Shown here: one piece after another, positions 1 to 64,000 of the stretch
Layout of the letters: each line of letters starts with the position of its first letter
How positions within the stretch are numbered: the first letter of the stretch is position 1
Notes under the pieces: generated by a model
What the model was told of the DNA's origin: nothing
The model's input: only the letters and a program-made list of their open reading frames with translations
The model's database searches: none
Position numbers and translations under genes: made by a program
Origin: Gammaproteobacteria bacterium (ex Lamellibrachia satsuma)
GTDB lineage: Bacteria > Pseudomonadota > Gammaproteobacteria > Chromatiales > Chromatiaceae
Assembly (NCBI GenBank): GCA_019623805.1
Contig: CP053680.1
Coordinates: 4,224,423 to 4,288,422, forward strand
Length of the DNA: 64,000 nucleotides
Direction of reading: 5' to 3'

Positions 1-606
1 GGCAATGACATTGGCAATATCAGACATGCTTACGCCATATTGACGCAGTGCAGAAGCAGGAACCTCGATACGCAGTTGGTGATCTGAAAAACCATTGATA
101 TCGACTTGCGAAACTTCGGGAAGCACCTGAAATCGATCCTTTACCTGTTCAGCATAGGCTTTCAGATGACTCACCGACATAGGACCGGTAACCGCAATGG
201 AGACAACTCTGTCGGTACGACCCAGTTCCCGGATAACCGGTGGTTCCACCTGTTCAGGAAAGTTGTCGATGGCATCGATCTCAGTCTTGATGTCATCCTT
301 GAAACGCAGCAGATCTCCCCCCTCTTCCATCTCCACCACAGCAACGCTGAAACCCTCTTTAGCATCACAACGCATCTCAGCTACGTCACTGATACCGTCG
401 ACTGCATCCTCGATTCGCTGACATAGCGCCTCTTCCACGTCCTCAGCACTGGCGCCGGGGTAGACGACCCGTATCTCAATCTCATCACTGGCAAAGTCAG
501 GAAAAGTCTCCCGCTGCAAACCCGGCAGCGCAGTTAATCCCAGGATGGCCAGAAACAGCATCAGCAGATTTCCGGCGGTGGGGTGTCGGGCAAAGAACTC
601 GATCAT
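1..606 (-). CDS. RND efflux permease (AcrB/AcrD/AcrF family), 5' part only; runs off the window start
   Basis: Not in the ORF track. Hand translation from ATG at 606 gives MIEFFARHPTAGNLLMLFLAILGLTALPGLQRETFPDFASDEIEIRVVYPGASAEDVEEA, a typical AcrB N-terminus. Overlaps the stop of the adaptor gene. Confidence 0.9.
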   Translation of the reverse strand, partial: MIEFFARHPTAGNLLMLFLAILGLTALPGLQRETFPDFASDEIEIRVVYPGASAEDVEEALCQRIEDAVDGISDVAEMRCDAKEGFSVAVVEMEEGGDLLRFKDDIKTEIDAIDNFPEQVEPPVIRELGRTDRVVSIAVTGPMSVSHLKAYAEQVKDRFQVLPEVSQVDINGFSDHQLRIEVPASALRQYGVSMSDIANVIA

Positions 607-1961
607 GGTCGGACGCCCTCTACAGCAGCCTGTTGGCCCAGTATGGTTTGAGCTGCCTCATCTGCCTGCGGCGACAGCAACATGCCTTCAATGGCGGGGA
701 CCAGGTCTGAGATGACTAGCCGCTCATCAGACCCCACTCCACTGCCAATCACTGCATATTCCGGCTGCAGCAGTTCAATCTCCACTCTGCGGATCTCCAA
801 ACGGTCTTGCGCGTTAACCAGATAGACCGCACCGTCATGTATGGCCAGACGAGGTATCACAAGACTGTTGGTGCGTACGCCTCCCATCAGCGTGACCTCA
901 ACGAAAAGCCCCTTAAGCAGAGGTGGACGCACACCAGGCCGCACGTTGGCATAAGGTTCGTCCACTTCCACTATCACACCAACCGTTCTTGTCTTGGGAT
1001 CCAGGGTGTCACTCATGCGGGCAACCCGCCCCTGCCAAACAGCCTTTAGCGGCCCCTGATTCAATTTCACCTCGGCTGCAATGCCGAACGAATGATGAGA
1101 ATCGGATTGCACTGCATTCAAAATATTCACGTTTTTTTCAGAACGCATTAGTGGTGCTATCTGCTCAATCGGGATCTGCACCTCTATTTCGGCACGCTGC
1201 AGATCGTCTGCCTCGACCAGAATCTCACCCACCCTGACATATTGCTCCTTTTCAAAATTGACTTCGGCAATGCGCCCTGTAAATGGCATTTGCACTTTAG
1301 TGTGCTGAAGATCCCGCTCAGCGGTAGCCAGCTTCGCCTGATGGCGTGCCAACTGAGCCTCCACCAGTGCTTTTTGACTGGGGAGCAGATTGAGTGTGTT
1401 CTCCTGCGACTGCAGTTTCTGTTTCTGCGCCAACAGGGCTTGTTCCTGACTCTCCAGATCTGAGCGGCTGACGCCCCCCTTTCCAATCAGTTTTTTCTTA
1501 CGCTGCAGTTCTGATTCATTCAGACGCAGGGCTCGCTCTTCAATGGCCAGGGCAGCACGAGTATTGGTTGCTTTGGCATCGAGTTCCTGAAGTTGTGCCT
1601 GACTGGCCTGAATATCGGCTTTGATCTGAGTGATTGCCAACTCGAAATCCGTGGGATCGATTCGAAGCAACGGTTGTCCAGCCGGGATGATGGCCCCTTT
1701 TTTCAGCTTCGGATGTTTCTCAAGGATCTTGCCGCTAACCTGTGCCACAGCGTCCCAGGTAAAAACCGGACGCACTGTCCCGTGACCGACGGCCTTGGGG
1801 ACTACATTGAGACTGGGAATCGAGATACTCCTGACGAGCTTGGGAATCTCTGCGGGTTCCTGTTGCACTGGCGGTACCTTGCCCTGCTTCAGGAATATGA
1901 ATATCGCGACACCCAAAAGGATCGGCAACAGGATCACCCATTTTCTCGATATGGTCGACAT
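603..1961 (-). CDS. RND efflux periplasmic adaptor (membrane fusion protein)
   Basis: N-terminal TM anchor, AQVSGKI lipoyl half, coiled coil, PFTGRI, LDPKTRT motif; directly upstream of the RND permease. Confidence 0.9.
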   Translation of the reverse strand: MSTISRKWVILLPILLGVAIFIFLKQGKVPPVQQEPAEIPKLVRSISIPSLNVVPKAVGHGTVRPVFTWDAVAQVSGKILEKHPKLKKGAIIPAGQPLLRIDPTDFELAITQIKADIQASQAQLQELDAKATNTRAALAIEERALRLNESELQRKKKLIGKGGVSRSDLESQEQALLAQKQKLQSQENTLNLLPSQKALVEAQLARHQAKLATAERDLQHTKVQMPFTGRIAEVNFEKEQYVRVGEILVEADDLQRAEIEVQIPIEQIAPLMRSEKNVNILNAVQSDSHHSFGIAAEVKLNQGPLKAVWQGRVARMSDTLDPKTRTVGVIVEVDEPYANVRPGVRPPLLKGLFVEVTLMGGVRTNSLVIPRLAIHDGAVYLVNAQDRLEIRRVEIELLQPEYAVIGSGVGSDERLVISDLVPAIEGMLLSPQADEAAQTILGQQAAVEGVRP

Positions 1962-2050
1962 TCATTTACTCCTGAAAAAACTTGGGGGATTAAGGCTGAG
2001 CAGAACTGGCGTAGTGTAGACAGGAAATAGAGCGATGGGTTTCACCAAGA

Positions 2051-2662
2051 TCAAAGAGATAACCATCGGGCACGCAGGGTTTCACGCTCTTTTTCCAACC
2101 ACTGTACGGCAATAATGATGCTGGTGGAATTGGCGCGGCCATCATAGAGCTCTGAAATGATTTGCTCCGCATCCATGACAACCACCCGGATATCCTCTCC
2201 CTCATGATCCAGGCCAAAGACGCCACCTGCCTGCGAGGCATCCACCCGGCCACAAAAGAGAAAAATCTGATCCACGGAGTGGCCAGGACTCACCATCACG
2301 GTACATATCGATTCCAACTCGGTGATTTTGCAGTTGGCCTCCTCCTCCGCCTCCCTGCGTGCCACGGCCTCCGGGGATTCATTTTCACCAATGTAACCGC
2401 CCACCGTCTCCAGTACCCAGGGAGGATTCTGATGTTCCAATGCACCGATACGAAACTGTTCCACCAGAACGACCTGATCCAGATTTGGGTCATAGAGTAA
2501 AACCGAAGCGGCCTGCAACCCTTCCAGCCGCTCGCGGATCAGTTCCCGGCTGCTGCCACCCTCGTAGAGATCATGCTTGAGCCGGTAGCGGTTCAATTTC
2601 AGAAAGCCATCGTAAACCCTTTCTGAATCGATTATTTCATAACGAAATTTCATATCGAACAC
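2051..2662 (-). CDS. nudF: ADP-ribose pyrophosphatase (Nudix)
   Basis: Nudix box GGYIGENESPEAVARREAEEEA; EQFRIGA, SPG and HEGEDI motifs. Confidence 0.85.
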   Translation of the reverse strand: MFDMKFRYEIIDSERVYDGFLKLNRYRLKHDLYEGGSSRELIRERLEGLQAASVLLYDPNLDQVVLVEQFRIGALEHQNPPWVLETVGGYIGENESPEAVARREAEEEANCKITELESICTVMVSPGHSVDQIFLFCGRVDASQAGGVFGLDHEGEDIRVVVMDAEQIISELYDGRANSTSIIIAVQWLEKERETLRARWLSL

Positions 2663-3936
2663 TACTTAGCCGCCGCCAGCGCCTGATCGATATCGGTGAG
2701 AATATCGTCGATATGCTCCAGACCAACAGAGAGGCGTACCAGATCCTCTGAAACACCCGCTCTTTCCATCTCCTCCTGATTAAGCTGCCGATGGGTGGTT
2801 GTGGCTGGGTGACAGGCAAGCGTCTTGGCATCACCGATATTCACCAGACGCACTGCCAGTTGCAAGGCATCGATGAATTTTGTACCGGCTTCAATTCCCC
2901 CCTTGATGCCGAAACTGAGTATGCTGGAGGCATGTCCATTCATATATTTATCCACCAACGCCTTGTCCGGACTCTCATCCAACCCCGCATATCTGACCCA
3001 TTGGATCTGTTCATGCGACTGTAGGTGTTTTGCCACCGCCAACGCATTCTCACAGTGCCTGTCCATTCTCACCGGCAGGGTTTCGATCCCCTGGAGGATC
3101 TGGAAACTGTTGAAAGGAGAGATGGCTGCGCCCATGTTGCGCAATGGGACGACCCGGGCCCGACCGATATAGGCCGCCTCTCCCAACGCTTCGGTATAGA
3201 CCACGCCATGGTAGGAGATATCAGGTTCGTTGAGGCGATTGAAGCGCGTCTTGTGTTCTGCCCAGGGAAACTTGCCGGAATCGACCAGTGCACCACCAAT
3301 CGTGGTACCGTGACCACCCATGTATTTCGTCAAGGCATGGACGACAATGTCGCAACCGTGTTCAAAGGGGCGACAAAGATAGGGTGTTGGAACTGTATTA
3401 TCGACAATAACCGGCACACCGTGTGCGTGCGCCATATCCGCTATTGCCGCCAGATCCGCCACGTTACCGGCGGGGTTGCCGATCGACTCACAGAAGACGG
3501 CTTTAGTACGGTCGTCGATCAATGCCGCCATTCCATCGATTTCGTTCGGTGCGGCAAAACGGACCTCTATACCCAACTGCGGCAGTGTATGAGCAAACAG
3601 GTTGAAGGTTCCGCCATACAGAGTGGATGTCGTGACGATATTGTCACCTGATTCAGCAATCGTGAAGATCGCATAGGTAATCGCTGACATGCCTGAGGCC
3701 AACGCCAGGGAGCCAACACCCCCTTCCAGTGCAGCCACCCGCTTTTCCAGCACATCCGAGGTTGGGTTCATGATGCGGGTGTAGATGTTGCCCTGCACCT
3801 TGAGGTCAAACAGATCAGCGCCATGCTGCGTACTGTCGAACGCGTAGGATGTGGTCTGATAGATGGGAACGGCGACGGCCTTGGTCGTGGGGTCAGGCTC
3901 GTAGCCGGCATGAATTGCCAGTGTCTCCAGTTTCAT
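2662..3936 (-). CDS. metY: O-acetylhomoserine/O-acetylserine sulfhydrylase (PLP)
   Basis: MKLETLAIHAG, PIYQTTSY, YTRIMNPT, HALTKYMGGHG PLP-Lys motif, VRLSVGLEH. Start set at ATG 3936 after a GGAGGAGAGG RBS. Confidence 0.9.
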   Translation of the reverse strand: MKLETLAIHAGYEPDPTTKAVAVPIYQTTSYAFDSTQHGADLFDLKVQGNIYTRIMNPTSDVLEKRVAALEGGVGSLALASGMSAITYAIFTIAESGDNIVTTSTLYGGTFNLFAHTLPQLGIEVRFAAPNEIDGMAALIDDRTKAVFCESIGNPAGNVADLAAIADMAHAHGVPVIVDNTVPTPYLCRPFEHGCDIVVHALTKYMGGHGTTIGGALVDSGKFPWAEHKTRFNRLNEPDISYHGVVYTEALGEAAYIGRARVVPLRNMGAAISPFNSFQILQGIETLPVRMDRHCENALAVAKHLQSHEQIQWVRYAGLDESPDKALVDKYMNGHASSILSFGIKGGIEAGTKFIDALQLAVRLVNIGDAKTLACHPATTTHRQLNQEEMERAGVSEDLVRLSVGLEHIDDILTDIDQALAAAK

Positions 3937-4126
3937 TCTCCTCTCCTCCAAACAATTATTCTCTTTATCAATGACTCCACGGGATGAACCGGAGGAGCCA
4001 ACCCGGTTTAGTAATAATGGGACGAATTCAGTGAATTTACTTCGTAATTATCTTTCCCGGATCCTCAGTACGTCATATCTCATTGATCTATCGACATAAA
4101 CTTTGACTTCCTTCGCAGAAAAAGAG

Positions 4127-4155
4127 TTGACTTCCCATAAAGCAACGACTATATT
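4127..4155 (+). promoter_or_regulatory. Near-consensus sigma70 promoter
   Basis: TTGACT (4127-4132), 17 bp spacer, TATATT (4150-4155), in an AT-rich intergenic region. Confidence 0.6.
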
Positions 4156-4188
4156 AGTATTTAATTATTTAACGTTGTGGTGACTACC

Positions 4189-4308
4189 ATGAAAGACACA
4201 CTTATAGTCAGTTGTGCAGAATTACGTGAACTCGCAGAGACTAATCCGGATGAGATTGAAGTCATCGTCGAGATGATGATTGAGGCGGATGTTGACATCT
4301 GCAGATAG
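4189..4308 (+). CDS. Putative 39-aa acidic small protein
   Basis: MKDTLIVSCAELRELAETNPDEIEVIVEMMIEADVDICR*, just downstream of the strong promoter. RBS is weak. Confidence 0.4.
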   Translation: MKDTLIVSCAELRELAETNPDEIEVIVEMMIEADVDICR

Positions 4309-4357
4309 CTCGCCGAGTCTCCAATGCATAGACAATTGTTTTAATGAAGGATGAACC

Positions 4358-4840
4358 TCATAGGTTCACCCTTCCGCTTTGCTTTGAACGGCCAGCAAGC
4401 ATTCTCTCCCTGAGAAGTCGCTTGCGCAAGGTACGCGCAGTCCTTTTGTCCAAACTCCCTCTCGTCAAAATAACGGAATGCTGTGGTTGAAATCTCCCAA
4501 TGGAAAAATTGAGGATGATCAGCCAGGGCCTGCAAAAACTTGACGGCTTGAGTTGTGCGTATAGCTGCCGTCCATCTGAAAATGTCAGTTTCCAGCTACC
4601 TTCCGGTTCCCACACCAAGCGACTGATCGATGCGCTTTTAATACTTCCCCTTATCAGGGCAATCGTCCAGATGAAATGTGCGAACACGCACAAAGTCAAC
4701 ACGGCTTTGGATCCGGAAGACAACTCAGCTGATAAGAGCGCCAACAAACCTGCACCATAAATAGCGGACAATACCACCTGCTGCACTGGGGATCTGCCGG
4801 GCTGAAGAATTATCGGTTCAGCATTCCGCCTCATGATCAC
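4358..4840 (-). CDS. YgfX/CptA-like inner membrane protein
   Basis: Two TM helices, then W-x-L and 'LIILNF...LRKRL'; overlaps sdhE as in the ygfYX operon. Confidence 0.7.
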   Translation of the reverse strand: MIMRRNAEPIILQPGRSPVQQVVLSAIYGAGLLALLSAELSSGSKAVLTLCVFAHFIWTIALIRGSIKSASISRLVWEPEGSWKLTFSDGRQLYAQLKPSSFCRPWLIILNFSIGRFQPQHSVILTRGSLDKRTARTLRKRLLRERMLAGRSKQSGRVNL

Positions 4841-5090
4841 GGCCTCCCTGCCGGATAATCTTCACAATCTTGACCATTTGCTTATCAGAAATCTTGCTGC
4901 CTGAGATAAGCCAGGACTGTAGAGTTTGGTCCTGATATTCCAGTAAAGTTGCAAAATCCTTTCGCGCCTCCCTGTCGAGAGAGGGATACTCATTTTCAAG
5001 AAAGGCAAACAACAGCAAATCGAGTTCCAGCATACCCCGGCGGCACTGCCAGCGTAAGCGGTTGATTTCCGCAGTTCCACTCATAGGCAT
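4818..5090 (-). CDS. sdhE: Succinate dehydrogenase flavinylation factor (YgfY)
   Basis: RLRWQCRRGMLELDLLL signature. Confidence 0.92.
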   Translation of the reverse strand: MPMSGTAEINRLRWQCRRGMLELDLLLFAFLENEYPSLDREARKDFATLLEYQDQTLQSWLISGSKISDKQMVKIVKIIRQGGRDHEAEC

Positions 5091-5155
5091 TCACTGAACC
5101 TCAACGGGTATGACTCAGTATGTCTCAACACTGCCATGTGGTGCAATGCGGTCAG

Positions 5156-5569
5156 TTATTGAGTCCTATCCTGCAGCTGGTGTGGATACATGGCCCGATA
5201 GCCCGTAATTCCGATTACGATCCAAACCACAGACCGCAAAGTCATGGCGGCAACAGTGCGCAGTTCATACTCACCACCAAAAACGATATGAATCCCAAAG
5301 GCGACGAAGACCGATAATGTCAATGTTGCGATGGTAATCGCAGCTGCTGGAGCCCAGGCTTTTTCCAACCAGATACCAATTCCGGTTGCGATATAGACAA
5401 ACCCCGCAGAAAAGTTGAACCAAAGTACAAAATCCACAGTGTTTCCAGCAGCACGCCTGGCTTCACCATCTATGAAAAGTACGCTGCCACCTGATTTAAT
5501 GGTCAATATGCCAAAGACCACTGCGACGATGGCAGCAATCCAGACCCATGCGGGCCGTTTAGTCATCAT
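5156..5569 (-). CDS. Hypothetical 4-TM membrane protein
   Basis: 137 aa with four hydrophobic segments; co-oriented with the cytochrome c gene. Confidence 0.7.
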   Translation of the reverse strand: MMTKRPAWVWIAAIVAVVFGILTIKSGGSVLFIDGEARRAAGNTVDFVLWFNFSAGFVYIATGIGIWLEKAWAPAAAITIATLTLSVFVAFGIHIVFGGEYELRTVAAMTLRSVVWIVIGITGYRAMYPHQLQDRTQ

Positions 5570-5585
5570 TAGGATATTCCTTATA

Positions 5586-6050
5586 TCAAAGGGAAAAACC
5601 AGTGTTTATGTAGAGGGCAATCTGCCATATCTCCTTATCAGTGAGCTGATTGCCAAATGCAGGCATAGCTGTTCCAAACGGCTCACCACCTTCCGATAAG
5701 GTCCAGAAAATAAAGGCATCTGTAGCGACTGGTAATCTACGGGTAATCGCAAGGTTGGCCGGACTGGGAACCAACAGCTTTCCTGCCGGGCCATCCCCTT
5801 CACCAGAAACACCATGGCACACCGGGCATTGTGCTTGATAGAGTTTTTTTCCATCAGAGATATTTTCTGAAGAAACGGGCAAAGGATTGCTTAAATCAGC
5901 ATACTGATTTGGTATCTCCCCCAGCACATATTGGGTATAGCGGCCAACAAAGAAGGAATTTGACTCATTTACACCAAGACTCTGGCAACCAGTAGTGGCC
6001 ACGGCCACTACTGGAAGTAACAGCATATATGGTGCGCGTAGCGACCGCAT
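5586..6050 (-). CDS. Monoheme c-type cytochrome, probable lipoprotein
   Basis: Signal with TTGC lipobox-like motif, CPVCH heme motif, GDGP, TAMPAF axial Met. Confidence 0.85.
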   Translation of the reverse strand: MRSLRAPYMLLLPVVAVATTGCQSLGVNESNSFFVGRYTQYVLGEIPNQYADLSNPLPVSSENISDGKKLYQAQCPVCHGVSGEGDGPAGKLLVPSPANLAITRRLPVATDAFIFWTLSEGGEPFGTAMPAFGNQLTDKEIWQIALYINTGFSL

Positions 6051-6460
6051 TAATGACCACGTCCCCTGCCGCCACCGGAGCCACCACCGCTGCGTGAGCC
6101 ATAACCACTCCCATACGCCTGGCTGGAACCTTGGCTGGAGCCTTGACCATAGCGATATTTATTACCGGAACCGTTGCCGCCACCCTGACCATAGCGATTC
6201 ATCTTTCCACTACCCTCTCCCTGTTCGCCCGTTTCATTCATCTGACGAAACAGAGAGCGCTCTTCACTGTCCATTGACTGCATTCTGTTCTGCATCTCTG
6301 TACGATAACCTTCACGATCTTCATAGGACTGTTCCCGAACCTGTGATCGCATCTGTACCAATTCTTCATTGCTCATGTCTGCATAATCTGCCGCTTCGGC
6401 ACTGATGGATCCTATCGTCAAAGCCACAATCCCTGCCACGGTATTCAAACTTTTTTTCAT
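6050..6460 (-). CDS. Secreted protein with helical core and Gly/Tyr/Ser-rich tail
   Basis: Sec signal (AEA), repeated RYGQG/YGSG units; TAATG coupling to the cytochrome gene. Confidence 0.7.
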   Translation of the reverse strand: MKKSLNTVAGIVALTIGSISAEAADYADMSNEELVQMRSQVREQSYEDREGYRTEMQNRMQSMDSEERSLFRQMNETGEQGEGSGKMNRYGQGGGNGSGNKYRYGQGSSQGSSQAYGSGYGSRSGGGSGGGRGRGH

Positions 6461-6721
6461 CTAAATTCTCCTCATATGGGTTCGCATGATGGCTTGATAC
6501 TGTGTATAGACGCAATTCGCTACACACTCAATCCACGCTGTGCAGTATGAGAGCTAGCTGTTTCGCAATTATTTCGACGCACAGGAAAACTGTTTCAGAT
6601 TGTTACAGTCATAAAATACAGGCGCCAAATGAGGGCAGGTCAGAACAACTCAGCATCGCGGGTCCTGCTCGTTGAAAACGATCCGGGGTTGCATCGAAAA
6701 ATATAGAATGGCTAATAGTGC

Positions 6722-7438
6722 CTAAATCGATTTTTTCAACATCAGGTCACGAATATGCCCAATGGCGCGGGTGGGATTCAATCCCTTGGGACAGACATCG
6801 ACACAATTCATAACGGTATGACAGCGAAACAGCCGGTATGGGCCATCCAGTGCATCGAGTCGATCACTCTCTGCCTGATCTCTGGAGTCAGCCAGGAAAC
6901 GCCAAGCCTGCAATAAGGCAGCCGGGCCAAGAAATTTATCGGGATTCCACCAGAAGGAGGGACAGGATGTTGTGCAGCAACCACACAAAATACACTCATA
7001 TAGCCCGTCAAGCCTGTCCCGCTCTTCCGGCATTTGCAGATTTTCAACCTCTGGCTCTGGATCTTGGCGGATCAGATAGGGTTTTACGGAACGATACTGT
7101 TTATAAAACCCCTGCATGTCCACTATAAGATCCCGAATAACCGGTACCCCTGGGAATGGCCTGACTTCAATCGGTTCTTTCAACTCAGCCAGTGGTGTAA
7201 TGCAGGCAAGTCCATTTCGGCCGTTGATATTCATCCCATCCGAACCACAAACCCCTTCTCCGCAGGAGTGTCGGAAACTGAGCGTTTCATCCTGTGCTTT
7301 TAGCGCTAGCAGGGCATCACGCAACATCATGCCCGAAGGGACCTCAGCAAGTTCGAAATCCTGCATGTAGGGTTCCCTGTCTTGATCCGGATTGTAGCGG
7401 TAGATGCGGAAACGCATACGCTTACCCGAACGCTGCAA
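6722..7438 (-). CDS. sdhB: Succinate dehydrogenase Fe-S subunit
   Basis: SCGEGVCGSD, CILCGCCTTSCP, CHTVMNCVDVCPKGL. Confidence 0.97.
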   Translation of the reverse strand: MQRSGKRMRFRIYRYNPDQDREPYMQDFELAEVPSGMMLRDALLALKAQDETLSFRHSCGEGVCGSDGMNINGRNGLACITPLAELKEPIEVRPFPGVPVIRDLIVDMQGFYKQYRSVKPYLIRQDPEPEVENLQMPEERDRLDGLYECILCGCCTTSCPSFWWNPDKFLGPAALLQAWRFLADSRDQAESDRLDALDGPYRLFRCHTVMNCVDVCPKGLNPTRAIGHIRDLMLKKSI

Positions 7439-7447
7439 ACAAAATGA

Positions 7448-9211
7448 TCAATAGACGCGCTCCTTTGGCGGAAAACTATCAACTGATAACGGGCGGGTCC
7501 GGACGGGTTTGAAATCCAGGCGGTCCTCTTCAAGATAGTAGAGACTGTGCTTCATCCAATTGATGTCATCGCGATCAGGGTAGTCAACACGTGAATGTGC
7601 TCCACGACTCTCTTTTCGAGCTGCTGCAGACATCATGGTGGCCATTGCGATGTCCATCAGATTTTCCAGTTCCAGCGCTTCGATCCTGGCGGTATTGAAT
7701 ATCCTGCTGGTATCACGCAGCCGCACATCGGGAAGACGTTCGCGCAGACGCTTTAATTCAGTAACCCCTTGTTGCATCACATCCTCATTTCTGAAGACAC
7801 CGCAGTGTTCCTCCATCACCCGCTTCAGGTCCTTACGCAGATTGTCGACAGTTTCACCTTCGCCGCGCAAATTCCAGCGCTGCAGTCGTGCCATCGCTTT
7901 CTCCACGCCTGCATCGTTCATCAGGCGATGATAGCGGTTCTCCTGCAAATACTCGATAATGCGGTTACCGGCAGAGCGTCCAAAGACCAGAATATCCAAA
8001 AGTGAGTTGCCACCTAGCCGGTTAGCCCCATGGATGGAAACGCAGGCACATTCACCGGCAGCATAAAGTCCGGGAATAACCTCCTCTGGTCCATTTCGCA
8101 CCGGTACCACCACCTGTCCATATCGGTCGGAGGGAATCCCTCCCATGACGTAGTGCGCAGTAGGAAAGACCGGAATCGGTGCCTTGGCCGGGTCGATATG
8201 GAGAAATGTCCGGCTCAGATCCCGAATACCCGGTAGCCGCTTGTGAACAACCTCCTTTCCCAAGTGATCCACCTTGAGCAGCACATGATCCTTGTCAGGC
8301 CCACATCCCAGCCCTTCTCGTATCTCGGTGGAGATGGCACGGCTGACCACATCACGGCTGGCAAGATCCTTGGCATTAGGTGCATAGCGTTCCATAAACC
8401 GCTCACCCTCGCCATTGATCAGATAGCCTCCCTCGCCCCGCGCAGCCTCTGTGATCAACATTCCCTTACCGGCAATGCCTGTTGGATGAAACTGAAAAAA
8501 CTCCATATCCTGCAATGGGATACCGGCACGCAGTGCCATCGCCATGCCGTCGCCGGTATTGATATGTGCATTGGTGTTGGTGCGAAACAATTGCCCACAG
8601 CCACCCGTGGCAATCAGTGTGGTCTTGGCCTCGATGAGCAGCGGCTCTCCAGTTGCGATCTCCAGCACCAGGGCACCAAGAATGACCCCTTCATCATCCT
8701 TTATCAGGTCAATCGCGAAGAACTCGTCAAAGAAATGGGTCTTGGCCCGAATGTTCTGTTGATAGAGTGAGTGAAGTATGGCGTGTCCCGTCCGGTCAGC
8801 CGCCGCACAGGTTCTGGAAGCCTGTCCCTCACCGAAATTCTGACTCTGTCCGCCGAAGGCCCGCTGATAGATACGGCCATTTTCAAGACGGGAGAATGGG
8901 ACACCGAAGTGTTCCAGCTCATAAACAACCCTGGAGGCAGATCGGCACATATACTCGATAGCATCCTGATCACCCAGGTAATCACTGCCTTTGACCGTGT
9001 CATACATATGCCAATGCCAGTTGTCTGGAGAGACATTGGCCAAGGCGGCATTGACACCCCCCTGCGCAGCGACGGTGTGGGAGCGCGTGGGAAAAACCTT
9101 CGTCACGACGGCAACTCTCGCCTCAGCCTCCGCGAGTTGAAGTGAAGCCCGCAGACCAGCGCCCCCGGCACCCAGAATCAAGGTATCGAATCTTCTGCGG
9201 GGGAGTTTCAT
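7448..9211 (-). CDS. sdhA: Succinate dehydrogenase flavoprotein
   Basis: [19 protein letters not shown]-His motif, [25 protein letters not shown]. Confidence 0.97.
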
Positions 9212-9552
9212 ACCACACCTATTACGTTAAACAGGATACGTGCAGCCCAGGCTCCGCAGGCAACCAATCCCAGCCCAACCAGAACCAGCAGCCCTATCCG
9301 GGCAGGGAACGGTTGAACGTAGTCAATCACCACGTCCCTGATACCGATCCACCCATGCAGCAGGATTGCGAAAACGAACAGTAAGAGAGAAGTATTTACC
9401 CAGGGAGAACTAAGCAGCTCAACCCACTGCTGATAGTTCGTTACTGGGGAAAAGAACAAATACCCCAATGCAATCGGCACAAAGACCGCCAGATAGATAG
9501 CAGTAATGCGTTGGAATATCCAGGCTCGAAGCCCCGAGATACTTCGGCTCAC
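9208..9552 (-). CDS. sdhD: Succinate dehydrogenase hydrophobic anchor
   Basis: [22 protein letters not shown]; operon position. Confidence 0.92.
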
Positions 9553-9926
9553 AAAAGCACTCCCAAGAGGGAGGCCGAAGCAAAACCACTAAAAATCACC
9601 AGCCAGGCACTCCTACGGGCGACAACTCTATCCACACCAAGGTCCATATCAATCATGAGATAACGAATGCCTGCCAGCAGATGATGCAGCAAAATCCAAA
9701 GCATCAGAAACAGCAGTAGTTGAAAAGGCAAACTGTCGATCATGGCCAAAACCTGATGAAAACCCGCTTCATCGGATACGGACATCTCAAGCAGATAGAT
9801 GCAAAAAGGAATCAACAGAAACATCACAATGCCAGTAGCCCGATGGGCAACGGACAAGAGAGCTGCAGCAGGCAGTTTGATCTGAAGCAGATTGAGAAAT
9901 ACGGGACGTTTAGTTTGCCGTGCCAT
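9549..9926 (-). CDS. sdhC: Succinate dehydrogenase cytochrome b556 subunit
   Basis: RPVFLNL, SVAHRATG, HHLLAGIRYL. Confidence 0.92.
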   Translation of the reverse strand: MARQTKRPVFLNLLQIKLPAAALLSVAHRATGIVMFLLIPFCIYLLEMSVSDEAGFHQVLAMIDSLPFQLLLFLMLWILLHHLLAGIRYLMIDMDLGVDRVVARRSAWLVIFSGFASASLLGVLL

Positions 9927-10031
9927 TGCCTACTTCCGTGAGGAAACATATAAGAGCGTTTCCCGCAGTATAGACAAGTGTGGGCAGGTTGGAATGAGGA
10001 ATTGATACTACCCAAATAGCGGGTAGAGGAA

Positions 10032-10118
10032 TGGTGCCCGGAGCCGGAATCGAACCGGCACGACCCAAAGGTCGAGAGATTTTAAGTCTCTTGCGTCTAC
10101 CAATTTCGCCATCCGGGC
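10032..10118 (-). tRNA. tRNA-Leu(TAA)
   Basis: Reverse complement GCCCGGATGGCGAAATTGGTAGACGCAAGAGACTTAAAATCTCT...GGTTCGATTCC...CACCA; 87 nt with long variable arm and encoded CCA. Confidence 0.97.
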
Positions 10119-10150
10119 GGATGAGTGAGGCAGCAAATTACAAAAGACAA

Positions 10151-10199
10151 TGGAGGCTTAGGTCGAAATCTGACCAAGATCCATGGCTTTGTAGGCTGC
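10151..10199 (-). repeat. Degenerate copy of the tRNA-Cys 3' half (outer att site of element B)
   Basis: 38/49 matches to the tRNA-Cys gene from 49707 on by manual alignment; lies 32 bp from tRNA-Leu. Confidence 0.8.
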
Positions 10200-10555
10200 C
10201 TTATTTTTGTATATTTCAATAGGTTAAGTCGATTACCGCCCGCCTTGCCACTCCGCATAGTGATTTGGCGTTTGGAAACTGGCGACAAAGTACCATCGAA
10301 AACCCAAAAACGCCACAGCAACTGACACTGGCATGTAGTGAATGCCTATCAATCATTTGTTGCTTTCGGATCGTGAACCCTTACCAGGCCTTGTTCTAAG
10401 AAACCACATTGCATCGTCAACTGCTAGACACTGGCATGCAACTCCTTGATCTTATGCTCATCCTCCACCAGTTTCGACGTATGAGAGCTGCGCAAAGCAC
10501 TTTAAGGCCAAGTGTCCTCATGCTATGAAATGCCTGGTAAAAGACCAAAGAGTCA

Positions 10556-10823
10556 ATGGCGACCACAAGATCATTATATTTTCCGAATGGGCGCGCATGC
10601 TGCAGCTGGTCCGAGAGCAGGCTGGGAGATGGGGCTGGGACACGCCTGGCATACCAAAACACCATGAAGAGATCCGACGTTTCAAGGACGATCCCGATTG
10701 CCGGCTATTCCTCACCACCGACTCAGGCTCCGTAGGACTCAATCTTCAGGTGGCCGATGTAGTGATCAACCTGGATATGCCCTGGAATCCGGCAAAACTG
10801 GAACAACGCATCGCCCGTGCCTG
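10556..10823 (+). pseudogene. Internal fragment of SNF2 helicase (HELICc region)
   Basis: Near-identical to ~43685-43970 of the intact SNF2 (GDHKIIIFSEW...GSVGLNLQVADVVINLDMPWNPAKLEQRIARA); truncated at both ends. Confidence 0.9.
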
Positions 10824-11200
10824 ACGTGCCGGTGGCCAAGCCAGCCGGGATGGTCCTCTTGAAAATCATTGCATGGACGGACCGTACCAGAGATATGCGC
10901 AGAAAGGACGCGATAGATATCGCCTGTCTTCTTTCGACCTACGAACTGATCCCAGAGGTCAGTAACGCGCTGTATGATAGCAAGAATACGGAAATCATGG
11001 AGACCCACGGTTGGGACATCACCCAAGCCTGCGCTTTCCTTTTGAGTCAACACACAGCAGGAGATCACCAGGCTGACCAATGGGGAATTGAGTCCGTTGA
11101 ATCTTGATCGCCTTACTGAAGAGATGTGCGAACATATCAACATTCAGTATGAAAGGAACTGACTACTACTGGCGGCCTTCATGACCGCCTTCAAAAATTG
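10824..11200 (+). pseudogene. C-terminal remnant of a nucleotidyltransferase (AbiEii-like)
   Basis: VPVAKPAGMVLLKIIAWTDR...RRKDAIDIACLLSTY pattern; frameshifts and an internal stop towards 11200; fused to the SNF2 fragment. Confidence 0.55.
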
Positions 11201-11216
11201 AATAACAGGTCACCGC

Positions 11217-12287
11217 TCAAGATTCGTCATCATCACTTAATTTACTGGAGATCTGTCCAAGCTCATCGAAAACACCGGACGCCATGATAATTTTTTTCTT
11301 TTTCCTTAACTTTATTACCTTGGGATCAAAGTTCTCCATGATGTCCGCGTGCGCTTCATCCAGAAACGCAATAGTCAGGCCAGCTTCACGTTTAAGTAGA
11401 GTATCGGTTTCGGCAAGTGGCGTCAGGAGTGAGGCACAATCAGATAGATAATGTCTCCAACGGACACGCTGGAGGGACTCGGCGTTAGTAAAAATATAGG
11501 ATCGGCTGGGGTCATCGTCCCAATTCTCTTCCTTCATATAGACGGCCGGCTCCCAAGAAGCAAGCTCCTCTCCCAAAATATCGCGCCGCTCATCCTGGTA
11601 AGCCCACCAGCGGCGCTTCAGTTCATCAAGTTGGCCTTCGAGACCATTGGCATCGGTGCGCATGTCCCACAAAAAACCACCACCTTGCCGTTTGCCGTTG
11701 CTCTCCCCTTCGATCAATTCACTGGGGATCAGGTTATCGATATGGCCATTAGCGGCTTCTTCGATCTCTCCCATCAGGTGCGTCGTCAGCGAGGTTACCG
11801 TAGCGTAATATAACTGACCGTCGATCAGAAGGCGGATCCACCAGCCATGAGATATACCGTAGTAGCGCGAGCCTGCGTACTCTGAAAAGTCCCGAAATCT
11901 GGCGTGCTCCTGGAACAGATAGTCAGCATAGTCATATTCATAGAGCGTGGAGACATCCAGGATGCTGGTGCCGTCTTCCATGGATTCGTTCAGGTAGATG
12001 TGGTCTTCCCCTATACCACTAGTGAGTAGCATGGCCCAGTTGAGCGAATAAAGGTCAGAGATGGAAACAGCCTCCCAGGCATCGTTGGCCTCCTGTTCCG
12101 AATGGCACTCGATCCCGCGCAAGCTGGCCAGAAGTAAGTGCCGAATGCGATATATCACATCATCGCCCATCGTGGCTCGAAATATCTCCTGTTGCTCATG
12201 AGACCAGGAATAAAAGGTGGGATCTGCAGCGATTAAGGCTCTACGAGCTGCGGCTACTATATCGGATTTGCGGTAAGGGTGTGACAT
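11217..12287 (-). CDS. Hypothetical protein (356 aa, acidic, Trp/Tyr-rich)
   Basis: Long ORF with protein-like composition; no motif recognised. Confidence 0.7.
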   Translation of the reverse strand: MSHPYRKSDIVAAARRALIAADPTFYSWSHEQQEIFRATMGDDVIYRIRHLLLASLRGIECHSEQEANDAWEAVSISDLYSLNWAMLLTSGIGEDHIYLNESMEDGTSILDVSTLYEYDYADYLFQEHARFRDFSEYAGSRYYGISHGWWIRLLIDGQLYYATVTSLTTHLMGEIEEAANGHIDNLIPSELIEGESNGKRQGGGFLWDMRTDANGLEGQLDELKRRWWAYQDERRDILGEELASWEPAVYMKEENWDDDPSRSYIFTNAESLQRVRWRHYLSDCASLLTPLAETDTLLKREAGLTIAFLDEAHADIMENFDPKVIKLRKKKKIIMASGVFDELGQISSKLSDDDES

Positions 12288-13179
12288 AAGGTGAACTCAA
12301 CAACAATCCACCAAATATAGGAGAGAGCAACTTTGGCCGCATCGAGCACTGGTGCACATCTTAGACTTACCCTGGTAACTTACAATTGCAACATCGTCTG
12401 AAGATGCCAGCCCAAATTACTACAAATTAGACGACATATTACTGAAAAGGTCTACACCTATGGTTATCATGTGACGACTTCGGCCAATCTTTAAGATAGT
12501 TTGATCGAAAGCGCCAAGGCGTAACGACGGCGGAGCACTGTTATTCTTCAACATTAGTGCCAAACAACTGTTGGCCCCCTCGATACCAGCTACCGTGTAG
12601 CCACAACGACCAAGCAAAGAAGAAAGCCCACTCCAATCCTTGGAGCGGGCCTTCGAGAGGTCGGCACCTTCCCTGGTGCCTGGCCAGCCGTCATCCATGA
12701 GCCTGACCTTAATACAAGGGGGTGCATCCTTGCGCCCATCCGATCTTTATCGGCTGTCCTTGCTGGGAATTAATATACTATCCCGCATCGAGAAAACGCA
12801 TCAGCAATATCCTTCCTATCTGTAGGAATTGTCTGAAAAGCCGTGTTTTAGGCAATGTGGCCACACCGCCCTGCCTATCTACATTATGTTGATAAGGGGC
12901 GCTCTACTTCAGCCCACAAACAGGTAATGGCCCTGCTGTATCAAATATTGGCGCTGAAAGTCTGGCGTGAAGCCCTGCCCCCGGTACCACTTCGCCACAT
13001 CATTTCAAGCTTGATGCTGGCGATAAAGCTTCGTCCATCGCCACTCTAACCATGCGCCTAACAGAGACTGCGCACCTTTGCTTCACTCTCCATTGCACGC
13101 AGCCAAGCATAAAATTCCTACTCTCTACTTATCCAACTCCCTTTCGACTGTTGCCGCGTGAATAGTAATTCGCCAGGAA

Positions 13180-13219
13180 CAAGTTATACGGAGAATACTG
13201 ATTCATTCCGTATAACTTG
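13180..13219. repeat. Perfect 13-bp inverted repeat with 14-bp spacer
   Basis: CAAGTTATACGGA (13180-13192) ... TCCGTATAACTTG (13207-13219). Confidence 0.8.
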
Positions 13220-13455
13220 CAATCTGAATCAGTGAGTTATGATTGAGCAGAGCGAAGCGAATTATACCGCCCATTCTGGATTGCACTGTCCCATGTCATC
13301 TTCTTGAGCTCATTATTTGCGCTTTAACTTTTTTCTGTCTGATCGGTTGCAAGGTTGGCTGCTTGGGTGAATGCCTGCATAGTCCGTTGGCGAAGATTGA
13401 GCTTACCTCCGGTATTTTCCCAGACGAAATTGGCAGCAAACTTTGACACTACGGT

Positions 13456-14454
13456 ATGGGATACAAAAAGCACGGCAAACATCTGACCTTGATCCCATTC
13501 ACTCTTCGAAAGACCGATGAACAGCTGGTTGACGTCTCCAAAGTTCAAAAAGGGAAAGAATGCGGCTGTGTGTGCCCATCGTGCCATGCACCATTGATCG
13601 CACGGAAGGGGGAGATCAATCAATGGCACTTTGCCCATGCATTACGGGGATTTGAAGGGAATAAGGTTGAGCAATGCGAGTACTCTTTCTACCTCTCGGT
13701 TGCACTAATGGCCAAACAGCTGTTCCAAAAATGTGATTCCATCAGGTTACCAGATTACATCCATGCCCATTCCGTGTACAGCCGTTACTCCCATCAAGTG
13801 TACAAACGCTCCATAAAACTTACCAAAGGGCGCAGAATTTCGCCAGAGTACTGGCTGGCAGATCATAGACTCAATGGGATAACAGTGGACGCAGTGTGCC
13901 AAATTGCAGGGGTAAAACTCGGAATCATTCTGAAACGTCCAGATAAAAAGGTCCTGATCAATGCAGCAAATTTTGAGGGTAAACGGGTCGGGGTTGTCCA
14001 GGTTGATCTGTTGGAGACACTGCGTATTTTCCGAAACATAACGCTAAGTCGGAAAGTGGGTGGTTTTCAACAGGCGCTCAGACATTTTCTATTTGACCGA
14101 ATAGACAATAAGCAGTGGATTTACTACCCACGCCAGGAGATCCGCATTGTAGTGATGCAACAGGAACTATCGGCACAGATTGATAAAGATGAGGCCAAAA
14201 TCAAAGCAAATAAAGCAAAGACACAGATAAAGATGCATACGGAATCTGTATTTGATGGCGGCACATTGACTGAAGCACACCCATCCGATTCAATATAAAT
14301 ACCAAGGAAGCCACCCAAGCCGGAAGTTAACCTCGGGGAACCTGTCCGGTATGAATGCGTGCTCTGTGAAGAGACCTGGACTGGCACAGAAAGAGGGGTC
14401 AATCCCTGTCCGAAATGTCACAGTCACCTGTACAGGAGGTCATTGAGAGATTGA
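13456..14454 (+). pseudogene. CoiA-like Zn-finger/putative nuclease protein with an in-frame TAA at 14296-14298
   Basis: N-terminal C-x-C-P-x-C...HFAH (CoiA-type). The same frame continues past the stop for 51 codons with CVLC...CPKC to TGA at 14454. Confidence 0.6.
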
Positions 14455-14519
14455 CCGGTAGAGCATCAGATAGCGCGCCATGCCGCTAGCGCTGTTTCCT
14501 CGATGTGCGCTTGAATGGC

Positions 14520-15473
14520 CCAAGCACGAGCTGTTTTCAGTGTGCTGTCGCGCAATACCTTGAACCGACCCTTCTTGTTTGCGCGTAATGTTCTCAGGGT
14601 TGTAGAGCCAGTCATACTTGCTTCCTTTGAGGTCTTGATAGCCTTCTGCGATCAATGCCTTGTGTTCTTCGCGGCGAACTTTGTCTACGGCTTCACCGAG
14701 ATATTTGGCAACATGGAATTTATCAAAGGCGATTTTCTCCTCAGCTTCAGGTAGGCTTTCCAGTGTGGCATTGATAAAGGCTGGCCACATATCCATGGAA
14801 ACACTCTCTATCGCCTCTCGCAGTTCTTCTGTCAGACTGTCATACCACGCCTTGAGTGTCGCCTTCTTGCGGTCACTACCAACGTGTAGCAATGTTCCTA
14901 CCTCTTGGTCTGATACAACTGTCACGTAATCATGGCGCTTCTTGAAAGCCGTTTCATCAACGCCAATATGCGTCGGGTAGATCTCTTCTCTGCGAGCCAG
15001 TCCTCGCTCAACCGATCGCTGCATGATCCCATCTATGGCATTCCAGCTCAGCCCCATCAATCGGGAAACCGCAGAGATGGATGCCTCTTTCAACCAATCA
15101 ATCACCAGCGCCTCAAACATTGCCGTAAAGCCAGAGCCAGGTTCGGCCCAGGGAACTGACATTGTGACCACACCATGCTCTTCGCACTTCACTCTGGGAA
15201 CATCCGCCACCAGAATGATCTTGTACTGACAGCTATCCAAGTGTCTCCAGCGGCGTTTGCATGAATCATAGCCTGGTGAGATCTGTCAGCAGGTTGGGCA
15301 ACACAGCTTGGCTCCTTCCTCCTGCTCTACGTGGACCGTTACCTCACCTTCTGACACAGCCAGCTCTACTCTGCTAACCTGCAGGGACTCTTGATACCCA
15401 AAATCTGGGCGTATAGATCTTTCTCTCTCATAGTGGATTACGCTAACCTGCCCACCTGATCAGGGGAAGAGCC
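14520..15473 (-). mobile_element. Truncated ISL3-family element; transposase pseudogene
   Basis: Left end GGCTCTTCCCC at 15473; ATG 15431 MREKDLYAQILG...; WRHLD, VPWAEPGSGFT, IGVDE, FDKFHV; frameshift and stop near the 5' end; breaks off after TARAWAI; no right IR. Confidence 0.85.
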
Positions 15474-15558
15474 GAAAAGTATAGCAGTAAATATCAATCA
15501 CACAGAGGCATGGAAAGGTAGAAATCAGAGTAATATCGAAAAGAACATCAGGTACCGT

Positions 15559-16599
15559 TCATACATCAGGAACCTGCCTGACAACCTGCCACTCCCCTCC
15601 CGCCATTCGGCACATTCCATAACGAAACGGCGGCGGTATCAGCGGCAGCATATAACGGGAATCGGCAAACCAGGCACAAAACCGCTCTTCTTCCTGACTG
15701 ACACCGTAGAGGAGAGGGATCTGTGCAAACCGGCGATAGCGGGAAAATTCTTCCTGCGCCCATGCCTGACGTACCAGTGCTTGTATATTGGGCTCATCCC
15801 CATAACGGGTCTCCTGTTGCCACACTAACTGCGTTAAAGGACGGTAGGCTGCAACGAGTCTGGACAGTACCCCTGCACGTTCATTTACATCCACCATGAG
15901 ATCGAAAGAGAAAAGATCTGCATATGCGATGTGGTACCTATCGCTTTCATTCACAATAAGTTTCCAGTGGGCAGGTGAGAACGGCTGCGGAAGAACCGTT
16001 ATTTTGGCCTCTCTGAAACCCTCCTGTGTGCTGTATGTTTTGGCAATCTGGTATGCCTGATGCTGCAGCAGGCCCTGCAGCCCAAGATAAAGGATCATGA
16101 CGGCTACTCCTAATCGTGCAAACCTTTCCGATCTACAGTAGACCTTAGATGCCAGCCCCATAACCACAATACCGGTAAACAGGGGATCAATCACAAACGT
16201 CGTCGCGAGCACTGCCCGGTAATCGGACAGGGGCCAAAAAATCTGTGTCCCCCAGGGAGTGATAATGTCAGTAAGGATATGAGAAGTCAGAGCAATAGCG
16301 GCGATCGCAGTGTAGAGCCCCCGATGCTGTAATTGGCCGCCAAAAGCAGCAAACAACCAGCCCAACAGGAGCGCCCACACTGGCAGCATTAAAAATGAGT
16401 GGGTTGGCCCCCGGTGCCAATCTGTTATAAACGAAAGTGGATCGAACAATATTCCAACGTAATCAATGTCTGGAAAGGCTGCTGCCAGACAGGTAACTGT
16501 CAAGAGACGCGCCCGGCTGGGCAGGGATAGCGCCAGCGGCTTAAGTAGCCCCGTTTGGATTGCGAGTACACCGACAAGGGTGTGGGTGATGGTGTCCAT
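15559..16599 (-). CDS. Membrane-bound metal-dependent hydrolase (YdjM/LexA-binding type)
   Basis: MDTITH, PDID, HRGPTHS, SHILTDIITPWG motifs. Confidence 0.85.
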   Translation of the reverse strand: MDTITHTLVGVLAIQTGLLKPLALSLPSRARLLTVTCLAAAFPDIDYVGILFDPLSFITDWHRGPTHSFLMLPVWALLLGWLFAAFGGQLQHRGLYTAIAAIALTSHILTDIITPWGTQIFWPLSDYRAVLATTFVIDPLFTGIVVMGLASKVYCRSERFARLGVAVMILYLGLQGLLQHQAYQIAKTYSTQEGFREAKITVLPQPFSPAHWKLIVNESDRYHIAYADLFSFDLMVDVNERAGVLSRLVAAYRPLTQLVWQQETRYGDEPNIQALVRQAWAQEEFSRYRRFAQIPLLYGVSQEEERFCAWFADSRYMLPLIPPPFRYGMCRMAGGEWQVVRQVPDV

Positions 16600-16636
16600 C
16601 TATCAGTTGAAAGTATACTGGCAGCCACACCACCTT

Positions 16637-17302
16637 CTAGCCCACACTCTTGGAGAGTTCGGGAGTCGGCGGATGCTCTTTGGGAGTGAACCATTTGAGT
16701 CTGTTGATCAGGCTTTCTGCACGAAGCAGCTGTCGTTCAAGAAAGACTTGGGTTCTTTTCGACTCAAAAGAATCATCACCTAACCAGTAGATGAAAGTAG
16801 CAACATAAAGAGAGGTTAATCCTACCTCCTCAGAGATCCTGCAGAAGTGGGTTGTGTTACTCATGATAGCCTCACGCATCCATTGAACCGTTCGGCTGAT
16901 TCGCAACAAGCCCAAAACCTGCAAATGGATATGTGCAGGCTCCAATTTATAGAGCAGCATGTCGCCGGTTACTTTTCTATACGGCGCCAAGCTGCTCAAC
17001 CAAGCCATGTAGACCTGCTTTATACGTTCACGGATCGGGTATTGTTGCAATTGCCCGCTGGATGCGAAAAGAAGCATGGCTTGATCAGCTCGATCAAACC
17101 AGGCATCCACCAGATCATCTTTCTGTGGGTAGTATTGCCGAATATCGTCTAGAGAGATCTCCAGTGCTTCGGCAATCTCATACAGCCGTAGCGTCTCCCA
17201 CGACTTGTAGCCTGCAAGCTCCAGGGCTTTATCAAGAATTAACTGGGAAATGTCTGCATGGTTATTCATGCATCGGGTTACCTGAGTCGGAAAAACAACC
17301 AC
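16637..17302 (-). CDS. TetR/AcrR-family regulator (COQ9-like C-terminus)
   Basis: ILDKALELA...LYEIAEALEISLDDIRQYYPQKDDL HTH. Confidence 0.75.
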   Translation of the reverse strand: MVVFPTQVTRCMNNHADISQLILDKALELAGYKSWETLRLYEIAEALEISLDDIRQYYPQKDDLVDAWFDRADQAMLLFASSGQLQQYPIRERIKQVYMAWLSSLAPYRKVTGDMLLYKLEPAHIHLQVLGLLRISRTVQWMREAIMSNTTHFCRISEEVGLTSLYVATFIYWLGDDSFESKRTQVFLERQLLRAESLINRLKWFTPKEHPPTPELSKSVG

Positions 17303-17512
17303 TAAATCTCTTTTAAGCTCATAATATCAAACACTTCATCTCCTCCCATCGTCTATGCGGATGAAATGTATCTATTGATAACGAAAGTATAGTTCAAGAA
17401 AAAAACCTCCAAGGTCCCTAAAACCCTATGTTGAACAGCTAATTACCTACAAATGACGGGGTATCTGCCATGTCCATGGCGGATTAAACAAAGATTCTCT
17501 AAGCTAACCATT

Positions 17513-18394
17513 ATGTTAACGATACTTTTTATCGGTTCATTAAGTATCCAGTCACTGGTTACTCTGAAGGCGCTACTCAACTCCGGCCACAGTGTAGGAG
17601 TAATCGCCATAGCAGATTCCGCTGTGGGATTGAAAAAAGCATCTCTATCTACCCGGCCCTATATTCCGGTTTTATTGAAACATGCGAATGACTCCATCCT
17701 GAGTGTGGCCACAATACACGGCATCCCTGTGATACTCCTGGATCGCCAAGATACCGGAGAACGTTTACAACCCTATGCTTTGGATGTAGGAATCGTCTCC
17801 TGCTTTCCACACCAGTTGCAAAACAGCCTACTACAAATTCCAAGATTGGGTTGCTATAACCTGCACCCTTCCCTGCTGCCGCAATACCGTGGCCCATCAC
17901 CCCTTTTCTGGCAATTCAGAAATGGCGAATCGAAAATAGGGATAACTTTGCACAGAATGGTTCAGCTAATTGATGCCGGCCCTATTGTTGCCTGGGAGCA
18001 GGTGCCGGTGATTGACGGCATCTCCGAAACAGATCTGAAACGATTGTGCGCAACCGTTGGCAACGCATTGATTCAAACGCTGTTACAACAGTTGGAGTCG
18101 GGGAGCTTATGCCTGACCACCCAGGATGAGCAACAGGCAAGCTGTCACAGCTGGCCTGGGGAAGAGGATTTCCATATCACAACGGAGTGGTCGGCAAGGC
18201 GGGTCCACAATTTCATCTGTGGTACCCGGCATTGGGGGAATCCATATATCCTGCAACTCGGCAGACATCGTTTCTCAATTGTCTCAACGGAAGGGTTCTC
18301 CCGGCACACCCTGCCGGATAAAGACTACAAAGTGGACGGCATTTGGCTAAAGTTCAACTGCTATGATGGTTGTGTAACGGCACGAATTTGCTGA
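17513..18394 (+). CDS. 10-formyl-THF-dependent formyltransferase (Fmt-like)
   Basis: NLHPSLLPQYRGPSP, GITLHRM, DAGPI. Start set at ATG 17513. Confidence 0.85.
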   Translation: MLTILFIGSLSIQSLVTLKALLNSGHSVGVIAIADSAVGLKKASLSTRPYIPVLLKHANDSILSVATIHGIPVILLDRQDTGERLQPYALDVGIVSCFPHQLQNSLLQIPRLGCYNLHPSLLPQYRGPSPLFWQFRNGESKIGITLHRMVQLIDAGPIVAWEQVPVIDGISETDLKRLCATVGNALIQTLLQQLESGSLCLTTQDEQQASCHSWPGEEDFHITTEWSARRVHNFICGTRHWGNPYILQLGRHRFSIVSTEGFSRHTLPDKDYKVDGIWLKFNCYDGCVTARIC

Positions 18395-18451
18395 TTGATC
18401 AACTCAGAAATCCAATGATTCACCACCATCAGCAGTAATGGACAGTGAATA

Positions 18452-19507
18452 ATGCACAGCAATGCACCTGAACTCTACCGACTGATAGAGACAGTTCTAC
18501 AGGAGAGACTGGACAATGGCACAACCCGCTGCCACCTCTGCCCCTGGCGTTGCAAGATCAGCCATGGCCAGCGCGGCTTTTGTCAAGCCCATGTCAATCG
18601 AAACGGCACCCTCTACAATCTCTCCTACGGCATCCTCTCCGCCATCCATGTCAATCCGATAGAAGAGAAACCGGTACGACATTACCGGCCGGGCACCCAG
18701 GTCCTGTCAGTCGGCAGCTACGGCTGCAGTTTTCGTTGTGGCGGCTGCCATAACCTGGATATCTCCTGGGGCGTGACCGCGCTGGAAGACCTGGCCCGGG
18801 GCGAATCAACAGCCGCCTATGTTCGGCCCGAAGAGCTGGTCGGTATCGCCCTTCGACAGGGGGTTCAGGGCATCGCCTTCACCTATTCCGAACCGGCAGT
18901 CTGGCTGGAATATGTAATCGACGTATGTGAGCAAGCCCATCAGGCTGGTCTCTACACCGTCTACGTCTCGAACAGTTTCGTCACAGAAGAGGCGCTGGAG
19001 CTGGTTGCACCCCATCTCGACGTGCTCTGTTCCGACGTCAAGAGCCTGCACGATGACTTTTACCATGCCATCTGCCCTACCGCCAAGGTCAGCGAGATCC
19101 TCGCCACGATCGAGAGGGCGCAGGAACTGGGTATCCACGTCGAGACCCGCTCCAACCTGATCCCTGGCAGAAACGATGACCCTGATGAGTTGTATCGAAT
19201 CGCCTGCTGGGTGCGGGAACACCTGGGCGAGACCAGCCCCTGGCATATCACCAAATTCTTTCCTGCCTACAAGCTCAGCCATCTGCCGGAAACCCCGAAT
19301 AAAACCCTGTGGTCAGCCTATGAACAGGCCCAGCGTGCCGGGCTGAAAAATGTCTATGTCTACCCTGACAAGGGCTGCGACTGCGCAACAGAGAATCGTC
19401 CTCTAGACGACTATCTGGAGGGAGATGTGGGCGATCTCCAGACTGTGAAAAAATGCAGCGCAAACTGCTGCGGTAGTGAAGGTGTATTGTTGAGAAAATA
19501 TGAGTGA
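18452..19507 (+). CDS. Radical SAM enzyme, AmmeMemoRadiSam (AmrS)-like, with Cys-rich tail
   Basis: CHLCPWRC...C N-terminal cluster, PIEEKP, CSFRCGGC (CxxxCxxC), TYSEP, FFPAYKL; tail GCDC...CSANCCG. Confidence 0.85.
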   Translation: MHSNAPELYRLIETVLQERLDNGTTRCHLCPWRCKISHGQRGFCQAHVNRNGTLYNLSYGILSAIHVNPIEEKPVRHYRPGTQVLSVGSYGCSFRCGGCHNLDISWGVTALEDLARGESTAAYVRPEELVGIALRQGVQGIAFTYSEPAVWLEYVIDVCEQAHQAGLYTVYVSNSFVTEEALELVAPHLDVLCSDVKSLHDDFYHAICPTAKVSEILATIERAQELGIHVETRSNLIPGRNDDPDELYRIACWVREHLGETSPWHITKFFPAYKLSHLPETPNKTLWSAYEQAQRAGLKNVYVYPDKGCDCATENRPLDDYLEGDVGDLQTVKKCSANCCGSEGVLLRKYE

Positions 19508-19602
19508 AGCCACACACAATTCATAATTGAGAGAGCATTTTGAAACTGTCACTGTTATTTAATTTTTCAAGGATTCAGAATTTCTTTACGAGAACTGACA
19601 AT

Positions 19603-19890
19603 ATGCCAAAAATGGTCGACTGTGTTGTCCTGAAGCGACCTTCAGAGAGCCTCGACAAGCCACCGCACCCGGGAGAACTGGGGCAGCGTGTTTATCAGCA
19701 CGTCTCCAAAGAAGGTTGGAAGAAATGGCTGGAGCGTCTCACCACGATCATTAATGAAAACGGCTTGAGCACTGCCGATCCAAAGGATATACGCTTGATC
19801 GAAAGGCACATGGTGGGTTTTCTGTTTGGAGAAGGTGATATGGGTCAACTGCCCGCGGGATTTCGGGCCGGTGGTGGTGGTAAAAAATAG
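19603..19890 (+). CDS. yggX: Fe(II)-trafficking/oxidative-damage protection protein (YggX family)
   Basis: MVDCVVL...PGELGQRVYQHVSKEGW...IINENGL...FLF. Confidence 0.8.
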   Translation: MPKMVDCVVLKRPSESLDKPPHPGELGQRVYQHVSKEGWKKWLERLTTIINENGLSTADPKDIRLIERHMVGFLFGEGDMGQLPAGFRAGGGGKK

Positions 19891-19904
19891 TAAACAGTGG
19901 AACC

Positions 19905-21188
19905 TCAGCTGATACGCCAAACAGGATCGATCTTGAAACTGAGTATCTCATGTGCCTGAAGCAGTGCAGCTTCAGCCTGTTCAGGTGTATCGGCCTTGGA
20001 AAAGATAAATCCCAGATAGCTGGAACCTTCAGGCAGCGCCACCAGCTCATGCCCGACTGGAGCGATAATTCTGACCTCCTCCACATATCGAACCGCCTGA
20101 GCCACATCCACCCCGTTAAACTCTCTTAACATACCGGACCCTGGAATTGGGATCATCAATACGCCCGCCGCCCCTTTAATATGGACATCAGGCAATGGAA
20201 GACCCACTGCATTGGCAATCACCAAGCTCTCCAGAGCCTGGCCGGAAGCTATAGTGAAGAGATGCCCACATTCGCCACCAATCGTGCGGACCGCCACTTC
20301 CAGAATCCAAGCCTCATCTTCGCTGACTCGCAGCTCTGCATGTACAGGCCCCTCAACCAGTTCATAGGCTTCACAAGCTGAGGTAACACGTTCAAGAATA
20401 CGATGCTGCACATCAGAGCTAAGGCGTGAGGGGGTGGTGTAATAGGTCTCTTCAAAAAATGGTCCCACCATAGGATCAGGTTTATCGAACAGCGCCAGCA
20501 CACTGAGTTTGCCCTGGCAAAGAAAGCCCTCCAGAGCCACTTCGAAGCCGTCGATGTAGGCCTCGACCAGCAGATGGGAACGTTCGAAAAGATCTGCTTG
20601 GTTTGCGATGAGCGGGCGGATGCGTTCACAGGCGGTAAGAAACTCCGGCAGGTTGTTCGCGCGAATAACACCCCGACTGGCTGATAGATTGAGGGGTTTG
20701 ATCACACAGGGGAAGGGGAAACCTTCGATCTGGGTTACCAGATCATCAGCCAAAGAGATCAGTTGGTGCTGGGGAACCGGAATACCCGCTTGCCTCAGAC
20801 AATTCCTGGCCAGGTCTTTGCGTCGTGCAAGCCGGGATGAGTGGACAGAATTAAAGCTTAAACCCAATTTGCTTGCAGTCAGCGCTGCCAACTCCACGGC
20901 TGCGTCATCGGTCGCAATAACTCCATTATAAGAGACAGACCTTGCTGCACTGCAGATTACATCAAGTGCCTCTCCAGGATCATTCAAGTCGATATGTAAC
21001 CCTTCTGCCAACTCACGTACCAAGGAATGTTTACCAGGTGAGGCTATATCAATAGCCACTCCCATTTCCCTGGCAGCGTTAAGGTAGGCACTAATACGAT
21101 AACTCTGAGAAGGTGCAATCAGCAAAATCCGCGGTCGCGGGGCACGACTAATAACAATCAGGCACAACCTCCTCCAGCAGCACCGCAA
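19905..21188 (-). CDS. ATP-grasp ligase
   Basis: FPCVIKPLNLSASRGVIRA, LVEAYIDGFEVALEG, FEETYY, GPVHAELR, ILEVAVR. The true start is probably ~21167. Confidence 0.85.
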   Translation of the reverse strand: MRCCWRRLCLIVISRAPRPRILLIAPSQSYRISAYLNAAREMGVAIDIASPGKHSLVRELAEGLHIDLNDPGEALDVICSAARSVSYNGVIATDDAAVELAALTASKLGLSFNSVHSSRLARRKDLARNCLRQAGIPVPQHQLISLADDLVTQIEGFPFPCVIKPLNLSASRGVIRANNLPEFLTACERIRPLIANQADLFERSHLLVEAYIDGFEVALEGFLCQGKLSVLALFDKPDPMVGPFFEETYYTTPSRLSSDVQHRILERVTSACEAYELVEGPVHAELRVSEDEAWILEVAVRTIGGECGHLFTIASGQALESLVIANAVGLPLPDVHIKGAAGVLMIPIPGSGMLREFNGVDVAQAVRYVEEVRIIAPVGHELVALPEGSSYLGFIFSKADTPEQAEAALLQAHEILSFKIDPVWRIS

Positions 21189-21535
21189 GCGCCGCAGACA
21201 CCGGAACCACCTGTCTGCGAAAAGACATTGTTAAATACAAAACTCTTATTTAAACCCTCATGTTTGTAGTCAATTTCCACACCTTCCAGATAATTAAGTG
21301 CAACCGCATCCACATAAACATTCATTCCATTGCATTCCAAAACACAATCAAACTCTGTTGGCGTTTCAACAAACGTCATGCCATAAGTCATACCATCACA
21401 ATCTCCACCTGCGACAAAGATACGGATGCCACTGATATCCGATTCAGCATTTATCAGTTGAAGCAGCTTCATCTCTGCAATCTGTGAAATTCTTACCGCG
21501 TCAGTTATTGTGTGATTAAACTGTTCGTTCTGCAT
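21158..21535 (-). CDS. HesB/IscA-like Fe-S carrier with atypical Cys tail
   Basis: IRIFVAGGDCDGMTYGM, VYVDAVALNYLEGVEIDY, FVFNN; C-terminus VCGACGAAGGGCA. Confidence 0.8.
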   Translation of the reverse strand: MQNEQFNHTITDAVRISQIAEMKLLQLINAESDISGIRIFVAGGDCDGMTYGMTFVETPTEFDCVLECNGMNVYVDAVALNYLEGVEIDYKHEGLNKSFVFNNVFSQTGGSGVCGACGAAGGGCA

Positions 21536-21652
21536 TGCATGTTCCCAGCATTTTACATATTCCTGTGGAAACTGTGAGGTTAAAGTCGCCAAACTCACTC
21601 ATATGTTGTTAGTAATAAAGCAATTTTCGAAAAGGTGTGGCTGAAATCACAA

Positions 21653-21877
21653 TTATGCCGCTTGGCGCCCACTCTGACTATCAATAGGGCGACGGCGATC
21701 CCTACCCGTCCTGCGGTTAGTTCCCGGTGACCTTACAACTGCTGGGGATTGTGTTACGGAAAAGGCATGCCAATAGTGATATAGCATCAAGCTGAGCATG
21801 ACGAGACCGCCGACAATCAGGAAAAGCACAAATAACGCAGGGAATAGCATCAGGATGCCTGCAAATATCTGTTCCAT
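21653..21877 (-). CDS. Small single-pass membrane protein
   Basis: AGGAGG RBS, long hydrophobic N-terminus, basic tail. Confidence 0.55.
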   Translation of the reverse strand: MEQIFAGILMLFPALFVLFLIVGGLVMLSLMLYHYWHAFSVTQSPAVVRSPGTNRRTGRDRRRPIDSQSGRQAA

Positions 21878-22040
21878 AATTCATCCCTCCTGACCCTTCG
21901 TTAGTAAAAGCAATTCTTGCCTCTCTCTGGAATTTTGACACTAACTGCCTTTGTTAGTGCCCAGCGCACCGAACATTAGGCATAATGCGGATGTCCAAAC
22001 ATTGATAAGGCGCATGCATCACTCGATGAGGAGATTAGCA

Positions 22041-22928
22041 ATGGCCATGCAGGCAAAACGCCGTGCATCAAATGTAGTCGGTGACTTCTATGTAGACACC
22101 AGCTGTATCGACTGCGGCACATGCCGCTGGGTAGCTCCCGAAAGCTTTGATGTCAGCGGCAGTAAATCCCGTGTCTATTACCAGCCGGAAAATGATGCAC
22201 AGAATCACCGAGCCTGCATGGCACTTCTGGCTTGCCCTGTCGGTGCCATTGGCAGTCATAAAACACACAATTTTAAAGCGGCGCAAACAGCATTCCCCGA
22301 TCTAATCGAGGCCAACGTGTTTCATTGCGGCTACCATTCAAGAAAGAGCTATGGTGCTACCAGTTACTTGATTCAGCGTAAGGAGGGAAATCTACTGGTT
22401 GATTCACCACGCTTTATCCCTTCACTCATATCGCAACTCGAAGCATTAGGTGGTATCCGCTATTTTTTTCTCAGCCATATTGATGACGTGGCCGATCATT
22501 CGATGTTTGCCCGGCATTTCGGCTGTGATCGCATTCTTCACCAGGACGATGTCAATATCGAAACAGATGAAGTTGAGATCCAACCTCAGGGAGAGACACC
22601 GTTAGCCCTCGATAATGACCTGCTGCTGATTCCCACTCCCGGCCACACCAAGGGGTCGTGCTGCCTGCTATACCAAGAGAGATATCTTTTCACCGGCGAT
22701 CACTTGTGGTGGAATCCTGGTAGCCACTGCCTGAGCGCTTCACCGTATTATTGCTGGTACAGCTGGGAACACCAGATCGCATCCATGGAGTTACTGGCAA
22801 AATACCGATTTTCCTGGGTGTTGCCAGGCCACGGACAACGCATTCAGTTATCGGAGAAGAAGATGAAGGATGCACTACAGCAATGTATTGACTGGATGAA
22901 GAGAAGAAAAATGCAGCGTGTTGTATAA
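22041..22928 (+). CDS. Ferredoxin-MBL-fold metallo-hydrolase fusion
   Basis: CIDCGTC...CP ferredoxin-like N-domain; SHIDDVADH, GHTKGS, TGDH, PGHG. Start set at ATG 22041 after GAGGAG. Confidence 0.85.
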   Translation: MAMQAKRRASNVVGDFYVDTSCIDCGTCRWVAPESFDVSGSKSRVYYQPENDAQNHRACMALLACPVGAIGSHKTHNFKAAQTAFPDLIEANVFHCGYHSRKSYGATSYLIQRKEGNLLVDSPRFIPSLISQLEALGGIRYFFLSHIDDVADHSMFARHFGCDRILHQDDVNIETDEVEIQPQGETPLALDNDLLLIPTPGHTKGSCCLLYQERYLFTGDHLWWNPGSHCLSASPYYCWYSWEHQIASMELLAKYRFSWVLPGHGQRIQLSEKKMKDALQQCIDWMKRRKMQRVV

Positions 22929-22937
22929 CCTGATGTC

Positions 22938-25640
22938 TCAGCTCGAGAACAGTCCGCGCAATACGTAAGGGAGAATGCCGCCGTTGCAATAGTAGTCGAC
23001 CTCGATTGGCGTATCGATCCGCATCAACAAGCTACATTGGCTGGTGTGACCGTCGGCGTGCCGGATGTGGAGTGTGACGTTCTTTCCTGGTGCAATGCCA
23101 TCTTCGGTGCCGACAACGTCGAATATTTCGTCGCCACGCAGTCCGAGTGAAGCGGCACTATCCTGACCCTTGAACTGCAGTGGCAGTACACCCATACCGA
23201 CCAGATTGGATCGGTGAATGCGTTCGAAACCTTTCGCCACCACGGCCTTAACCCCGAGCAAACGTGTCCCCTTGGCCGCCCAGTCTCGACTCGACCCGGT
23301 ACCGTATTCCTCTCCCGAAAAGATCAGGGTCGGCGTACCGGCAAGCTGATAATCCATCGCCGCATCGTAGATGAAGCGCTCTACACCATCGGGCTGAGTC
23401 AAGGTGAGTCCACCTTCAACCGGCCGTCCATCCATCCCCGGCGGCAGCATTAAGTTGCGGATTCGTACATTGGCAAAGGTGCCGCGCATCATCACTTCGT
23501 GGTTGCCCCGGCGCGAACCGTAGCTGTTAAAGTCATCGGGCGTCACACCCAACCCGCGCAGGTAGATGCCCGCCGGCGAATCACCCTTAATCGAACCTGC
23601 CGGACTGATATGATCGGTTGTCACAGAATCTCCAAAGATGGCTAACGCGCGCGCGCCACGAATGCTCACAAGGGGGGGTGGTTCCAGCGCGAAATCGTCG
23701 AAGAATGGAGGGCGTGCAATGTAGGTGGAAGGGTCCCAAACGTAAATCTCACCGGTCACTGCAGCGATATCCTCCCAAAGCGGATTGTCCCGCGCGAAGT
23801 CCTTGTACAGACGGCGATAGGTTTCTGGATCGGTCGCCTGTCTCAGCGCAATCCCGACTTCCTCCTGGCTGGGCCAGATCTCATGCAGATAGACGGGTAC
23901 CCCATTGTTGTCGAAGGCGAGAGGATCATTGGAGAGATCTATACCTATTCTGCCTGCCAGCGCAAACGCTACGACCAGCGGCGGGCTCATCAGGAAGTTC
24001 GCCTTGATGCCGGCGTGAATGCGAGCCTCGAAGTTGCGGTTACCGGACAATACCGAGGCGCAGATCAGATCCTGCTCCGATACCAAACGCTCGATCTCCG
24101 GATCAAGCGGGCCTGCGTTTCCAATGCAGGTGGTACAACCGTAGGCCACTACGCGGAAACCCAGTTGTTCTAGTGGTGCAAGCAACCCGGCTTGGCCGAG
24201 GTACTCGCTCACCACGCGCGATCCAGGTGCGAGCGAAGTCTTTACTTGCGACGGCACACGCAAGCCACGAGCCACTGCCTTCTGCGCGAGCAGGCCAGCC
24301 GCCAGCATTACACCAGGATTTGAGGTGTTGGTGCAGGATGTGATCGCTGCAATCAGAATGTCTCCATGGCCAACGTCGCCGCCGCTGGATAGCGCATAAC
24401 GTGCCGCGTGGGATTGATTCGCCTTTCCGTATCCTCCGTCGGCCGTCGGTTTGCTTAGTAATTCCGCAAAGTGTCGCTTCAGTTCCGGCATGACGATCCG
24501 GTCCTGCGGCCGCTTCGGACCGGCCACGCAGGGTACTACGCTGGCGAGATCCAACTCCAGCACGTTACTGTAGTTGATCTCGCCCGCACGGGGCATGCCA
24601 AAGAGCTGCTGCGCCTGAAAGTAGCTGCAAAAGGCATCCACCTCCTCATCGCTACGACCGGTAGCTGAGAGATAGTTAACAGTCTCTTCATCGGGTGGAA
24701 AAAAACCGATTGTTGCACCGTACTCAGGCGTCATGTTGGCGATCGTCGCCCGGTCTGGCAGCGTGAGCGAGGCCGCACCCTCGCCGAAGAATTCAACGAA
24801 TTTACCCACCACCTTAGCCTTGCGCAGTGCCTCGGTAACGACCAGCACCAGGTCGGTTGCTGTCACGCCCTCGCCCAAACGGCCCGAGAGGTGAACACCA
24901 ACCACATCGGGCGTGAGGATGTAAACTGGCTGGCCTAGCATGCCGGCCTCGGCCTCGATTCCGCCCACGCCCCAACCCACGACGCCCAGCGCGTTGATCA
25001 TTGTGGTGTGCGAATCGGTGCCGACGAGCATGTCTGGAAAATACACACCGTCGCGATGATTGACACCCTTTGTGAGATATTCCAGATTGACCTGGTGCAC
25101 AATACCGACACCGGGAGGTACGACGCGAAAAGTGTCGAATGCCTGCATGCCCCACTTGATAAAACGGTAGCGTTCGGCATTGCGGCGAAACTCTAACCGC
25201 ATGTTCAGGTCCAGTGCATTGGACTCGCGAAAGTGGTCGACCTGCACTGAGTGATCCACCACCAGATCTACCGGCACCAGCGGTTCGATAATGCGCGGGT
25301 TCTTGCCGAAGCGCACCGCCACGTCGCGCATCGCGGCAAGATCGCAGAGCAGAGGCACGCCGGTGAAGTCTTGTAACACGATGCGCGCCACTACAAAGGG
25401 AATCTCCTCCGTACGTGCCGCTTGCGGCTGCCAATTAGCCAGCTGATGCACATGATCCTCGGTGATCCGCTTCCCATCGAAATTACGCAGCAATGATTCG
25501 AGCACGATACGTAATGATACTGGCAGGCGCGACACCTTACCGACGCCGGTAGCCTCCAGAGCGGGCAACGAGTAAAAATGGCCGCTCCGCCCGGAGGCGA
25601 AGCCAAACTCACGAAGCGTCTCTTGTTGACCGAGTGGCAT
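22938..25640 (-). CDS. acnA: Aconitate hydratase A
   Basis: [54 protein letters not shown]. Start set at ATG 25640. Confidence 0.95.
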
Positions 25641-25781
25641 AACTGCCCCTTCTGTGCTGACGACGAGAGTGTTCAGTCGCTTTGTTCGATTGCGTTCGAA
25701 TCCGCATCGCCGAAGAAAGACTACACTGAAACTAGACCTCGGGACGGCGCCGAAGTTCAGCCACACGGCGAGAGAGTTGCC

Positions 25782-27167
25782 ATGACTGCTGCCATCAGGA
25801 TAGAACACGATTCGTTCGGCGATGTTGAAGTATCGGCCGAAGCGCTTTGGGGGGCGCAGACCCAGCGCTCACTCGTTCAATTCCGCATCTCGACCGAACG
25901 CATGCCGGTAGCACTGCTAATGGCGCTGGCGCGGATCAAGCGCATCTGCTCATTGGTCAATGGCGAGCTTGGCCAACTTGACGAGAAGGTGGCTGCTGCA
26001 ATTGCGCAGGCAGCCGATGAGGTGTTGGTCGGCGCCCATTCAGATGCGTTTCCGCTCGTAGTATGGCAGACCGGCTCCGGGACCCAGACCAACATGAACA
26101 TGAACGAGGTGCTGGCTAACCGGGCTTCTGAACTCCTGGGTAGCGGACGTGGTGTTGCACGCTGCGTGCATCCGAACGACCACGTCAATCTCGGCCAGTC
26201 CTCCAATGACATCTTCCCGACTGCCATGCATGTTGCAGCCGTGTACAGCCTTACCCAGAACCTACGACCCGCGCTGCGCACACTACAGACAACACTCGCC
26301 GGGAAATCTACCGCATTCGCCGACATCGTCAAGATTGGCCGTACCCATCTGCAGGATGCCACGCCGTTGACGTTGGGGCAGGAAATATCGGGCTGGGTGG
26401 CACAGCTTGAACATGCCGATCAGGCGATCGTTGCAAGCCTCAGCGCATTATATGAACTGGCTGTTGGCGGTACTGCGGTAGGCACCGGCCTCAATACGCA
26501 TCCGCAGTTCGGCGAGCGTGTCGCCGACAGGCTTGGACAGGAAACAGGGTTCCCCTTCCGCTGCGCTGCTAACCGCTTTGCCGCACAGGCGGCGCATGAT
26601 CCGCTGGTGAATGCACACGGGACACTCAAGACGCTTGCGGTGGCGTTGATGAAGATCGCTAACGACATCCGCTGGCTCGCCTCCGGACCACGCTGCGGAT
26701 TCGGCGAGCTACGCCTGCCGGAAAATGAGCCGGGCAGTTCAATCATGCCGGGCAAGGTAAACCCGACGCAATGCGAGGCGCTCACCATGGTGTGCTGCCA
26801 GGTGCTGGGTAACGATGTCGCGCTATCAGTAGGCGGCGCATCGGGGAATTTCGAGCTCAACGTTTTCAAGCCGCTGATCGCCTACAATTTCTTGCAGAGT
26901 GTGCGCCTGCTGGCGGACGCAATGACAAGTTTCGAAACGTACTGCGGGCGAGGCATCGAGCCCAATCACACGCGTATTGCCCAGCTGCTTGCACACTCAT
27001 TAATGCTGGTGACAGCACTGAGCCCGCATATCGGTTACGAACATGCAGCGGCAATTGCCAATCACGCCTATGCGAACGATATCTCTTTGCGCGAGGCGGC
27101 GCTGGCGCTCGGTTACGTTACCGAAGCGCAGTTCGACGAATGGGTACAGCCTGAAAGAATGGTTTAG
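25782..27167 (+). CDS. fumC: Class II fumarate hydratase
   Basis: [40 protein letters not shown]. Start set at ATG 25782. Confidence 0.95.
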
Positions 27168-27923
27168 TGCCTGTGCTGTTTTTATACGGAGACTTGTTTG
27201 CACACATCTGCGTATGGCGTTGCTTGGGCGGCCTGGCTGGTTAACGTAAAAAATTGCACTCTTCAATGATTGCAAGAACGAGTCGCAGAGCAAGCTGTCC
27301 AAAAGCTTGAATACCTAACTTATCTGGACTCTGTAGATGGGATGGTGTCAATGGAGAGTGTCTTTCGTAAACGAGGCTTTCTCCCCGTATCTGATCCCTT
27401 GACAGCCTTTCCACCAGGCAGTCAATGGGCGATGCTGGATGAGCTCGGCAAGAACCTTCCCAGCCTGTTGCAGAGCCCTGATTTCCGTGACTCCGCACGT
27501 CGCTTCAATATCCCCTTTTGGGATGAGCAAAAGACGAGTGTCCTGGACCAGCCGGCACTGCGACTCTATTATCTCCGGCTGGGTTTCCTCGCCTCCGCCT
27601 ATATCAATCAGATCGGTCAGCCCCCTGCAACCATACTGGCTGGTAATATAGCCCGGCCCCTCTGTCATGCCTGTGCATTACTGGGGCGTCCCCCAATTCT
27701 CAGCTACGACGGATATGCCCTCTATAACTGGAAAAGGTTGGATATACAGGCGCCAATCGAACTGGGCAATATCGACACTATTCAAAACTTCGTCCCTCTT
27801 TATGACGAACACTGGTTCATTGCATATTCTGGCGAACGTGAACGCTGATTCTGGTGATCGTGAACACCCAACCTAACCACACATAGGGCTCGGTGTATTT
27901 TTACTTCAAGTGTTCACGATCAG

Positions 27924-28658
27924 TCAAGTTATGGCTTGCCGCTTCCGTAAAGATTCGCCTTTCAGCGTGATCCGGTGGGCGTTATGCATGAGCCGATCCA
28001 GAATGGCATCAGCCAACGTATTATCACCGATGGACTGATACCATTGATTCGTTGGCAACTGGCTGAGGATGGCCGTTGATGTGCTGCCATTTCGGTCATC
28101 CATTATTTCCATGAGATCATTTCGCTGTGCAGCGTTGAGCGGCTCCAGTCCCCAGTCATCAAGGATGAGCAAGTCGAGCCTGGCCAGTGTTTGCAGTGCT
28201 TTGCTGTAACTGCCATCGGCTTTTGTTTGTGCGAGTTCCAGCAGCAACCGGGATAGTCGATAGTATTTGACCCGGTAACCTTTCATGCAGGCAGCATAAG
28301 CCAGCGCACAGGCAATGTAAGTCTTTCCGCTGCCACAAGGACCGGTCAGCAGCAGATTTTGGTTTTTATTGATCCAGTCACATTGCAGTAGACTGGCCAC
28401 CAGGGATTTCTTCAGCCCTCTGGGATGCTGGTAATCAACGTCTTGAGGGTTGGCTGCTATTTTGAGCTTGGCCGCTTTTAATAAACGCTGTTGCTTGCGA
28501 TGCTCCCGGTCATTGAGTTCATTATCTGCCAGTATTTGCAGGCGCTCCTCGAAGGACAGGCCCTCGTAAGTGCCAGGCTGCTCCTGCTGAGTTACCAGTG
28601 CGTTGGCCATGCCACTGAGCTTGAGTTGTCGTAACTGTGTAATGGTTTGATCTAACAT
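27924..28658 (-). CDS. istB: IS21 helper ATPase
   Basis: GPCGSGKT Walker A, LILDDWG, ADAILDRL. Confidence 0.96.
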   Translation of the reverse strand: MLDQTITQLRQLKLSGMANALVTQQEQPGTYEGLSFEERLQILADNELNDREHRKQQRLLKAAKLKIAANPQDVDYQHPRGLKKSLVASLLQCDWINKNQNLLLTGPCGSGKTYIACALAYAACMKGYRVKYYRLSRLLLELAQTKADGSYSKALQTLARLDLLILDDWGLEPLNAAQRNDLMEIMDDRNGSTSTAILSQLPTNQWYQSIGDNTLADAILDRLMHNAHRITLKGESLRKRQAIT

Positions 28659-28675
28659 TATGGTTTCCTTTGGGT

Positions 28676-30220
28676 TTAGTGGAAGCTCTTCGGGCCACGG
28701 ATGTTTTCATGTGACTGGGGTAATAAAGAGAGCTGCTCTTTTGATGCCGGCAGCAGTTGATCCTGATTGCTTTGCAGGATGGATTTGATCTGCTTTAAGC
28801 GATAAAGCTGGTGATGATTGGCAATCGCACATGCTTTATTCAGCCGGTCAGGTTCGTATTTTCTGGATAGATTCAGCAGACCCAGGCAGACACGGTATGC
28901 CTGCTGCTCATGTTGCTTTTGAGCCAGTATGCTTTTTACCCAGATGAGAACCTCATCACCCAGATCCTTGGCCCAGTTCATCAACCGTCCAGCAGACCAT
29001 TGATGATGTTTCTCATGTTTTTTGGGCATGTGGTCAGGAACGGTGGTCATGCCATGGCAGTATTTTCGTACATGGCTGGTCACCCGCTTGTTGTGGAAGA
29101 AGATCTCTACCAGTTTGTCTTTGGTATGGATTTCCAACTGCTCACCAACCAGCTGATGGGGCACAGAGTACAGATGCTTTTCATACTGCACATGGTAATC
29201 CACGTTGACCTTCACCTTTTTAATATAGGTATATTCATAGGTGTGCTTCGGCAATGGAGACAGAGCAGTCTTGTCGATTGACTGGAACCATTCCTGACGT
29301 GAACCTTCCAGTTGTTTAAAAGGTTTTTTGTTAACGTCAGCCAACAAGGCAACGATACATTGGTTCAACTCGGCCAGGGAGAAGAAGGTATGGTGGCGTA
29401 AGCGAGCCAGTATCCAGCGTTCGATGATTTGCACACCCACTTCTGCCTTGGCTTTATCCTGTGGCTTTCTGGGGCGAGCCGGCATAATGGCGGTACCGTA
29501 ATGTGCACCCAGTTGTTCGTAACTGGGGTTGAGGTCCGGATCGTGACGGCAGGCTTTGGTAACGCCGCTTTTTAAGTTATCCGGAACCACTAATTTTGGA
29601 ACACCACCGATAAAAGCGAATGCTCTTGCATGACTGGCCAGCCAGTCTGGCAAGCCCTGTGTCCAGGTAGCTTCTGCAAAGGTGTAATTGGAGGCGCCTA
29701 GTACCGCGACAAAGATCTGGGCAAAGCGCACTTCACCGGTATCACCTTGAACAATTGGTACGGTCTGGCCTGCATAATCCACGAACAGTTTGTCACCGGC
29801 CTTATGGGTCTGGCGCATGGAGCGTTTTTGTTTTTTTAGCCACTCACTGTATAAGTGGCAATACTGCGGATAGCTGTAACTGCGGTTGGGGTATTGCTGG
29901 GCATATTCTTCCCAGAGCAGGTGCTTGGTGACATGTTTAAAATGCAGTTCCTTATAAACATCTTTCCAGTCTGGCAACTGTAACGATCCAGAGGTTCGTG
30001 TGTCTGATTCAGGATAAATGGCATTGGCTAACTGGCGATCATCCAGTTTTTCGATAGCCTCCCAGTCCAATCCCAGTTCATGAGCTTTGCAGGTGATTTT
30101 TTGCACTGCACCCAGGCTGAGGCGCAGACTGTCCCGGATTTGCCGCATGCTGAGCTGGGCAGACAACCGGAGTCTTAATATCTCTCTTAATTTACGCATT
30201 GATAGTCTCTTTGTTGGCAT
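28676..30220 (-). CDS. istA: IS21 transposase
   Basis: FVDYAG, VPDNLKS, KAKAEVGV DDE motifs. Confidence 0.96.
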   Translation of the reverse strand: MPTKRLSMRKLREILRLRLSAQLSMRQIRDSLRLSLGAVQKITCKAHELGLDWEAIEKLDDRQLANAIYPESDTRTSGSLQLPDWKDVYKELHFKHVTKHLLWEEYAQQYPNRSYSYPQYCHLYSEWLKKQKRSMRQTHKAGDKLFVDYAGQTVPIVQGDTGEVRFAQIFVAVLGASNYTFAEATWTQGLPDWLASHARAFAFIGGVPKLVVPDNLKSGVTKACRHDPDLNPSYEQLGAHYGTAIMPARPRKPQDKAKAEVGVQIIERWILARLRHHTFFSLAELNQCIVALLADVNKKPFKQLEGSRQEWFQSIDKTALSPLPKHTYEYTYIKKVKVNVDYHVQYEKHLYSVPHQLVGEQLEIHTKDKLVEIFFHNKRVTSHVRKYCHGMTTVPDHMPKKHEKHHQWSAGRLMNWAKDLGDEVLIWVKSILAQKQHEQQAYRVCLGLLNLSRKYEPDRLNKACAIANHHQLYRLKQIKSILQSNQDQLLPASKEQLSLLPQSHENIRGPKSFH

Positions 30221-31177
30221 CGCCTTCCCCGGTCAAAACGGGCAAGGTTAGCAAGGCTTTATCAATGTGTGGAAAGGGTTTCTGGCATCGTGAACGGTGA
30301 TTCTGGTGAAATGCCAAAAGCGTTCACGATCAATCAGAATGAGTGTTCACGTTCGTCCAGAATAGGTGTTCACGATGGATCAGAATCAGTGTTCATGATG
30401 GGCCAGAATATGCAGGTTCATCCTGGCACATGTGGAGATAGAGGCCATCGCGGCAAGAATTCTCGATGCCATTGCGGAGATTCAGCAGGCATTGCCTACA
30501 TCTGAATTCTCATTGATTGACGAATCACTGGAAAAGATAGCCGCTGCCATCGATGAGCAGATAACAGTGCTGCGCCGAATCCCGGAAAAGATGGACCCGG
30601 GGCTCTATTTCAAAGCCTTCCGGCCCTATATCCGTTATTTCGAAAATGTACTGTACGAGGGCGTGGATCGGCAACCCATGCAGTATCGCGGCGAAACCGG
30701 GGCTCAGAGCAGTATCATGCCGGTACTGGTGGGTCTGATGAAAATCCCCCATCGCAGTTCACTGTTGACGGAACACCTGGTCGCCATACGCCAATACATG
30801 CCAGCCTCTCATCAAGCTTTGATTCGATCTGTGGAGGCCATGCCATCGCTGAAACAAGTCGCTGATAAATCGGCCTTTAATCAGGTATTAGAGGCGATGG
30901 CCAACTTCCGGGATGTCCATTACGGCTGGGCACAGGAATATATCGCGCGCCGAACTCCTGACCCCATAGGTACGGGAGGCACCCCCTATATGATCTGGCT
31001 GAAACAGTTGATCGATGAAACGCGTCAATGGCAGCGATGAGGCGGACTGTGCTCCCTCCTGGCTGCAACTGTCCGTTGATCTCAATCAGCCTCAGATAAC
31101 GCGAATCAGTTGCAGCAACTAATTCCGAGATAGGAACTATACTTTTCAGTACCATAAGAACAGTAGGTCAAAGCGTC

Positions 31178-32377
31178 ATGTCGGGACGTCAGACTGTCTT
31201 GATCATCGTAATAGCCCTCGTCGTGATAACGACTGACCTCCTTAGAACGCACTCTACTCAGGCAGATGATAGTGCTAACCCACTCCTCAAACCAGAAGTC
31301 ACCAACTCGCTGAAAAGCAGATTGCCTCAACAACAAGAAACAGTAAAACAGAGCGAAATGAATCGCATCAGCCGCGCGGAGGTAGAACACGAGTACGGTA
31401 CAGACCCTAACCGGATCTGGTATCCGGAAAGCGCCATCAATACCTACGATGTCCCTAACATTGTCATCAAAGAGTCGGATGAGCCTGATGCACCGTTACA
31501 TACCTATCAATTGAATGATCGTACATGGTTTCTGTTCGGAAACATTGCCGAGACGGATGAATACAACCGTGGCTGGAACGGTAATGCCGGTTTTGTAGTT
31601 ACCAATGACGCGGTCGTTGTCATCGATTCCCTCGGCACCCCAAAACTAGGTAAGCGCTTAATCGCCACCATACAATCGATCACCGACAAACCAATTCGAT
31701 ATCTAATCGTAACCCACAACCACCCCGATCATGCCTATGGAGCGGTGGCCTTTAAACAACTGGGTGGCGTGACAATCCTGGCCCATGAAGGCGCAGAACA
31801 GTATCTCAACTCTGGTTGTTGGGAATCCTCTGTGGAATTTCGTCGAGCTTTCATTGCACCGGACATGGAAGGATTCGAGATCATATTGCCGGACATTGCG
31901 ATTGCTGGAGAGATATTCTCCAGACGGTCGATATACAACGGTGGAGTAACGTTTAACATCTACAACGTCGGAACCCACCACTCGTTTGGTGATTTGGTGA
32001 TACATCAGGTCGAAGATAATATCGTCTGGGTGTCAGACCTGGCGTTCAACGGGCGCACAACCTTCATCGGCGACGGCAACAGCGTACAGGCCCTGGAATC
32101 AATCGACTGGTTGAGCAAAACATTCCAGGATGCATGGCTCATGGTACCGGGTCATGGCAGCGCGCAAACCACCCCTTTTCCAATGATCGAGAAGACACGT
32201 TCCTATATAGAAGGGTTGCGCAACATCATGGCACAAGCCGTAGAGGACGGAATGGACTTACAGGACGCCGTTGAGCAAGCTGAATCTGAAGAGTGGAAAA
32301 AGACACGATTGTACGAACTTAATCATCGGTCTAATGCCAACTTCATTTATCGAGAGATGGAACAGGAAATGTTCTGA
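31178..32377 (+). CDS. Exported MBL-fold metallo-hydrolase (SoxH-like)
   Basis: N-terminal hydrophobic segment; NAGFVV, VIDSLG, THNHPDH, HHS, SDL, VPGHG. Confidence 0.8.
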   Translation: MSGRQTVLIIVIALVVITTDLLRTHSTQADDSANPLLKPEVTNSLKSRLPQQQETVKQSEMNRISRAEVEHEYGTDPNRIWYPESAINTYDVPNIVIKESDEPDAPLHTYQLNDRTWFLFGNIAETDEYNRGWNGNAGFVVTNDAVVVIDSLGTPKLGKRLIATIQSITDKPIRYLIVTHNHPDHAYGAVAFKQLGGVTILAHEGAEQYLNSGCWESSVEFRRAFIAPDMEGFEIILPDIAIAGEIFSRRSIYNGGVTFNIYNVGTHHSFGDLVIHQVEDNIVWVSDLAFNGRTTFIGDGNSVQALESIDWLSKTFQDAWLMVPGHGSAQTTPFPMIEKTRSYIEGLRNIMAQAVEDGMDLQDAVEQAESEEWKKTRLYELNHRSNANFIYREMEQEMF

Positions 32378-32568
32378 CTATAAAGGTAACCATGGATAGT
32401 ATGCGTAATAAGGAGTATACCAGCGTTTTTCACTTTTTCGTTACGTGAAATGCAAACAACTTGATCCATTGGAGGAACAATCATGAGCAAAACAGTAGAT
32501 GAAGTCTTGTCTACAAACGAAGCTTATGCAGCCGATTTTGGTGATAAAGGTAATCTGCCTATGCCACC

Positions 32569-33715
32569 TAGTGGGCCATGCGGTTAATTAGGTAAGGATT
32601 TCTTTGCCCTATTTACTGAGGCAATAATCTTCTCAGCAGTCTTTGTCCATCGGAATGGTTTGGCACTGTACTTGTTGTGAACCTTTACGTAGCGCTTTAT
32701 CTCATCCTCAAGGTCTTTCACGCTGGTAAACACACCACGATAGAGTGCCCGTCGTTCAAGTTGTGAAAACCAGCCTTCCACTGCGTTAAGCCAGGAAGCA
32801 CTTGTCGGTGTGAAATGGAAATGCACCCTTGGGTGCTTCTCCAGCCAGAGTTTAACTTCTGTGGTCTTATGAGCGCTGAGATTATCTAAGATGATATGCA
32901 AGTCCAAGTCCTCCGGTGTGCTCTTGTCTATCTGCTTTAGGAATTCGATAAACTCCTTGGCACGATGCCTATCGGTTACCTTAGCAATCACCTCGCCGCT
33001 AAGTATGTTGAATGCTGCGTATAAACTGGCCGTACCATTTCGTTTATAGTCATGCGTACGGCTGGCTATCCTGTTCTCGCTAAGAGGTAAGCCCGGCTGA
33101 GTTCTGTCTAATGCCTGAATTTGGGTTTTCTCATCGACCAACAGCACCATGGCGTTATTTGGTGGATCCATATACAGGCCAACAACGTCAATAACCTTCT
33201 CCGCAAACTGAGGGTCGCTGCTAATCTTGAAGGTTCTCAGGCGATGTGGCTTAAGGTCTGCTGCATCCCAAATCTGACGAACTTGCCATGTACTGATTTG
33301 AGCATATTCCGCCATCAATGCAATGCTCCAGTGCGTGGCTTCATGCGGGACTTGTTCGCAGGTCATTTTCAGAACTGTTTGTACCGTTTTTTCATCGATT
33401 ACCGTTGGCCGTCCTGAGCGGACTGCATCCTGTAATCCATCTATTCCTTCATCGTTGAACCGGTTACGCCACTTGTAGACTGTTTTCTCCGATACACCCA
33501 AGGATCTAACGATATCAACGGGTCGGTTACCAGCATCTAACTTCAGAACTATTTGTGCTCTCAGTACCAGACCGTGAGTGACACTTGTACTTCTCAACCA
33601 GCTGGATAGCTCTTCTCGATCAGCAGATGAGAGTTGAACATGGGGGGCTTTCTTTGACATGCCCCATTATAACAAGCTCACCAAATACTTACCTTATTTT
33701 CCGCATGATCCACTA
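32569..33715 (-). mobile_element. IS630-family element #1
   Basis: Ends TAGTGGGCCATGCGG / CCGCATGATCCACTA; TA duplication in CTAG. Confidence 0.93.
32584..33660 (-). CDS. IS630 transposase
   Basis: [40 protein letters not shown]. Confidence 0.95.
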
Positions 33716-33921
33716 GGCGGCAATTTCCATCCTCATCTGCATGGATGCCCGTCTCGACCCTGCAAAATATAGCGGTCTCGCAGAAGGGGATGCCCATGTG
33801 ATCCGCAATGCTGGCGGACGTGCAAGTGATGATGCCATCCGCTCCCTGGTAATTTCATACAAATTACTGGGCACAAGAGAATGCTTTGTCATCCACCACA
33901 CCGACCGTGGAATGGAGACAA

Positions 33922-34027
33922 TAAACTACCCCGCAGCAAGCTGACGGGGTATTGAGATGAATTGCCCGAAATCACAGATTTCATCGCAATGCTTTTTAAT
34001 CGCTGCAAGCAGCGGGGAATAAAACCC
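33922..34027. mobile_element. ~105-bp hairpin-ended miniature element (IS200/IS605-derived-like)
   Basis: TAAACTACCCCGCAGCAAGCTGACGGGGTATT at one end and CGCTGCAAGCAGCGGGGAAT at the other; no ORF. Confidence 0.55.
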
Positions 34028-34242
34028 CCAGAGATTGAACCATCTGCCTGGATCTCGCGTGTGAGGACAAACATCATGTTATCGATACGCGCAAACTGGC
34101 TGTCCAGCGTCTGCTCAATGACGCTGTGCTCCAGACCGTCATAAATGCTTACGCGACCATTTGCTTCGGCAAGAAGAGCTGCCTCTCTCGGGTTAAACAG
34201 GACGATCTCATAGTAATCGCTTGGCGCGTCACCTGCGGCCAA
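34028..34242 (-). pseudogene. Fragment of an unknown gene truncated at the miniature element
   Basis: YYEIVLFNPREAALLAEANGRVSIYDGLEH... reads as protein up to the hairpin element. Confidence 0.35.
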
Positions 34243-34439
34243 TGTCTGACTGGAATATCCTCCAAGAACTATAGCGAATGTCTGCTTCCGATCAACCGAG
34301 GCAAACTGGACAAGCCGAGGTGAATGAAGCCCAAGCGGGTAAACTAATCAAACAAAGCGACGACTTTCTTTCCCAGGCTACTTCTCTCCTGGAGCAGACT
34401 AAACGAAACTGACACTCAGTACTTACCGGGGAAACACCC

Positions 34440-34990
34440 GTGGCCAAATCGAAACGACAGGGTTCTAACAAGGATCGGCAGTGGGCCGAGGCTAAACGAA
34501 GCTGCCGCCTCAGCAAGGAGGATATCCGTATGGCCAGGGAACTTGACCTTAACCCCCGCTCCCTGACCACCCCCCCCTTCCCCGACCCAACAGTGGAAGT
34601 TACCGGTTAAACAGTGGATCCACGAACTCTATGAAGAGAAATAGGAAAAATCCCTGTAAAAAACGCCGTGGAACCCAGCGTTTCAAATGCAGCGCACATA
34701 CTGCAACTAGCCCTGCTCCACTGCACGCCATTGCGGACGAGTCTGCGTCGATGAAAAACAGAGACAACTCTCTGCAGGAGACTATGACGGACTGGCAAGA
34801 GTACGTTGATGGGTTGTGGAACGGATAGCCCACCATCAGGTTGGCGTCTTTATCATGGAACCGGGCAGTGATCGCTACTTGGGTCGACTCTGCACTCCCA
34901 AGGGCAAATAGGAGTGCCGTGTGCCCGGCTGTGGTTCTACACCGCTATTTCAGTAGCATGAAGATTTCGAGCTGATCGCCTCTACGCTGG
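34440..34990 (+). pseudogene. Small basic ORF (MAKSKRQ...WIHELYEE) with frameshift in a poly-C tract
   Basis: Homologous to 44914-45246; 2-nt loss at ~34566-34578; downstream Cys-containing segment with stops. Confidence 0.6.
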
Positions 34991-35106
34991 CACCGGAGAG
35001 GAGTATCCACCTCGTATGAATATGCAAAGCAAGGGATGGAGGGAGCATTTGGACTTTAACTCCAAAAAACCACACTGATGACTACACTCGTCTTTCTACC
35101 AGATCG

Positions 35107-35154
35107 TGTTACAATTCCTCGGGCTTTGTATGTTTTTCCCTATGTAATGTAACA
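35107..35154 (+). promoter_or_regulatory. Inverted repeat upstream of abiEi (candidate autoregulatory operator)
   Basis: TGTTACA...TGTAACA just before the start codon; a variant occurs before copy 2. AbiEi proteins are known to bind promoter inverted repeats. Confidence 0.4.
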
Positions 35155-35164
35155 TTCATACCTA

Positions 35165-35773
35165 ATGACTCAAACGACACAGACAGACAAGGTTCTTGAA
35201 CTGGTACAAAAGGAGGGAGTTCTGCGTCCCCGTGACCTCGATCCTTACGGCATCCCACGGATCTATCTCAGTAGACTCCACGCAGCCGGTAAGCTGCAAC
35301 GAATCGGCCGGGGACTCTATGTACTTCCCGGTACCAACGTAAGCGAGCACCGCTCTCTGGCCGAGGCCTGTAAACGCGTACCGAAAGGAGTAATCTGCCT
35401 CCTATCCGCCCTGCGTTTTCACGAACTCACTACACAGTCGCCCTTCGAAGTCTGGCTGGCCATTGCTGAGAAGGCCTGGCGGCCACGTATGGAGTACCCT
35501 CCTCTACTTATTGTCCGCTTCTCTTCGACAGCGCTCTATGCTGGCGTGGAGGAGCACCGGATTGAGGGGGTAATCGTACCCGTCTTCACACCAGCAAAGA
35601 CTGTGGCCGATTGCTTCAAGTATCGAAATAAAATTGGGCTGGATGTTTCCATTGAGGCACTCAGGGAATGCTGGCGGTCGCGGCGCTGCACCATGGATGA
35701 CCTCTGGCAATACGCTAAGGTTTGCCGTGTTCAGAACGTCATGCGACCCTATCTGGAATCGCTTGCGACATGA
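35165..35773 (+). CDS. Type IV TA antitoxin, AbiEi family (copy 1)
   Basis: wHTH (LQRIGRGLY), GVICLLSALRFHELTTQ, TVADCFKYRNKIG. Confidence 0.9.
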   Translation: MTQTTQTDKVLELVQKEGVLRPRDLDPYGIPRIYLSRLHAAGKLQRIGRGLYVLPGTNVSEHRSLAEACKRVPKGVICLLSALRFHELTTQSPFEVWLAIAEKAWRPRMEYPPLLIVRFSSTALYAGVEEHRIEGVIVPVFTPAKTVADCFKYRNKIGLDVSIEALRECWRSRRCTMDDLWQYAKVCRVQNVMRPYLESLAT

Positions 35774-36696
35774 TAGGTAAACGGGGGAGAAACACTGCGG
35801 CCTCGGTGCGGGACCGGTTACTCGAACTGGCAAGGCAGCGAGGTGAGGAGTTCCAGTTGATCCTGACCCGCTATGGACTGGAACGACTTTTGTACCGGCT
35901 GAGCCAATCGGAGTACCGCAATCGCTTCATACTGAAGGGCGCAATGCTTTTCACCCTGTGGGACGACCAGATGCATCGCCCAACCCGCGATGTAGACTTC
36001 CTCGGATTCGGCGACAGCGGAGAAGCGGCACTACGAGAAATCTTTCGCAACTTGTGCAACCTACCTGTTGAGGATGACGGTTTGGTATTCCTTGCTGACA
36101 GCGTTGGAGTTGAATCGATCCTCGATGCGGCTGAATACGGTGGCACACGCGTGGTACTGCTCGGTGAGCTGGCCGGTGCCCGCATCCCAATCCAGGCTGA
36201 TATTGGGTTCGGCGACGCCGTAACGCCTGAACCGGAAGAGGTTGAGTATCCCACACTACTGGGCTATCCGATGCCCCGCTTGTGGGTCTACCCGCGGGAA
36301 ACTGTGGTGGCCGAAAAATACCAAGCTCTGGTCAACCTGGGTATGGCAAACAGCCGGATGAAGGACTTCTATGACCTTTGGATAATGGCTCATCAGTTTG
36401 AGTTCGACGGGCTCATATTATCCGAAGCCATTTGTAACACCTTTGTACGTCGCCAAACGCCCTTACCGAAACAAACACCATCCGGCCTTAATTCAACATT
36501 CTACGATGACAAGCAGAAAAACCTGCAGTGGAATGCATTTCTAAGTAAGGGAATGCTGCTTTCCACCTCCACTCCCCCATCGATTGAGGAGGTTTGCCAT
36601 CTCCTCGAGACATTTCTTATGCAGCCAACACAGGCTCTGAAAGATGACCAAGCATTCACTGGCCAGTGGCCACCCGGTGGCCCGTGGAGAATCTGA
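35770..36696 (+). CDS. Type IV TA toxin, AbiEii nucleotidyltransferase (copy 1)
   Basis: LKGAMLF...RPTRDVDF, AEKYQA, SRMKDFYD; ATGA overlap with abiEi. Confidence 0.9.
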   Translation: MIGKRGRNTAASVRDRLLELARQRGEEFQLILTRYGLERLLYRLSQSEYRNRFILKGAMLFTLWDDQMHRPTRDVDFLGFGDSGEAALREIFRNLCNLPVEDDGLVFLADSVGVESILDAAEYGGTRVVLLGELAGARIPIQADIGFGDAVTPEPEEVEYPTLLGYPMPRLWVYPRETVVAEKYQALVNLGMANSRMKDFYDLWIMAHQFEFDGLILSEAICNTFVRRQTPLPKQTPSGLNSTFYDDKQKNLQWNAFLSKGMLLSTSTPPSIEEVCHLLETFLMQPTQALKDDQAFTGQWPPGGPWRI

Positions 36697-36867
36697 GTGG
36701 TGTTGGAGCAACCGGCTGAATATCTGAATTGGACCAGACTATGGAGATTTCTGCTCGCGAAATCATTCTTCGTAAAATCGCCGAAGTCGAACAGCAAATT
36801 GCCCTTCTCCGAAAGCAGCAAGAAGAATCTGAGACAACACTCACATCACTGAGGGAATGCCTGGCAC

Positions 36868-38011
36868 TAGTGGGACATGCGGTTAATTCTGTAATGATTT
36901 CTTTGCACGCCCAACAGCCGCCAGAATGTGGCTGGCAGGTTTAGTCCATTTAAAGGGTTTTGCGCTCTCCCTGTTATGAACCTTGATGAACCGCTCCAAC
37001 TCAGTCTTTAGTTCTGGAACGCTGGTGAACACCCCTCGGTATAACGCACGTCGCTCAAGTTGCGAGAACCAGCCTTCCACGGCATTGAGCCATGATGAAC
37101 TGGTTGGCGTAAAATGAAGGTGGATGCGCGGTCGGGAGGCCACCCATTCTCGAACAGCCTCTGTCTTGTGAGCACTCAGATTATCCATAATGATGTGCAA
37201 TTCTCGGTCTGCACGCGTGCGTCTATCAAGTAGTTTCAGAAAAGATAGAAATTTTTTGCTGTTCGTTCGATCCGAAACTTTGCCAATCACTTTTCCAGTC
37301 AGTGTGTTAAATGCAGCATAAAGACTGGTGGTGCCGTGTCTTTTGTAATCATGAGTGCGACTGCCGATCCGGCTCGGATTCAATGGTAGTCCAGGTTGGG
37401 TACGATCCAATGCCTGAATCTGCGTCTTCTCATCCACGCTGAGAATAACTGCATTCTCAGGAGGATTCATATACAGACCGACAATATCAATGACTTTATC
37501 AGCGAACTCAGGATCATTACTGATCTTAAACGTTTTCAGCCGGTGTGGACGCAGATCTGCAGCCTTCCAGATCTGACGAACCTGCCAAGGTGTCACTTCT
37601 GCGTATCGAGACATTAACTCGATGCTCCAATGTGTAGATTCCTGTGGAATTCTTTTTGTGGTCAGAAATAGAACTTTGTCGACAGTCGCCTTGTCTATGA
37701 CCGTAGGACGTCCGCAACGGACTCTTTCAAGTAGTCCATCAACGCCTTCGGCCTCAAATCGATTTCGCCAGCGGTGCACTGTCTTCGCTGATGTCCTTTG
37801 GGCAGTTGCAACTTCCATCGGTGTCATCCCTTCACTGAGTTGTAAAATAATCTTGGCTCTCATGATCTGGCCATGAGGAAGGGTTGTTGATCGGCACCAC
37901 TCTTTTAAAATCCCAGCGGCTTTATCAGTAATCTGAAATGTCTTAGGTAAACGCATTCCATATTTTACACCGTTAACGTTTTAGTTACATTATTTTACGC
38001 ATGGCCCACTA
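36868..38011 (-). mobile_element. IS630-family element #2
   Basis: Ends TAGTGGGACATGCGG / CGCATGGCCCACTA. The empty site CTGGCACTAGGTGAC is present in copy 2, which shows the TA duplication. Confidence 0.95.
36883..37956 (-). CDS. IS630 transposase
   Basis: [36 protein letters not shown]. Confidence 0.95.
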   Translation of the reverse strand: MRLPKTFQITDKAAGILKEWCRSTTLPHGQIMRAKIILQLSEGMTPMEVATAQRTSAKTVHRWRNRFEAEGVDGLLERVRCGRPTVIDKATVDKVLFLTTKRIPQESTHWSIELMSRYAEVTPWQVRQIWKAADLRPHRLKTFKISNDPEFADKVIDIVGLYMNPPENAVILSVDEKTQIQALDRTQPGLPLNPSRIGSRTHDYKRHGTTSLYAAFNTLTGKVIGKVSDRTNSKKFLSFLKLLDRRTRADRELHIIMDNLSAHKTEAVREWVASRPRIHLHFTPTSSSWLNAVEGWFSQLERRALYRGVFTSVPELKTELERFIKVHNRESAKPFKWTKPASHILAAVGRAKKSLQN

Positions 38012-40624
38012 GGTGACAACGAAGCAGCGCACAAACCAAAACATCCAGCAGAAGTTCCCGTTTCTACAACGACAAGCCTAGCACCAGACGAGAAGGTCGC
38101 ACTTTTTCTCCGCCTCTTTCAAGGCCGAGAGGATGTGTATCCGAAATTGTGGCAGAACCAAAAAACGGGCAAGAAGGGTTATTCGCCTGCATGTTCGAAT
38201 GAGTGGATTCGCGGAGTATGTGAGAAGCCCCGGGTAAAATGCGGTGAGTGCTCCAATCAGGCCTTCCTGCCAGTAACAACCGAGGTGATTCTGGACCATC
38301 TCCAGGGACGTCACATCATTGGTGTATACCCTATGCTGAAGGACGATACCTGCCGATTTATCGCAGCCGATTTTGACAAAGCAGCTTGGCATGAAGACGT
38401 TATGGCTTTTACGGAAACCTGTCGGCGAGCAGACGTTCCTTATGCCATTGAGCGTTCCCGTTCTGGGAATGGCGCACACGTCTGGTTTTTTTTCAACAAT
38501 TTTGTTTCCGCAGCGACAGCAAGGAAGATGGGCAGTTATTTTATTACGGAAACCATGGCCAGACGACATCAACTCAGCATGGCATCCTATGACCGGCTTT
38601 TCCCAAACCAGGATACCTTACCCAATGGTGGCTTCGGCAATCTCATCGCTCTCCCGCTTCAATATCACCCGCGACAGAAAGACAATACCCTCTTTCTGAA
38701 TGACGAGCTGGAGCCATTTCCAGATCAGTGGGAATTCCTCGCATCGCTGGTTCCGATTCAGGTAGAGAAGGTTGAAAAGATCGCCATGGAAGCCACAACC
38801 TGTGGCCAGGTGACTGGTCTCCAGATTTCCATTACCGAGGAGGATGTTGTTGATGCCAGCCCGTGGTTGAGGCCGCCCTCCCGAAAACCAAAGCACATTC
38901 CGATCACCAACCCCGTTCCACATCAGGTGCGAGGTATTTTATCCCAACGTTTTTACATCGAGAAAGCCGGCCTACCGTCACCCTTGATCAATCAGATCCA
39001 ACGGTTTGCCGCATTCCAGAACCCAGAGTTCTACAAGAAACAAAATCTTCGACTTTTCACGGCACTGACTCCCCGCGTAATCTCCTGCGCAGAAGATCAT
39101 GGAAAGCACATCAGTCTGCCGCGAGGGTGTCTCGACGATGTACAGACATTGCTCCAGGAATACAAAAGCCACCTTGAGGTGGAAGATCTGAGAAGCCTCG
39201 GCGATCCCGTGGATGTTAGCTTCTTCGGTGAATTGACCGATGCCCAGCACCAAGCAGCGAAAGCCATACTCGAGGACGACAACGGCGTGATCGTGGCGCC
39301 ACCTGGTTTCGGGAAAACCGTCCTTGGAACCTACCTGATCGCTGCGCGAATGTGCAGCACCTTGATCCTGGTGCATAGACAGCCGCTGTTGGAACAATGG
39401 AGATCGCAGATCGGCATCTTTCTTGACCGAGATGCGAAATCAATCGGCCAGATTGGTGGTGGGAAACGCAAGCTGACAGGGCAAATCGACGTGGCCATGA
39501 TCCAGAGCCTGTCCCGAAAAGAGACCATGGACGACATCGTGGCCAAGTATGGGCAGGTTATCATCGATGAATGCCACCATCTCCCAGCTGTTTCATTCGA
39601 GCGCGTCCTTTCTGAGATAAAGGCAAAGTATGTTGTCGGATTGACCGCCACACCGCAGCGCCGCGACGGCCACCAGCCCATCATCCATATGCAGATCGGA
39701 CCGATTCGATTCAGGGTCGATCCACGTAGTCAGTTAGCACAATGCCCCTTCGAACATCGACTTGTAGTTAAGGAAACCGGCTTTGAGCCTCCCATGCAGG
39801 CATCCGATATAACCATTCAAGTTCTATACAGTCTGTTGATAGCCGATGAAAAGCGCAATGAGCAAATCATCAATGATGTACTTCTGGCTATGTAAGAAAG
39901 TCGATCACCGATCGTGCTGACGGAACGAAAAAACCACCTTGAGGATCTCCATCAACGGTTAAAAGGCTTTGTCCGGCATATCGTCGCTCTGCAGGGAGGA
40001 CAATCGGCAAAAGAACGGCGCAAAGTCCAGGAACAACTCGCCTCTATTCCAATGGAAGAAGAGCGCCTCTTGCTGGCAACCGGAAGATACATCGGGGAAG
40101 GATTTGATGATGCACGCCTGGATACCCTGTTTCTTTCGCTACCGGTTTCGTGGAAAGGTACCCTCGTACAATATGCTGGACGACTGCACCGGCTACATCC
40201 TGGCAAACGCGAAGTGCGTATTGTCGACTACGTTGATGGCAAGGTGCCCATGCTCGCGAGAATGTATGAAAAACGACGTGTCGGTTATCGCTCTATGGGA
40301 TACCGAGAAGAGGGTAGCGGGACTTTCCTCGATTAGCCGTATAGGCCAACAGCGCTGGCCGCCCTACCCGACAAGGGCTCTTGTATCGATAGTAGTATGG
40401 ATTGACGAGTTTCAGTAGCAGAACTTGACGAAAAATTTCTAACAGAAAAATACAAGATAACGGAGTAGAAAGCTGACATCCACGGCTTTTCTAGCCGTTA
40501 CATCAGCATCTTTTTCCAGGTTTTTCGAGTGCCAGGAGTGGTTTTCTGGGCAAAAAACGCCGATTTTCTCTTAAAGTAATATGGAGATAATGACTGTATT
40601 CTATTGATTAATAGAACAATAAAA

Positions 40625-40672
40625 TGGAGGCTGAGCCCGGAATCGAACCGAGGTCCACGGCTTTGCAGGCCG
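40625..40672 (-). repeat. Exact 48-bp copy of the tRNA-Cys 3' end (att junction between elements A and B)
   Basis: TGGAGGCTGAGCCCGGAATCGAACCGAGGTCCACGGCTTTGCAGGCCG identical to 49707-49754. Confidence 0.95.
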
Positions 40673-41354
40673 TATCACTTTCTTATAATTCAATAGGTTA
40701 CGAAGTTTACCACCCGCATTACCACTCCGCTTAGTGATTTGGCGTTTGGAAACTGGCCACAAAATACCATCGAAAATCCAATAACGCCATTCTTCACCAT
40801 CAATAAATACTAATGTGATTCTTCAGGATCAGTCTTAATACCCTATTCACCGGGTAATACTCAAGCTGTCGGTGATACGCCGACTGGAATACACAAGAGC
40901 ACTCCCAAACTGCAAACCAAAGTGGAAAGCTGCCGTTAGCAGGTTTACAGCCGAGAGCACTACCATCTTCCCGTACCGGCTTAACTATCAATTCTCCATA
41001 CACAAGCGATCACTGCATTACCCTGATACCGATCACTAATTATGAATGCGGCAGTATTTTGGACATTTTGACCCAAAAAGAGGCGCTGACCGGGAAATTC
41101 TCGAGCATGCAATCCAAGCAGTAGCACAGAAGACAGGCCTGCACCTCCATGTCGAAAGATGGGCGGGCTGCGCCTCTCGCTACACCACTCTATTTACTAT
41201 TTTAACCCCGATTTTTCCATGACTTTTGAGTGAACGCAGTCTCAAGCGCAATTCGCCCTATATGAATTCGCCGCGCAGCACATAATACAAACATTGACAA
41301 TCATTGTAGCTTCCACCATATTCAGCCTTAGGCTCATTAACTCTGGAGAAAGCC

Positions 41355-41612
41355 ATGCACGTCTCCCTTACCCCAGAACTGGAAACCCGCATTAAAGCCA
41401 AAGTTGAAAGCGGTCTATACAACAATGCCAGCGAAGTCGTCCGCGAAGCATTGCGCTTTATGGATACTCACGAGGACTGGATTCACGAAGTCAAAGTCGC
41501 ACGCCTTCGCGAGCAACTGAAAGTGGGTATCGAGCAACTGGATCGTAACGAAGGTATCACCATTGAATCTAAAGAAGCTCTGGATAGCTTGTTTAAAAAT
41601 ATCAAGGGATAA
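41355..41612 (+). CDS. parD: ParD-like RHH antitoxin
   Basis: MHVSLTPELE...VESGLYNNASEVVREALR; TTGACA-17-CATATT upstream at 41294-41322. Confidence 0.85.
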   Translation: MHVSLTPELETRIKAKVESGLYNNASEVVREALRFMDTHEDWIHEVKVARLREQLKVGIEQLDRNEGITIESKEALDSLFKNIKG

Positions 41613-41621
41613 GCACCGCGA

Positions 41622-41954
41622 ATGGAACCACATACTTTGCTCATCGCGCCTATTGCTCGGGACGACCTAAAATGTATTTATGATTACGGTGTTAGCAACT
41701 GGGGCGCCACACAGGCATCAAGCTACCTGGAAAAACTCAAAGAGCATTTCTGGGGACTGACTAAACAGCCAAAAATAGGTATTGAGCGCGGAAAGTTAAT
41801 GCCCGGCATGCGTAGTTTTCCTGTTGGCAGTCACATCGTGTTCTACCGACTTCAACAGTCTCAAGTAGAGGTTGTTCGCGTTCTTCACTGTCGCCAGGAC
41901 CCCCAACGCCACATTAAATATGTGATTCCTGGATCTGTTTTGACACCACCGTAA
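41622..41954 (+). CDS. parE: ParE/RelE-family toxin
   Basis: ARDDL..IYDYG..NWG..QA..Y, HIVFYR, VVRVLH. Confidence 0.85.
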   Translation: MEPHTLLIAPIARDDLKCIYDYGVSNWGATQASSYLEKLKEHFWGLTKQPKIGIERGKLMPGMRSFPVGSHIVFYRLQQSQVEVVRVLHCRQDPQRHIKYVIPGSVLTPP

Positions 41955-42086
41955 ATGCAGGCAGATTCGGTGGTCGGCACTCAGCCACCAACATCGAGTA
42001 TCAGCACCGAAAATACCATGAGTGGAAACTTGATGAATATAGTTGCTATATAAACTCGTAAACAACCCATACGATACCTTTCCATC

Positions 42087-44870
42087 ATGTCGAAAACAAA
42101 GAAACGTAATAAAGACTCCCAAAGACCGGCCCGGCCATCAGGCTGGTCAACCAGTGACGCCGATGAGATCGAACGCCGTCGTTTGCGCGGTCTGAATGAA
42201 CCATCACGGATTGAATCCCAAGCACCGGACGATAATTTTTTCGGTATCTATCAGGTCGACTCCAACAACGAGCAAACTTACCGTGTAGAGATTCGCTCTC
42301 TTGCAAAACCGATCAACAGCTGCGACTGCCCCGACCACCGCATCAACGGCCTGGGCACCTGCAAGCATATCGAGGCAACACTGTACCGGCTCCAGTACAG
42401 GCGCAAGCGCGCTTTCCAGAATGCTGCTGCCAAAGGCAGTCCATACATCGAAATCTTTCTGGACCGGCGGGACCACCAAGTCAGGGTACGCTGGCCAGAA
42501 GTCGGACATCGCCGTTCCAAGGCTCGGGGCCTCATCACCCCCTTCTTTTCCAACGACAACATTCTGGCGGGTAATCCCCTCGACACACTGCCTGCCATGC
42601 AACGGGCAATTAACGCCTCTCATCCAGCTGTCAGGCGCAGCATCCGGTGGTCACATGAGTTGAATACCTGGCTCGAAACACTGGATCAGCACGCGCAACA
42701 GATCCGCAGCCGCCAACACTTCGAGACCGAGTTAGCAGCAGGAAATGCGAGCCTCGAACTTGTCAAGCACCCTCTCTATCCTTACCAGCAGGAGGGCATG
42801 CTGCACCTGGCATTCACCGGCCGAGCCCTGCTGGCGGATGAGATGGGGCTGGGCAAAACAGTGCAGGCAATCGCCGCCTGTGAGCTGCTGCGCCGTACCT
42901 CGGGCATCCGGCGAATATTGGTGATCTCCCCCGCTTCGCTCAAGGGCGAATGGGAGGAGCAGATCGACAAATTCACCAGCCTGCATTCAAGTATTATCCA
43001 GGGGACGCGCGCCAAGCGTCTGCGCCAATACGAAGACCCTGCATTCTTCTCACTTGCCAGCTATGAGCAGATGCGATCGGACGTAGAGGAAATAAACACC
43101 ACCCTGGCCCCGGATGTCATCATTCTGGATGAAGCCCAGCGCATCAAGAACTGGCAGACCAAGACGGCTATCTCAATCAAGCGCCTGAAAAGCCCCTACG
43201 CTTTTGTACTTACCGGCACACCGATAGAGAACCGCATTGACGAAATCTATTCGATCATTCAGTTCCTCGACCCACATATCTTCGGCCCCCTATTCCGATT
43301 CAACCGCGACTTCTACAAACTGGATGAGAAAGGGCGCGCCGTTGGCTACAGGAACCTCGACCAATTGCATAAGAGACTGCAGCCCATCATGCTGCGCCGA
43401 CGGAAAGAGGAAGTAGAGGGGCAGCTACCGGGTCGCACGATAAACACCTATTTCGTCCCCATGCACAAAGAGCAGGTGCTGCGCTACGGGGAGTACGAGT
43501 CGCGAGTGGCGCGTCTTGCCGCTACGGCCAAAAAGCGGCCACTGAAAAAAGATGAGATGGAACAGCTCCAACTTTATCTGGCCTGTATGCGTATGCTCTG
43601 TGACACACCCTATATTCTGGACCAGGATTGCCGCATTTCACCCAAGCTGAAGGAGCTTGGCAACATCCTCCAGGAAATCATGGCGGATGGCGACCACAAG
43701 ATCATTATCTTTTCCGAGTGGGAGCGTATGTTGCAGCTGGTTCGGGAGCAGGCCGAGGAGATGGGGCTGGGCTACGCCTTACATACCGGCAAGATTCCGC
43801 AGCCAAAACGCCGTGAAGAGATCCGACGTTTCAAGGACGATCCCGAGTGTCGACTATTCCTCTCCACCGACTCAGGCTCCGTAGGACTCAACCTGCAGGT
43901 GGCCGATGTAGTAATCAACCTGGATATGCCCTGGAATCCGGCCAAACTGGAACAGCGCATCGCCCGTGCCTGGCGAAAGCACCAGAAACGCCCGGTGCAG
44001 GTAATCAATCTTGTATCTGAAGGCTCCATCGAACACCGCATGCTCTCTCTGCTAGAGCAGAAACGTTCCCTGGCCGAAGGCGTGGTGGATGGTAAAGGCA
44101 AAAATGAAATGGACCTCCCCTCCGGCCGTGCCGCTTTTTTGGAGCGGATCGATACCCTGATTGCGGGTGAGTCAAAAGAACCACAAACGCCACCCGCCGA
44201 TCCGCTCGATCGTCTGCGGGACGATATTCTTTCGCAGTGGAGCCATCAACTGGAACTGATGGAACTGCATGGTAAAGGAGCACAGCAGACTCTGCTGGTG
44301 GTGGCAGACCGGCTGAATGACGCTCTGCAGAGTGCCCTTACCCGGCAACTGCAAGAACGATTCCCCGAGCAGACGCCGCTATTAAAACTGCTGGACCGAG
44401 ATGCCTTCGCGACCATCCAGCAACTGATCGAAGCCGGCATCTTGAACACCAACCGGGATACTGCCAGAACGGTCTACCGCGCCCCAGCCGCGGATAAACC
44501 AAAAGATGACGAACAATCAAAACGACTGACCGAGGCCCGCAACCGCCTGACCCAGAGTGAACATAAACGGCGAATGGCGAAAGTGCTCACCGAAGGCGGT
44601 TTTTCAACAGAGGCACTCGTCCCGATGCGTGATGCCGTTGAGACGGCCTTGCACGCCCTACTCTTTTGGCGGGGTCACGACACTGAAAAAACGCCAGCCC
44701 AGAAACTGATCGAGTCAACGCTGGTACAGGCGAACCTGCTGCCAGCCGAAACTTTGTCCCTAGTCGCCAATCTGCGGAAGGATCAACCAGAGATGGATGA
44801 AGCTCAAGCGGATAAACTTATCAGACAAAGCGACGAGCTTCTTTCGCAGGCGGCTTCTGCCTTGGCGTAG
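42087..44870 (+). CDS. SWIM Zn-finger-SNF2 helicase with HEPN-like C-terminal domain
   Basis: CDCPD...GTCKHI SWIM; LADEMGLGKT, ILDEAQRIKN, LTGTP, QRIARAWR; tail ...MRDAVETALHALL. Confidence 0.88.
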   Translation: MSKTKKRNKDSQRPARPSGWSTSDADEIERRRLRGLNEPSRIESQAPDDNFFGIYQVDSNNEQTYRVEIRSLAKPINSCDCPDHRINGLGTCKHIEATLYRLQYRRKRAFQNAAAKGSPYIEIFLDRRDHQVRVRWPEVGHRRSKARGLITPFFSNDNILAGNPLDTLPAMQRAINASHPAVRRSIRWSHELNTWLETLDQHAQQIRSRQHFETELAAGNASLELVKHPLYPYQQEGMLHLAFTGRALLADEMGLGKTVQAIAACELLRRTSGIRRILVISPASLKGEWEEQIDKFTSLHSSIIQGTRAKRLRQYEDPAFFSLASYEQMRSDVEEINTTLAPDVIILDEAQRIKNWQTKTAISIKRLKSPYAFVLTGTPIENRIDEIYSIIQFLDPHIFGPLFRFNRDFYKLDEKGRAVGYRNLDQLHKRLQPIMLRRRKEEVEGQLPGRTINTYFVPMHKEQVLRYGEYESRVARLAATAKKRPLKKDEMEQLQLYLACMRMLCDTPYILDQDCRISPKLKELGNILQEIMADGDHKIIIFSEWERMLQLVREQAEEMGLGYALHTGKIPQPKRREEIRRFKDDPECRLFLSTDSGSVGLNLQVADVVINLDMPWNPAKLEQRIARAWRKHQKRPVQVINLVSEGSIEHRMLSLLEQKRSLAEGVVDGKGKNEMDLPSGRAAFLERIDTLIAGESKEPQTPPADPLDRLRDDILSQWSHQLELMELHGKGAQQTLLVVADRLNDALQSALTRQLQERFPEQTPLLKLLDRDAFATIQQLIEAGILNTNRDTARTVYRAPAADKPKDDEQSKRLTEARNRLTQSEHKRRMAKVLTEGGFSTEALVPMRDAVETALHALLFWRGHDTEKTPAQKLIESTLVQANLLPAETLSLVANLRKDQPEMDEAQADKLIRQSDELLSQAASALA

Positions 44871-44913
44871 ACTAAACAAGACTGACACTCAGTATTTTCC
44901 GGAAAAAACACCC

Positions 44914-45246
44914 GTGGCAAAATCGAAACGACAGAGTTCTAACAAGGATCGGCAGTGGGTCTAGGCCAAACGACGCTTCCGCCTCAGCCGGGAGGATATC
45001 CGTATGGCCAGGGAACTGGGCCTCAACCCCCGCTCCCTGATCAAAAACATCCCTTCCCCGACTCAACAGTGGAAGTTACCGGTTAAACAGTGGATCCACG
45101 AACTCTATGAAGAGAAGATCGGAAAAACCCCTGTAATAAAATGCCATGGAACCCAGTCTTTCAAACGCATCAAGCATAATGCAAAAAACCCTGTTCCACT
45201 GAACGCCTCTGCGTTAACACCGGAGAGAAGTATCCCCCTCGTATGA
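44914..45246 (+). pseudogene. Small basic ORF (copy 2) with in-frame TAG at 44962
   Basis: GTG start, W-V-*-AKRR where copy 1 has W-A-E-AKR. Could still yield an 80-aa product from ATG 45004. Confidence 0.6.
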
Positions 45247-45391
45247 TATTCAAAGCAAGGCATGGAAAGAGTAGTTGAACTTTAACTCCTAAAAACTACA
45301 CCGATGACCACATCCGTTCTTTTTACCAGCTTGTATTACAATTCCTCGGGCTTTGTATATTTTTTCCTATGTAATGTAACATTCATACTTA

Positions 45392-46000
45392 ATGACTCAA
45401 ACGACACAGACAGACAAGGTGCTGGAACTGGTACAGAAGGAAGGGGTTCTGCGTCCCCGGGACCTCGAACCTTACGGCATCCCACGGATCTATCTCAGTA
45501 GACTCCACGCAGCTGGTAAGCTGCAACGAATCGGTCGGGGGCTCTACGTGCTTCCCGGTACCAACGTGAGCGAACACCGCTCTCTGGCCGAGGCCTGCAA
45601 ACGAGTACCGAAAGGAGTGATCTGCCTCCTGTCCGCTCTGCGTTTTCACGAGCTCACTACACAGTCGCCCTTCGAAGTCTGGCTGGCCATTGGCGAGAAG
45701 GCTTGGCGGCCGCGTGTGGAGTACCCTCCTCTACGTATTGTCCATTTCTCTTCGGCAGCGCTCAATGCTGGCGTGGAGGAGCACCGGATCGAGGGTGTAA
45801 TCGTGCCTGTATTCACACCAGCAAAGACTGTGGCCGATTGCTTCAAGTATCGAAATAAAATTGGGCTGGATGTTTCCATTGAGGCACTCAGGGAATGCTG
45901 GCGATCGCGGCGCTGCACCATGGATGACCTCTGGCAATACGCTAAGGTTTGCCGTGTTCAGAACGTCATGCGGCCCTATCTGGAATCGCTTGCAACATGA
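45392..46000 (+). CDS. Type IV TA antitoxin, AbiEi family (copy 2)
   Basis: Near-identical to 35165-35773. Confidence 0.9.
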   Translation: MTQTTQTDKVLELVQKEGVLRPRDLEPYGIPRIYLSRLHAAGKLQRIGRGLYVLPGTNVSEHRSLAEACKRVPKGVICLLSALRFHELTTQSPFEVWLAIGEKAWRPRVEYPPLRIVHFSSAALNAGVEEHRIEGVIVPVFTPAKTVADCFKYRNKIGLDVSIEALRECWRSRRCTMDDLWQYAKVCRVQNVMRPYLESLAT

Positions 46001-46923
46001 TGGGTAAACGGGGGAGAAACACCGCGGCCTCGGTGCGGGACCGGTTGCTCGAACTGGCAAGGCAGCGAGGTGAGGAGTTCCAGTTGATCCTGACCCGCTA
46101 TGGGCTGGAACGATTTTTGTACCGGCTGAGCCAATCGGAGTACCGCAATCGCTTCATACTGAAGGGCGCAATGCTTTTCACCCTGTGGGACGACCAGATG
46201 CATCGCCCAACCCGCGATGTAGACTTCCTCGGATTCGGCGACAGCGGAGAAGCGGCACTACGAGAAATCTTTCGCAATTTATGCGACATACCTGTTGAGG
46301 ATGACGGTTTGGTATTCCTTGCTGACAGCGTTAGTGTTGAATCGATCCGCGATGCGACTGAATACGGTGGCACACGCGTGGTACTGCTCGGTGAGCTGGC
46401 CGGTGCCCGCATCCCAATCCAGGCTGATATTGGGTTCGGCGACGCCGTAACGCCTGAACCGGAAGAGGTTGAGTATCCCACACTACTGGAATATCCGACG
46501 CCTCGCTTGAGGGTCTACCCGCGGGAAACTGTGGTGGCCGAAAAATACCAAGTTCTGGTCAACCTGGGTATGGCAAACAGCCGGATGAAGGACTTCTATG
46601 ACCTTTGGATAATTGCTCATCAGTTTGAGTTTGACGGGCTCACGTTATCCGAAGCCGTCCGTAACACCTTTGCACGTCGCCAAACGCCCTTACCGAAACA
46701 AACACCATCCGGCCTTAGTTCAACATTCTACGGTGACAAGCAGAAAAACCAGCAGTGGAATGCGTTTCTAAGTAAAGGAATACTGCTTTCCACCTCCACT
46801 CCCCCATCAATTGAGGAGGTCTGCTATCTGCTTGAAAAATTTCTTATGCAGCCAACACAGGCTCTGGAAGATAACCAAACCTTCACCGGGCAGTGGCAGC
46901 CCGGTGGCCCGTGGAAAATCTAA
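45997..46923 (+). CDS. Type IV TA toxin, AbiEii nucleotidyltransferase (copy 2)
   Basis: Near-identical to copy 1; catalytic motifs intact. Confidence 0.9.
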   Translation: MMGKRGRNTAASVRDRLLELARQRGEEFQLILTRYGLERFLYRLSQSEYRNRFILKGAMLFTLWDDQMHRPTRDVDFLGFGDSGEAALREIFRNLCDIPVEDDGLVFLADSVSVESIRDATEYGGTRVVLLGELAGARIPIQADIGFGDAVTPEPEEVEYPTLLEYPTPRLRVYPRETVVAEKYQVLVNLGMANSRMKDFYDLWIIAHQFEFDGLTLSEAVRNTFARRQTPLPKQTPSGLSSTFYGDKQKNQQWNAFLSKGILLSTSTPPSIEEVCYLLEKFLMQPTQALEDNQTFTGQWQPGGPWKI

Positions 46924-46955
46924 GTTGTGTTGGAGCGACCGACTGAACATCTGAA

Positions 46956-49421
46956 TTGGACCTGACTATGGAGATTTCTGATCGCGAAGTCATTCTTCGA
47001 AAAATCGCCGAAGTCGAACAGCAAATTACCCTTCTCCGAAAGCAGCAAGAAGAATCTGAGACAACACTCAAATCACTGAGGGAATGCCTGGCACTAGGTG
47101 ACGACGAAACAACGCACAAACCAAAACATCCAGCAGAAGTTCCCGTTTTTACAACGACAAGCCTAACACCAGACGAGAAGGTCACCCTTTTTCTCCGCCT
47201 CTTTCAAGGCCGAGAGGATGTGTATCCAAAATTGTGGCAGAACCAAAAAACGGGCAAGAAGGGCTATTCGCCTGCCTGTTCGAATGAGTGGATTCGCGGA
47301 GTATGTGAGAAGCCCCGGGTAAAATGCGGTGAGTGCTCCAATCAGGCCTTCCTGCCGGTAACAACCGAGGTGATTCTGGACCATCTCCAGGGACGTCACA
47401 TCATTGGTGTATACCCTATGCTGAAGGACGATACCTGCCGGTTTATCGCAGCCGATTTTGACAAAGCAGCTTGGCGTGAAGACGTTATGGCTTTTACGGA
47501 AACCTGTCGGCGAGCAGACGTTCCTTATGCCATTGAGCGTTCCCGTTCTGGGAATGGTGCACACGTCTGGTTCTTTTTCAGCAATCTGGTTTCCGCAGCG
47601 ACAGCAAGGAAGATGGGCAGCTATTTTATTACGGAAACCATGGCCAGACGACATCAACTCAGCATGGCATCCTATGACCGGCTTTTCCCAAACCAGGATA
47701 CCTTACCCAATGGTGGCTTCGGCAATCTCATCGCTCTCCCGCTTCAATATCACCCGCGACAGAAAGACAATACCCTCTTTCTGAATGACGAGCTGGAGCC
47801 ATTTCCAGATCAGTGGGAATTCCTCGCATCGCTGGTTCCGATTCAGGTAGAGAAGGTTGAAAAGATCGCCATGGAAGCCACAACCTGTGGCCAGGTGACT
47901 GGTCTCCAGATTTCCATTACCGAGGAAGATGATGTTGATGCCAGCCCGTGGTTGAGGCCGCCCTCCCGAAAACCAAAGCACATTCCGATCACCGACCCCG
48001 TTCCACATCAGGTGCGAGGTATTTTATCCCAACGTTTTTACATCGAGAAAGCCGGCCTACCGTCGCCTTTGATCAATCAGATTCAACGGTTTGCCGCATT
48101 CCAGAATCCAGAATTCTACAAGAAACAAAATCTTCGACTTTCCACGGCACTGACTCCCCGCGTAATCTCCTGCGCTGAAGATCATGGAAAGCACATCAGT
48201 CTGCCGCGAGGGTGTCTCGACGACGTACGGGCATTGCTCCAGGAATACAAAAGCCACCTTGAGGTGGAAGATCTGAGAATCCTCGGCGATCCCGTGGATG
48301 TTAGCTTCTTCGGTGAATTGACCGATGCCCAGCACCATGCAGCGAAAGCCATACTCGAGCACGACAACGGCGTGATCGTGGCGCCACCTGGTTTTGGGAA
48401 AACCGTCCTTGGAACCTACCTGATCGCTGCGCGAATGTGCAGCACCTTGATCCTGGTGCATAGACAGCCGCTGTTGGAACAATGGAGATCACAGATCGGC
48501 ATCTTTCTTGACCGTGATGCAAAATCAATCGGTCAGATTGGTGGCGGGAAACGCAAGCTGACAGGGCAAGTCGACGTGGCCATGATTCAGAGCCTGTCCC
48601 GAAAAGACACCATGGACGACATCGTGGCCAAGTATGGGCAGGTTATCATCGATGAATGCCACCATCTGCCAGCTGTTTCGTTCGAACGAGTCCTCTCCGA
48701 GATAAAGGCACAATACGTTGTCGGGCTGACCGCTACACCGCAGCGCCGCGACGGACACCAGCCCATCACCCATATGCAGATCGGACCGATTCGATTCAGG
48801 GTCGATCCACGTAGTCAGTTAGCGCAACGCCCCTTCGAACATCGACTTGTAGTTAGGGAAACCGGCTTTGGGCCACCCATGCAGGCATCCGATATAACCA
48901 TTCAGGAACTCTACAGCCTGTTGATAGCCGATGAAAAGCGCAACGAGCGGATCATTGATGATGTGCTGCTGGCTATGGAAGAAGGTCGATCACCGATTCT
49001 GCTGACGGAACGCAAAAACCACCTTGAGGATCTCCATCAACGGTTAAAGGGCTTTGTCCGGCATATCGTCGTTCTGCAGGGAGGACAATCAGCAAAAGAA
49101 CGGCGCAAAGTCCAGGAACAACTCGCTTCTATTCCAATGGAAGAGGAGCGCCTCCTGCTGGCAACCGGAAGGTACATCGGAGAAGGATTCGACGATGCAC
49201 GCCTGGATACCCTGTTTCTTTCGCTACCGGTTTCGTGGAAAGGCACACTCGTGCAATATGCTGGGCGACTGCACAGGTTGCATCCTGGTAAGCGCGAAGT
49301 GCGTATTGTCGACTACGTTGATGGCAAGGTGCCAATGCTCGCAAGAATGTATGAAAAACGACGTGTCGGCTATCGCTTAATGGGATACCGAGAAGAGGAT
49401 AGCAGGACTTTCCTCGATTAG
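46956..49421 (+). CDS. AEP-primase-like (TOTE-type) domain fused to SF2 DEAD/DEAH (ResIII-like) helicase, intact
   Basis: CSNEW...C...C.EC Zn region; AADFD, ERSRSGNGAHVW, GNLIALP primase-like motifs; APPGFGKT, DECHH, LTATP, QYAGRLHR. Confidence 0.8.
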   Translation: MDLTMEISDREVILRKIAEVEQQITLLRKQQEESETTLKSLRECLALGDDETTHKPKHPAEVPVFTTTSLTPDEKVTLFLRLFQGREDVYPKLWQNQKTGKKGYSPACSNEWIRGVCEKPRVKCGECSNQAFLPVTTEVILDHLQGRHIIGVYPMLKDDTCRFIAADFDKAAWREDVMAFTETCRRADVPYAIERSRSGNGAHVWFFFSNLVSAATARKMGSYFITETMARRHQLSMASYDRLFPNQDTLPNGGFGNLIALPLQYHPRQKDNTLFLNDELEPFPDQWEFLASLVPIQVEKVEKIAMEATTCGQVTGLQISITEEDDVDASPWLRPPSRKPKHIPITDPVPHQVRGILSQRFYIEKAGLPSPLINQIQRFAAFQNPEFYKKQNLRLSTALTPRVISCAEDHGKHISLPRGCLDDVRALLQEYKSHLEVEDLRILGDPVDVSFFGELTDAQHHAAKAILEHDNGVIVAPPGFGKTVLGTYLIAARMCSTLILVHRQPLLEQWRSQIGIFLDRDAKSIGQIGGGKRKLTGQVDVAMIQSLSRKDTMDDIVAKYGQVIIDECHHLPAVSFERVLSEIKAQYVVGLTATPQRRDGHQPITHMQIGPIRFRVDPRSQLAQRPFEHRLVVRETGFGPPMQASDITIQELYSLLIADEKRNERIIDDVLLAMEEGRSPILLTERKNHLEDLHQRLKGFVRHIVVLQGGQSAKERRKVQEQLASIPMEEERLLLATGRYIGEGFDDARLDTLFLSLPVSWKGTLVQYAGRLHRLHPGKREVRIVDYVDGKVPMLARMYEKRRVGYRLMGYREEDSRTFLD

Positions 49422-49706
49422 CCGTATAAGTCAACGACACAGGCCGCCCCCACCCCGCAGAGGCTCTTGTATCAGTAGTATGGATTGACGAGTTTCAGTG
49501 CCAGAACTTGACGTTGAATTTCCAGCAGAGAAATACAAGAAAATGGAGTGAAAAACTGCCGTCCACGGCTTTTCTGTCCGTTACACGAGTGTCTTCTTTT
49601 GGTTTTTCGAGTGGCAGGAGTGGTTTTTGTGACAAAAAATGCCGATTTTCGCTTAAAGTGATATGGAGATAATGACTATATTCTATTGATTAATAGAACA
49701 ATAAAA

Positions 49707-49780
49707 TGGAGGCTGAGCCCGGAATCGAACCGAGGTCCACGGCTTTGCAGGCCGCTGCATAACCACTCTGCCACTCAGCC
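49707..49780 (-). tRNA. tRNA-Cys(GCA)
   Basis: GGCTGAGTGGCAGAGTGGTTATGCAGCGGCCTGCAAAGCCG...GGTTCGATTCC...TCCA, 74 nt. Confidence 0.97.
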
Positions 49781-49827
49781 TATGAGAGGCTCAGATTCTA
49801 CCACCATTGAGGCGTAGATCTTGAAAC

Positions 49828-49853
49828 AAAAAAGCCTCGGTTTAGCCGAGGCT
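49828..49853 (-). terminator. Rho-independent terminator between tRNA-Gly and tRNA-Cys
   Basis: AGCCTCGG-loop-CCGAGGCT stem followed by a T-run on the minus strand. Confidence 0.7.
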
Positions 49854-49862
49854 CTTTAAAAT

Positions 49863-49938
49863 TGGAGCGGGAAACGAGATTCGAACTCGCGACCCCAACC
49901 TTGGCAAGGTTGTGCTCTACCAGCTGAGCTATTCCCGC
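49863..49938 (-). tRNA. tRNA-Gly(GCC)
   Basis: GCGGGAATAGCTCAGCTGGTAGAGCACAACCTTGCCAAGGTTG...TCCA, 76 nt. Confidence 0.98.
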
Positions 49939-50051
49939 GTCACTTAAGAACGAGGCGTATTTTAACGACACAGGTGCTACTGTCAACCCTTTATCCCTCT
50001 ACACAATAGAAAACAAGGATTTAAGGTCCACTCCCTCTCCATATGGCGAAA

Positions 50052-50489
50052 TCAGTAACGAAAACCCTCACGCACCGGCAGGGTAATAGTAACCAGGCTC
50101 TCACTTTCAACCCGTTTCATATTCTCCACATCTGCATCCCTGGGAATCGAAATACGTTGACTGAAACTGCTCGAACTGCGACTGTAACTGTAGCTACCCC
50201 GCTCATTGCTCCGTTCTGCCTCCTGGCTGGTATCATTACTGATCACCAGGAATCTTCCCTTCACATTCACCTGAACCGCTTGGGGATCGATGTTTTCGGT
50301 ATGGATCCTTACCACATACCCCGCTTCACTCCTGCTTTTCTCGACTCTCAACCGTTGAAAATGGCGAAAACTGGACGTTTGGTAAGGTGATCCCATGTAT
50401 CCCGGATATCCATAGAGCGGCTGGGCATTCGCCAGGAAGGCAAGACTCAGCAACACAGCCAAACTCAACATTGTCAGTAACCGTTTCAT
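50052..50489 (-). CDS. Hsp20/alpha-crystallin-domain protein with Sec signal peptide
   Basis: MKRLLTMLSLAVLLSLAFLANA; GYVVRI...VQVNVKGRFLVIS...FSQRISIPRDAD...LVTITLP. Confidence 0.75.
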   Translation of the reverse strand: MKRLLTMLSLAVLLSLAFLANAQPLYGYPGYMGSPYQTSSFRHFQRLRVEKSRSEAGYVVRIHTENIDPQAVQVNVKGRFLVISNDTSQEAERSNERGSYSYSRSSSSFSQRISIPRDADVENMKRVESESLVTITLPVREGFRY

Positions 50490-50492
50490 CTC

Positions 50493-52043
50493 TTACTCCT
50501 TTGCAGCCTCATGGCTAGAGCCAAAAGGTGCTGCATACTTCTCACTGTAGAACACTTCAAACTCTGCCCCATCTTTCCAGGCATCAGCGGACAATCCCGC
50601 CTTTCTCGCCAGATAGGTCAACGTCTGCTCCCGATTCCAGCCCTGCTCCACCGCAACCTCCGGAAGAAAAACTGCACTGCGCCCCTGTTTTTTAAAAATA
50701 ATACCCTGTTGGCCCACTTTGAAAGCTTCGAAGTGGGCAATGGGACGCGGAGGTGTCAATACACTCACCTCGATCTCAAGCCCCTCCAACTCTTCCGGGG
50801 TTACCGGCGGAAAGCGGCGATCCCGTACCGCTGCATTGCCGCCATTATTCAACACTGCCTGGAAGAGTGGGTCGCGTGGTCGAATATAGCCAATACAACC
50901 ACGCAACATACCGTCCTTTTTAAGGGTCACAAACGCCCCTGAAGGTCGCTCAAGCTCCGGTGGCAGATTGCGCAGCAACTGCTCACCTTCATGCTTGTCA
51001 TCCAGTACCGCACGCCTGATTCCGGCCACTGCAATCTGGTGCAATCTCTTGAGCTGCTCACTGCCCAGACGCCTGACTGAACCCTGGCTGCCAGCGATTG
51101 CTGTCGGAACATTCACTGCAATCACCACGTAGCTGACCGAATTTTCATAGTTGCCTGTCAGTTGGCCACTGGTCTTATAGGCCAGTGGCTCCAGTTCCGC
51201 CGAGACTGGCAACATGTGCAACAGCAGTGCAATGGGACGAAACCCACAGATGGTGATTCCGGTGCGCTGTTGATAGTCAAGAAACCCCTTTGCATCCCTC
51301 GCCACTATCCGCTCAATCGCCCCCCCATCAAGTTGCTGGATATTTGCAGGCGTCTCATCATTCAACGGAAACGGCGTATAGCCAAACCGTTTGCCATAGT
51401 GGGCGAAGTCGCTGGAAACCACCACCAGAGTCTGCTCATCCGCCAGTTCACGCAGCAGTTTTGCTGCCTGCGGGTAGGCCTCATCGTCCATCTGCCCCAC
51501 AAGTACCGGCACCAGTTTCCAACCCGGCTCCAGTACACGCTGCAGTAACGGCAGTTCAATTTCGATGCTGTGTTCCCGTTTGTGTGCCTTTGCATCTGCA
51601 CTGACAAGAGGCGATTTGCGCAACTGCTGTACTGCAACATGGTCAAGCGGCACTGAGCCTAGCGGAGTCTGGTAGGCAGCTACATCTGCAATAGAGAGTC
51701 CTTTGAAGGCGCTGTAGTGGCTGGGCGCCAGCAACAGAACCCGTTTGTAATCCATGCCTCGCACCAACTTGAAGGCTTTGGCTGCGGTTGGCCCGCTGTA
51801 CATATAACCGGCATGGGGAACGATCAGCGCCCGGAGAGGATTTTTCGCCTTGGACTGGGCATCGGAAGGATCATCCAGAAAGCCGTCCACAACCTTGGAC
51901 AGCTGTAGCGGATTCACCGGATACCAGGAGCCTGCAAGCACACTCTCCCTGATCTTTTCACCCGCAAGGGACTGGGATATCAGCAACAGCCCCGCCAGCA
52001 AAAGCGCGGAAATTACCCATCGCTGAAATCGACCGAGTCTCAT
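50493..52043 (-). CDS. Memo (AmrB)-AMMECR1 (AmrA) fusion with N-terminal signal peptide
   Basis: AGSWYP, PHAGYMYSG, EHSIEIELP, SSDFAHYG, TICG (Memo); GAFVTL, LRGCIG, DRRFPPV, FLPEVA (AMMECR1). Confidence 0.9.
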   Translation of the reverse strand: MRLGRFQRWVISALLLAGLLLISQSLAGEKIRESVLAGSWYPVNPLQLSKVVDGFLDDPSDAQSKAKNPLRALIVPHAGYMYSGPTAAKAFKLVRGMDYKRVLLLAPSHYSAFKGLSIADVAAYQTPLGSVPLDHVAVQQLRKSPLVSADAKAHKREHSIEIELPLLQRVLEPGWKLVPVLVGQMDDEAYPQAAKLLRELADEQTLVVVSSDFAHYGKRFGYTPFPLNDETPANIQQLDGGAIERIVARDAKGFLDYQQRTGITICGFRPIALLLHMLPVSAELEPLAYKTSGQLTGNYENSVSYVVIAVNVPTAIAGSQGSVRRLGSEQLKRLHQIAVAGIRRAVLDDKHEGEQLLRNLPPELERPSGAFVTLKKDGMLRGCIGYIRPRDPLFQAVLNNGGNAAVRDRRFPPVTPEELEGLEIEVSVLTPPRPIAHFEAFKVGQQGIIFKKQGRSAVFLPEVAVEQGWNREQTLTYLARKAGLSADAWKDGAEFEVFYSEKYAAPFGSSHEAAKE

Positions 52044-52054
52044 TCTTCTCTCCT

Positions 52055-52231
52055 CTATTCGTCCTCTCCCCTGGGCCGATAGTAGTCCGCTTCACGCATG
52101 GCCATTTTCTCCTCCCGCGTGCTTCCTACCGCCCAAGGGAGGGCCATCACTCCTGCAATCATACCGCCCAGTACTCCCAGAAAACGCCTGCGAGAGTGCC
52201 CGTTGCGTCTCCACACCTCCCTCATCCTCAT
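52055..52231 (-). CDS. 58-aa twin-arginine (Tat) signal peptide protein, absent from the ORF track
   Basis: MRMREVWRRNGHSRRRFLGVLGGMIAGVMALPWAVGSTREEKMAMREADYYRPRGEDE*; TAATG overlap with the radical SAM stop; fills the gap to the RBS of the next gene. Confidence 0.75.
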   Translation of the reverse strand: MRMREVWRRNGHSRRRFLGVLGGMIAGVMALPWAVGSTREEKMAMREADYYRPRGEDE

Positions 52232-53208
52232 TACCAGACTCCCGGAACCGGCTCATTGCAGGTCGGACAACGACCGTCGCTGGTCAGTTTGTATTCACTG
52301 ATCATGAAACCCTCTCTCTTGATCAATAGAGTGCCATCGACCGGACAGTAGGTTGAATTACCTTTATGCCCTGAGATATTGCCGATATAAACATATTCCA
52401 ATCCCGCATCCATCGCCTCCTGACGCGCACGATCCAGGGTCTCTCCCGGCGTCGGCGGCAGGTTGCGCATCCGGTACATGGGATGAAAGCGGCTGAAATG
52501 GAGGGGAGTGCCTTCTCCCAGCTCACGCCTGATCCACTTCGCCATGCGCCGGATCATGGAGAGATCATCGTTCAGCGTCGGGATAAGCAGGTTGGTCACC
52601 TCCAGCCAGACCTCCTCCTCCCGAAACGTCACCAGGGCATCCAATACCGGCTGCAGCGTTGCCCCGGTTGTTTTGCGGTAGAAGCCGTCGTCGAAGGCCT
52701 TCAGATCGGTGTTAGTGGCGTCGATCACTTTACAGAGACGGCGTAGAGGCTCAGTGTTGATATAGCCGGCAGTGATGAACACATTCTTCATCCCGGCCTC
52801 ATGAGCCAGGATACTGCTGTCATAGACATATTCGTAGAAGACCACCGGATCGGAGTAAGTATAGGCGATGCTTTCGCAGCCCTGATCTCTGGCCAGGTCG
52901 ATGAGATCCACGGGGTCAGCGTTGAAGATCTCCTCTATCTCCTCCCCACCGCTTTGGGAAAGTTGCCAGTTCTGGCAGTTAAGGCAGTGCAGGTTGCAGC
53001 CTGCCGTCGCAATGGAAAACACGGGTGAACCGGGATGAAAATGGTAGAGCGGTTTCTTCTCCATCGGGTCGATATGCATCGCGGAGGGCCGTCCGTAGGT
53101 GGAAGCCAGCAGTTTGCCACCAACATTGACCCGCACCCGGCAGTCACCAGCCCCTCCTTCGGGGATCACACACTTGCGCGGACAGAGTTCGCAAACCACC
53201 TCTCTCAT
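52231..53208 (-). CDS. amrS: AmmeMemoRadiSam radical SAM enzyme
   Basis: CELCPRKC...C, DPMEKKPLYHFHPG, GCNLHCLNCQN, TYSDP, FSRFHP. ATG 53208 follows a GGAGGA RBS with ATGA overlap. Confidence 0.92.
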   Translation of the reverse strand: MREVVCELCPRKCVIPEGGAGDCRVRVNVGGKLLASTYGRPSAMHIDPMEKKPLYHFHPGSPVFSIATAGCNLHCLNCQNWQLSQSGGEEIEEIFNADPVDLIDLARDQGCESIAYTYSDPVVFYEYVYDSSILAHEAGMKNVFITAGYINTEPLRRLCKVIDATNTDLKAFDDGFYRKTTGATLQPVLDALVTFREEEVWLEVTNLLIPTLNDDLSMIRRMAKWIRRELGEGTPLHFSRFHPMYRMRNLPPTPGETLDRARQEAMDAGLEYVYIGNISGHKGNSTYCPVDGTLLIKREGFMISEYKLTSDGRCPTCNEPVPGVW

Positions 53209-53471
53209 GGCGTTCCTCCGTGCTTGGGTAGCTGCAACTCCGCTGGTTTGGCGACATGGAACCACTCAGCTTCATGAGCACTCAACTTGCCGCTATCCAG
53301 TCTTTCTTGGAAGATTTCCATATCGATACGCCGCCAGCTTGAGCCAGTCATCTCCCCCTCTTGCTGCCCGACCAAAAACAACGCGATCACGACCAACGTC
53401 AGGCTCAACAGCCCGATGAGTCTGTAATCACTGCTATGCCAATGCCGGATCGCTTGTAACATGGAAATCAT
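53205..53471 (-). CDS. Small single-TM protein ending in LSAHEAEWF motif
   Basis: 88 aa, TM segment LIGLLSLTLVVIALFLVG; translationally coupled to amrS. Confidence 0.7.
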   Translation of the reverse strand: MISMLQAIRHWHSSDYRLIGLLSLTLVVIALFLVGQQEGEMTGSSWRRIDMEIFQERLDSGKLSAHEAEWFHVAKPAELQLPKHGGTP

Positions 53472-53541
53472 GGCCTAAATTTCCCGCTTTCTTCTAACAG
53501 TTTAGACAGAAACCAGTGGCCTGTGTTTTACCCGGTTACCG

Positions 53542-56500
53542 CTATCTCTCCTTCCCAAATCCACGGGGCTTGAGATGGGTATCCCTACCGGTAAGACAGC
53601 GGTTACAACGGATACAGTCGATGTCGAAGGTTTCCCGCACCCCGAGGTCACAATGGTTGAAACGGCGCTCCGGCGCCAGTCGCTGCAACAGGGCAAATTT
53701 ATTACCGAAGGCCAAAAACGCCCCCAGCGGGCAGAGATAACGACACCAAAAGCGGTAGTGAAAAAGCGCCCCCAGCATGACCAACAGCAGTATTCCAAGC
53801 ATCCATTCTGGCCAGTGCTCACCGAATACATACTGCATCGGATCGAATAGCGCCCAGGATGAATCACCGCTACCCCATACCACAATCAACAGCAAGCCGA
53901 GCAGCAGGTACTTCAAAAACCGCAGCCGGGAATCCAACGGGCGGCTGGCATAGCTGCGCAAGCCCAGCCGATGCCCGATTCGGGAGACAAACTCCTGCAA
54001 TGCCCCGAACGGACAGAGATAGCCGCACCAAACAGGACCAAACATCACTGTCGTAACAAGCGCAAATCCTATCAACAGCCAGTGTTGCGGATTATCGGCA
54101 ACAGAGGCGAAAAAACCCAGGCCCAAGTTGACCAGATCCACCTCAGTCACCTGACTGTTGAGCCAAAACCCAAGAACCATCAAGGCAGCGAACTGATAGA
54201 TTAATCTGCCGTTTTCACTGCCTGAAAGATAAACGGGAAAAAACAGCAGCAATAGTCCCACAGTCACCATAATCGCAGGAGAGTACCAAGCAGATTGTGC
54301 CTCCTCTTGTGATACGACTTGAGCAAAACTTTTGCCGAACGCGGTTTGCCCTGCCACATGAGCCGCCTGGTTGATCGATGCCAATGCCGCCTCACTGCTG
54401 ACGGTTGCTCCGGTGAGGGCATCAACACGGGAAAGTGATAATGATTCAGCCGAGAGATCTGTCCCTGCAAGACTGGTAAGCCAACCATCGATGCCGGAAA
54501 TATAGGAGGGGGTCTCATTGGAATCGATATAACGCACACCCCGTAATCGCCCCATTGCATCCACGGAGAGCAACAGATTGAGCGGTCCTGCAAATCCCAA
54601 CACATCCGGCGCTGCTGCCATTGAAGCCAGAGAGACAGTATCTGCCTGACCATCTGGAGCCGAGCCAATATAGTGAATGAATGGCATTTCCTTCAGTTCA
54701 AATACACTTGATTCACTGACTGCTGCCAGCAATTGATCGCTGAAGTGGAGTTGAGGCGCAGGTTTTATGACCTGCTGATACTGTGCCCAGGCAAGACTCA
54801 GCAACACGAGAAAAACCAGCCCCCATCCCAGATTGGGCCAGGGAAAGGCGTGTCTGCCCCTGAGGTGTAGTGGCGACATTCCTTGTGGCACTAATGCTGT
54901 AAACAGCAAAGGTAGAAGCATCAATAGGGTGAATATCGCCAGCAGATAGCTGCTCCATTCAATACCAAGCAGTGGCACCATCAAAGCCCCTGTCACCAAT
55001 CCGCCAACAGCACCACCCAGATTATCCGCCGCCTGGTTAATGCCACTACTACGCACCACCACCGCCTGCTCCAACTCGGTGATCTTCACTCCCAGCGGAA
55101 ATCCTGTACCCACCAGCAGGCCCAACAGCAGCGAGATCAGGGGGTAGCCCCACTCCTGCCAGCCAATCGCCAACTGACCAAGCCAATTCAACAGATGAGG
55201 TAGCACAACCAGAACGGCGGTCACCAGTATCAGCACGATCCCCAGGCGGAGGGCAGGACGATCGATACGAGCCAACAGACTGCCCGCCCCTGCCCCTAAC
55301 GCAAGACCTGTCATAAAAAGCCCATTGAGCAGGGCCACCCGCTCAAACATAAAGCCGACATGGGACTGGTAACTGAACAGCACGGCAAGCTGGGCGGCCA
55401 TCGCGACCAGTCCGAGTACGAAAAGGATTTGCATGGATACCTTGCGCAGACGACTGCTGCGTTGACCAGCCTCAAGTGAGGCGCGGAGCAGCCATAGCAG
55501 AAGAAACAGCAACATCGGCAGCAGATAAGCCCAGATTCCCACGCCGCGCAGTTGCTCCATCCAGTCGGCAAAGCCAGAGGCACTGAACTGGCCCCATAAC
55601 AGCATGTTCAGGTAGTAGGTAACAGGCTGTGCATCGCTGTTGCGCTCGCTACCGGGCTGCTCCAGCTGATCCCGCACAAAACGCACCTCATCATCCGGCA
55701 GGATCGTGTAGAAGACTTTCGCCGGAAACCGATGATCTTCGAGCGGAATATCAAGGTAACGCGATTCCAGCTCCGATGCCGATTCGGTCACCCGTCCGGC
55801 AGTGGTGGAAGCACAGAAGAGATAGTTGTCACCGGGTGCGACCGCGATATTTGGCAGCACCTCCCGCAGCGTGCGAAAGACCGATCCACTGAAACTGCGA
55901 ACTGTGCGCCCGAGATAGTTGGATGCACCGCTCACGCGGGTGCAAAACACCCCGTCCGGCCCGAGTTGATGCCGCACACCCTGATAGAACTCCGAGGTGA
56001 AATAGCGGTTGCTGTAGGCGCTGGAAGGCGTCGCATTAAGCACCAGCACCAGATTGTAGTTTTCGGCCGCCGACAGGCTGTTGATATAGCGTCGACCATC
56101 CATGAAGTGAAGTTGGACACGGGGATCGGCCAGTGCCTTGCGGCTCTGCTCCGGCAGAAAGGGCATGACTTTCCGGAAGGCCTGCTCATCCTCCTCCACC
56201 ACGTCGATTCGGGTGACCGGATAGTGCAACAGCTCCACCGCTAGGCCACTGGCAAATCCGCCGAGCAGTAGTATCCGTTTTGCACCTGCCGCCTGGGACA
56301 TAAGATAGGCAGCCTGCTGACGAATCTCTAGCGGCAAGGGAAAACTCTCTGTTACTTGGCCGTTATTCACCAGCGTCGTCTGTTCGCCAAAGCCCGCTAT
56401 AGCCAAATGCCCATAGCGAGTCTCCGTCGTATCGAACAACTCCAGGCCCGGCTGCAAGGTGGAAAAACGCAGGGTCTCCATATGCCGGTCGAGCCAGGGA

Positions 56501-57180
56501 CTGACGACAGGTAAAGCAATGATTACACCAAGAACTGCCAGCAGGATAGCTGGCCGACGTGATCCGGCGTTGCAGCGTTTTAATTTTAACGCTGTAACCG
56601 CCAGCAACAGGGTAGTCACCCCGAGCGTACCGGTGATTCCCAACCACTGTATAAAGACAAAGGTGAAGAGCACCCCACCCAGCAGAGCCCCCAGTGCATC
56701 TGCAATGTAGAGCCGGGATATATCCCTGACGTTTTCCTGATTCTCCCCACCACCGGCAAAATCCCGCAAGGCCTTGCAGGCCAGCGGAAAGGCGAAACCC
56801 AACAGCAGGCCGCCGGGGGCAACGATCAGAAAGAGGGAGAGAAAGAGCTCCCCCAGTGGTACGAATTCGCTGGCGGAGACATCCAACAGCAGACGCACAG
56901 TACGCAGCATCAACACCTGCAGGATCAGTACCAAAGGTAGCAGTAGCAACAGACGGCTGATCCAGGGTAGAGGATCCTGCACCATAGGCCGTTCCCGCCA
57001 ACGCACCACCAGCAGGGAACCCAGCGCCAACCAGAAGAGCCAGCTGCCAAAGAAGGCGCCCAGACTGACTTCGTTGCCGTAGAAGACCACCAGCCCCTCC
57101 CTGATCAGAAGAGCCTGCACGATCTGGGAATAGGCGCCCAGAATCAGGATGGCGAAAAAGACCCTGCGGCTGGTTGGCAT
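53542..57180 (-). CDS. Polytopic membrane fusion: spermidine-synthase-like SAM-fold, FMN-binding domain and NosR/NapH-like 4Fe-4S module
   Basis: Q-ALLIRE...FYGNE TM block; ILLLGG...IDVVEED...DGRRYI; second TM block; GFAGPL...ETPSY...DALTGATVSS; CGYLCPFG, CRYLCPLG, CIRCNRC. Confidence 0.85.
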   Translation of the reverse strand: MPTSRRVFFAILILGAYSQIVQALLIREGLVVFYGNEVSLGAFFGSWLFWLALGSLLVVRWRERPMVQDPLPWISRLLLLLPLVLILQVLMLRTVRLLLDVSASEFVPLGELFLSLFLIVAPGGLLLGFAFPLACKALRDFAGGGENQENVRDISRLYIADALGALLGGVLFTFVFIQWLGITGTLGVTTLLLAVTALKLKRCNAGSRRPAILLAVLGVIIALPVVSPWLDRHMETLRFSTLQPGLELFDTTETRYGHLAIAGFGEQTTLVNNGQVTESFPLPLEIRQQAAYLMSQAAGAKRILLLGGFASGLAVELLHYPVTRIDVVEEDEQAFRKVMPFLPEQSRKALADPRVQLHFMDGRRYINSLSAAENYNLVLVLNATPSSAYSNRYFTSEFYQGVRHQLGPDGVFCTRVSGASNYLGRTVRSFSGSVFRTLREVLPNIAVAPGDNYLFCASTTAGRVTESASELESRYLDIPLEDHRFPAKVFYTILPDDEVRFVRDQLEQPGSERNSDAQPVTYYLNMLLWGQFSASGFADWMEQLRGVGIWAYLLPMLLFLLLWLLRASLEAGQRSSRLRKVSMQILFVLGLVAMAAQLAVLFSYQSHVGFMFERVALLNGLFMTGLALGAGAGSLLARIDRPALRLGIVLILVTAVLVVLPHLLNWLGQLAIGWQEWGYPLISLLLGLLVGTGFPLGVKITELEQAVVVRSSGINQAADNLGGAVGGLVTGALMVPLLGIEWSSYLLAIFTLLMLLPLLFTALVPQGMSPLHLRGRHAFPWPNLGWGLVFLVLLSLAWAQYQQVIKPAPQLHFSDQLLAAVSESSVFELKEMPFIHYIGSAPDGQADTVSLASMAAAPDVLGFAGPLNLLLSVDAMGRLRGVRYIDSNETPSYISGIDGWLTSLAGTDLSAESLSLSRVDALTGATVSSEAALASINQAAHVAGQTAFGKSFAQVVSQEEAQSAWYSPAIMVTVGLLLLFFPVYLSGSENGRLIYQFAALMVLGFWLNSQVTEVDLVNLGLGFFASVADNPQHWLLIGFALVTTVMFGPVWCGYLCPFGALQEFVSRIGHRLGLRSYASRPLDSRLRFLKYLLLGLLLIVVWGSGDSSWALFDPMQYVFGEHWPEWMLGILLLVMLGALFHYRFWCRYLCPLGAFLAFGNKFALLQRLAPERRFNHCDLGVRETFDIDCIRCNRCLTGRDTHLKPRGFGKER

Positions 57181-57390
57181 ACCCTTAGTTTAGGAGACTG
57201 TCGGGTTTAACACTGTTTGGCTGCAAATCCCTGGATGACGATCAACTCAGCTTATCGAACTCGTTAAATAGGTCCACTATTCGCCTCGTTCGATAAACTG
57301 ATTTGATTCGCCCCCAGAGATTTTCGCATCAAACGGAAAAACCCGACAGCCTCCCAGGTGAAATTATCCACCAGGAAATACCAACTACGC

Positions 57391-57477
57391 GTAAGCCTGA
57401 TCAAGCACAGCGGATCAGGCAAAACACGCTACGAACAAACAGCGTATGCCGGAACCATTACGCTTGATCCAGCCTAC
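57391..57477. repeat. Inverted pair of REP-like palindromes
   Basis: GTAAGCCTGATCAAGCACAGCGGATCAGGCA (+) and GTAGGCTGGATCAAGCGTAATGGTTCCGGCA (-). Confidence 0.55.
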
Positions 57478-57508
57478 ATTTCAGGATGGGGTGGAATAAG
57501 CTGGTTGC

Positions 57509-58093
57509 TCACTCTTTTTCCAATTCACCCTCAACCACAATCTTGCCCATCAGACTTGGCCAGGCTGCACGCAGGTAGATGACCATCGACCAGAGCGTCA
57601 GAATCGCCGAGATATAGAGCAGAACAAAACCGACTGTATGGATCGGCAATCCCCATAAGTCTTGCTGAATAATCAGCAGCAGAATAGCCAGCATCTGAGC
57701 CGCAGTTTTGAATTTTCCGATGGCTGACACCGCCACCTGAGCTCGAGCCCCCAGTGCGGCCATCCACTCCCGCAGGGCCGATATGGTGATCTCTCGTCCG
57801 ATAATGATGGCGGCGGGAAGCGCCAGCCATGGGGTTGGTTCCGACTGCACCAGCAATAACAGGGCAACGGCTACCATCAGCTTGTCGGCGACCGGATCAA
57901 GAAATGCTCCAAAGGGTGACACCTGTCCCCAGCGACGGGCCAGAAATCCATCCAGCCAGTCTGTAACTGCTGCCAGAGCAAAAACAGCAGCGCAGCCTAT
58001 CCGCGCCCACTCAACCGGCAGATAGAAAATCAGCACAAAGACCGGTATCAGTACGATCCGCAGCAAAGTGAGAAGATTGGGGATGTTCCACAT
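57509..58093 (-). CDS. pgsA: CDP-diacylglycerol--glycerol-3-phosphate 3-phosphatidyltransferase
   Basis: NIPNLLTLLRI, TDWLDGFLARR, GAFLDPVADK. Start set at ATG 58093. Confidence 0.95.
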   Translation of the reverse strand: MWNIPNLLTLLRIVLIPVFVLIFYLPVEWARIGCAAVFALAAVTDWLDGFLARRWGQVSPFGAFLDPVADKLMVAVALLLLVQSEPTPWLALPAAIIIGREITISALREWMAALGARAQVAVSAIGKFKTAAQMLAILLLIIQQDLWGLPIHTVGFVLLYISAILTLWSMVIYLRAAWPSLMGKIVVEGELEKE

Positions 58094-58094
58094 A

Positions 58095-59927
58095 TTAATC
58101 TTCTCCATGAAAGGTCTGGTAAATCTGTTCTGCAAGCTTCTGGCTGACGCCTTCCACCCGCGATATATCCTCAATGCCGGCCCGGGCAAGCTCCTGCAGA
58201 CCACCGAACTGTCTCAGTAGCCTTTGGCGCCGCTTGGGGCCGATGCCGGGGATCTCCTCCAACACCGAGGTTCTGCGTTTACGCTCTCGACGCTGTCGAT
58301 GAGCGGTGATGGCGAAGCGGTGGGCCTCGTCCCGAATCTGCTGAACCAGATGCAGCGCGGGGGAGTCCGCAGGCAGTATAATCGGCGTACTGCTGCCTAA
58401 CAAGAAGAGCTGCTCCATTCCTGCTTTTCGATCCGGTCCCTTGGCCACGCCCACCAGAGTCAATCCGGAAACCCCCAACTCCCGCAGACTCTCCTCCACT
58501 ACGCTGATCTGCCCCCTGCCGCCGTCAATGAAGAGGATATCCGGTAGCGGCACCTCACCTTTTTTGATACGGGTGTAACGGCGTTCCAGCGCCTGCTGCA
58601 TGGCAGCATAGTCGTCTCCCGGTGTGACCCCCTCAATATTGAAACGACGATAGTCGGACTTCAGCGGCCCCTGCTCGTTGAACACCACGCAGGAGGCCAC
58701 AGTCAGTTCACCTCGGGTATGGCTGATGTCGAAACACTCCATGCGAGCAGGCACTTCCGGCAGATCCAGTGCCTGTTGCAGTGCTTCCAGCCGTCCCTCC
58801 ATATCGATACGGCTGGCTAACCGGGCCTTGAGCGCCAGCGCCGCATTGCCTTCGGCCATCCTGAGCCAGCGAACCCGCTCTCCTCTGACCCGGCTACTGA
58901 TACGCACTTTGTGTCCCGACTGATTACTTAACACCTCTTGCAGCAGGATCCTGTCCGTTGGTTCTTTATTGAGGATAATCTCGGAAGGCACCGGCTTGTC
59001 GAGATAGTATTGAGAAACAAACGCCGACAGCACACTGGCCTCATTGGCCCCGGATGGTATCCCGGGATAGAAACTCTTATTGCCCAGATTGCGTCCCGAG
59101 CGGATAAAAAAGACCTGCACACAGGCACTGCTTCCTGCCAGGGAGACCGCCACGATATCTAGATCACCGCCCTCCCCGCTGACATACTGGCGCTCCTGAA
59201 TACGCCGCAGCCGTTTGATCTGATCCCGGTAGATCGCCGCTTTTTCAAACGCCTGTGACTGTGAAGCTGACTCCATGCGCTCCACCAATTCGTCGATCAC
59301 ACGGTTGGCCTTGCCTTCCAGAAAAAGCACCGCATGTCGCACATCTCTGGCGTAGGTCTCTTCATCGACCAGATCGACGCAGGGGGCATCACACCGTTTG
59401 ATCTGATACTGCAGGCAGGGCCGGGAGCGATTGCGGAAGAAACTCTCTTCGCACTGACGCACGGAGAAGAGTTTTTGCAGAATCTGCAGTGTTTCGCGGG
59501 TCGAACCGGCGCTGGGATAGGGACCAAAATAGCGCCCCTTACCCACGCGGGCACCACGCCGAAAGCTCAGACGGGGAAACTTCTGATCAGTGGAGAGATG
59601 GATGTAGGGATAGCTCTTGTCGTCCCGCAGCAGAATGTTGTATTTGGGCTTCAGCGACTTGATCAGGTTGTTTTCCAGGATCAACGCTTCCGCTTCAGTA
59701 TGGGTCACCACCACCTCGATGCCCTCGATCTGGGAGACCATCAGCTGGATACGCCGGTTCAGAGAGCGGCTGAAGTAGCTGCTGACCCGCTTTTTCAGGT
59801 TCTTCGCTTTGCCGACATAAAGGAGCTTGTCATCCTGGCCCAACATCCGGTAGACACCGGGACGGGTGGTCAGTGTCGAGAGAAAAGTCTTGGCATCAAA
59901 GCCGGGGTTAGACGGTGTCTCACTCAT
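58095..59927 (-). CDS. uvrC: Excinuclease ABC subunit C
   Basis: PGVYRM, YVGKAKNL GIY-YIG; ECFDISH; RDEAHRFA; HhH GIGPKR. Confidence 0.97.
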   Translation of the reverse strand: MSETPSNPGFDAKTFLSTLTTRPGVYRMLGQDDKLLYVGKAKNLKKRVSSYFSRSLNRRIQLMVSQIEGIEVVVTHTEAEALILENNLIKSLKPKYNILLRDDKSYPYIHLSTDQKFPRLSFRRGARVGKGRYFGPYPSAGSTRETLQILQKLFSVRQCEESFFRNRSRPCLQYQIKRCDAPCVDLVDEETYARDVRHAVLFLEGKANRVIDELVERMESASQSQAFEKAAIYRDQIKRLRRIQERQYVSGEGGDLDIVAVSLAGSSACVQVFFIRSGRNLGNKSFYPGIPSGANEASVLSAFVSQYYLDKPVPSEIILNKEPTDRILLQEVLSNQSGHKVRISSRVRGERVRWLRMAEGNAALALKARLASRIDMEGRLEALQQALDLPEVPARMECFDISHTRGELTVASCVVFNEQGPLKSDYRRFNIEGVTPGDDYAAMQQALERRYTRIKKGEVPLPDILFIDGGRGQISVVEESLRELGVSGLTLVGVAKGPDRKAGMEQLFLLGSSTPIILPADSPALHLVQQIRDEAHRFAITAHRQRRERKRRTSVLEEIPGIGPKRRQRLLRQFGGLQELARAGIEDISRVEGVSQKLAEQIYQTFHGED

Positions 59928-59945
59928 GCGGCGTAGTATACCGGG

Positions 59946-60569
59946 TTAGAGCAGGCCTCTTGCGCGGGCGAAGACGTCTTGAAACATCTTGGTGGTAAGG
60001 CGTTTGGTCTGGGTGTTGTAACGGCTGCAGTGGTAGGAATCGAGCAGCCGCAACCCGTTGGGTAGTTGATGCTCGGCGGCATGCCCAAAAAGATAGTCCT
60101 TCTGCCTGCCATCGCAGGCCTTCACTACCGCCTTATGGGCAATGGAACCGAGCGCAAGGATCACACTGTTCCCGACAAGCATCTGCAACTCCTCCCGAAG
60201 AAAGTCGTTGCAGGCGTTGATCTCCGCACCCACGGGTTTGTTCTGCGGCGGCAGGCACTTCACCGCGTTGGTGATGCGGCAGTTGTGCAGCGTCAGTCCA
60301 TCATCCGCAGCGCGGGATTCCGGGGCGCTGGCGAAACCGAACCTGTGCAGCGTTTCATAGAGCAGGATGCCGGCATGGTCACCGGTAAATGGACGGCCGG
60401 TTGCATTCGCCCCGTGCATACCTGGCGCAAGTCCAACGATGAGCAGCTGGGCGTCAGAGGCGCCAAACGGGGCTACCGGACGTGCATGATAGGCTGGGTA
60501 GTCGGCTTTGACTTGATCGAGAAAGGTCGCCAGCCTCGGGCAGAGGCGGCACTCCAGATTGAACGGCAT
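59946..60569 (-). CDS. Uracil-DNA glycosylase, family 5 (UdgB-like, Fe-S)
   Basis: CRLCPRL, GLAPGMHGANATGRPFTGD, NAVKCLPP, YHCSRYNT. Confidence 0.88.
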   Translation of the reverse strand: MPFNLECRLCPRLATFLDQVKADYPAYHARPVAPFGASDAQLLIVGLAPGMHGANATGRPFTGDHAGILLYETLHRFGFASAPESRAADDGLTLHNCRITNAVKCLPPQNKPVGAEINACNDFLREELQMLVGNSVILALGSIAHKAVVKACDGRQKDYLFGHAAEHQLPNGLRLLDSYHCSRYNTQTKRLTTKMFQDVFARARGLL

Positions 60570-61216
60570 CAGCTCTGACCGTTGTCGTTGAGGATACCGT
60601 AACGATAGGCGAGACGGGTCAGTTCCACATCGTTACGCACACCGAGTTTCTCGTAGATGCGCTGACGGTAGGTACTGACGGTTTTCGGACTCAGGCAAAG
60701 CCCGTCTGAGATCTCCTGATTGCGTTGACCCTCCAGGATCAGCAGCATGACCTGCATCTCCCGTGACGAGAGTTCCTGGAAAGGCGTTGCGGACTGACGC
60801 TTCCAATCGGTGAGAATATGTTTTCTCGCCATCTCCGACGATACATAGGGTTCGCCCCGGTGGACGGTGCGGATTGCTTTGATCATCTCGTCCGCCGGAC
60901 AACCTTTTGTAAGGTATCCTGCGGCCCCAACCTCGTTTAGCCGGGCAGGAAATGGATCGTCATCGAGTACGGTCAATGCTATGACTTTCAGGGCAGGATT
61001 GATACGCAGGATACGCCGGGTCGCCTCGATTCCACCGATGCCCGGCATGTTCACATCCATCAAAACGACATTGGGAGAGGCCTGTTGGACCATCTGCAAC
61101 GCATCTTCACCGTTGGCTGCCTCTGCCACGACTTCAATATCAGAGGCACGTTCGAGAATACCCTTGACACCGGTTCGCACCAACTCATGATCGTCAACCA
61201 GCAATACCCGAATCAT
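60569..61216 (-). CDS. uvrY: UvrY/GacA response regulator
   Basis: LVDDHELVR, LMDVNMPGIGG, GYLTKG, LSPKTVSTYR; upstream of uvrC. Confidence 0.9.
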   Translation of the reverse strand: MIRVLLVDDHELVRTGVKGILERASDIEVVAEAANGEDALQMVQQASPNVVLMDVNMPGIGGIEATRRILRINPALKVIALTVLDDDPFPARLNEVGAAGYLTKGCPADEMIKAIRTVHRGEPYVSSEMARKHILTDWKRQSATPFQELSSREMQVMLLILEGQRNQEISDGLCLSPKTVSTYRQRIYEKLGVRNDVELTRLAYRYGILNDNGQS

Positions 61217-61324
61217 AGATTCCCCATAAACACTGAAAAGCTGCGTCCCGCATTTGCATTCACCCTTGCCGAAGCACCCGGGAATTCTACAGTGTTGTTA
61301 ACCGTTGAGAAACAATGTTATTGC

Positions 61325-61813
61325 CTACAGTGCTTCGAAGGCATGGATACCGGAAAACTCGGCCCCTCCCGGGTTGAAACTGTGTCCCTGCAGCACACAA
61401 TAAGCCAGCCATTTAGAGAGAAAGAGATTGATTTTCCAACGCTGTTCGAGCGTTGGGTTGTCACCCCAGCGTTTGAGAGGCAGTGCTGACTGGCGAATAT
61501 CGATCACATCCACCTGTCTTGAATCGTGATAGACACGCAACATTGCGTCAGGGTCGGGATAGTGCCCGGTGGCATGAGGAAAATAGTAGGTCAAATGGAG
61601 AAGTGTTGTGTATGGCGTCTGCTCCTTGATCTCCAGATGCAGATCCATGCCGTGGTCAAGGCATGAGAGCAGCTCGCCTTTGATCAGGTGCAGTTCCGGG
61701 GCCATACGCATCAGCAGACGATAGTTCTCCTCGCTGAGGTCGATCACCACACCCACCGTTGGCCGCCCACTCAGCAGACTTCTTATACTCCAGGGGTAGT
61801 AAGGTGCTCTCAT
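61325..61813 (-). CDS. DUF1249/YqiB-like protein
   Basis: EENYRLL, YTTLL, RVYHD, KWKIN-like 'RWKINLFLSKWL'. Confidence 0.75.
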   Translation of the reverse strand: MRAPYYPWSIRSLLSGRPTVGVVIDLSEENYRLLMRMAPELHLIKGELLSCLDHGMDLHLEIKEQTPYTTLLHLTYYFPHATGHYPDPDAMLRVYHDSRQVDVIDIRQSALPLKRWGDNPTLEQRWKINLFLSKWLAYCVLQGHSFNPGGAEFSGIHAFEAL

Positions 61814-61863
61814 GATCCTGAAACTGGTGATCAATGCATATGAATTTTAGCTGCATGCCCCAT

Positions 61864-61899
61864 AAAAAAAAACCCGGCAGTCGGGACTACCGGGGTTTT
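61864..61899 (-). terminator. Rho-independent terminator after thioredoxin
   Basis: GC stem followed by a T9 run on the minus strand. Confidence 0.7.
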
Positions 61900-61919
61900 C
61901 TCTTTATTAAGTGGATTGA

Positions 61920-62297
61920 TCAGGCGTTCTGCCCGCCCTTCTGTTCCGCCTCGATCTGGGCACGGACCTCGTCCATGTCCAGTCCACCGGCTTGGCCAAT
62001 CAGCTCCTTGAAAGCTGACTCAGGCAGCGCACCGGGCTGGGAAAAGATGATGATCTGATCGCGAAAAATCATCAGGGTCGGTATGGAACGAACCTGGAAC
62101 TGCATCGCCAGCTCCTGCTCATCCTCTGTATTGACCTTGGCAAAAACGATCTCGGAATGATCCTCTGATACCGCCTCATAGGTCGGTGCGAAGGAACGGC
62201 AGGGACCACACCAAGGTGCCCAGAAATCGATAATCACGAAATCGTTATTGGAAATAGTCTCTTCAAAATTTTCTTTGGTCAGCTCTACGACAGCCAC
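61920..62297 (-). CDS. trxA: Thioredoxin
   Basis: IDFWAPWCGPC, VRSIPTL. Confidence 0.9.
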   Translation of the reverse strand: MAVVELTKENFEETISNNDFVIIDFWAPWCGPCRSFAPTYEAVSEDHSEIVFAKVNTEDEQELAMQFQVRSIPTLMIFRDQIIIFSQPGALPESAFKELIGQAGGLDMDEVRAQIEAEQKGGQNA

Positions 62298-62410
62298 GTT
62301 GCAGCCTCTTAAATCCAGTGAAATCCGCCAGAATAATATCAGGATGTTCTAATAAAGTCATCCGTCTGTCAGACTGGTATCACTTTAGTTCTTCGATTGG
62401 GTTTTTCCAC

Positions 62411-62433
62411 AAAAAAGCCGGGGAGATCCCGGC
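62411..62433 (-). terminator. Rho-independent terminator after adk
   Basis: AGCCGGGA/TCCCGGCT stem plus T-run on the minus strand. Confidence 0.75.
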
Positions 62434-62456
62434 TCTCTATTTCCCGGCCTGTCTCT

Positions 62457-63113
<657 letters not shown>

Positions 63114-63217
63114 TTATGGTGGACGGAGTCTGACACAGCACCACCCAGCCGACTATTCGAGGCTATCAATGGGTGGATATACGGGTCTTATGGTGATTGA
63201 TGAAAAATATCGGAACA

Positions 63218-63292
63218 TAGGTCGGGTTACGATGCGCGCCAAGCCAAGTGGTAAATCCCAGCTTGAATCGCGGCGCATCTAACCCGACCTAC
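63218..63292. repeat. Long inverted repeat, GTAG-type REP-like
   Basis: TAGGTCGGGTTACGATGCGC ... GCGCATCTAACCCGACCTAC between htpG and adk. Confidence 0.6.
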
Positions 63293-63319
63293 AGAACTAC
63301 CACTGTGTGTTAACGAACG

Positions 63320-64000
63320 CTATTTACCCGACAGGTTGAGCATCAGGCCATTCAGACGCCGTACGAAAGCGGCCGGGTCGTCCAGCTGCCCCCCCTCTGC
63401 CAGTTGCGCCTGATCGAACAGAACCTGGGTCAGATCCCCGAAACGGGCCTCATTATCTTCATTTTCCAGACGTTCCACCAGCGGATGCTCCAGGTTAATC
63501 TCTATGATTGGAGCGGTGGCGGGCGCATCCTGACCCACGGACTTGAGTACCCGGGCAAGGTTGGCGCTCATGTCGTGGTCTTCCACTACCAAACAGGCAG
63601 GGGAGTCGGTAAGCCGGTGGCTGATGCGCACCTCTTTGACACCATCGCCGAGCACATCCTTCATTTTTTCCAGCAGGCCTTTGTGCTCCTCCGCCTGCTT
63701 CTCCTGAGAAGCCTTCTCTTCCTCGTCATCCATGTCACCCAAGTCGAGTTCGCCCTTTGCCACAGACTGTAACGACTTACCTTCATACTCGGTAAGGCCG
63801 GACACCAACCACTCATCCACCCGGTCAGAGAGCAGCAGGACTTCAATGCCCTTCTTCTTGAAGACCTCCAGATGAGGACTGAAACGTGCGGCAGCAGCGC
63901 TTTCAGCGGTAATATAGTAGATCTTCTCCTGTTCCTCAGACATGCGAGAGATGTAATCATCCAGCGAGACATTCTGCTCGTCGCCTTCATTATGAGTGGA
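63320..64000 (-). CDS. htpG: Hsp90 chaperone, 3' part (starts beyond the window)
   Basis: YYITAES, SPHLEVF, LSDRVDEW, RLTDSPACLV, EINLEHP, LAEGG. Confidence 0.95.
   Translation of the reverse strand, partial: STHNEGDEQNVSLDDYISRMSEEQEKIYYITAESAAAARFSPHLEVFKKKGIEVLLLSDRVDEWLVSGLTEYEGKSLQSVAKGELDLGDMDDEEEKASQEKQAEEHKGLLEKMKDVLGDGVKEVRISHRLTDSPACLVVEDHDMSANLARVLKSVGQDAPATAPIIEINLEHPLVERLENEDNEARFGDLTQVLFDQAQLAEGGQLDDPAAFVRRLNGLMLNLSGK

Follow-up and report, generated by a model that had tools for sequence, protein, structure and literature searches.

The window analysed here is the whole stretch of 64,000 nucleotides. It contains two sibling genomic islands that have diverged from each other and stand in tandem in the 3' end of the tRNA-Cys gene, between cysT and leuZ. 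Both are defence-type gene islands and are arranged head to tail; we call the one next to the functional tRNA-Cys gene element B and the distal one element A. The features are listed in Table 1. Three tRNAs, Leu(taa), Cys(gca) and Gly, were identified by ARAGORN and Rfam, and Rfam gave only these three when non-coding RNA was sought at the element ends.

The 3' half of tRNA-Cys is present three times: in the gene itself, as a middle copy matching it at 48 of 48 positions, and as a distal copy matching at 37 of 48 without gaps. No further copy matching at 28 or more of 48 positions was found between 10 and 50 kb, and likewise none in 20 shuffles; at the same threshold, element A held no decayed internal att copies. 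The att copies begin in the anticodon stem, at tRNA position 27, and extend through to the 3' end (positions 27-74). The derived bases of the distal copy (..TTCCGACC..) are common to the leftmost copies of G034, L015 and L014. Besides the att copies, the two elements share their left ends (10149-10315 vs 40623-40789, 82%; 88% over 10210-10315) and a backbone (34311-40672 vs 44784-49754, 85-94%, not counting an IS630-family element of about 1.14 kb inserted in A). The original prediction of sibling elements stacked at tRNA-Cys, with a common left end and right backbone, is thus borne out. Its count of three tRNA halves, one of them an exact 48-bp copy, also stands; for the degenerate copy it had given 38/49, and it had missed an additional shared piece, the SNF2 remnant of A.

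Empty sites in related genomes, which the prediction had proposed to look for, do exist: glyW, cysT and leuZ are contiguous in at least nine genomes of the same family, belonging to other genera. Two features expected of a tRNA island made by a tyrosine integrase are present: the insertion lies at a tRNA 3' end that is empty in relatives, and the direct repeats (48/48 and 37/48) reproduce the tRNA 3' part beginning in the anticodon (or T) arm.

Table 1. Features of the tRNA-Cys array and its flanks, in window coordinates.
Feature	Position	Strand	Remarks
tRNA-Leu(taa), leuZ	10032-10118	-	Host flank, distal side of array; adjoins tRNA-Cys in empty-site relatives
Degenerate distal att copy	10151-10198	-	tRNA-Cys 3' half, 37/48
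Left end of A	10200-10315	.	Homologous to left end of B (88%)
SNF2 helicase gene remnant of A	10556-10826	+	Similar to 43687-43975 of B
Cargo block of A, 23.5 kb	10827-34310	.	Replaces part of the former SNF2 gene of A
ISL3-family transposase fragment	14440-15240	-	
IS21 element	27924-30220	-	istA 28676-30220, istB 27924-28658; more copies elsewhere in genome
IS630-family transposase, first copy	32584-33660	-	
AbiEi and AbiEii of A	35165-36696	+	AbiEi 35165-35773, AbiEii 35722-36696; frames open in both
IEE-family pseudogene of A	36729-40336	+	First 48 codons 36729-36872, remainder 38009-40336; one internal TAA
IS630-family element inside IEE gene of A	36871-38008	-	TA(G) target; transposase 36883-37956
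Right end of A	40337-40624	.	83-84% to right end of B
Middle att copy	40625-40672	-	48/48 to tRNA-Cys 3' part (tRNA positions 27-74)
Non-coding left end of B	40673-41354	.	Two direct TTACCACYC repeats at about 40707-40732
ParD antitoxin and ParE toxin	41355-41954	+	ParD 41355-41612, ParE 41622-41954
SNF2-family helicase, 927 aa	42087-44870	+	Similar to ZorD, DpdE and DrmD
AbiEi and AbiEii nucleotidyltransferase toxin	45392-46923	+	AbiEi 45392-46000, AbiEii 45949-46923
Intact IEE homologue of B	46956-49421	+	AEP primase-polymerase aa 74-304, XPB-like SF2 helicase aa 454-775
Right end of B	49422-49706	.	98.9% to right end of the middle element of L015
Functional tRNA-Cys(gca)	49707-49780	-	3' 48 nt (49707-49754) are the proximal att copy
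tRNA-Gly(gcc)	49863-49938	-	Host flank

Element B is 9 kb long and intact. It encodes ParDE, an SNF2 helicase, AbiE and an 821-aa primase-polymerase/helicase. The pair of TTACCACYC repeats in its left end resembles the 5' half of tRNA-Cys, which has CCACTC twice. The 821-aa protein is 46% identical over 756 aa to ECs_1305 of E. coli O157, the IS-excision enhancer (IEE). It has an N-terminal AEP domain (PF22548, 330 bits) followed by ResIII/Helicase_C domains of an XPB-like SF2 helicase, the arrangement that defines the IEE family together with full-length alignment to ECs_1305, and it retains the catalytic motifs DFD, GAHVW, GKT and DECHH. By homology, it is predicted to be a polymerase-helicase promoting the removal of insertion sequences. 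The original prediction had not linked this hallmark gene to IEE. In E. coli, IEE acts as a polymerase capable of microhomology-mediated end joining, and it promotes IS excision and deletions (PMC9943667; bioRxiv 10.1101/2023.06.07.543989).

The gene content as a whole would represent stabilisation functions and anti-phage or anti-mobile-element defence cargo rather than a mobility module. Two other assignments were considered for the locus and rejected. A TOTE conflict system is defined by TPR, OB, TBP and Effector components (bioRxiv 10.1101/2025.09.15.676423); the TPR-OB (cold-shock) and TBP domains are absent from the six genes of B, and the label TOTE arises from the Pfam name of the AEP domain alone. 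A phage or phage satellite of the PICI or P4-like kind was rejected as well, because no integrase, regulator, replication, capsid-interference or packaging domains were found, and no relatives in viral contigs.

Element A, of 30.4 kb, has the backbone of B but is wrecked; ParDE and most of the SNF2 gene are gone, and its anatomy looks like that of a broken copy of B. Its cargo comprises a 356-aa ORF and genes for a CoiA_N protein, YdjM, a TetR-like protein, a formyltransferase, a radical SAM enzyme and an ATP-grasp ligase. It also includes genes for an IscA-like protein, a ferredoxin-MBL protein, aconitase, fumarase/aspartase and an MBL protein, and an IDO-like gene cut in two by IS21 (27270-27848 and 30432-31040).

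We compared A with B segment by segment. The AbiEi and IEE genes gave dS values of 0.09-0.26 and dN/dS values of 0.07-0.13. The similarity is a mosaic: the N-terminal part of IEE is the most similar segment between A and B (97.6%), and in the spacer/AbiEi, AbiEii, the C-terminal part of IEE and the right end, A or B or both are closer to the elements of other genomes than to each other. The assumption of clean orthology and a molecular clock was abandoned on account of this mosaic, which also blurs the chronology. Since the tRNA-proximal B is intact and has exact repeats, and the distal A is deleted, ridden with insertion sequences and bounded by a degenerate repeat, A is probably older than B. 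The original prediction had put B first and A later; intactness and repeat quality make the reverse order the most likely one. In the tycheposon islands of Prochlorococcus, too, new arrivals at the intact tRNA displace older ones (bioRxiv 10.1101/2020.12.28.424599).

Then what inserted the elements? The integrase gene that tRNA islands normally carry beside att was not found here. Six-frame searches of the whole genome with the Pfam profiles PF00589 and PF00239 found no tyrosine or serine recombinase in the window, and no serine recombinase (PF00239) in the entire genome. A custom integrase HMM and phmmer with --max, applied to all non-coding ends, found no integrase remnant in the element ends. 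The absence of a recombinase claimed in the original prediction therefore holds, also for remnants beside att. Elsewhere in this genome, 45 nt of the 3' half are duplicated without a mismatch at tRNA-Val and at tRNA-Thr; there each distal copy has an integrase beside it, and the Cys array is the only one of the three that has none. The Val and Thr elements were rejected as helpers: they have their own integrases, but their arms are unrelated to the Cys array. When this genome was searched for a helper element, the att core and arms turned up nowhere else, and no integrase-bearing tRNA-Cys element was found in any genome examined, G034, G038 and G049 among them.

The same situation was seen in relatives. 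Twelve closely related genomes have no tyrosine recombinase on the contig near the hallmark gene, and neither a tyrosine nor a serine recombinase is encoded by any close relative of the islands. At 16 of 38 loci, close IEE homologues (at least 65% identical) directly adjoin a tRNA 3' end with no integrase, and seven different tRNAs are involved; in other genomes, those beside tRNAs are often in arrays, and an integrase is almost never present. These results bear out the predicted family of non-autonomous elements. Among distant IEE homologues, only 2 of 68 are next to a tRNA.

A few relatives, however, keep traces of an integrase, which the window lacks. In L122, IEE is followed by an integrase and then, 38 bp away, by tRNA-Pro. 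L069 is an array with five att copies, matching at 53-56 of 56 positions; in its cassettes E1 and E4, some 50-100 bp from the 3' end of an integrase coding region still precede the att copy, all right ends have in common about 20 nt of the integrase 3' end and a hairpin, and an 81-aa integrase remnant lies at the far end of the array. In L068 and L094, pseudogenes for an integrase C terminus lie upstream of a toxin-antitoxin/IEE unit. The att copies of relatives start at position 32 of tRNA-Arg, 31 of tRNA-Pro and 32 of tRNA-Met, that is, in the anticodon loop, and at tRNA-Ser they are confined to roughly the final 30 nt, beginning near the T arm. These sublocations, that of tRNA-Cys included, are the ones used by tyrosine integrases, as reportedly described by Williams in 2002.

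We think it rather probable that A and B are non-autonomous, CIME-like derivatives of integrase elements, that the integrase was lost, and that A came first and B afterwards. A tyrosine integrase crossing over in the anticodon loop would have inserted the islands; a circle consisting of right end, tRNA 3' half and left end would have recombined with the tRNA gene, replacing its 3' half. The integrase gene would later have been deleted from the element lineage, and the remaining CIME-like cassettes would move only with a cognate integrase in trans. A would have arrived first and been displaced from the tRNA by B; it would then have decayed by losing ParDE and most of SNF2, gaining the 23.5 kb of cargo and taking IS hits. 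Most likely, the cassettes in this genome are immobile relics inherited largely vertically. Because the window itself holds no integrase remnant, it is the relatives alone that point to integrase loss. Further results count against this reading. No integrase-bearing element at tRNA-Cys was found in the genomes examined, and the mosaic similarity blurs the order of arrival. The lack of an integrase at seven tRNAs is poorly explained by independent losses and points to genuine movement in trans or to a mechanism of another, undescribed kind. L077 has two 99%-identical 3.5-kb cassettes (RHH, PIN, IEE) in tandem, meaning that some family members were amplified recently. Finally, the right end of B is 98.9% identical to that of L015 although the host flank is only 92% identical, which hints at an exchange later than the host split.

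The last three results speak for cassettes that are still active, that is, currently mobile and shuffled by an integrase encoded elsewhere, in a helper element or a chromosomal gene, with tRNAs as integron-like docks and B as a recent arrival. The exact att copies within arrays (here and in L069), the toxin-antitoxin-only mini-cassettes of 1.2-1.8 kb in L069 and the conserved sequence blocks adjacent to att fit this as well. However, no cognate integrase was identified, the att core and arms have no other copy in the genome, and overall the elements diverge about as much as their hosts do (91-97% identity between genomes, against 92-95% for the host flank). Moreover, the conserved att-adjacent block of L069 appears to double as the tRNA terminator, and its conservation need not mean a recombination arm. 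We regard current activity as unlikely, while giving it some weight. Another explanation is that the primase-polymerase/helicase itself excises, copies out or inserts the cassette by strand switching between the tRNA repeats of about 48 bp, with no site-specific recombinase. IEE is the single large gene common to the minimal att-flanked units L077 and L009 (3.8 kb; RelE, HTH, IEE), it always adjoins a tRNA in the close clade, and the end-joining and deletion-promoting activities of the E. coli enzyme would suit such a role. On the other hand, repeat boundaries at the anticodon and T loops fit tyrosine integrases and have no rationale under strand switching, the arrays include IEE-less cassettes (E2-E4 of L069 and the proximal element of L015), and known IEE activity requires a transposase. 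The integrase remnants and the IEE-integrase-tRNA order of the relatives, and the rarity of distant homologues beside tRNAs, also speak against it, and we consider such a mechanism very improbable.

The array might instead have arisen in place, a single element being doubled by unequal crossing-over between its flanking att copies and the two copies then diverging. Unequal exchange between direct repeats yields exactly such a structure, and both the strong similarity of the N-terminal part of IEE and the tandem pair of L077 would agree with it. But the dS and dN/dS values given above indicate long divergence as selected genes, several segments are closer to the elements of other genomes than A is to B, and the right ends of A and B are only about 84% identical, compared with the 98.9% between B and L015. 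These values make doubling in place improbable, and they likewise disfavour the suggestion in the original prediction that A arose by duplication of the ends of B. As for a repeat mis-join during assembly that created the second backbone copy, the presence of a 5-kb repeat is all that speaks for it. Mis-assembly is hardly credible, because the repeats are 81-96% identical, with 4-19% of positions differing, an IS insertion further separates the two copies, and the genome forms a single closed contig; arrays of this kind also occur in related genomes.

Among known systems, the derivatives that we favour come closest to the CIMEs and tandem accretion described for the ICESt1/ICESt3 family of Streptococcus thermophilus (review PMC5704250). 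Like CIMEs, the elements are att-flanked, contain no recombination or conjugation genes, their own recombination module having presumably been lost, and follow one another at a conserved gene's 3' end. The integrase 3' remnants in L069, L068 and L094 and the gene order of L122 may reflect an origin by deletion; the window has no such remnant. Unlike CIMEs, they have no conjugative partner or cognate integrase present or known here, a deletion origin would be read from relatives only, and the target is a tRNA gene in a lineage of sulfur-oxidising gammaproteobacterial symbionts. They resemble Prochlorococcus tycheposons (bioRxiv 10.1101/2020.12.28.424599) in tRNA-anchored successive integration, newer elements pushing older ones inward, in the accumulation of partial tRNAs and degenerate remnants, and in carrying a primase/helicase gene, as tycheposons often do. 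Yet the tyrosine (or serine) recombinase that defines tycheposons is absent here, and the polymerase-helicase is a homologue of IEE rather than an established replication module.

The integrative element annotated as SpLE1 in E. coli O157:H7 Sakai likewise carries an IEE gene, ECs_1305, which lies about 8 kb from its integrase end; SpLE1, however, is 86 kb long with an intact integrase (ECs_1299), whereas the 9- and 30-kb elements of the window have none. With integrons, relatives of the L069 type share rows of small cassettes, one kind of recombination site and an integrase (remnant) at one end. They differ from integrons in lacking IntI, attI and attC and in having tRNA 3' halves as sites; their cassettes bring promoters and operons of their own, and the window has just two large elements. 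IMEXs such as CTX and TLC, which use XerCD at dif, are likewise integrase-less, stand in tandem at one chromosomal site and borrow a recombinase encoded elsewhere, but the target here is the tRNA anticodon arm and not dif, and nothing points to Xer.

In conclusion, the locus is genuine but not very unusual, most likely a relic of a non-autonomous island family that is widespread and has a relative of the E. coli IEE as its signature gene. We offer as a tentative speculation, which we do not expect to hold, that toxin-antitoxin and IEE cassettes, together with toxin-antitoxin-only mini-cassettes, form a widespread non-autonomous class that docks at many tRNA 3' halves and is shuffled by an outside integrase, a tRNA-based analogue of the integron in which IEE might aid excision or copy-out. 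The locus ties the characterised IEE family to tRNA-proximal element ends at seven tRNA targets, and its relatives show intermediates between elements with the order IEE-integrase-tRNA and integrase-less cassettes in which only the final bases of the integrase gene survive. Together they give concrete att sites and candidate integrases for trans-mobilisation, and for the action of IEE on repeat-flanked DNA other than insertion sequences. Defence islands may be assembled and maintained through integrase-less arrays at tRNA genes, among other routes, and how such pieces move is poorly documented.

The 3' 48 nt of tRNA-Cys (49707-49754) are copied exactly at 40625-40672 and with 11 changes (37/48) at 10151-10198; such copies of the 3' part of a tRNA, which bound an element, are called att copies here. 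tRNA-Cys is encoded on the minus strand, like tRNA-Leu and tRNA-Gly. No other position between 10 and 50 kb reached 28/48, and none did so in 20 shuffles. To the right of the two distal att copies, 10149-10315 is homologous to 40623-40789, and on the left side of the proximal pair, 34311-40672 matches 44784-49754 at 85-94% identity, interrupted in the distal element by a 1.14-kb IS630-family element. These alignments show that the original prediction of three tRNA-Cys 3' halves and two sibling elements with common ends was correct. The genome is closed (4.32 Mb), and mis-assembly of the repeats is unlikely because they have diverged. The empty sites that were to be sought in related genomes are present: at least nine genomes from other genera of this family have glyW, cysT and leuZ together within about 400 bp, and the 39.5 kb that separate cysT from leuZ here are therefore an insertion. 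By flank identity (92-95%), the relatives are tubeworm endosymbionts and Sedimenticolaceae MAGs.

Features of the tRNA-Cys locus and integrases of the same genome (window positions, except where the genome's own contig, G000 C1, is named)
Feature	Position	Content or state
tRNA-Leu(taa)	10032-10118	
Element A (distal)	10199-40624	B-type backbone, damaged
Cargo block of A, 23.5 kb	10827-34310	replaces part of former SNF2 gene
Cargo cluster of A	17453-27167	formyltransferase, radical SAM enzyme, ATP-grasp ligase (LAL_C2), IscA-like protein, ferredoxin-MBL fusion, aconitase, class II fumarase/aspartase
Element B (tRNA-proximal)	40673-49706	682 bp non-coding left end, ParD, ParE, SNF2 helicase, AbiEi, AbiEii, IEE homologue, 285 bp right end
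tRNA-Cys(gca)	49707-49780	
tRNA-Gly	49863-49938	
Integrase-bearing islands bounded by exact 45-nt tRNA-Val / tRNA-Thr 3' halves	G000 C1 27170-35370 and 1567500-1578200	integrases intact
Integrase adjoining tRNA-Arg	G000 C1 242228-243510	

The last protein of B (821 aa) combines an AEP primase-polymerase domain (PF22548) with an XPB-like SF2 helicase. Over 756 residues it shares 46% identity and the catalytic motifs with ECs_1305, which is the IS-excision enhancer (IEE) of E. coli O157:H7 Sakai. Since it has neither TPR-OB nor TBP partner genes, the Pfam name "TOTE" is inapplicable to it. As a polymerase-helicase, IEE promotes the excision of insertion sequences (PMC9943667; bioRxiv 10.1101/2023.06.07.543989). 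The SNF2 protein of B (927 aa) is similar to the helicases of Zorya, Dpd and DISARM, and homology points to toxin-antitoxin or abortive-infection modules in ParDE and AbiE. IEE regularly follows a toxin-antitoxin pair in the same orientation (ParDE, RelE/HTH, VapBC or AbiE). Judged from this pairing and from the homologies of ParDE, AbiE, SNF2 and IEE, the backbone resembles cargo for defence or against mobile elements. Both B (40707-40732) and A (10234-10259) carry, some 35-60 nt in from the left end, the direct repeats TTACCACCCGC and TTACCACTCCGC. Sibling elements in other genomes have conserved these repeats, which are similar to the two CCACTC in the 5' half of tRNA-Cys; they could serve as protein-binding sites or be a relic of a tRNA 5' half.

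Element A lacks ParDE and the 5' two-thirds of SNF2, and its AbiE is intact. Its IEE gene contains an internal TAA and is interrupted at a TA target by a second IS630-family element. The IEE of A, a homologue of an enzyme that promotes IS excision, has itself been inactivated by an IS. The cargo comprises metabolic genes, an ISL3 fragment, an IS630-family copy and an IS21 (istA/istB, 27924-30220), of which more copies exist elsewhere in the genome and which splits an indoleamine-2,3-dioxygenase-like gene (27270-27848 / 30432-31040). The cargo cluster, in which G+C is raised to up to 58% and the listed ORFs for aconitase and fumarase overlap, may represent a small-molecule pathway. At 11211-13423, a 356-aa ORF without family match and its neighbouring DNA recur at 78-93% in three other genomes or loci (L013, G038 and G034), where they adjoin tRNA-Cys or sit between att copies; this seems to be a separate module of tRNA-Cys arrays.

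Six-frame searches of the whole genome gave ten matches to PF00589, none of them in the window, and no match to PF00239. No integrase was detected in the element ends by a custom integrase HMM or by unfiltered phmmer, and an "integrase core" domain occurs in the window solely in IstA, the DDE transposase of IS21. The claim that the elements contain no tyrosine or serine recombinase was thus borne out. In the same genome, tRNA-Val and tRNA-Thr have 45-nt 3'-half duplications with an integrase beside each distal copy; tRNA-Cys is the only one of these three duplicated tRNAs without an integrase.

Relatives of the IEE homologue number in the thousands. In 12 genomes that have a close homologue, the contig with the IEE gene showed no tyrosine recombinase near it, and these contigs include some of 0.1-2.6 Mb. 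Of 141 loci, those whose sequence continued for at least 250 bp beyond the 3' end of the IEE gene were scored for adjacency to tRNAs. When the homologue was at least 65% identical, an opposite-strand tRNA (Cys, Arg, Glu, Met, Ser(gga), Ser(gct) or Thr) lay within 700 bp of the stop codon in 16 of 38 loci; for more distant homologues a tRNA lay within 700 bp in only 2 of 68. Arrays are common among these loci. Locus L015 has four Cys att copies, and L069 (JGI metagenome contig Ga0618268_0000193, 1100-12691) has tRNA-Met with four att copies, one IEE element and three 1.2-1.8-kb cassettes containing only toxin-antitoxin or Fic genes. Another locus (GCA_024639325.1, JAHEIO010000013.1, 491-7632) has tRNA-Ser(gga), three att copies and tandem 3513-bp units of RHH_6, PIN_3 and the IEE homologue, which are 99% identical; this is a recent amplification or double integration of an integrase-less unit. 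Further examples are a 3.8-kb unit (RelE, HTH, IEE) between 48-bp tRNA-Arg repeats (L009) and, in a Bryobacteraceae MAG (L034, 8744-17897), a 9-kb element between 47-bp tRNA-Pro repeats with VapBC, the IEE homologue and a T7-like single-subunit RNA polymerase, among whose annotated ORFs there is no integrase.

All identity blocks of the repeats extend to the 3' end of the tRNA. They start in the anticodon stem or the anticodon loop (Cys 27, Arg 32, Pro 31, Met 32), except that in tRNA-Ser they are limited to roughly the final 30 nt and start near the T arm. Williams reportedly described in 2002 that tyrosine integrases crossing over in a 7-nt tRNA loop give a repeat pattern of this kind. Integrase traces occur in relatives. 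In L122, the order is IEE, integrase and, 38 bp beyond it, tRNA-Pro. Cassettes E1 and E4 of L069 keep about 50-100 bp of the coding 3' end of an integrase gene ahead of the att copy, and the last 20 nt or so of this end, with the following hairpin, are common to all right ends there. An 81-aa remnant of the same integrase lies at the far end of that array, and it is related to the integrase adjoining tRNA-Arg in the window's genome. In L068 and L094, integrase C-terminal pseudogenes stand directly upstream of the toxin-antitoxin/IEE unit. From the repeat boundaries, the Val and Thr integrases and these traces, we read the family as probable derivatives of integrase-bearing elements after loss of the integrase gene, which may still be moved in trans.

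The original prediction also held that B integrated before A. The opposite order is more likely: recombination with the intact tRNA places a newcomer in the proximal position, as described for tycheposon islands (bioRxiv 10.1101/2020.12.28.424599), and B is intact with two exact att copies, whereas A has decayed and its distal att copy differs at 11 positions. The leftmost att copies of the window, G034 (same genus), L015 and L014 (where it is not beside leuZ) have derived bases in common, although the tRNA-Cys 3' half is nearly invariant in the family, indicating that the distal junction is old. A recent in-situ duplication of A or B is ruled against by dS of 0.09-0.26 and dN/dS of 0.07-0.13 (AbiEi, IEE), and each has several segments that match elements from other genomes better than they match the partner. 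The A-B similarity is a mosaic that peaks in the N-terminal part of IEE (97.6%); the right end of B is 98.9% identical to that of L015, with the host flank at 92%. Copies have recombined with each other, and so have lineages, so that no clean clock can be read.

Among described concepts, the nearest are CIMEs and tandem accretion (PMC5704250), tycheposon islands and, as an integrative element with an IEE gene, SpLE1. With its two elements, the window is itself a modest example. The pattern of the family, that is, IEE at the tRNA-proximal end, seven tRNAs, lack of an integrase throughout, and mini-cassettes keeping only the tail of the integrase gene, is one step past the descriptions found in the literature.

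Follow-up and report, generated by a model that had tools for sequence, protein, structure and literature searches.

A mosaic genomic island carrying an intact copy of a widespread five-gene module

The SoxRS regulon of E. coli includes acnA, fumC and yggX, and genes for these three functions are neighbours in the DNA stretch analysed here (the window, 64,000 nucleotides) and in L028, a single metagenomic contig from an uncultured source, which shares collinear sequence with the window (about 85% nucleotide identity). Genomic and defence islands linked to tRNA genes can carry metabolic cargo, and our locus resembles them: it is inserted between tRNA genes, its element ends carry direct repeats, and it holds defence genes, IS elements and cargo specific to the strain. 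It differs from them in that the cargo splits a backbone gene and does not sit at the element end; in this comparison, no integrase was found among the scanned ORFs of the window. We find that the stretch is an ordinary mosaic island and not one pathway, one regulon or a TetR-controlled unit. Within it lies one intact copy of a widespread five-gene module, for which we found no published description.

The gap between tRNA-Cys and tRNA-Leu in the window holds a 39.6-kb insert (10119-49706) made up of a tandem pair of SNF2/AbiE/TOTE defence elements, of which the left copy (element B) is degenerate and the right retains an intact SNF2 gene (42087-44870). Repeat comparison within the window, with this gene as the reference, revealed two remnants of the element B SNF2 gene, both on the plus strand. 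On the left, 10556-10826 corresponds to 43687-43975 (repeats D4/D11) and belongs to a Helicase_C part (10525..10826) whose ORF at 10525-10824 matches the Pfam domain. On the right, the 3' end at 34311-34654 corresponds to 44784-45130 (repeats D7, D9 and D10) and is followed by element B backbone. Between them, 808 bp of the gene have been replaced by a 23.5-kb insert (10827-34310). An earlier note, made from the sequence alone, had described about 18 kb of enzyme genes between two SNF2 remnants. The genes it named are all present according to Pfam and NCBIfam and both remnants are real, but the insert is longer, its left 4.7 kb (10827..15558) are filler unrelated to the cargo, and two of the cargo genes, IDO and beta-CA, are dead. 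The filler holds a 356-aa ORF (11217-12287, minus strand) and, by Pfam, a CoiA-like gene (13456-14298, plus strand) and an ISL3 transposase fragment (14440-15240, minus strand); congener G001 has a CoiA-like piece with 98% identity, and PADLOC and PHROGs gave no matches within 10827-15558. At the same tRNA pair, G001 carries an intact SNF2/AbiE/TOTE element without cargo.

The module in the window is an intact copy and it is mobile. The genes for a formyltransferase, a radical SAM protein and YggX lie in this order on the plus strand, convergent with those for a tailed IscA-like carrier and an L-amino-acid ligase (LAL) on the minus strand. The first gene (17513-18394, with a possible ORF start at 17453) encodes an Fmt/ArnA-like formyltransferase (Pfam Formyl_trans_N) that matches ArnA and Fmt structures with E-values of 1e-25 to 1e-15 and has the motifs HPSLLPxxRG and DAGPI. 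The second (18452-19507) encodes an AmrS-like radical SAM protein (TIGR04337, 229.7 bits, cut-off 220) whose Cys-Cys tail, DKGCDC...KKCxxxCCGxEGVLLKKYE, is kept in 25 orthologues. The third (19603-19890) encodes a YggX paralogue (PF04362/NF003817) that is 49% identical to the native YggX of the host; of 12 genomes that bear the module, 11 have the module YggX as a second paralogue with a lower score. The fourth (19905-21152) encodes an ATP-grasp protein of the LAL type, with ATP-grasp_4 and LAL_C2 domains, whose family profile matches BL00235 (PDB 3vot) with an E-value of 1.9e-60 and which has relatives in at least 592 species representatives. The fifth (21158-21535) encodes the IscA-like carrier, which passes TIGR00049 (71 bits, cut-off 58.8) and stays below the cut-off of every equivalog model (IscA, SufA, ErpA); its tail, GGSGxCGxCG(A/S/G)nGGGC(A/G), is kept in 56 homologues. 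Upstream of the carrier gene, a 74-aa membrane ORF (21653..21877, minus strand) is kept only in the close relatives L033, L115, L116 and L119.

Only these five cargo genes recur together elsewhere. The conserved core comprises the radical SAM, ATP-grasp, YggX and IscA-like proteins, which the earlier note had proposed as search queries, plus the formyltransferase; it recurs across many genomes, and its protein distances agree (r = 0.68-0.85 between distance matrices, Mantel p <= 0.0005), although plain vertical co-inheritance would also yield this correlation. Partner frequencies were taken from 53 gammaproteobacterial species loci found via the ligase (80 species loci were counted overall): the carrier was present at 94%, YggX at 85%, the radical SAM protein at 38% and the formyltransferase at 15%. 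Where the radical SAM and ligase genes are linked, two gene orders occur (13 convergent, 7 co-directional). Twelve genomes have the YggX, carrier and ligase trio without an adjacent radical SAM gene, and in 8 of them the radical SAM protein is absent genome-wide; whatever the trio does must therefore be possible without the radical SAM protein and without the formyltransferase. The constant core is thus the dedicated YggX paralogue, the tailed carrier and the ligase, with the radical SAM protein and the formyltransferase as optional add-ons, which reverses the hierarchy implied by the idea of built-in Fe-S support for the radical SAM enzyme. In other phyla, the same ligase adjoins an unrelated radical SAM protein with a Cys-Cys or Cys-Sec tail (NF040546), YggX and a formyltransferase.

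Tentatively, the module may make or modify an amino-acid-derived compound. In the full scheme, the ligase would form an amide bond, the radical SAM protein would act on a partner that its cysteine tail holds, the formyltransferase would N-formylate an amine, and the YggX paralogue and the tailed carrier would deliver the iron-sulfur (or soft-metal) centres that the pathway needs, or repair them; none of the module's neighbours names a substrate. By analogy with LysW, which serves the ATP-grasp enzyme LysX, the carrier might instead be the substrate or carrier for the ligase, with the radical SAM protein and the formyltransferase acting on the tethered group. This would fit a carrier that is small, binds metal and ends in a flexible, conserved tail; its gene is directly upstream of the ATP-grasp gene (5 nt separate its end from the ligase start here) and shares the strand of the ligase gene in 50 of 50 loci. 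It would also fit the C-terminal domain of the Fmt/ArnA-type formyltransferase, a domain that in Fmt binds a macromolecular carrier. However, the tail ends are variable (CA, CG, CGS, GGY, GGF, AS, AH) and ill-suited to a defined ligation site, and the ligase belongs to the LAL type, which acts on free amino acids, and not to the RimK/LysX type, so we regard chemistry on the carrier as very unlikely.

AcnA (22938-25808, minus strand) and the class II fumarase FumC (25578-27167, plus strand) are intact, and each scores above its NCBIfam equivalog cut-off. The genes form a divergent pair, collinear with L028 at 85% nucleotide identity, and are the sole copies of each in the genome. They would supply the host with second isoenzymes beside its 639-aa aconitase and Fe-S class I fumarase, and AcnB was not found in the host genome. 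These proteins could form a package against oxidant or iron stress, in which the stable AcnA, the iron-free FumC, the YggX paralogue and the extra A-type carrier protect the TCA cycle and Fe-S proteins from oxidants or Fe-S poisons. Consistent with this, the host without them would be left with the class I fumarase and the 639-aa aconitase, and the block beta-CA-FumC-AcnA-carrier-ligase-YggX is contiguous in both L028 and the window, with its members intact save beta-CA, whereas IDO is broken. Yet just 1 (L028) of the 90 loci examined has AcnA and FumC beside the module; in congener G003, FumC and the module are gone and the decayed AcnA copy bears a deletion, and the other six congeners have none of the three. 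The E. coli genes are scattered and have a common regulator, whereas those in the window are neighbours, a linkage confined to one lineage, and the stretch has no SoxR/SoxS-type gene. A stress package would also leave the ligase, the radical SAM protein and the formyltransferase without a role. It is a live but weaker rival to the mosaic, and an unlikely one.

The remaining cargo genes are passengers of separate distribution. The genes for a TetR-family regulator (16637-17302, minus strand; PDB 3ni7 'TetR family', E 2.9e-51, with a weak Pfam COQ9 match) and then a YdjM membrane protein (15559-16599, minus strand; Pfam YdjM) are a self-contained pair (15559..17302), separate from the module. 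The pair recurs in L115 (45% and 38% identity, 5 kb from the module), and in L028, the closest relative, no TetR gene adjoins the formyltransferase gene, which speaks against the suggested control by TetR. A protein with a ferredoxin domain and an MBL fold (Fer4_13+MBL by Pfam; 21951-22928, plus strand) is extra relative to L028; a 66% identical homologue occurs only on the near-identical contigs L029 and L030, and G003 keeps a 3' remnant. An intact, exported SoxH-like MBL hydrolase (31178-32377, plus strand; Lactamase_B, TIGR04559 below cut-off) has an intact 90% identical copy in G003 and never recurs with the module at the module loci examined. The IDO/PrnB-like gene (27270..31040, plus strand) is a pseudogene killed by IS21 (27821-30414, istA/istB on the minus strand; inverted repeats TGCATATTCTGGC / GCCAGAATATGCA, 7-bp target duplication GGTTCAT), which has three near-identical copies in the genome; Pfam IDO profile positions 7-161 and 162-358 fall on the two halves. 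The clade-D beta-carbonic anhydrase gene (32483..33926, plus strand) is likewise a pseudogene. ORF translations place its 5' part at 32483-32570 and its middle part at 33714-33926, split by IS630 (32571-33713, minus strand; TA duplication), with the 3' end missing; it reads HTDRGM where the donor has HTDCGM, so that a zinc-ligand Cys is lost. G003 has the same truncation point (33926) but is continuous across the IS630 site. The donor homologue matches PDB 5ztp (E 5.7e-41). With the ISL3 fragment, the cargo and filler therefore hold three IS-derived pieces and two dead genes.

These distributions bear on the first option of the earlier note, that the whole 18 kb is one TetR-controlled biosynthetic gene cluster for a tailored amino-acid product. 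The formyltransferase, radical SAM protein, ligase, IDO, MBLs and beta-CA do belong to typical tailoring enzyme classes, and IDO near the module is found elsewhere in L119 alone (7 kb away), as is the TetR-YdjM pair in L115, but both are close relatives, so shared gene order weighs little. IDO and beta-CA are dead here; IDO, MBLs, TetR and YdjM are absent within the 8-kb neighbourhood of the ligase in 80 of 80 species-representative loci, and L028 lacks all four between the shared blocks. A single cluster is thus largely refuted and extremely improbable. Nor does a single detoxification package, its other option, hold, since L028 alone has AcnA, FumC and beta-CA next to the module, the Fer4-MBL recurs only in L029/L030 and IDO only in L119.

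The 18-kb cargo is instead probably a patchwork of foreign chromosomal DNA that is now decaying, and not a single system. It is collinear with L028 in blocks (17467-21631; 22934-27213; 32417-32569 plus 33713-33926) with matching gene-by-gene GC patterns, and the L028 copies lie in a chromosome-like setting. Orthologues of the radical SAM protein and the ligase were found in none of 30 relatives including 7 congeners. The module is missing from all 7 congeners, one of which (G003) keeps a more decayed cargo remnant and is the only relative examined with AcnA. L115 has a TOTE remnant next to tRNA genes, at a distance of 3 kb from the same module. Together with the L028 collinearity, this suggests that part of a donor chromosome entered the element, by capture or by recombination. 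That part would then have been patched with other pieces (Fer4-MBL, IDO, MBL, TetR-YdjM). IS21 and IS630 have since inactivated IDO and beta-CA. The functional content falls into three groups, the intact module, the intact AcnA and FumC, and decaying passengers. The left breakpoint at 17467 leaves the formyltransferase operon without its donor promoter, so the module may not be expressed in this genome.

Three of the module proteins resemble described families and depart from them. The radical SAM protein shares the CxxxCxxC motif and the N-terminal Cys motif with AmrS (AmmeMemoRadiSam, TIGR04337), but it is about 36% identical to the two canonical AmrS copies of the genome, has no adjoining AMMECR1 or Memo partner, and matches the model only to position 283 of 349, where the C-terminus is swapped for the conserved GCDC...CxxxCC tail. 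The carrier shares the Fe-S_biosyn fold with IscA, SufA and ErpA, passes the subfamily model TIGR00049 and has its first Cys in a GGxCxG context, but in place of the C-terminal CGCGxSF motif it has GGSGxCGxCG and a glycine run ending in Cys. The ligase has the ATP-grasp_4 and LAL_C2 architecture of BL00235 and BacD/YwfE, with a near full-length match to 3vot; known LALs belong to antibiotic clusters or stand alone, whereas the module ligase gene follows the gene for a tailed A-type carrier at close spacing and has a YggX paralogue as its neighbour. Among the arsinothricin genes arsQML, the radical SAM protein ArsL binds As(III) through its tail, RCCLKC (bioRxiv 10.1101/2024.02.01.577332; PMC8552651). 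The module radical SAM protein also has a vicinal-cysteine C-terminal tail, but it belongs to a different (PflA/AmrS-like) family, and the cargo holds no ArsM, ArsQ or arsenic-resistance genes. In other phyla, the ligase family lies beside NF040546, a relative of ArsL, and at one locus directly after an ArsM gene.

The cargo lies in a complete chromosome of 4.32 Mb with a GC content of 53.9%. In the native frame, sdhCDAB and tRNA-Leu (10032-10118) are followed by a 39.6-kb insert and then by tRNA-Cys (49707-49780) and tRNA-Gly, downstream of which lie a canonical Memo-AMMECR1/radical SAM operon, pgsA and uvrC. The insert (10119-49706) consists of two tandem elements of the ParE/SNF2/AbiEi-AbiEii/TOTE primase-helicase type, the right copy of which (40.6-49.7 kb) is intact. 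Repeats mark the element ends, with 10144-10315 recurring at 40618-40789 and 40519-40672 recurring at 49601-49754, the latter covering the 3' part of tRNA-Cys. The insert qualifies as a tRNA-site island, as it lies between tRNA genes, possesses end repeats (D5, D6 and D8) and varies among congeners; no integrase domain was found in any Pfam-scanned ORF, a set that covered small ORFs in part. In the congener genome G001, the same two tRNAs enclose 17.9 kb of different content, which is cargo-free and includes an intact SNF2/AbiE/TOTE element. The left-copy SNF2 gene survives only at 10556-10826 (Helicase_C domain) and 34311-34654, and 23.5 kb stands in place of 808 bp of it. The earlier note had placed the cargo between two SNF2 remnants; the position is right, but the left 4.7 kb of the 23.5 kb is unrelated filler with a CoiA-like gene, an ISL3 fragment and an unknown ORF. 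This ORF (356 aa, 11217-12287, - strand) had no match in Pfam, NCBIfam, PADLOC or PHROGs and has two partial chromosomal paralogues (50% and 42% identity over the C-terminal part); neither PADLOC nor PHROGs matched any unknown ORF in this filler or 33889-34242. A composite transposon was rejected because the flanking insertion sequences differ (an ISL3 fragment on the left and IS630 on the right, not two copies of the same IS) and the IS630 inside the beta-CA gene has its own TA duplication. A second IS630 (36860-37990, in the TOTE gene of the left element) is present in seven near-identical genome copies and the IS21 at 27821-30414 in three, therefore both IS families look recently active.

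Pfam and NCBIfam scans confirmed every gene class that the earlier note had listed. We conclude with good confidence that the 18 kb does not form a system but a mosaic, in which an intact module of five genes and an intact AcnA-FumC pair lie together with TetR-YdjM as a pair of its own, two genes of the MBL fold and two that are dead. The module comprises an Fmt/ArnA-like formyltransferase (starting at 17453 or 17513 and ending at 18394, +), a radical SAM protein (18452-19507, +), YggX (19603-19890, +), an ATP-grasp protein with an L-amino-acid-ligase C-terminal domain (19905-21152, -) and an IscA-like carrier (21158-21535, -). The identical database protein of the ligase (415 aa) begins at an ATT codon (21150-21152), 5 nt past the carrier stop codon, and the next in-frame common start upstream, GTG at 21153-21155, likewise falls within this 5-nt spacer. 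Upstream of the carrier gene, a 74-aa ORF (21653-21877, -) has a single hydrophobic helix and a tail rich in Arg; it is kept at 44-49% identity in four loci (L033, L115, L116 and L119) and was not seen in more distant ones. On the left of the module are YdjM (15559-16599, -) and a TetR-fold protein (16637-17302, -), the latter matching the solved TetR-family protein PDB 3ni7 (E 2.9e-51) and giving in Pfam a weak COQ9 match only. To the right lie a ferredoxin-domain/MBL-fold protein (Fer4-MBL; 21951-22928, +), AcnA (22938-25808, -), class II fumarase FumC (25578-27167, +) and an exported SoxH-like MBL (31178-32377, +). The IDO-like gene is dead, as IS21 at 27821-30414 (perfect terminal inverted repeats, 7-bp target duplication GGTTCAT) splits its profile between positions 161 and 162. 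The beta-CA gene is dead as well: it starts at 32483, is interrupted by IS630 at 32571-33713 (TA duplication), reads on from 33714 and ends abruptly at 33926, and it has HTDRGM where the donor homologue has HTDCGM with the zinc ligand.

Which of these genes belong together was surveyed from 27 aligned ligase homologues, which led to 80 species-representative loci with 10-kb flanks; every cargo protein was searched by tblastn and all neighbouring ORFs were clustered. In the 53 gammaproteobacterial loci and the 27 loci of other phyla, respectively, the ligase was accompanied by the tailed IscA-like gene in 94% and 41%, by YggX in 85% and 15%, by an AmrS-like radical SAM in 38% and 0%, by a CUAEP/CCAEP radical SAM (NF040546) in 2% and 22%, and by the formyltransferase in 15% and 11%. 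The tailed IscA-like gene lay upstream of the ligase on the same strand in 50/50 gammaproteobacterial loci, and no further gene family occurred in more than 12 of the surveyed loci. The ligase family is present in at least 592 species representatives; among Gammaproteobacteria, sulfur oxidisers and methanotrophs nearly always combine the ligase with a dedicated YggX paralogue and an A-type carrier that bears the tail. Relative to the ligase, the radical SAM gene is convergent in 13 loci and co-directional downstream in 7, and the existence of two orders argues for a functional link over frozen synteny. It is truly optional, since 8/12 genomes with YggX, carrier and ligase but no adjacent radical SAM have no orthologue anywhere. 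The distance matrices of four module proteins over 21 sequences (20 loci and the window) are correlated (r = 0.68-0.85, Mantel p <= 0.0005), therefore the discordant phylogenies that would have spoken against the grouping are not found for the core. Five cargo genes recur together in other genomes as a conserved core, but the idea of a single biosynthetic cluster over 15.5-34 kb does not hold, as only these five recur together and IDO and beta-CA are not intact. A full five-gene module is also present in the cultured, selenate-respiring Sedimenticola selenatireducens DSM 17993 (L040, NZ_ATZE01000008.1), with identities to the window of 76% for the radical SAM, 70% for YggX, 56% for the carrier, 50% for the ligase and 34% for the formyltransferase; its function is therefore directly testable, with this bacterium as a possible experimental host.

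The remaining cargo genes rarely adjoin the module. Fer4-MBL does so in L029 and L030 only, IDO occurs in L119 only, 7 kb off the module, the TetR-YdjM pair in L115 only, 5 kb off and at 45%/38% identity, and the SoxH-like MBL recurs near the module in no locus surveyed. AcnA, FumC and beta-CA adjoin it only in L028, the closest metagenomic contig, a distribution that speaks against the main rival reading, an Fe-S or iron-stress role for YggX, carrier and ligase together with AcnA and FumC. That rival, which we consider unlikely, would draw on AcnA and FumC, which provide the host, beside its 639-aa aconitase and class I fumarase, with an aconitase stable to oxidants and a fumarase free of iron. 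Our own reading, put forward tentatively, is that the module is a pathway making or modifying an amino-acid-derived compound, with YggX and carrier paralogues dedicated to it. A second, higher-scoring YggX is encoded elsewhere in 11/12 module-bearing genomes, which indicates that the module YggX is not the housekeeping copy; the host's own YggX is 49% identical to the module copy, and the host also has three ordinary A-type carriers. A full-text literature search returned no paper pairing YggX with ATP-grasp or L-amino acid ligase with IscA, and one match (PMC9062700) for AmmeMemoRadiSam with formyltransferase.

The cargo is foreign to the host lineage. No orthologue of its radical SAM or ligase was found in 30 relatives, 7 of the same genus included, and the relatives' best matches to the radical SAM are canonical AmrS paralogues (36-38% identity). 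AcnA occurs among the congeners in G003 only, where contig C5 carries, beside a tRNA-Leu copy, a shorter and more decayed version of the cargo: the last 74 codons of Fer4-MBL, AcnA with an internal deletion, an intact MBL (90% identical) and beta-CA, with the five-gene module, FumC and IDO all missing. The G003 beta-CA is without IS630 and is truncated at exactly the same point as that of the window, therefore the two copies are of common descent and the truncation of beta-CA predates their divergence. The exported SoxH-like MBL, intact in both genomes (31178-32377 in the window, G003:C5:22260-23456) amid decaying neighbours, is perhaps the only passenger on which selection still acts. L028, found via its 86%-identical ligase homologue, is collinear with the window at ~85% nucleotide identity over the five-gene module (17467-21631), AcnA-FumC (22934-27213) and beta-CA (32417-32569 and 33713-33926). 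In L028 the shared genes have TamA/TamB at one end and, at the other, DUF2189, a LysR regulator and LysE, a chromosome-like setting; extra in the window are Fer4-MBL between the carrier gene and AcnA, and IDO and MBL between FumC and beta-CA. The GC difference within the cargo (58% in AcnA/FumC vs ~50% in the rest) was rejected as a sign of separate origins, since L028 shows the same gene-by-gene GC and the unevenness is therefore intrinsic to the genes. The window shows that the five-gene module, in its full version, can move between lineages as one block, with AcnA and FumC along. In the MAG contig L115, the stretch between a five-gene module and tRNA-Arg/tRNA-Ser (14075-18275) carries a TOTE remnant, a PIN/RHH pair and IS fragments, and this remnant is 77-80% identical in nucleotides to that of the window and only 3 kb from the module. 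The two contigs suggest a route in which a TOTE-type element took up the module from a neighbouring chromosomal position. The island, itself ordinary, illustrates that a tRNA-hot-spot defence element can acquire a large piece of chromosome from another bacterium, which insertion sequences then erode bit by bit; the intact five-gene module is the part that deserves attention.

The left breakpoint at 17467 lies ~46 bp ahead of the likely formyltransferase start, therefore the donor promoter was not transferred. The TetR gene and the formyltransferase operon have a common 210-bp divergent region, and the TetR protein could act on the operon here. General control of the cargo by this regulator, proposed earlier, is not borne out: the arrangement is not conserved, as the place of the TetR gene is taken by DUF2189 in L028. 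Upstream of the carrier gene, a simple motif scan with IscR type 1/2 regular expressions matched 0-3/56 regions and no 8-mer was present in more than 8/56, and in 15-34.5 kb a scan for sigma-70 promoters and terminators gave fewer promoter-like sites than shuffled sequence.

Outside the Gammaproteobacteria, the ligase adjoins NF040546 in seven loci, and this CUAEP/CCAEP pairing occurs in Chloroflexota, Methylomirabilota and Acidobacteriota. NF040546 is an uncharacterised radical SAM family with a CUAEP/CCAEP tail, its nearest named relative being ArsL. In four other-phyla loci, two of which (L088 and L089) are also among the seven, YggX and/or formyltransferase are found no more than 4.5 kb from the ligase. 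In an Anaerolineae MAG (L106, 9040-11251), a gene of the arsenite-methyltransferase type (PRK11873, 339 bits, above cut-off) overlaps the ligase start, and YggX and formyltransferase follow the ligase; this is the sole direct arsenic link found. The occurrence of two unrelated vicinal-Cys-tailed radical SAM families with the same partners is the most suggestive clue to function, but only a clue. The RCCLKC tail of ArsL binds its As(III) substrate (bioRxiv 10.1101/2024.02.01.577332). By analogy, the module might move horizontally as a cassette that makes an amino-acid-derived compound not described so far, with soft-element chemistry, a proposal we regard as a long shot. The vicinal-Cys tail of the radical SAM would hold S, Se, As, a metal or the substrate, as the ArsL tail does As(III); the ligase would next join a second amino acid to this product, N-formylation would fall to the Fmt-like enzyme, and transfer of the element or clusters to the YggX paralogue and the CxxC-tailed carrier. 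The position of both tailed families beside the same ligase, YggX and formyltransferase, AmrS-like in gammaproteobacteria and CUAEP/CCAEP in the three other phyla, supports this proposal, under which the two could replace each other as the core of a single widespread pathway.

Compared with known families, the module proteins differ in how closely they fit. YggX passes PF04362/NF003817 (94.2 bits vs a cut-off of 74), and the formyltransferase, closest to ArnA and Fmt with the C-terminal domain included, retains the HPSLLPxxRG and DAGPI motifs. The ligase has ATP-grasp_4 and LAL_C2 domains (Pfam) and its closest solved protein is the L-amino acid ligase BL00235 (PDB 3vot, E 1.9e-60), so that by domains and full-length similarity it is a predicted L-amino acid ligase. 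The radical SAM marginally passes TIGR04337 (229.7 bits vs a cut-off of 220), whereas the canonical copy at 52231-53265 reaches 398 bits; the match of the cargo protein to the AmrS model ends at position 283 of 349, and its C-terminal end, DKGCDCA..EN...VKKCxxxCCGxEGVLLKKYE, is strongly conserved. The cargo is not an arsinothricin-type (arsQML) cluster with ArsL and ArsM: its radical SAM has no match to the ArsL (NF040542) or CUAEP models, and the host's nearest ArsM-like gene is far off, at 71.6-72.3 kb of the chromosome. The module also differs from the AmmeMemoRadiSam system: no AMMECR1 (AmrA) or Memo (AmrB) partner was found in 10-34 kb or adjoining the orthologues in 25 loci, and the sole Memo-AMMECR1 gene (50493-52043) has its own adjacent radical SAM. 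The carrier belongs to the Fe-S_biosyn family at subfamily level (TIGR00049, 71 bits vs a cut-off of 58.8), but reaches only 60-68 bits with the IscA, SufA and ErpA equivalog models, the cut-offs of which are 117-181. In place of the canonical C-terminal CGCG(E/D)SF of IscA, SufA and ErpA, it has a Gly/Cys tail, which in 56 homologues runs GGSGxCGxCG, a short Ala/Ser/Gly run and GGGC(A/G).

Follow-up and report, generated by a model that had tools for sequence, protein, structure and literature searches.

In a gammaproteobacterial genome (ex Lamellibrachia satsuma), we analyzed a window of 64,000 nucleotides. Six translationally coupled genes, all on the minus strand, occupy the interval between pgsA (57509-58204) and tRNA-Gly (49863-49938), where tRNA-Cys also flanks the cluster. 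They encode a 1212-aa giant membrane fusion protein (53542..57180; Pfam Spermine_synth, FMN_bind and two Fer4_5 domains), an 88-aa protein with one TM segment by hydropathy (small A, 53205..53471), the 325-aa radical SAM enzyme AmrS (52231..53208; TIGR04337), a 58-aa protein with a Tat-like signal, SRRRFL and then a hydrophobic core (small B, 52055..52231), a 516-aa Memo-AMMECR1 fusion (AmrB-AmrA, 50493..52043; TIGR04336 and TIGR04335), and a 145-aa Hsp20/alpha-crystallin-domain protein (50052..50489; Pfam HSP20). Spacings along the operon are 70, -4, -1, 11 and 3 nt, and ribosome-binding sites (GGAGG/AGGAG) precede the AmrS, Memo and Hsp20 starts. An ORF check thus recovered the coupled cluster of the initial annotation, at its coordinates and with its domains. 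The GTG start at 53265 proposed there for the radical SAM gene is less likely than ATG at 53208 (MREVVCELCP), which has a GGAGG site and overlaps the stop codon of small A in ATGA.

Five of the six products had been said to carry TM segments or export signals, and this holds by hydropathy and, for Memo-AMMECR1, also by conservation. Signal peptides were called from hydropathy, motifs and conservation, and the localization of every component is deduced from sequence; on these grounds, an envelope-directed system is supported. Memo-AMMECR1 has a Sec-type signal (residues 1-28, predicted cleavage between SLA and GE). Among its 120 closest homologues, nearly all complete sequences have an N-terminus of the n/h/AxA type, immediately ahead of a conserved RVRxSALAGxWYP, so the signal peptide is conserved in orthologues. 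Its Memo domain matched MEMO1 (PDB 7kq8/3bcz, E = 6e-38), with a full-length alignment to human MEMO1, and its AMMECR1 domain matched AMMECR1 (PDB 1vaj, E = 1e-25). The Hsp20 protein (33 bits, cut-off 20.8) begins with the signal-like MKRLLTMLSLAVLLSLAFLANA and has a Tyr/Gly/Pro-rich N-terminal region. Signal-bearing homologues adjoin the system at L088, L086/L087 (46% identity) and L085, and none was found beside it at L084, L089, L090 or in other phyla. The Hsp20 protein is thus probably a secreted accessory of some lineages only.

Burroughs et al. are said to have proposed in 2019, from gene context, that the Memo/AMMECR1/radical SAM triad is a cytoplasmic system for nucleic-acid or base modification. 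The operon resembles canonical AmmeMemoRadiSam in that TIGR04335 (AMMECR1), TIGR04336 (Memo) and TIGR04337 (AmrS, 398 bits against a cut-off of 220) match adjacent genes, all above curated cut-offs, and in keeping the AMMECR1 motif LRGCIG and all Cys clusters of AmrS. The canonical form, of which the host genome has one copy adjoining hypF, is by contrast cytoplasmic and has neither signals nor a membrane partner. In the window, Memo-AMMECR1 carries a Sec-type signal, AmrS is truncated at its N-terminus, and two small putative strand-donor proteins and the giant protein are added. Exported AmrS proteins also stand phylogenetically apart from the cytoplasmic ones.

Conservation and natural gene fusions

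A five-gene core consisting of the giant fusion, a TM protein of ~85 aa, AmrS, a Tat-like protein of ~60 aa and a signal-bearing Memo-AMMECR1 recurs in unrelated chromosomal contexts in other Gammaproteobacteria (L085, L086, L088, L089, L090, L092 and L099). Genes for AmrS, Memo-AMMECR1 and a SpeE-like membrane protein also lie together, in varying order, in Planctomycetota, Verrucomicrobiota, Acidobacteriota (including genomes of Acidobacteriaceae), Omnitrophota and others. A membrane partner lies beside 24 of 49 signal-bearing Memo-AMMECR1 genes versus none of 27 signal-less ones (Fisher p = 1.8e-6), where signal calls were heuristic and at least two (L022 and L039) look wrong. In a class-wide sample of 301 genomes, two had the giant fusion. 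The earlier suggestion of one conserved system is borne out by this recurring synteny, by the linkage across phyla and by the exclusive association with signal-bearing Memo-AMMECR1; no published description of the operon was found in the literature searched.

Natural gene fusions lend weight to the proposed functional link between the FMN/4Fe-4S module and the radical SAM enzyme. P0253 and P0267 consist of an anchor, FMN_bind (DxxSGAT) and AmrS with no intervening TM helix, and P0244, P0264 and P0270 of FMN_bind, five NapH-type TM helices, one extra TM and AmrS. A DsbD_2-AmrS fusion also occurs, and P0277 joins an anchor, AmrS, Memo and AMMECR1. The FMN_bind-AmrS and NosR-like module-TM-AmrS fusions would place AmrS beside an outward-facing flavin.

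Architecture of the giant membrane protein

The giant protein appears to comprise a 6+6-TM MFS-like core with a SpeE-fold insert between two extra TMs, followed by a NosR-like module. Pfam places Spermine_synth at residues 297-415, FMN_bind at 862-940 and Fer4_5 twice; at least 293 homologues share all three domains at 51-94% identity, and genome G419 encodes the protein as two genes, split at residue 815/816. Hydropathy and the Lys/Arg distribution in 64 homologues assign to residues 1-229 (56494..57180, minus strand, as are the segments below) seven TM helices, a 6-TM MFS-like half and one extra outward-crossing TM; residues 71-223 match NCBIfam NF037959, 'fused MFS/spermidine synthase'. The SpeE-fold domain follows (residues 230-551, 55528..56493). 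By the same two properties, residues 552-801 (54778..55527) form a return TM, a second 6-TM MFS-like half and a TM leading to the FMN domain, and in homologue P0133 the equivalent region gave a sub-cut-off match to Pfam MFS_1 (positions 6-217, E = 8e-6). Residues 802-968 (54277..54777) form the outward FMN_bind domain, with RnfG/NosR-like matches and the flavinylation motif DALTGAT; across the 64 homologues, its D..(S/T)GAT..S columns vary little or not at all. The host genome has two ApbE genes. Lastly, residues 969-1212 (53545..54276) form a NapH/NosR-like five-TM module (Fer4_5 twice, partial NapH/NosR models) that contains CxxxCP twice and ends in a Cys-rich 4Fe-4S tail on the cytoplasmic side; its Cys columns are invariant in the 64 homologues and the C-terminal tail is Lys/Arg-rich.

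Under this topology (7 + SpeE + 8 + FMN + 5 TM), loops averaged 17.6 Lys+Arg inside and 1.6 outside in the 64 homologues, hand count included; an alternative model gave ~9.4 against 9.8. The AF2 model (pLDDT 84.6, pTM 0.81) contains, by DSSP, two very long helices where the topology requires helical hairpins. From the charge bias and MFS logic, the SpeE-like domain is predicted to face the periplasm. Its top Foldseek matches were all SpeE (target-normalised TM-score ~0.7), and with a complete SpeE fold behind a polytopic N-terminal membrane region the protein resembles SpeE and NF037959 proteins. It differs in scoring below every SpeE equivalog cut-off. In the alignment, GGFASG stands in place of GGGDGG and LNATP (LVLNATP) in place of DGSDP, which removes the GGGDGG Asp together with the two catalytic Asp residues; the ribose-binding Glu and the adenine-binding Asp-Gly are kept. 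Aminopropyltransferase activity is unlikely because the catalytic Asp residues are replaced, the scores are sub-cut-off and the predicted location is outside the cytoplasm. The loss of catalytic residues in a domain placed in the periplasm also leaves unsupported the initial suggestion that the SAM-fold domain performs a coupled transfer.

The outward FMN_bind domain with D..(S/T)GA(T/S), the CxxxCP TM helices and the cytoplasmic 4Fe-4S tail are shared with NosR/NapH conduits, as covered in a survey of ApbE-flavinylated extracytosolic systems (PMC8238504). The main text and three supplementary files of that survey contain no mention of Memo, AMMECR1 or spermidine synthase. Unlike those conduits, the giant protein falls far below the equivalog cut-offs (NosR, 58 against 1000; NapH, 55 against 213), is fused to an MFS/SpeE-like module, and would have a radical SAM enzyme as its client. 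It looks able to carry electrons across the membrane and perhaps also carries the SAM cofactor across; for this reason, the radical SAM enzyme may work outside the cytoplasm.

AmrS and its missing N-terminal strand

Not noticed in the initial annotation was the apparent export of the radical SAM enzyme itself. RRxFL signals precede AmrS at L019, L020, L021, L030, L031, L034, L035, L037, L040, L043, L048, L050, L052 and L065, and in about 20 of the best 150 AmrS representatives. Sec-like N-termini without a twin arginine are found at L026, L032, L036, L046 and L056 and in P0242 and P0247. Exported AmrS proteins have the motif (R/H/K)EAx[WYF][YF]xxL...C directly ahead of the first Cys cluster. 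For the Tat-AmrS from L021, AF2 predicts ordered beta structure in this segment (pLDDT 93-98) and disorder in the signal. The window AmrS has no signal of its own, begins downstream of EAx[WYF][YF] and lacks the 'KYWHxLxDG' segment of the genome's canonical paralogue. In the AmrS tree, split-type proteins, the window AmrS among them, group together (UFBoot 90, SH-aLRT 56) within the signal-bearing AmrS, and the cytoplasmic clade is separate (100/100). The wider clade of the window AmrS has members that bear Tat signals and others that are fused behind outward-facing FMN domains. A small Tat-like ORF adjoins every short-N-terminus AmrS examined.

Both small proteins end in the strand motif missing from the window AmrS (EAxW/Y-F/Y). 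Small A, predicted to be single-pass with an outward C-terminal tail (...LSAHEAEWFH...), is conserved at L085, L086, L088, L089, L092 and L099; at L090, L008, L011, L013 and L067 it forms the C-terminal end of the giant protein, whose tail there likewise ends in the motif. Small B, whose start overlaps the AmrS stop by 1 nt, has a Tat-like signal (SRRRFLGVLGG...) and a C-terminal ...MREADYYRP. It lies between AmrS and Memo-AMMECR1 at L085 (as an uncalled ORF), L086, L088, L089, L090, L004 and L013, and analogous Tat-like ORFs occur at L008 and L067. Since the same elements are fused to AmrS in sister lineages, small B appears to be a detached AmrS N-terminus, and we interpret the small ORFs as split-off pieces, small B supplying the Tat signal and first strand and small A a membrane tail and first strand. 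We propose that small B is a Tat 'caddie' for AmrS and small A its docking tail.

Such an arrangement would be a form of Tat hitchhiking, known from the Streptomyces tyrosinase MelC2, which leaves the cytoplasm together with the Tat-signal 'caddie' MelC1, and from [NiFe]-hydrogenases, whose small subunits carry the large ones. Here too a signal-less cofactor enzyme adjoins, and is translationally coupled to, a twin-arginine partner, and TatC is present in the host genome. The differences are that small B has only 58 aa and is apparently the detached signal and first strand of its own passenger.

A proposed mechanism and competing explanations

We lean, with modest confidence, towards an outward-facing AmmeMemoRadiSam variant with its own supply machinery. 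Small B would donate the missing strand to folded, Fe-S-loaded AmrS and carry it through Tat. Outside, AmrS would dock on the equivalent tail of small A (the giant-protein C-terminus in other lineages), which would set it beside the covalently bound FMN. For the presence of two strand-offering proteins, this hand-over is the sole account we have, put forward as an idea, and that counts against the mechanism. A cytoplasmic donor would feed electrons into the 4Fe-4S clusters, from which they would travel via the membrane module and FMN to the AmrS cluster. PFL-activase-type radical SAM enzymes undergo flavodoxin-dependent activation, and the FMN domain would take the role that flavodoxin has for cytoplasmic radical SAM enzymes; the FMN_bind-AmrS fusions back an FMN protein as direct reductant, although the predicted flavin is covalent, outward-facing and membrane-wired, whereas flavodoxin is soluble and cytoplasmic. 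The MFS core and outward SpeE-like domain might supply or hold SAM, or remove the adenosyl by-product; this is the weakest step, and we regard it as doubtful. AmrS would then work with periplasmic Memo-AMMECR1 on an envelope-located substrate, and in the window lineage the secreted Tyr/Gly-rich Hsp20-like protein would be a chaperone or a candidate substrate. If true, this would be a radical SAM enzyme working outside the cytoplasm.

Several considerations count against this mechanism. Outside the cytoplasm, neither a pool nor an exporter of SAM nor a pathway for assembling Fe-S clusters is known to us, and we know of no close precedent for a hitchhiking carrier of ~6 kDa. The reduction potential required by a radical SAM cluster is very low for a flavin. 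Acidobacteriaceae are typically aerobes, in which a radical SAM cluster, if exposed, would be vulnerable to oxygen. Moreover, some AmrS N-termini are Sec-like, and a folded Fe-S enzyme would seem unable to leave by Sec.

Alternatively, AmrS might stay in the cytoplasm, tethered near and reduced at the 4Fe-4S end of the NapH-like module, and modify, as a client that is exported afterwards, the 58-aa Tat peptide or else the precursor of Memo-AMMECR1, so that only the products act in the periplasm. A parallel is QhpD, whose target, the quinohemoprotein amine dehydrogenase small subunit, is modified ahead of its export. The lack of a signal on the window AmrS, its translational coupling with small B, the cytoplasmic Fe-S tail of the module, and the established cytoplasmic location of SAM, Fe-S assembly and low-potential donors would all suit this explanation. 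We nevertheless consider it unlikely, since AmrS orthologues from its own clade bear classical Tat signals, and AmrS directly follows an outward flavinylated FMN_bind, with no TM between, in P0253 and P0267. In addition, one TM helix separates the small-A tail from the cytoplasmic Fe-S tail at L090, L008, L011, L013 and L067, so the strand motif should lie outside; and the shared motif is modeled as an ordered strand within full-length AmrS, not as a free peptide.

A more improbable explanation is that the two small proteins are ribosomally made precursors of a RiPP-like or cofactor-like kind, in which AmrS modifies the aromatic pair of EA(D/E)(W/Y)(F/Y) before the Memo (LigB-fold) and AMMECR1 domains act, yielding a modified peptide or peptide-derived redox cofactor. 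Memo is a member of a ring-opening dioxygenase family, both small proteins share the conserved aromatic motif, and AmrS, whose nearest relatives beyond its own family are glycyl-radical activases by profile matches, is a relative of PFL-activase-type enzymes, which act on proteins. A published analysis (PMC7159879) also describes, in peptide-processing systems, radical SAM domains akin to the ones found with Memo-AMMECR1, which would fit a precursor role. However, the motif is homologous to an N-terminal segment, predicted to be part of the fold, in full-length AmrS of every type, and many lineages have it only within AmrS or the giant-protein tail, with no free peptide.

Apart from these alternatives, the Thiohalocapsa locus L084 encodes the giant protein and Memo-AMMECR1 with no adjacent AmrS, an observation counted against the proposed mechanism. 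The same locus and the rarity of the fusion (above) would suit a giant NosR-like protein that serves another periplasmic redox process and merely neighbors an AmmeMemoRadiSam cassette, an explanation already disfavored and given almost no weight, as linkage persists across phyla under rearranged gene order, the membrane partner occurs exclusively with signal-bearing Memo-AMMECR1, the electron-conduit module is directly fused to AmrS, and some lineages have small A as part of the giant protein.

Layout, family membership and conservation of the operon

The interval between pgsA (57509–58204) and tRNA-Gly (49863–49938) is filled by six co-oriented ORFs on the minus strand; all the ORFs, the domains and the tight coupling that the initial annotation had described for this cluster were confirmed. 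A 1212-aa membrane fusion, hereafter the giant protein (53542–57180; matches to Spermine_synth, FMN_bind and two Fer4_5, and partial matches to NosR, NapH and RnfG far below cut-off), is followed by small A (53205–53471; 88 aa, one TM segment, no family match), the radical SAM enzyme AmrS (52231–53208; 325 aa), small B (52055–52231; 58 aa, SRRRFL then a hydrophobic core, no family match), a Memo-AMMECR1 fusion (50493–52043) and an Hsp20-like protein (50052–50489; 145 aa, Pfam HSP20). The stop codon of small A and the start codon of AmrS share the sequence ATGA, with GGAGG lying 6 nt upstream of the AmrS start, and the start of small B overlaps the AmrS stop by one base. Gaps of 11 nt and 3 nt precede Memo-AMMECR1 and Hsp20, respectively, with an AGGAG site ahead of each. 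Because of the ATGA overlap and the GGAGG site, AmrS most likely starts at 53208 (MREVVCELCP), and a GTG at 53265 is disfavored as its start on the same grounds.

NCBIfam cut-offs place the trio of AmrS, Memo and AMMECR1 in the AmmeMemoRadiSam system. AmrS scored 398.4 bits against TIGR04337 (cut-off 220) and retains CNLHCLNCQ and the auxiliary cysteines, while the Memo domain (TIGR04336, 230.6 bits, cut-off 26) and the AMMECR1 domain (TIGR04335, 161 bits, cut-off 99) are carried by one 516-aa protein. The AmrS gene ends 188 nt upstream of the Memo-AMMECR1 start, and small B is the sole intervening gene. Memo and AMMECR1 are ancient and widespread proteins with links to human disease; to our knowledge, neither has an agreed biochemical function, nor has the bacterial radical SAM partner a known one. 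The abstract of Burroughs et al. 2019 (JBC) is said to tie Memo to 'nucleotide base and aliphatic isoprenoid modification'.

On contigs with close Memo-AMMECR1 homologues, the five-gene core recurs amid unrelated flanking genes in the order giant protein (1212–1321 aa), 82–93-aa protein, AmrS, 58–73-aa protein, Memo-AMMECR1. Moreover, we surveyed 76 loci with a Memo-AMMECR1 fusion in many phyla, and several gene orders link the fusion to AmrS and to a SpeE-like protein that is polytopic. The membrane partner stood beside 24 of 49 signal-bearing fusions but none of 27 signal-less fusions (p = 1.8e-6), a table in which two probably cytoplasmic forms, L022 and L039, are nevertheless counted as signal-bearing. 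Almost all of the 120 closest Memo-AMMECR1 homologues (53–90% identity; P0020 and P0035 are annotated as Sedimenticola) start with an n-region of positive charge, then a hydrophobic core and an AxA-like site right ahead of the conserved RVRxSALAGxWYP. Hence, two expectations raised by the initial annotation held: the operon is a conserved system, being syntenic in unrelated contexts with its partner linked across phyla, and the predicted export signals are kept in the Memo-AMMECR1 orthologues. Collectively, the operon is a new form of the known, uncharacterized AmmeMemoRadiSam system. A literature search found no paper on an exported form of the trio; the likeliest source (Burroughs et al., 2019) lay outside its reach.

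The giant protein with all five modules is rare: it was found in 2 of 301 genomes sampled across the class and in 12 of 121 across the order, but in every one of the seven from the genus of the window. Its nearest homologue that bears a name (92% identity) carries the annotation 'endosymbiont of Lamellibrachia barhami'. We also noted loci that have the exported fusion only in part of this setting. AmrS is absent beside the exported Memo-AMMECR1 of L084 (Thiohalocapsa), and L012, from a genome record titled Akkermansia muciniphila, has a signal-bearing Memo-AMMECR1 but lacks both AmrS and the membrane partner over the 13.9 kb covered (10 kb upstream and about 2.3 kb downstream). Several loci from Kiritimatiellia, Lentisphaeria and Verrucomicrobia likewise have a signal-bearing fusion with no linked AmrS or membrane partner, and exported Memo-AMMECR1 may also function without a linked AmrS.

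The giant protein and the divided N-terminus of AmrS

In the AF2 model of residues 13–1212 of the giant protein (pLDDT 84.6, pTM 0.81), the soluble middle domain is a complete SpeE fold, for which Foldseek listed SpeE matches only. Alignment to spermidine synthases (PDB 6qmm) showed GGGDGG changed to GGFASG and DGSDP to LNATP (LVLNATP); the Glu that binds ribose and the Asp-Gly that binds adenine are retained. With the dcSAM loop and the catalytic Asp of D(S/G)xDP altered, and with scores below all SpeE cut-offs, the domain is read as a probable nucleoside-binding fold and not as an aminopropyltransferase. We rejected an active aminopropyl- or methyltransferase since the key residues are replaced. 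The interpretation in the initial annotation is therefore only partly supported, and is extended here: the conserved system and the envelope direction stood, but a coupled transfer performed by the SAM-fold domain did not, as the Asp of GGGDGG and the catalytic Asp residues are lost.

Lys/Arg-rich and Lys/Arg-poor loops alternate along the giant protein (mean of 64 homologues). When the SpeE-like domain is placed outside, the loops carry 17.6 Lys/Arg inside versus 1.6 outside (64 homologues and a hand count), whereas the alternative topology with this domain inside gave no Lys/Arg bias. The bias fits a predicted topology of a cytoplasmic N-terminus, 6+1 TM helices, an outward SpeE-like domain, 1+6+1 TM helices, an outward FMN_bind domain, five NapH-type TM helices, and an inward Fe-S tail. 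In the DSSP assignment of the AF2 model, two very long helices lie at places where this topology needs hairpins. Both 6-TM blocks are weakly MFS-like (in the homologue P0133, MFS_1 matched positions 6–217 with 25.4 bits, cut-off 33.4), and isolated TM fragments of the window giant protein gave no Pfam match. NF037959 scored 39.4 bits (cut-off 40), and the TM count of the giant protein fits the 6+1 / 1+6+1 arrangement. One genome has the giant protein in two pieces, divided at residue 815/816, where the MFS/SpeE part meets the NosR-like part.

What the giant protein has in common with NosR and NapH is architecture only (FMN_bind, TM helices with CxxxCP, Fe-S tail); its whole-protein scores were 58.3 against a cut-off of 1000 for NosR (NF046105) and 55.5 against 213 for NapH (TIGR02163). 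The cut-offs of these families leave the giant protein outside NosR, NapH and SpeE. The FMN_bind domain scored 38.5 bits (Pfam), its DALTGAT varies little or not at all across the 64 homologues, and the flanking TM helices put it outside in the predicted topology. The genome also encodes two ApbE proteins and TatC. Judged by the D-x-x-(S/T)-G-A-(T/S) motif, the predicted extracytosolic position and the presence of ApbE, the domain would belong to the ApbE-flavinylated class.

Both small proteins have conserved patterns: a TM helix then GDLSxREAxW(Y/F)H in small A, and RRRFL, a hydrophobic core and L(K/R)EAD(Y/F)YRP in small B. The Tat-type motif of small B, SRRRFLGVLGGMIAGVMAL, is conserved (class consensus (S/T)-R-R-x-F-L), which, in a genome with TatC, makes small B a candidate Tat substrate. 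The N-terminal region of cytoplasmic AmrS proteins carries KYWHxLDDGRVQ-CxLCP. At signal-type loci, the AmrS N-terminus is usually longer and bears either a Tat signal of the textbook kind (for example DRRSFLQCALASGAALG and NRRQFLQAAGAGA) or a hydrophobic anchor, after which come a linker and (R/H/K)EAx[WYF][YF]xxL...C. The window AmrS begins downstream of the EAx[WYF][YF] element. In the AF2 model of a Tat-type AmrS orthologue (pLDDT 93), EAEWYKKL is ordered as beta structure (pLDDT 93–98) and the signal is disordered.

Where the full giant protein occurs in Planctomycetota and elsewhere, it ends with an extra TM helix and then RLSDKEAEFYKK and the stop codon, a tail that is a fused small A; at these loci (V)QC is the very start of AmrS, next to which lies a small Tat-like ORF. 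The same small-A-like tail is fused to the giant protein at L090. In the AmrS tree, the cytoplasmic proteins form a clade with 100/100 support, and the split-type AmrS proteins, those lacking their own N-terminal strand (the window, L004, L013, L008 and L067), group among the signal-bearing ones (UFBoot 90, SH-aLRT 56) and form a single group in 92% of bootstrap trees. From these sequence patterns, we infer that small A and small B are detached parts of the AmrS N-terminus. A frameshift artefact was rejected as the cause of the small A/AmrS split: the 4-nt ATGA overlap is present in the window and fits the called coordinates at L085, L086, L088 and L089, where small A is 39–90% identical to that of the window.

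Proposed sidedness and electron supply of AmrS

Searching the window AmrS against 1.8 billion representative proteins, we assessed the best 150 matches; about 20 carry classical Tat signals. Several matches are natural fusions. P0253 and P0267 join an N-terminal anchor, FMN_bind (DxxSGAT) and AmrS with no intervening TM helix, whereas P0244 and P0264, which also begin with an anchor, have five NapH-type TM helices (two CxxxCP) and one extra TM helix between FMN_bind and AmrS. DsbD_2 precedes the P0244-type architecture in P0270 and is fused to AmrS in P0245 and P0254, and P0277 consists of an anchor, AmrS, Memo and AMMECR1. The FMN_bind and NosR-like-TM fusions to AmrS uphold the proposed tie between the FMN/4Fe-4S module and the radical SAM enzyme. 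Flavinylation of FMN_bind domains like those of P0253 and P0244 takes place outside the cytoplasm (PMC8238504). With this, the FMN_bind-AmrS fusions and P0277 would place AmrS on the outer side, adjoining the flavin and sharing that side with Memo-AMMECR1. In P0242 and P0247, AmrS lies behind an N-terminal signal and a beta-propeller (Reg_prop/PorZ-like) or CBM_11. The beta-propeller, CBM_11 and DsbD_2 fusions point to additional settings outside the cytoplasm and to thiols as another possible route for electrons.

The sequences show the architecture, its conservation, the split strand and the clade to which AmrS belongs, and a mechanism can be proposed from these parts. Folded AmrS would be escorted through Tat by small B, a 58-residue carrier read as its own N-terminus in detached form, and small A would dock it onto the giant protein as conduit. 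Electrons would pass from the cytoplasmic 4Fe-4S clusters to the covalently bound outward FMN and on to AmrS. In the weakest step, the MFS core and the SpeE-like domain may handle SAM or its by-product. We regard it as possible, though short of an even chance, that the operon thus sustains a radical SAM enzyme outside the cytoplasm, exported by Tat on small B, docked at the giant protein, fed with electrons from FMN, and supplied with SAM that is exported via the MFS part and held on the dead SpeE fold. If so, the conserved Memo/AMMECR1 pair would be a direct partner of radical chemistry on a substrate in the membrane or envelope.

The main rival, less probable but still to be reckoned with, is that AmrS stays cytoplasmic and modifies a client before its export. 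Against an exported AmrS, five loci (L026, L032, L036, L046 and L056; Planctomycetota, Omnitrophota) have Sec-like hydrophobic AmrS N-termini lacking a twin arginine, which seem at odds with the export and maturation of a folded Fe-S enzyme. Neither a SAM pool nor a pathway for Fe-S assembly is known from outside the cytoplasm. The presence of the system in Acidobacteriaceae, which are typically aerobes, and the missing adjacent AmrS at L084 also count against export. On the other side stand the fusions that would put AmrS next to an outward flavin.

This variant offers new experimental handles: the membrane would separate its parts, the putative electron donor is encoded in the operon, and the proposed docking strand is a separate small gene. 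Standard genetics and cell fractionation could thus probe localization, docking and electron flow one by one. A periplasmic AmrS would overturn the working assumption of a strictly cytoplasmic radical SAM chemistry, and SAM would then have to be exported, a process of which we know no description so far. The split strand would then be an unusual case of a Tat signal that evolved into a stand-alone carrier. Should AmrS stay inside the cell, the operon would still be an undescribed, membrane-wired form of the trio, spread over many phyla.

The Hsp20-like protein and other genes

The Hsp20-like protein scored 33.3 bits (Pfam HSP20, cut-off 20.8). It differs from typical small heat-shock proteins in its Sec-type signal and its Tyr/Gly-rich N-terminal region; small heat-shock proteins that bear a signal are unusual. 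Secreted alpha-crystallin proteins adjoin the system in three gammaproteobacterial lineages only (window 50052–50489; L086 9700–10737; L085 1171–1716), hence Hsp20 was rejected as a core component. These proteins contain Tyr/Gly/Pro-rich stretches (PLYGYPGYMGSPYQ; WTPYGYGPYQPV; a long YG/P-rich tail in L086). The Hsp20-like protein could be a chaperone or a client, and a Memo-type enzyme could act on the Tyr-rich regions of these proteins.

Three AmrS-like genes are present in the genome: the operon copy, a canonical copy beside hypF, and a solo copy. The canonical, signal-less AmrS (L001; G000:C1:4000880-4001926; 644 bits) directly follows the HypF carbamoyltransferase gene and precedes a signal-less Memo gene. 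A HypC gene follows the exported Memo-AMMECR1 at L084, a second hydrogenase-maturation neighborhood besides hypF. The solo gene (18452–19507, plus strand; 229 bits to TIGR04337) has no Memo/AMMECR1 neighbor; it is flanked (17453–18394 and 19540–21188) by formyltransferase-like, YggX-type iron-trafficking and ATP-grasp ligase genes, and in an alignment its C-terminal region is unlike both other paralogues in the genome. Lastly, just past the tRNA genes, an 821-aa ORF (46956–49421, plus strand) contains what we take, by eye, to be a primase-like region and then helicase motifs (GFGKT, DECHH).

Follow-up and report, generated by a model that had tools for sequence, protein, structure and literature searches.

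The locus described here probably encodes a split, envelope-directed AmmeMemoRadiSam system. The leader and first strand of its radical SAM enzyme, AmrS, would be supplied in trans, with a 58-residue Tat-signal mini-protein (Tat58) acting as hitchhiker escort and an 88-residue membrane protein (TM88) providing the docking site. Judged from the genes, the best reading is that a module was cut off AmrS in the clade to which the enzyme belongs and that this module is now separately encoded twice, once with a Tat signal (Tat58) and once with an anchor (TM88). The locus lies in a window of 64 kb, by which we mean the whole stretch of DNA analysed, and its features are collected in Table 1.

The truncated AmrS and its operon

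AmrS starts at the ATG at 53208 (MREVVCELCP), which is preceded by the ribosome-binding site GGAGGA and lies 5 residues ahead of the first Cys of CELCPRKC. The protein matches TIGR04337 with 398.4 bits (E 2.3e-119, cut-off 220; 401 bits in the genome search) over model positions 10-333 only, positions 1-9 being absent. The initial annotation had remarked on an abrupt start compared with a longer paralogue, and rightly so, as 26 residues precede the first Cys of the paralogue at 18452. Because the window enzyme begins so close to this cysteine, what it lacks is exactly the leader-plus-motif module found on its relatives (see below). It has no signal peptide, keeps the radical SAM motif CNLHCLNC and contains additional Cys clusters. 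Short AmrS proteins form a monophyletic clade (SH-aLRT 98). The genome also holds a canonical cytoplasmic copy, a full-length AmrS of 644 bits that adjoins a signal-less Memo. A third AmrS-like clade (L069-L071), with proteins of ~495 residues adjoining a gene that, judged from its sequence, encodes a PLP enzyme, is unrelated to the split leader.

All operon proteins other than AmrS carry an export signal or an anchor, and the genome encodes TatC (241.6 bits). The fused AmrB-AmrA gene is situated two genes downstream of amrS. Its product, a Memo-AMMECR1 fusion, matches TIGR04336 (230.6 bits), TIGR04335 (161 bits), PF01875 and PF01871, and the N-termini of its homologues adjoining exported or short AmrS are hydrophobic. 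The 1212-residue membrane protein matches PF01564, PF04205 and PF12801 in Pfam and NosR, NapH, RnfG and MFS_SpdSyn in NCBIfam, with scores far below the equivalog or subfamily cut-offs (NosR 58.3 vs 1000 bits, napH 55.5 vs 213 bits, rnfG 34.2 vs 102 bits). From its domains it is presumed to be a transmembrane electron conduit. Counting the transmembrane helices of its spermidine-synthase-like domain by hydropathy gave inconsistent parity, and the orientation of this domain was left unassigned.

Table 1. Features of the split AmrS locus, with positions in the 64-kb window.
Feature	Position	Strand	Remarks
1212-aa polytopic membrane protein	53542..57180	(-)	MFS-like/spermidine-synthase-like half, FMN_bind, NapH/NosR-type Fer4_5 module
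TM88, 88-aa single-pass membrane protein	53205..53471	(-)	one TM helix, residues 18-35; tail of ~50 aa with WRRID, helix, HEAEWFH
Motif HEAEWFH of TM88, residues 66-72	53256..53276	(-)	family consensus [HKRQ]EAxW[YFW][HR]P
AmrS radical SAM enzyme, 325 aa, N-terminally truncated	52231..53208	(-)	TIGR04337; CELCPRKC, CNLHCLNC
Tat58, Tat-signal mini-protein, 58 aa	52055..52231	(-)	SRRRFLG, hydrophobic region, short linker, READYYRP; sequence MRMREVWRRNGHSRRRFLGVLGGMIAGVMALPWAVGSTREEKMAMREADYYRPRGEDE
Motif READYYRP of Tat58	52073..52096	(-)	family consensus L[RHK]EADFY[RAK]PHDLAG-COOH (position-wise counts, 145 family representatives)
Memo-AMMECR1 (AmrB-AmrA) fusion, 516 aa	50493..52043	(-)	Sec-type signal peptide MRLGRFQRWVISALLLAGLLLISQSLA|GEK
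Hsp20/alpha-crystallin-like protein, 145 aa, signal peptide	50052..50489	(-)	PF00011 5.5e-8; hydrophobic N-terminus MKRLLTMLSLAVLLSLAFLANA; last operon gene

Two small genes that share a motif

It had been proposed from the DNA alone that two small open reading frames flank the radical SAM gene and share a motif. Both are present on the minus strand. In TM88 the motif LSAHEAEWFH reads as described; it does not, as had been stated, end the protein, since 16 more residues follow. The pattern [HRKQ]EA.[WFY][FYW] occurs three times in the six frames of the window, two of these being the Tat58 and TM88 frames, compared to a mean of 0.3 in 100 shuffles. The motif common to both proteins is not a chance match.

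The start of amrS overlaps the TM88 stop as ATGA, and the start of Tat58 overlaps the amrS stop as TAATG; by its position Tat58 is predicted to be translationally coupled to the end of amrS. A possible cleavage site of Tat58, AVG|S, follows the hydrophobic core. Its only NCBIfam match is a weak one to TAT_signal (TIGR01409, 13.9 bits with a cut-off of 16.7), a model that gives 18.0 bits for family member P0129, and the RR of the family is invariant in alignment A1. When 1.84 billion representative proteins were searched with the Tat58 profile, 166 matched at E <= 0.001. Among the 150 matches listed, nearly all are stand-alone proteins of about 35-133 residues, and 98 of the 146 small proteins examined among them end in LAG. 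The C-terminal ~20 residues are very strongly conserved across the family; the aromatic pair is degenerate in some lineages (L058, L063, L067). In TM88, alignment A9 shows no variation at residues E67, A68 and W70. This protein stands alone in the window, and most other lineages have it as the C-terminal tail of a large membrane protein. It is a C-terminal extension of a large NosR/SpeE-like membrane protein in G262, G148 and G274, and further lineages have TM88-bearing fused frames of about 1270-1400 residues.

TM88 is syntenic in six of the seven other species of the genus and in four further genera, and the synteny of Tat58 and TM88 together is kept in the same fraction of species and extends to several more genera. 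The organisms carrying the genes here are tubeworm symbionts that oxidise sulfur, and relatives of these. Within the genus, dN/dS of the 88-residue frame is 0.15, compared to 1.1-1.5 in the other frames; for the 58-residue frame the values are 0.50 and 0.83-1.03. The initial annotation had named the substitution pattern as a check on its proposal, and the pattern turns out to be frame-specific, with ratios of about 1 out of frame. Both small frames are, by these substitution ratios, real genes under purifying selection. It is hardly credible that they are non-functional remnants of a gene rearrangement. They do resemble pieces of an ancestral N-terminus, and a dN/dS of 0.50 means that Tat58 changes rather quickly within the genus, but the frames are open and syntenic across several phyla, selection is specific to the coding frame, and more than 140 divergent family representatives have retained a nearly invariant C-terminal peptide.

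The association with truncated enzymes is equally regular. A total of 301 genomes was sampled, and short AmrS, recognised by a TIGR04337 score of about 370-400 bits and a model start at position 7-12, was found in 15. A Tat58 homologue lies directly downstream in all 15, where its ATG usually overlaps the amrS stop, and no whole-profile Tat58 match occurs in any of the remaining genomes sampled. The tail motif was detected in 13 of the 301 genomes, 12 of which belong to the 15 with short AmrS. A conserved small frame and motif beside other amrS genes, for which the initial annotation had suggested looking, are thus present (Tat58 in 15/15 and the tail motif in 12/15 short-AmrS genomes).

The module in cis and in trans

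In other phyla the pieces are joined. About 39 of 80 AmrS loci encode a Tat signal, a linker and the motif E-A-x-[FY]-[YW] in one polypeptide, and in another eight the motif follows a TM, Sec or lipoprotein N-terminus. In cis, the spacing between motif and first Cys is constant: E(-14)A(-13)x[FY](-11)[YW](-10). Sister AmrS proteins bear textbook RRxFLK signals. When ten leader-bearing AmrS were tested, TIGR01409 scored above its cut-off in four, and eight matched TIGR04337 from model position 1-3 after 35-80 extra residues; cytoplasmic homologues match from the same model positions. The initial annotation had mentioned an EAxxY-type segment at the start of many AmrS proteins, sometimes after a Tat leader. 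It was correct on both counts: the first residues of cytoplasmic AmrS read (K/R)EAx[FY]Y or xRYWH, and a Tat leader precedes the segment in many homologues.

Leader-bearing AmrS (Bacteroidota, Thermodesulfobacteriota, Acidobacteriota, Verrucomicrobiota, Omnitrophota and one Aenigmatarchaeota genome) fall in the same branch as the window enzyme, with 364-396 bits in TIGR04337. They resemble it in the register of the motif and in their neighbours, as exported-type AmrS genes adjoin signal-bearing Memo-AMMECR1 fusions and SpeE-like membrane proteins, whereas cytoplasmic AmrS adjoin separate Memo and AMMECR1 without signals. They differ from it in that their leader and motif belong to the enzyme, while the window has these as separate genes. 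The Verrucomicrobia homologue L119, for instance, reads ...LHEADFYEKLAGGSVRC, Tat58 members end ...LHEADFYRPHDLAG, and short AmrS starts MxxVxC. Profile-profile alignment shows the Tat58 family to be homologous to the fused Tat leaders and collinear with them (hhalign probability 96.2%, E 2.5e-9, spanning RR to EADFY). TM88 aligned over the motif with anchor-type in-cis AmrS N-termini at 71% probability (E 3.8e-5). The Tat58 profile did not find the fused forms among the 1.84 billion representatives because of a limit in sensitivity, the fused leaders scoring only about 17-19 bits. They were found by starting from the enzyme instead. Our literature search found no paper describing leader-bearing or split AmrS.

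A TM88-type tail and AmrS were modelled with AlphaFold2 in one chain, the natural read-through of the G148 homologue, which consists of tail, one stop codon and AmrS. In the first of two runs, whose alignment of 60 close homologues was shallow, neither the N-domain nor the tail motif reached pLDDT 50. The second run used a deeper alignment with homologues trimmed to carry no motif information and with tail-only rows left out, as MAFFT placed these inside the enzyme body. The mean pLDDT was then 95, with 70 for the linker and 94 for the motif, which was modelled with strands. From pLDDT and secondary structure we infer strand pairing of the tail motif with AmrS. For the tail, the modelling that the initial annotation had advised is consistent with its suggestion that separate proteins supply AmrS with its N-terminal strand and Tat leader. 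We favour this suggestion, considering the collinearity of Tat58 with the fused leaders, the weaker match of TM88 and the predicted placement of the tail.

The initial annotation had offered a second possibility, that the small proteins are RiPP-like substrates or carriers, for which there is little support. Here, cytoplasmic AmrS would modify EAD[FY]Y of Tat58, and perhaps the TM88 tail, after which the peptide would leave the cytoplasm for further processing by periplasmic Memo-AMMECR1. We consider this unlikely. It is true that a radical SAM gene is coupled to a small peptide with a strongly conserved 20-residue C-terminus, that the closest solved fold of AmrS is that of PFL-AE (3CB8), which acts on a peptide loop, and that a cytoplasmic enzyme and periplasmic partners would be joined in one pathway without extracellular SAM. 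A search of solved structures found no AmrS structure, only PFL-AE matches, and NCBIfam likewise returned PFL-AE-type activases. However, the motif is homologous to, and in register with, the enzyme's own segment in cytoplasmic and leader-bearing homologues. Sister enzymes bear their own Tat signal, which makes the enzyme itself the exported cargo. In addition, Pfam recognises only Radical_SAM (PF04055) in AmrS, with no SPASM or RRE domain, Tat would be unnecessary for a short unfolded peptide, and some lineages have other residues in place of the aromatic ones.

Predicted export, docking and known systems compared

The genes suggest that an escort takes AmrS out of the cytoplasm and that the enzyme docks at the external face of the cytoplasmic membrane. 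AmrS would fold and gain its Fe-S clusters in the cytoplasm, where the C-terminal segment of Tat58 may bind it as the missing first strand, and the pair would leave through Tat as a hitchhiker complex. Outside, the TM88 tail would take the same or an adjacent site on AmrS, thereby docking the enzyme on the membrane protein. With its FMN and Fe-S modules, this protein could pass electrons outward, and the exported Memo-AMMECR1 would be nearby. More tentative, and to our minds slightly on the doubtful side, is the full picture of a complete radical SAM-Memo-AMMECR1 machine outside the membrane, in which the escort peptide completes the N-terminal hairpin, so that Tat would take only folded, cluster-loaded enzyme, and then hands over to a tail strand of a membrane protein that supplies electrons and possibly an adenosyl cofactor.

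This reading has its difficulties. There would be two motif-bearing partners for one presumed acceptor site, which calls for a handover or a second site. The Sec-type or lipoprotein signals on some in-cis homologues are hard to square with export of a folded Fe-S protein. Finally, we know of no SAM source for a radical SAM enzyme outside the cytoplasm, which counts against export.

The last difficulty would be avoided if AmrS stayed inside, held near the cytoplasmic Fe-S module by TM88, with its tail inside, and by an untranslocated or membrane-inserted Tat58. The NapH/NosR-type 4Fe-4S domain, which is cytoplasmic in characterised relatives, stands ahead of the tail in the fused forms, and a topology based on hydropathy is crude. 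Such tethering at the inner face is nevertheless quite improbable. In the fused forms a hydrophobic helix of ~19 residues lies between the cytoplasmic Fe-S domain and the tail, and therefore places the tail outside. For TM88 itself, hydropathy and the positive-inside rule, crude as this topology is, likewise predict the N-terminus inside and the tail outside. In addition, the RRxFLK signals on sister AmrS argue for real translocation, and export signals are found on all partners.

Likewise, we would give little credence to the motif being a docking strand for Memo-AMMECR1 and not for AmrS. The tail and the Tat peptide would then recruit exported Memo-AMMECR1 while AmrS stays inside, and the N-terminus of canonical AmrS would bind the same partners. 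TM88, mature Tat58 and Memo-AMMECR1 are indeed all predicted to be outside, and we know of no system in which the function of the AmrS N-terminal segment has been tested. However, Memo-AMMECR1 brings its own Sec signal, so that Tat58 would have no folded cargo for its Tat signal, and AmrS would be cut off from its partners, though sister AmrS proteins are Tat substrates. Moreover, the chain in which AlphaFold2 positions the TM88 tail with confidence contains AmrS as the only partner.

Export of AmrS on Tat58 would resemble known Tat hitchhikers, in which a cofactor protein without signal is exported folded through a partner with a twin-arginine signal. Examples are the small and large subunits of E. 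coli hydrogenase-2 (Rodrigue et al., 1999, as cited in PMC13673990) and PaoABC (PMC4273604). As in such pairs, a signal-bearing partner (Tat58) is encoded with a signal-less cofactor protein (AmrS). The window escort differs in being a signal plus a ~20-residue peptide, apparently a detached piece of the cargo's own N-terminus, and not a folded subunit. The cargo differs as well, being a radical SAM enzyme whose Tat dependence is here predicted from genes.

The locus shares its three families with canonical AmmeMemoRadiSam (TIGR04335 AmrA/AMMECR1, TIGR04336 AmrB/Memo and TIGR04337 AmrS). It departs from the canonical system in that AmrS lacks model positions 1-9 and belongs to a separate clade at about 400 bits, that Memo and AMMECR1 are fused and signal-bearing, and that it has, in addition, two small leader proteins and a membrane protein of NosR/SpeE-like type. 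To our knowledge, the function of the canonical system is unsolved. A literature search, as far as titles and the beginnings of abstracts tell, found no paper on the AmmeMemoRadiSam system itself. In this regard, two short peptides that may bind AmrS would offer experimental handles on a system with the eukaryotic relatives MEMO1 and AMMECR1.

The C-terminal half of the 1212-residue protein, with its FMN_bind and Fer4_5 CxxxCP modules, is similar to NosR, NapH and RnfG. The similarity is at the level of domains, and these are fused to an MFS/spermidine-synthase-like half; most lineages of the protein add an extra TM helix and a motif-bearing tail.

As far as we know, radical SAM enzymes are regarded as cytoplasmic on account of their need for Fe-S assembly, SAM and low-potential electrons, and a search of the literature for periplasmic or Tat-dependent radical SAM enzymes found nothing. 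The Tat-leader AmrS branch, together with the split form, would imply a radical SAM enzyme at the external face of the cytoplasmic membrane, and raises the question of how SAM and electrons arrive there. If correct, the split form would be a Tat hitchhiker escort pared down to a signal and one complementing strand. Such a minimal escort would be a natural analogue of engineered split-tag export assays.

A comparable family is TIGR02811, small Tat-target proteins near formate dehydrogenase genes, of <=70 residues and with a Tat signal and a conserved ~20-residue C-terminal peptide. Tat58 would likewise be a tiny Tat-signal protein beside a redox enzyme, with a different C-terminal motif and a different partner enzyme.

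Two small genes beside amrS

The window amrS gene belongs to a compact operon (see table). As the initial annotation had it, a 58-aa ORF with a putative Tat signal (Tat58) and an 88-aa membrane-protein ORF (TM88) lie beside the radical SAM gene and have a motif in common, E-A-x-aromatic-aromatic; TM88 does not end at LSAHEAEWFH, however, as 16 further residues follow the motif. amrS overlaps both small ORFs: its start codon shares ATGA with the TM88 stop codon, and its stop codon shares TAATG with the start of Tat58. GGAGGA is found 5' of the amrS start. AmrS is the sole operon product without an export signal or anchor, and tatC was found in the genome. The last gene encodes a predicted periplasmic small heat-shock-type protein, which is an unusual location for such a protein. 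Source names of proteins with 97% identity suggest that the organism is closely related to the tubeworm symbionts of Escarpia and Lamellibrachia.

Features of the amrS operon and of the other AmrS-type genes of the source genome (G000); bits are scores on the AmrS model TIGR04337
Feature	Position	Strand	Description
Operon with amrS	50052-57180	-	six closely packed genes
1212-aa membrane protein	53542-57180	-	spermidine-synthase-like (SpeE-like) domain, FMN_bind and NapH/NosR-type Fer4_5 modules
TM88	53205-53471	-	88 aa, single-pass (one TM helix); tail reads ...WRRIDMEIFQERLDSGKLSAHEAEWFHVAKP...
AmrS	ATG at 53208, stop at 52231-52233	-	398 bits (401 bits in the genome search), match from model position 10 only
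Tat58	52055-52231	-	58 aa; SRRRFLG, hydrophobic stretch, then ...AMREADYYRPRGEDE
Memo-AMMECR1 fusion	50493-52043	-	516 aa, signal peptide present
Hsp20-like (alpha-crystallin-like) protein	50052-50489	-	signal peptide; last gene of operon
Canonical full-length AmrS	G000:C1:4000880-4001926 (locus L072 4863-6767), outside window		644 bits; reads MKTVVPTKYWHALEDGRVQC...
Island paralogue of AmrS	18452		229 bits

Tat58 and TM88 are real, conserved genes. Both ORFs are open at the same places in 6 of 7 other species of the genus, and both are kept, motif included, in three other genera (G032, G033, G024); G027 has a weaker TM88-like match. Rather than the dN/dS of about 1 that the initial annotation had considered, values within the genus were frame-specific: 0.15 for TM88 in frame vs 1.1-1.5 in the other two frames, and 0.50 for Tat58 vs 0.83-1.03, with AmrS itself at 0.055 in frame. 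A Tat58 profile matched 166 representative proteins at E <= 0.001 (1.84 billion searched). Of the 150 matches listed, all but four are small proteins that stand alone (146, about 35-133 aa); the four exceptions are longer and repetitive, with numerous partial matches. The family C-terminus has the consensus GPRELSL[RHK]EADFY[RAK]PHDLAG-COOH, and 98 of these 146 small representatives end in LAG; the ending in the window genus diverges (RPRGEDE). It is scarcely credible that the ORFs are non-functional remnants, a reading ruled out by the conservation of both.

Across the six reading frames of the window, the pattern [HRKQ]EA.[WFY][FYW] has only three matches, of which TM88 and Tat58 account for two; shuffled windows gave a mean of 0.3. 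The third match is QEALFF at 40072 (-), in an unrelated region; it is probably due to chance.

A truncated AmrS clade and its partners

The source genome carries three TIGR04337-type genes. The canonical full-length AmrS is followed by a signal-less Memo; the 794-aa gene upstream of this pair appears hypF-like from its sequence alone. Since the canonical cytoplasmic pair is kept in the same genome, the predicted envelope-directed system is a second, paralogous copy.

Across 301 genomes of the phylum, TIGR04337 scores were bimodal. Canonical AmrS genes scored about 550-660 bits, matching from model position 1-3, and a second gene at 370-400 bits, starting at position 7-12, was present in 15 genomes. 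The conserved small ORF that the initial annotation proposed to look for beside other amrS genes is there: a Tat58 homologue lies directly downstream of the short amrS in all 15, and in most loci with the start read its ATG follows a conserved ...GSL[AD], overlapping the amrS stop. No whole-profile Tat58 match was found in the other genomes of this sample, where the profile hit large proteins over their generic Tat-signal part only.

A TM88-tail profile matched 13 of the 301 genomes, 12 of them among the 15 with short AmrS; in two of the three short-AmrS genomes left, the amrS contig ends early. Both mini-proteins thus co-occur with the enzyme without an N-terminal module. In most genomes the tail forms the C-terminal end of the large membrane protein, in a frame of 1270-1400 aa that is often not linked to amrS and in G262, G148 and G274 lies directly upstream of it. 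Judging from these frames, the stand-alone 88-aa gene of the genus has thus been split from the large membrane protein.

Fused leaders in other phyla

Starting from the enzyme, we inspected the sequence encoded ahead of the first Cys in 80 AmrS loci from other phyla. About 39 carry a textbook twin-arginine signal, a linker of 20-40 residues and the motif, as in Verrucomicrobia (...VSRRQFLETAG...ATLHEADFYEKLAGGSVRC), Poribacteria (...LSRREFIECAA...FVTKEAMYYEKLHENEIRC) and Aenigmatarchaeota (...MTRREFVKKAT...WKWSKEGYHYIKLGNNVQC). In about 8, a TM anchor, Sec or lipoprotein N-terminus precedes the motif (...DLDLQEASYWQELPEDRVRC), and about 18 have a cytoplasmic N-terminus, M(K/R)EAx[FY]Y... or, in Proteobacteria, xRYWHxLxDGRIQC. 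The EAxxY-type AmrS start, sometimes behind a Tat leader, that the initial annotation had described is thus seen in the cytoplasmic and Tat-type loci.

Three loci (L091 Chloroflexia, L136 uncultured delta proteobacterium, L147 Acidobacteriota) have a Cys/His-rich N-terminal extension in which CGDCH, CGTCH and CLKCH replace EAxYY; CxxCH is the haem-c attachment signature. The Sec-type, signal-anchor or lipoprotein-type rather than Tat N-termini of L080, L093, L108, L123 and L151 are puzzling for an Fe-S enzyme.

The motif register relative to the first Cys is fixed (E -14, A -13, aromatic pair -11 and -10), and short AmrS begins at -5. Ten leader-bearing AmrS scored 364-396 bits on TIGR04337. 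In eight, 35-80 additional residues come before a match that begins at model position 1-3, and four of the ten exceeded the cut-off of the TAT_signal model TIGR01409. Cut at -5, leader-bearing N-termini resemble Tat58 proteins, and that of L119 even ends in LAG. In profile-profile comparison Tat58 aligned with the fused leaders from RR through EADFY (96.2% probability, E 2.5e-9), in keeping with the earlier suggestion that the enzyme's N-terminal strand and Tat leader may be supplied in trans; TM88 aligned with anchor-type N-termini in the motif region (71%, E 3.8e-5). By these profiles Tat58 is homologous to, and collinear with, the in-cis N-terminal module of related enzymes, the TM88 match being weaker.

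This homology bears on the possibility that Tat58, and perhaps the TM88 tail, are RiPP-like substrates modified by AmrS. Gene coupling and the strong conservation of the peptide fit that reading, which we nevertheless regard as unlikely: it accounts neither for the homology of the peptide to part of the enzyme nor for the Tat signals of the sister enzymes, gives no reason for a tiny peptide to need Tat, and no SPASM or RRE domain was found in AmrS.

A maximum-likelihood tree built from the catalytic core groups the short enzymes in one clade (SH-aLRT 98, 28 rows), with members from Pseudomonadota, Pirellulales and Thermodesulfobacteriota (L075, from a Desulfomonilaceae genome; L076). This clade meets the cytoplasmic one and a leader-bearing one at an unresolved node. 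Leader-bearing and short AmrS have as neighbours SpeE-like membrane proteins and Memo-AMMECR1 fusions with hydrophobic N-termini; cytoplasmic AmrS adjoin separate signal-less Memo and AMMECR1 and have no SpeE-like membrane protein beside them.

Structure modelling and a proposed export route

No solved AmrS structure was found; the closest fold to the AmrS core is PFL-activating enzyme 3CB8 (TM 0.80 on target). The G148 genome has amrS in frame with the membrane-protein tail, interrupted by a single TGA; replacing this stop codon by Gly, we modelled the tail and AmrS as a single polypeptide using AlphaFold2. An alignment of 60 close homologues gave a poor prediction of the N-domain and tail (motif pLDDT below 50). 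A second model, from 97 rows with distant homologues trimmed to carry no motif information, reached a mean pLDDT of 95 and pTM of 0.93. Within residues 21-30 (AEKEALWYHP; pLDDT 94), positions 23-24 and 28-30 adopt short strands, and the model also shows the first AmrS strand (LVC, 48-50); pLDDT is 70 in the linker and about 85 in the WRRID and helix that precede the motif. From this model we infer that the motif would pair with the first AmrS strand.

Sequence and model together make a split, envelope-directed AmrS, with leader and first strand supplied in trans by a Tat58 escort and docking by TM88, a reasonably probable reading. AmrS would take up its clusters in the cytoplasm, the Tat58 C-terminal peptide would fill the place of the missing first strand, and the pair would leave via Tat. 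The TM88 tail would then bind exported AmrS and dock it on the NosR/SpeE-like protein as electron source, with Memo-AMMECR1 exported by Sec and working alongside. The split form may serve as quality control because the escort would bind only a folded acceptor. The TM88 tail is predicted to be outside, because in fused forms an extra TM helix comes after a domain whose counterpart in NapH and NosR lies in the cytoplasm. Neither this topology nor the textbook Tat signals found in sister enzymes fit a tethering of AmrS on the cytoplasmic face, which we consider quite improbable; docking of the motif on Memo-AMMECR1 instead of AmrS would strand AmrS in the cytoplasm and appears just as doubtful.

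The protein families of the locus are those of the AmmeMemoRadiSam system, and the proposed export route would be of the same kind as Tat hitchhiking, an established mechanism. The new elements are the envelope-directed AmrS branch and the split form with a detached leader-plus-strand; our literature search found no paper on either.

Some loci depart from this arrangement. In Pirellulales (L078 3466-3654, L079 3442-3654) short AmrS is likewise followed by a small ORF with a Tat signal (about 60-70 aa), which ends ...KYPG...KWSG, not EADFY...LAG. This ending resembles WKWS, an element ahead of the motif in the in-cis leaders of Bacteroidota and Desulfobacterales, and the split may therefore be at a different point. 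In family f58 (L063, L064, L066, L067, L068) the Tat58 motif is degenerate (QQARCERADTLAG, LDAVDYAAPCIWAG, AAADCSVAWHLAG) and the first AmrS strand changes from VVCEL to LECQL, LECTL or VTCTL; the two may co-vary in this single lineage. A third AmrS-like clade (L069-L071, from G089, G279 and G148; proteins of about 495 aa that score about 295 bits on TIGR04337) has CxLSP, not CxLCP, as its first motif and adjoins a gene whose sequence resembles a cystathionine-synthase-type PLP enzyme.
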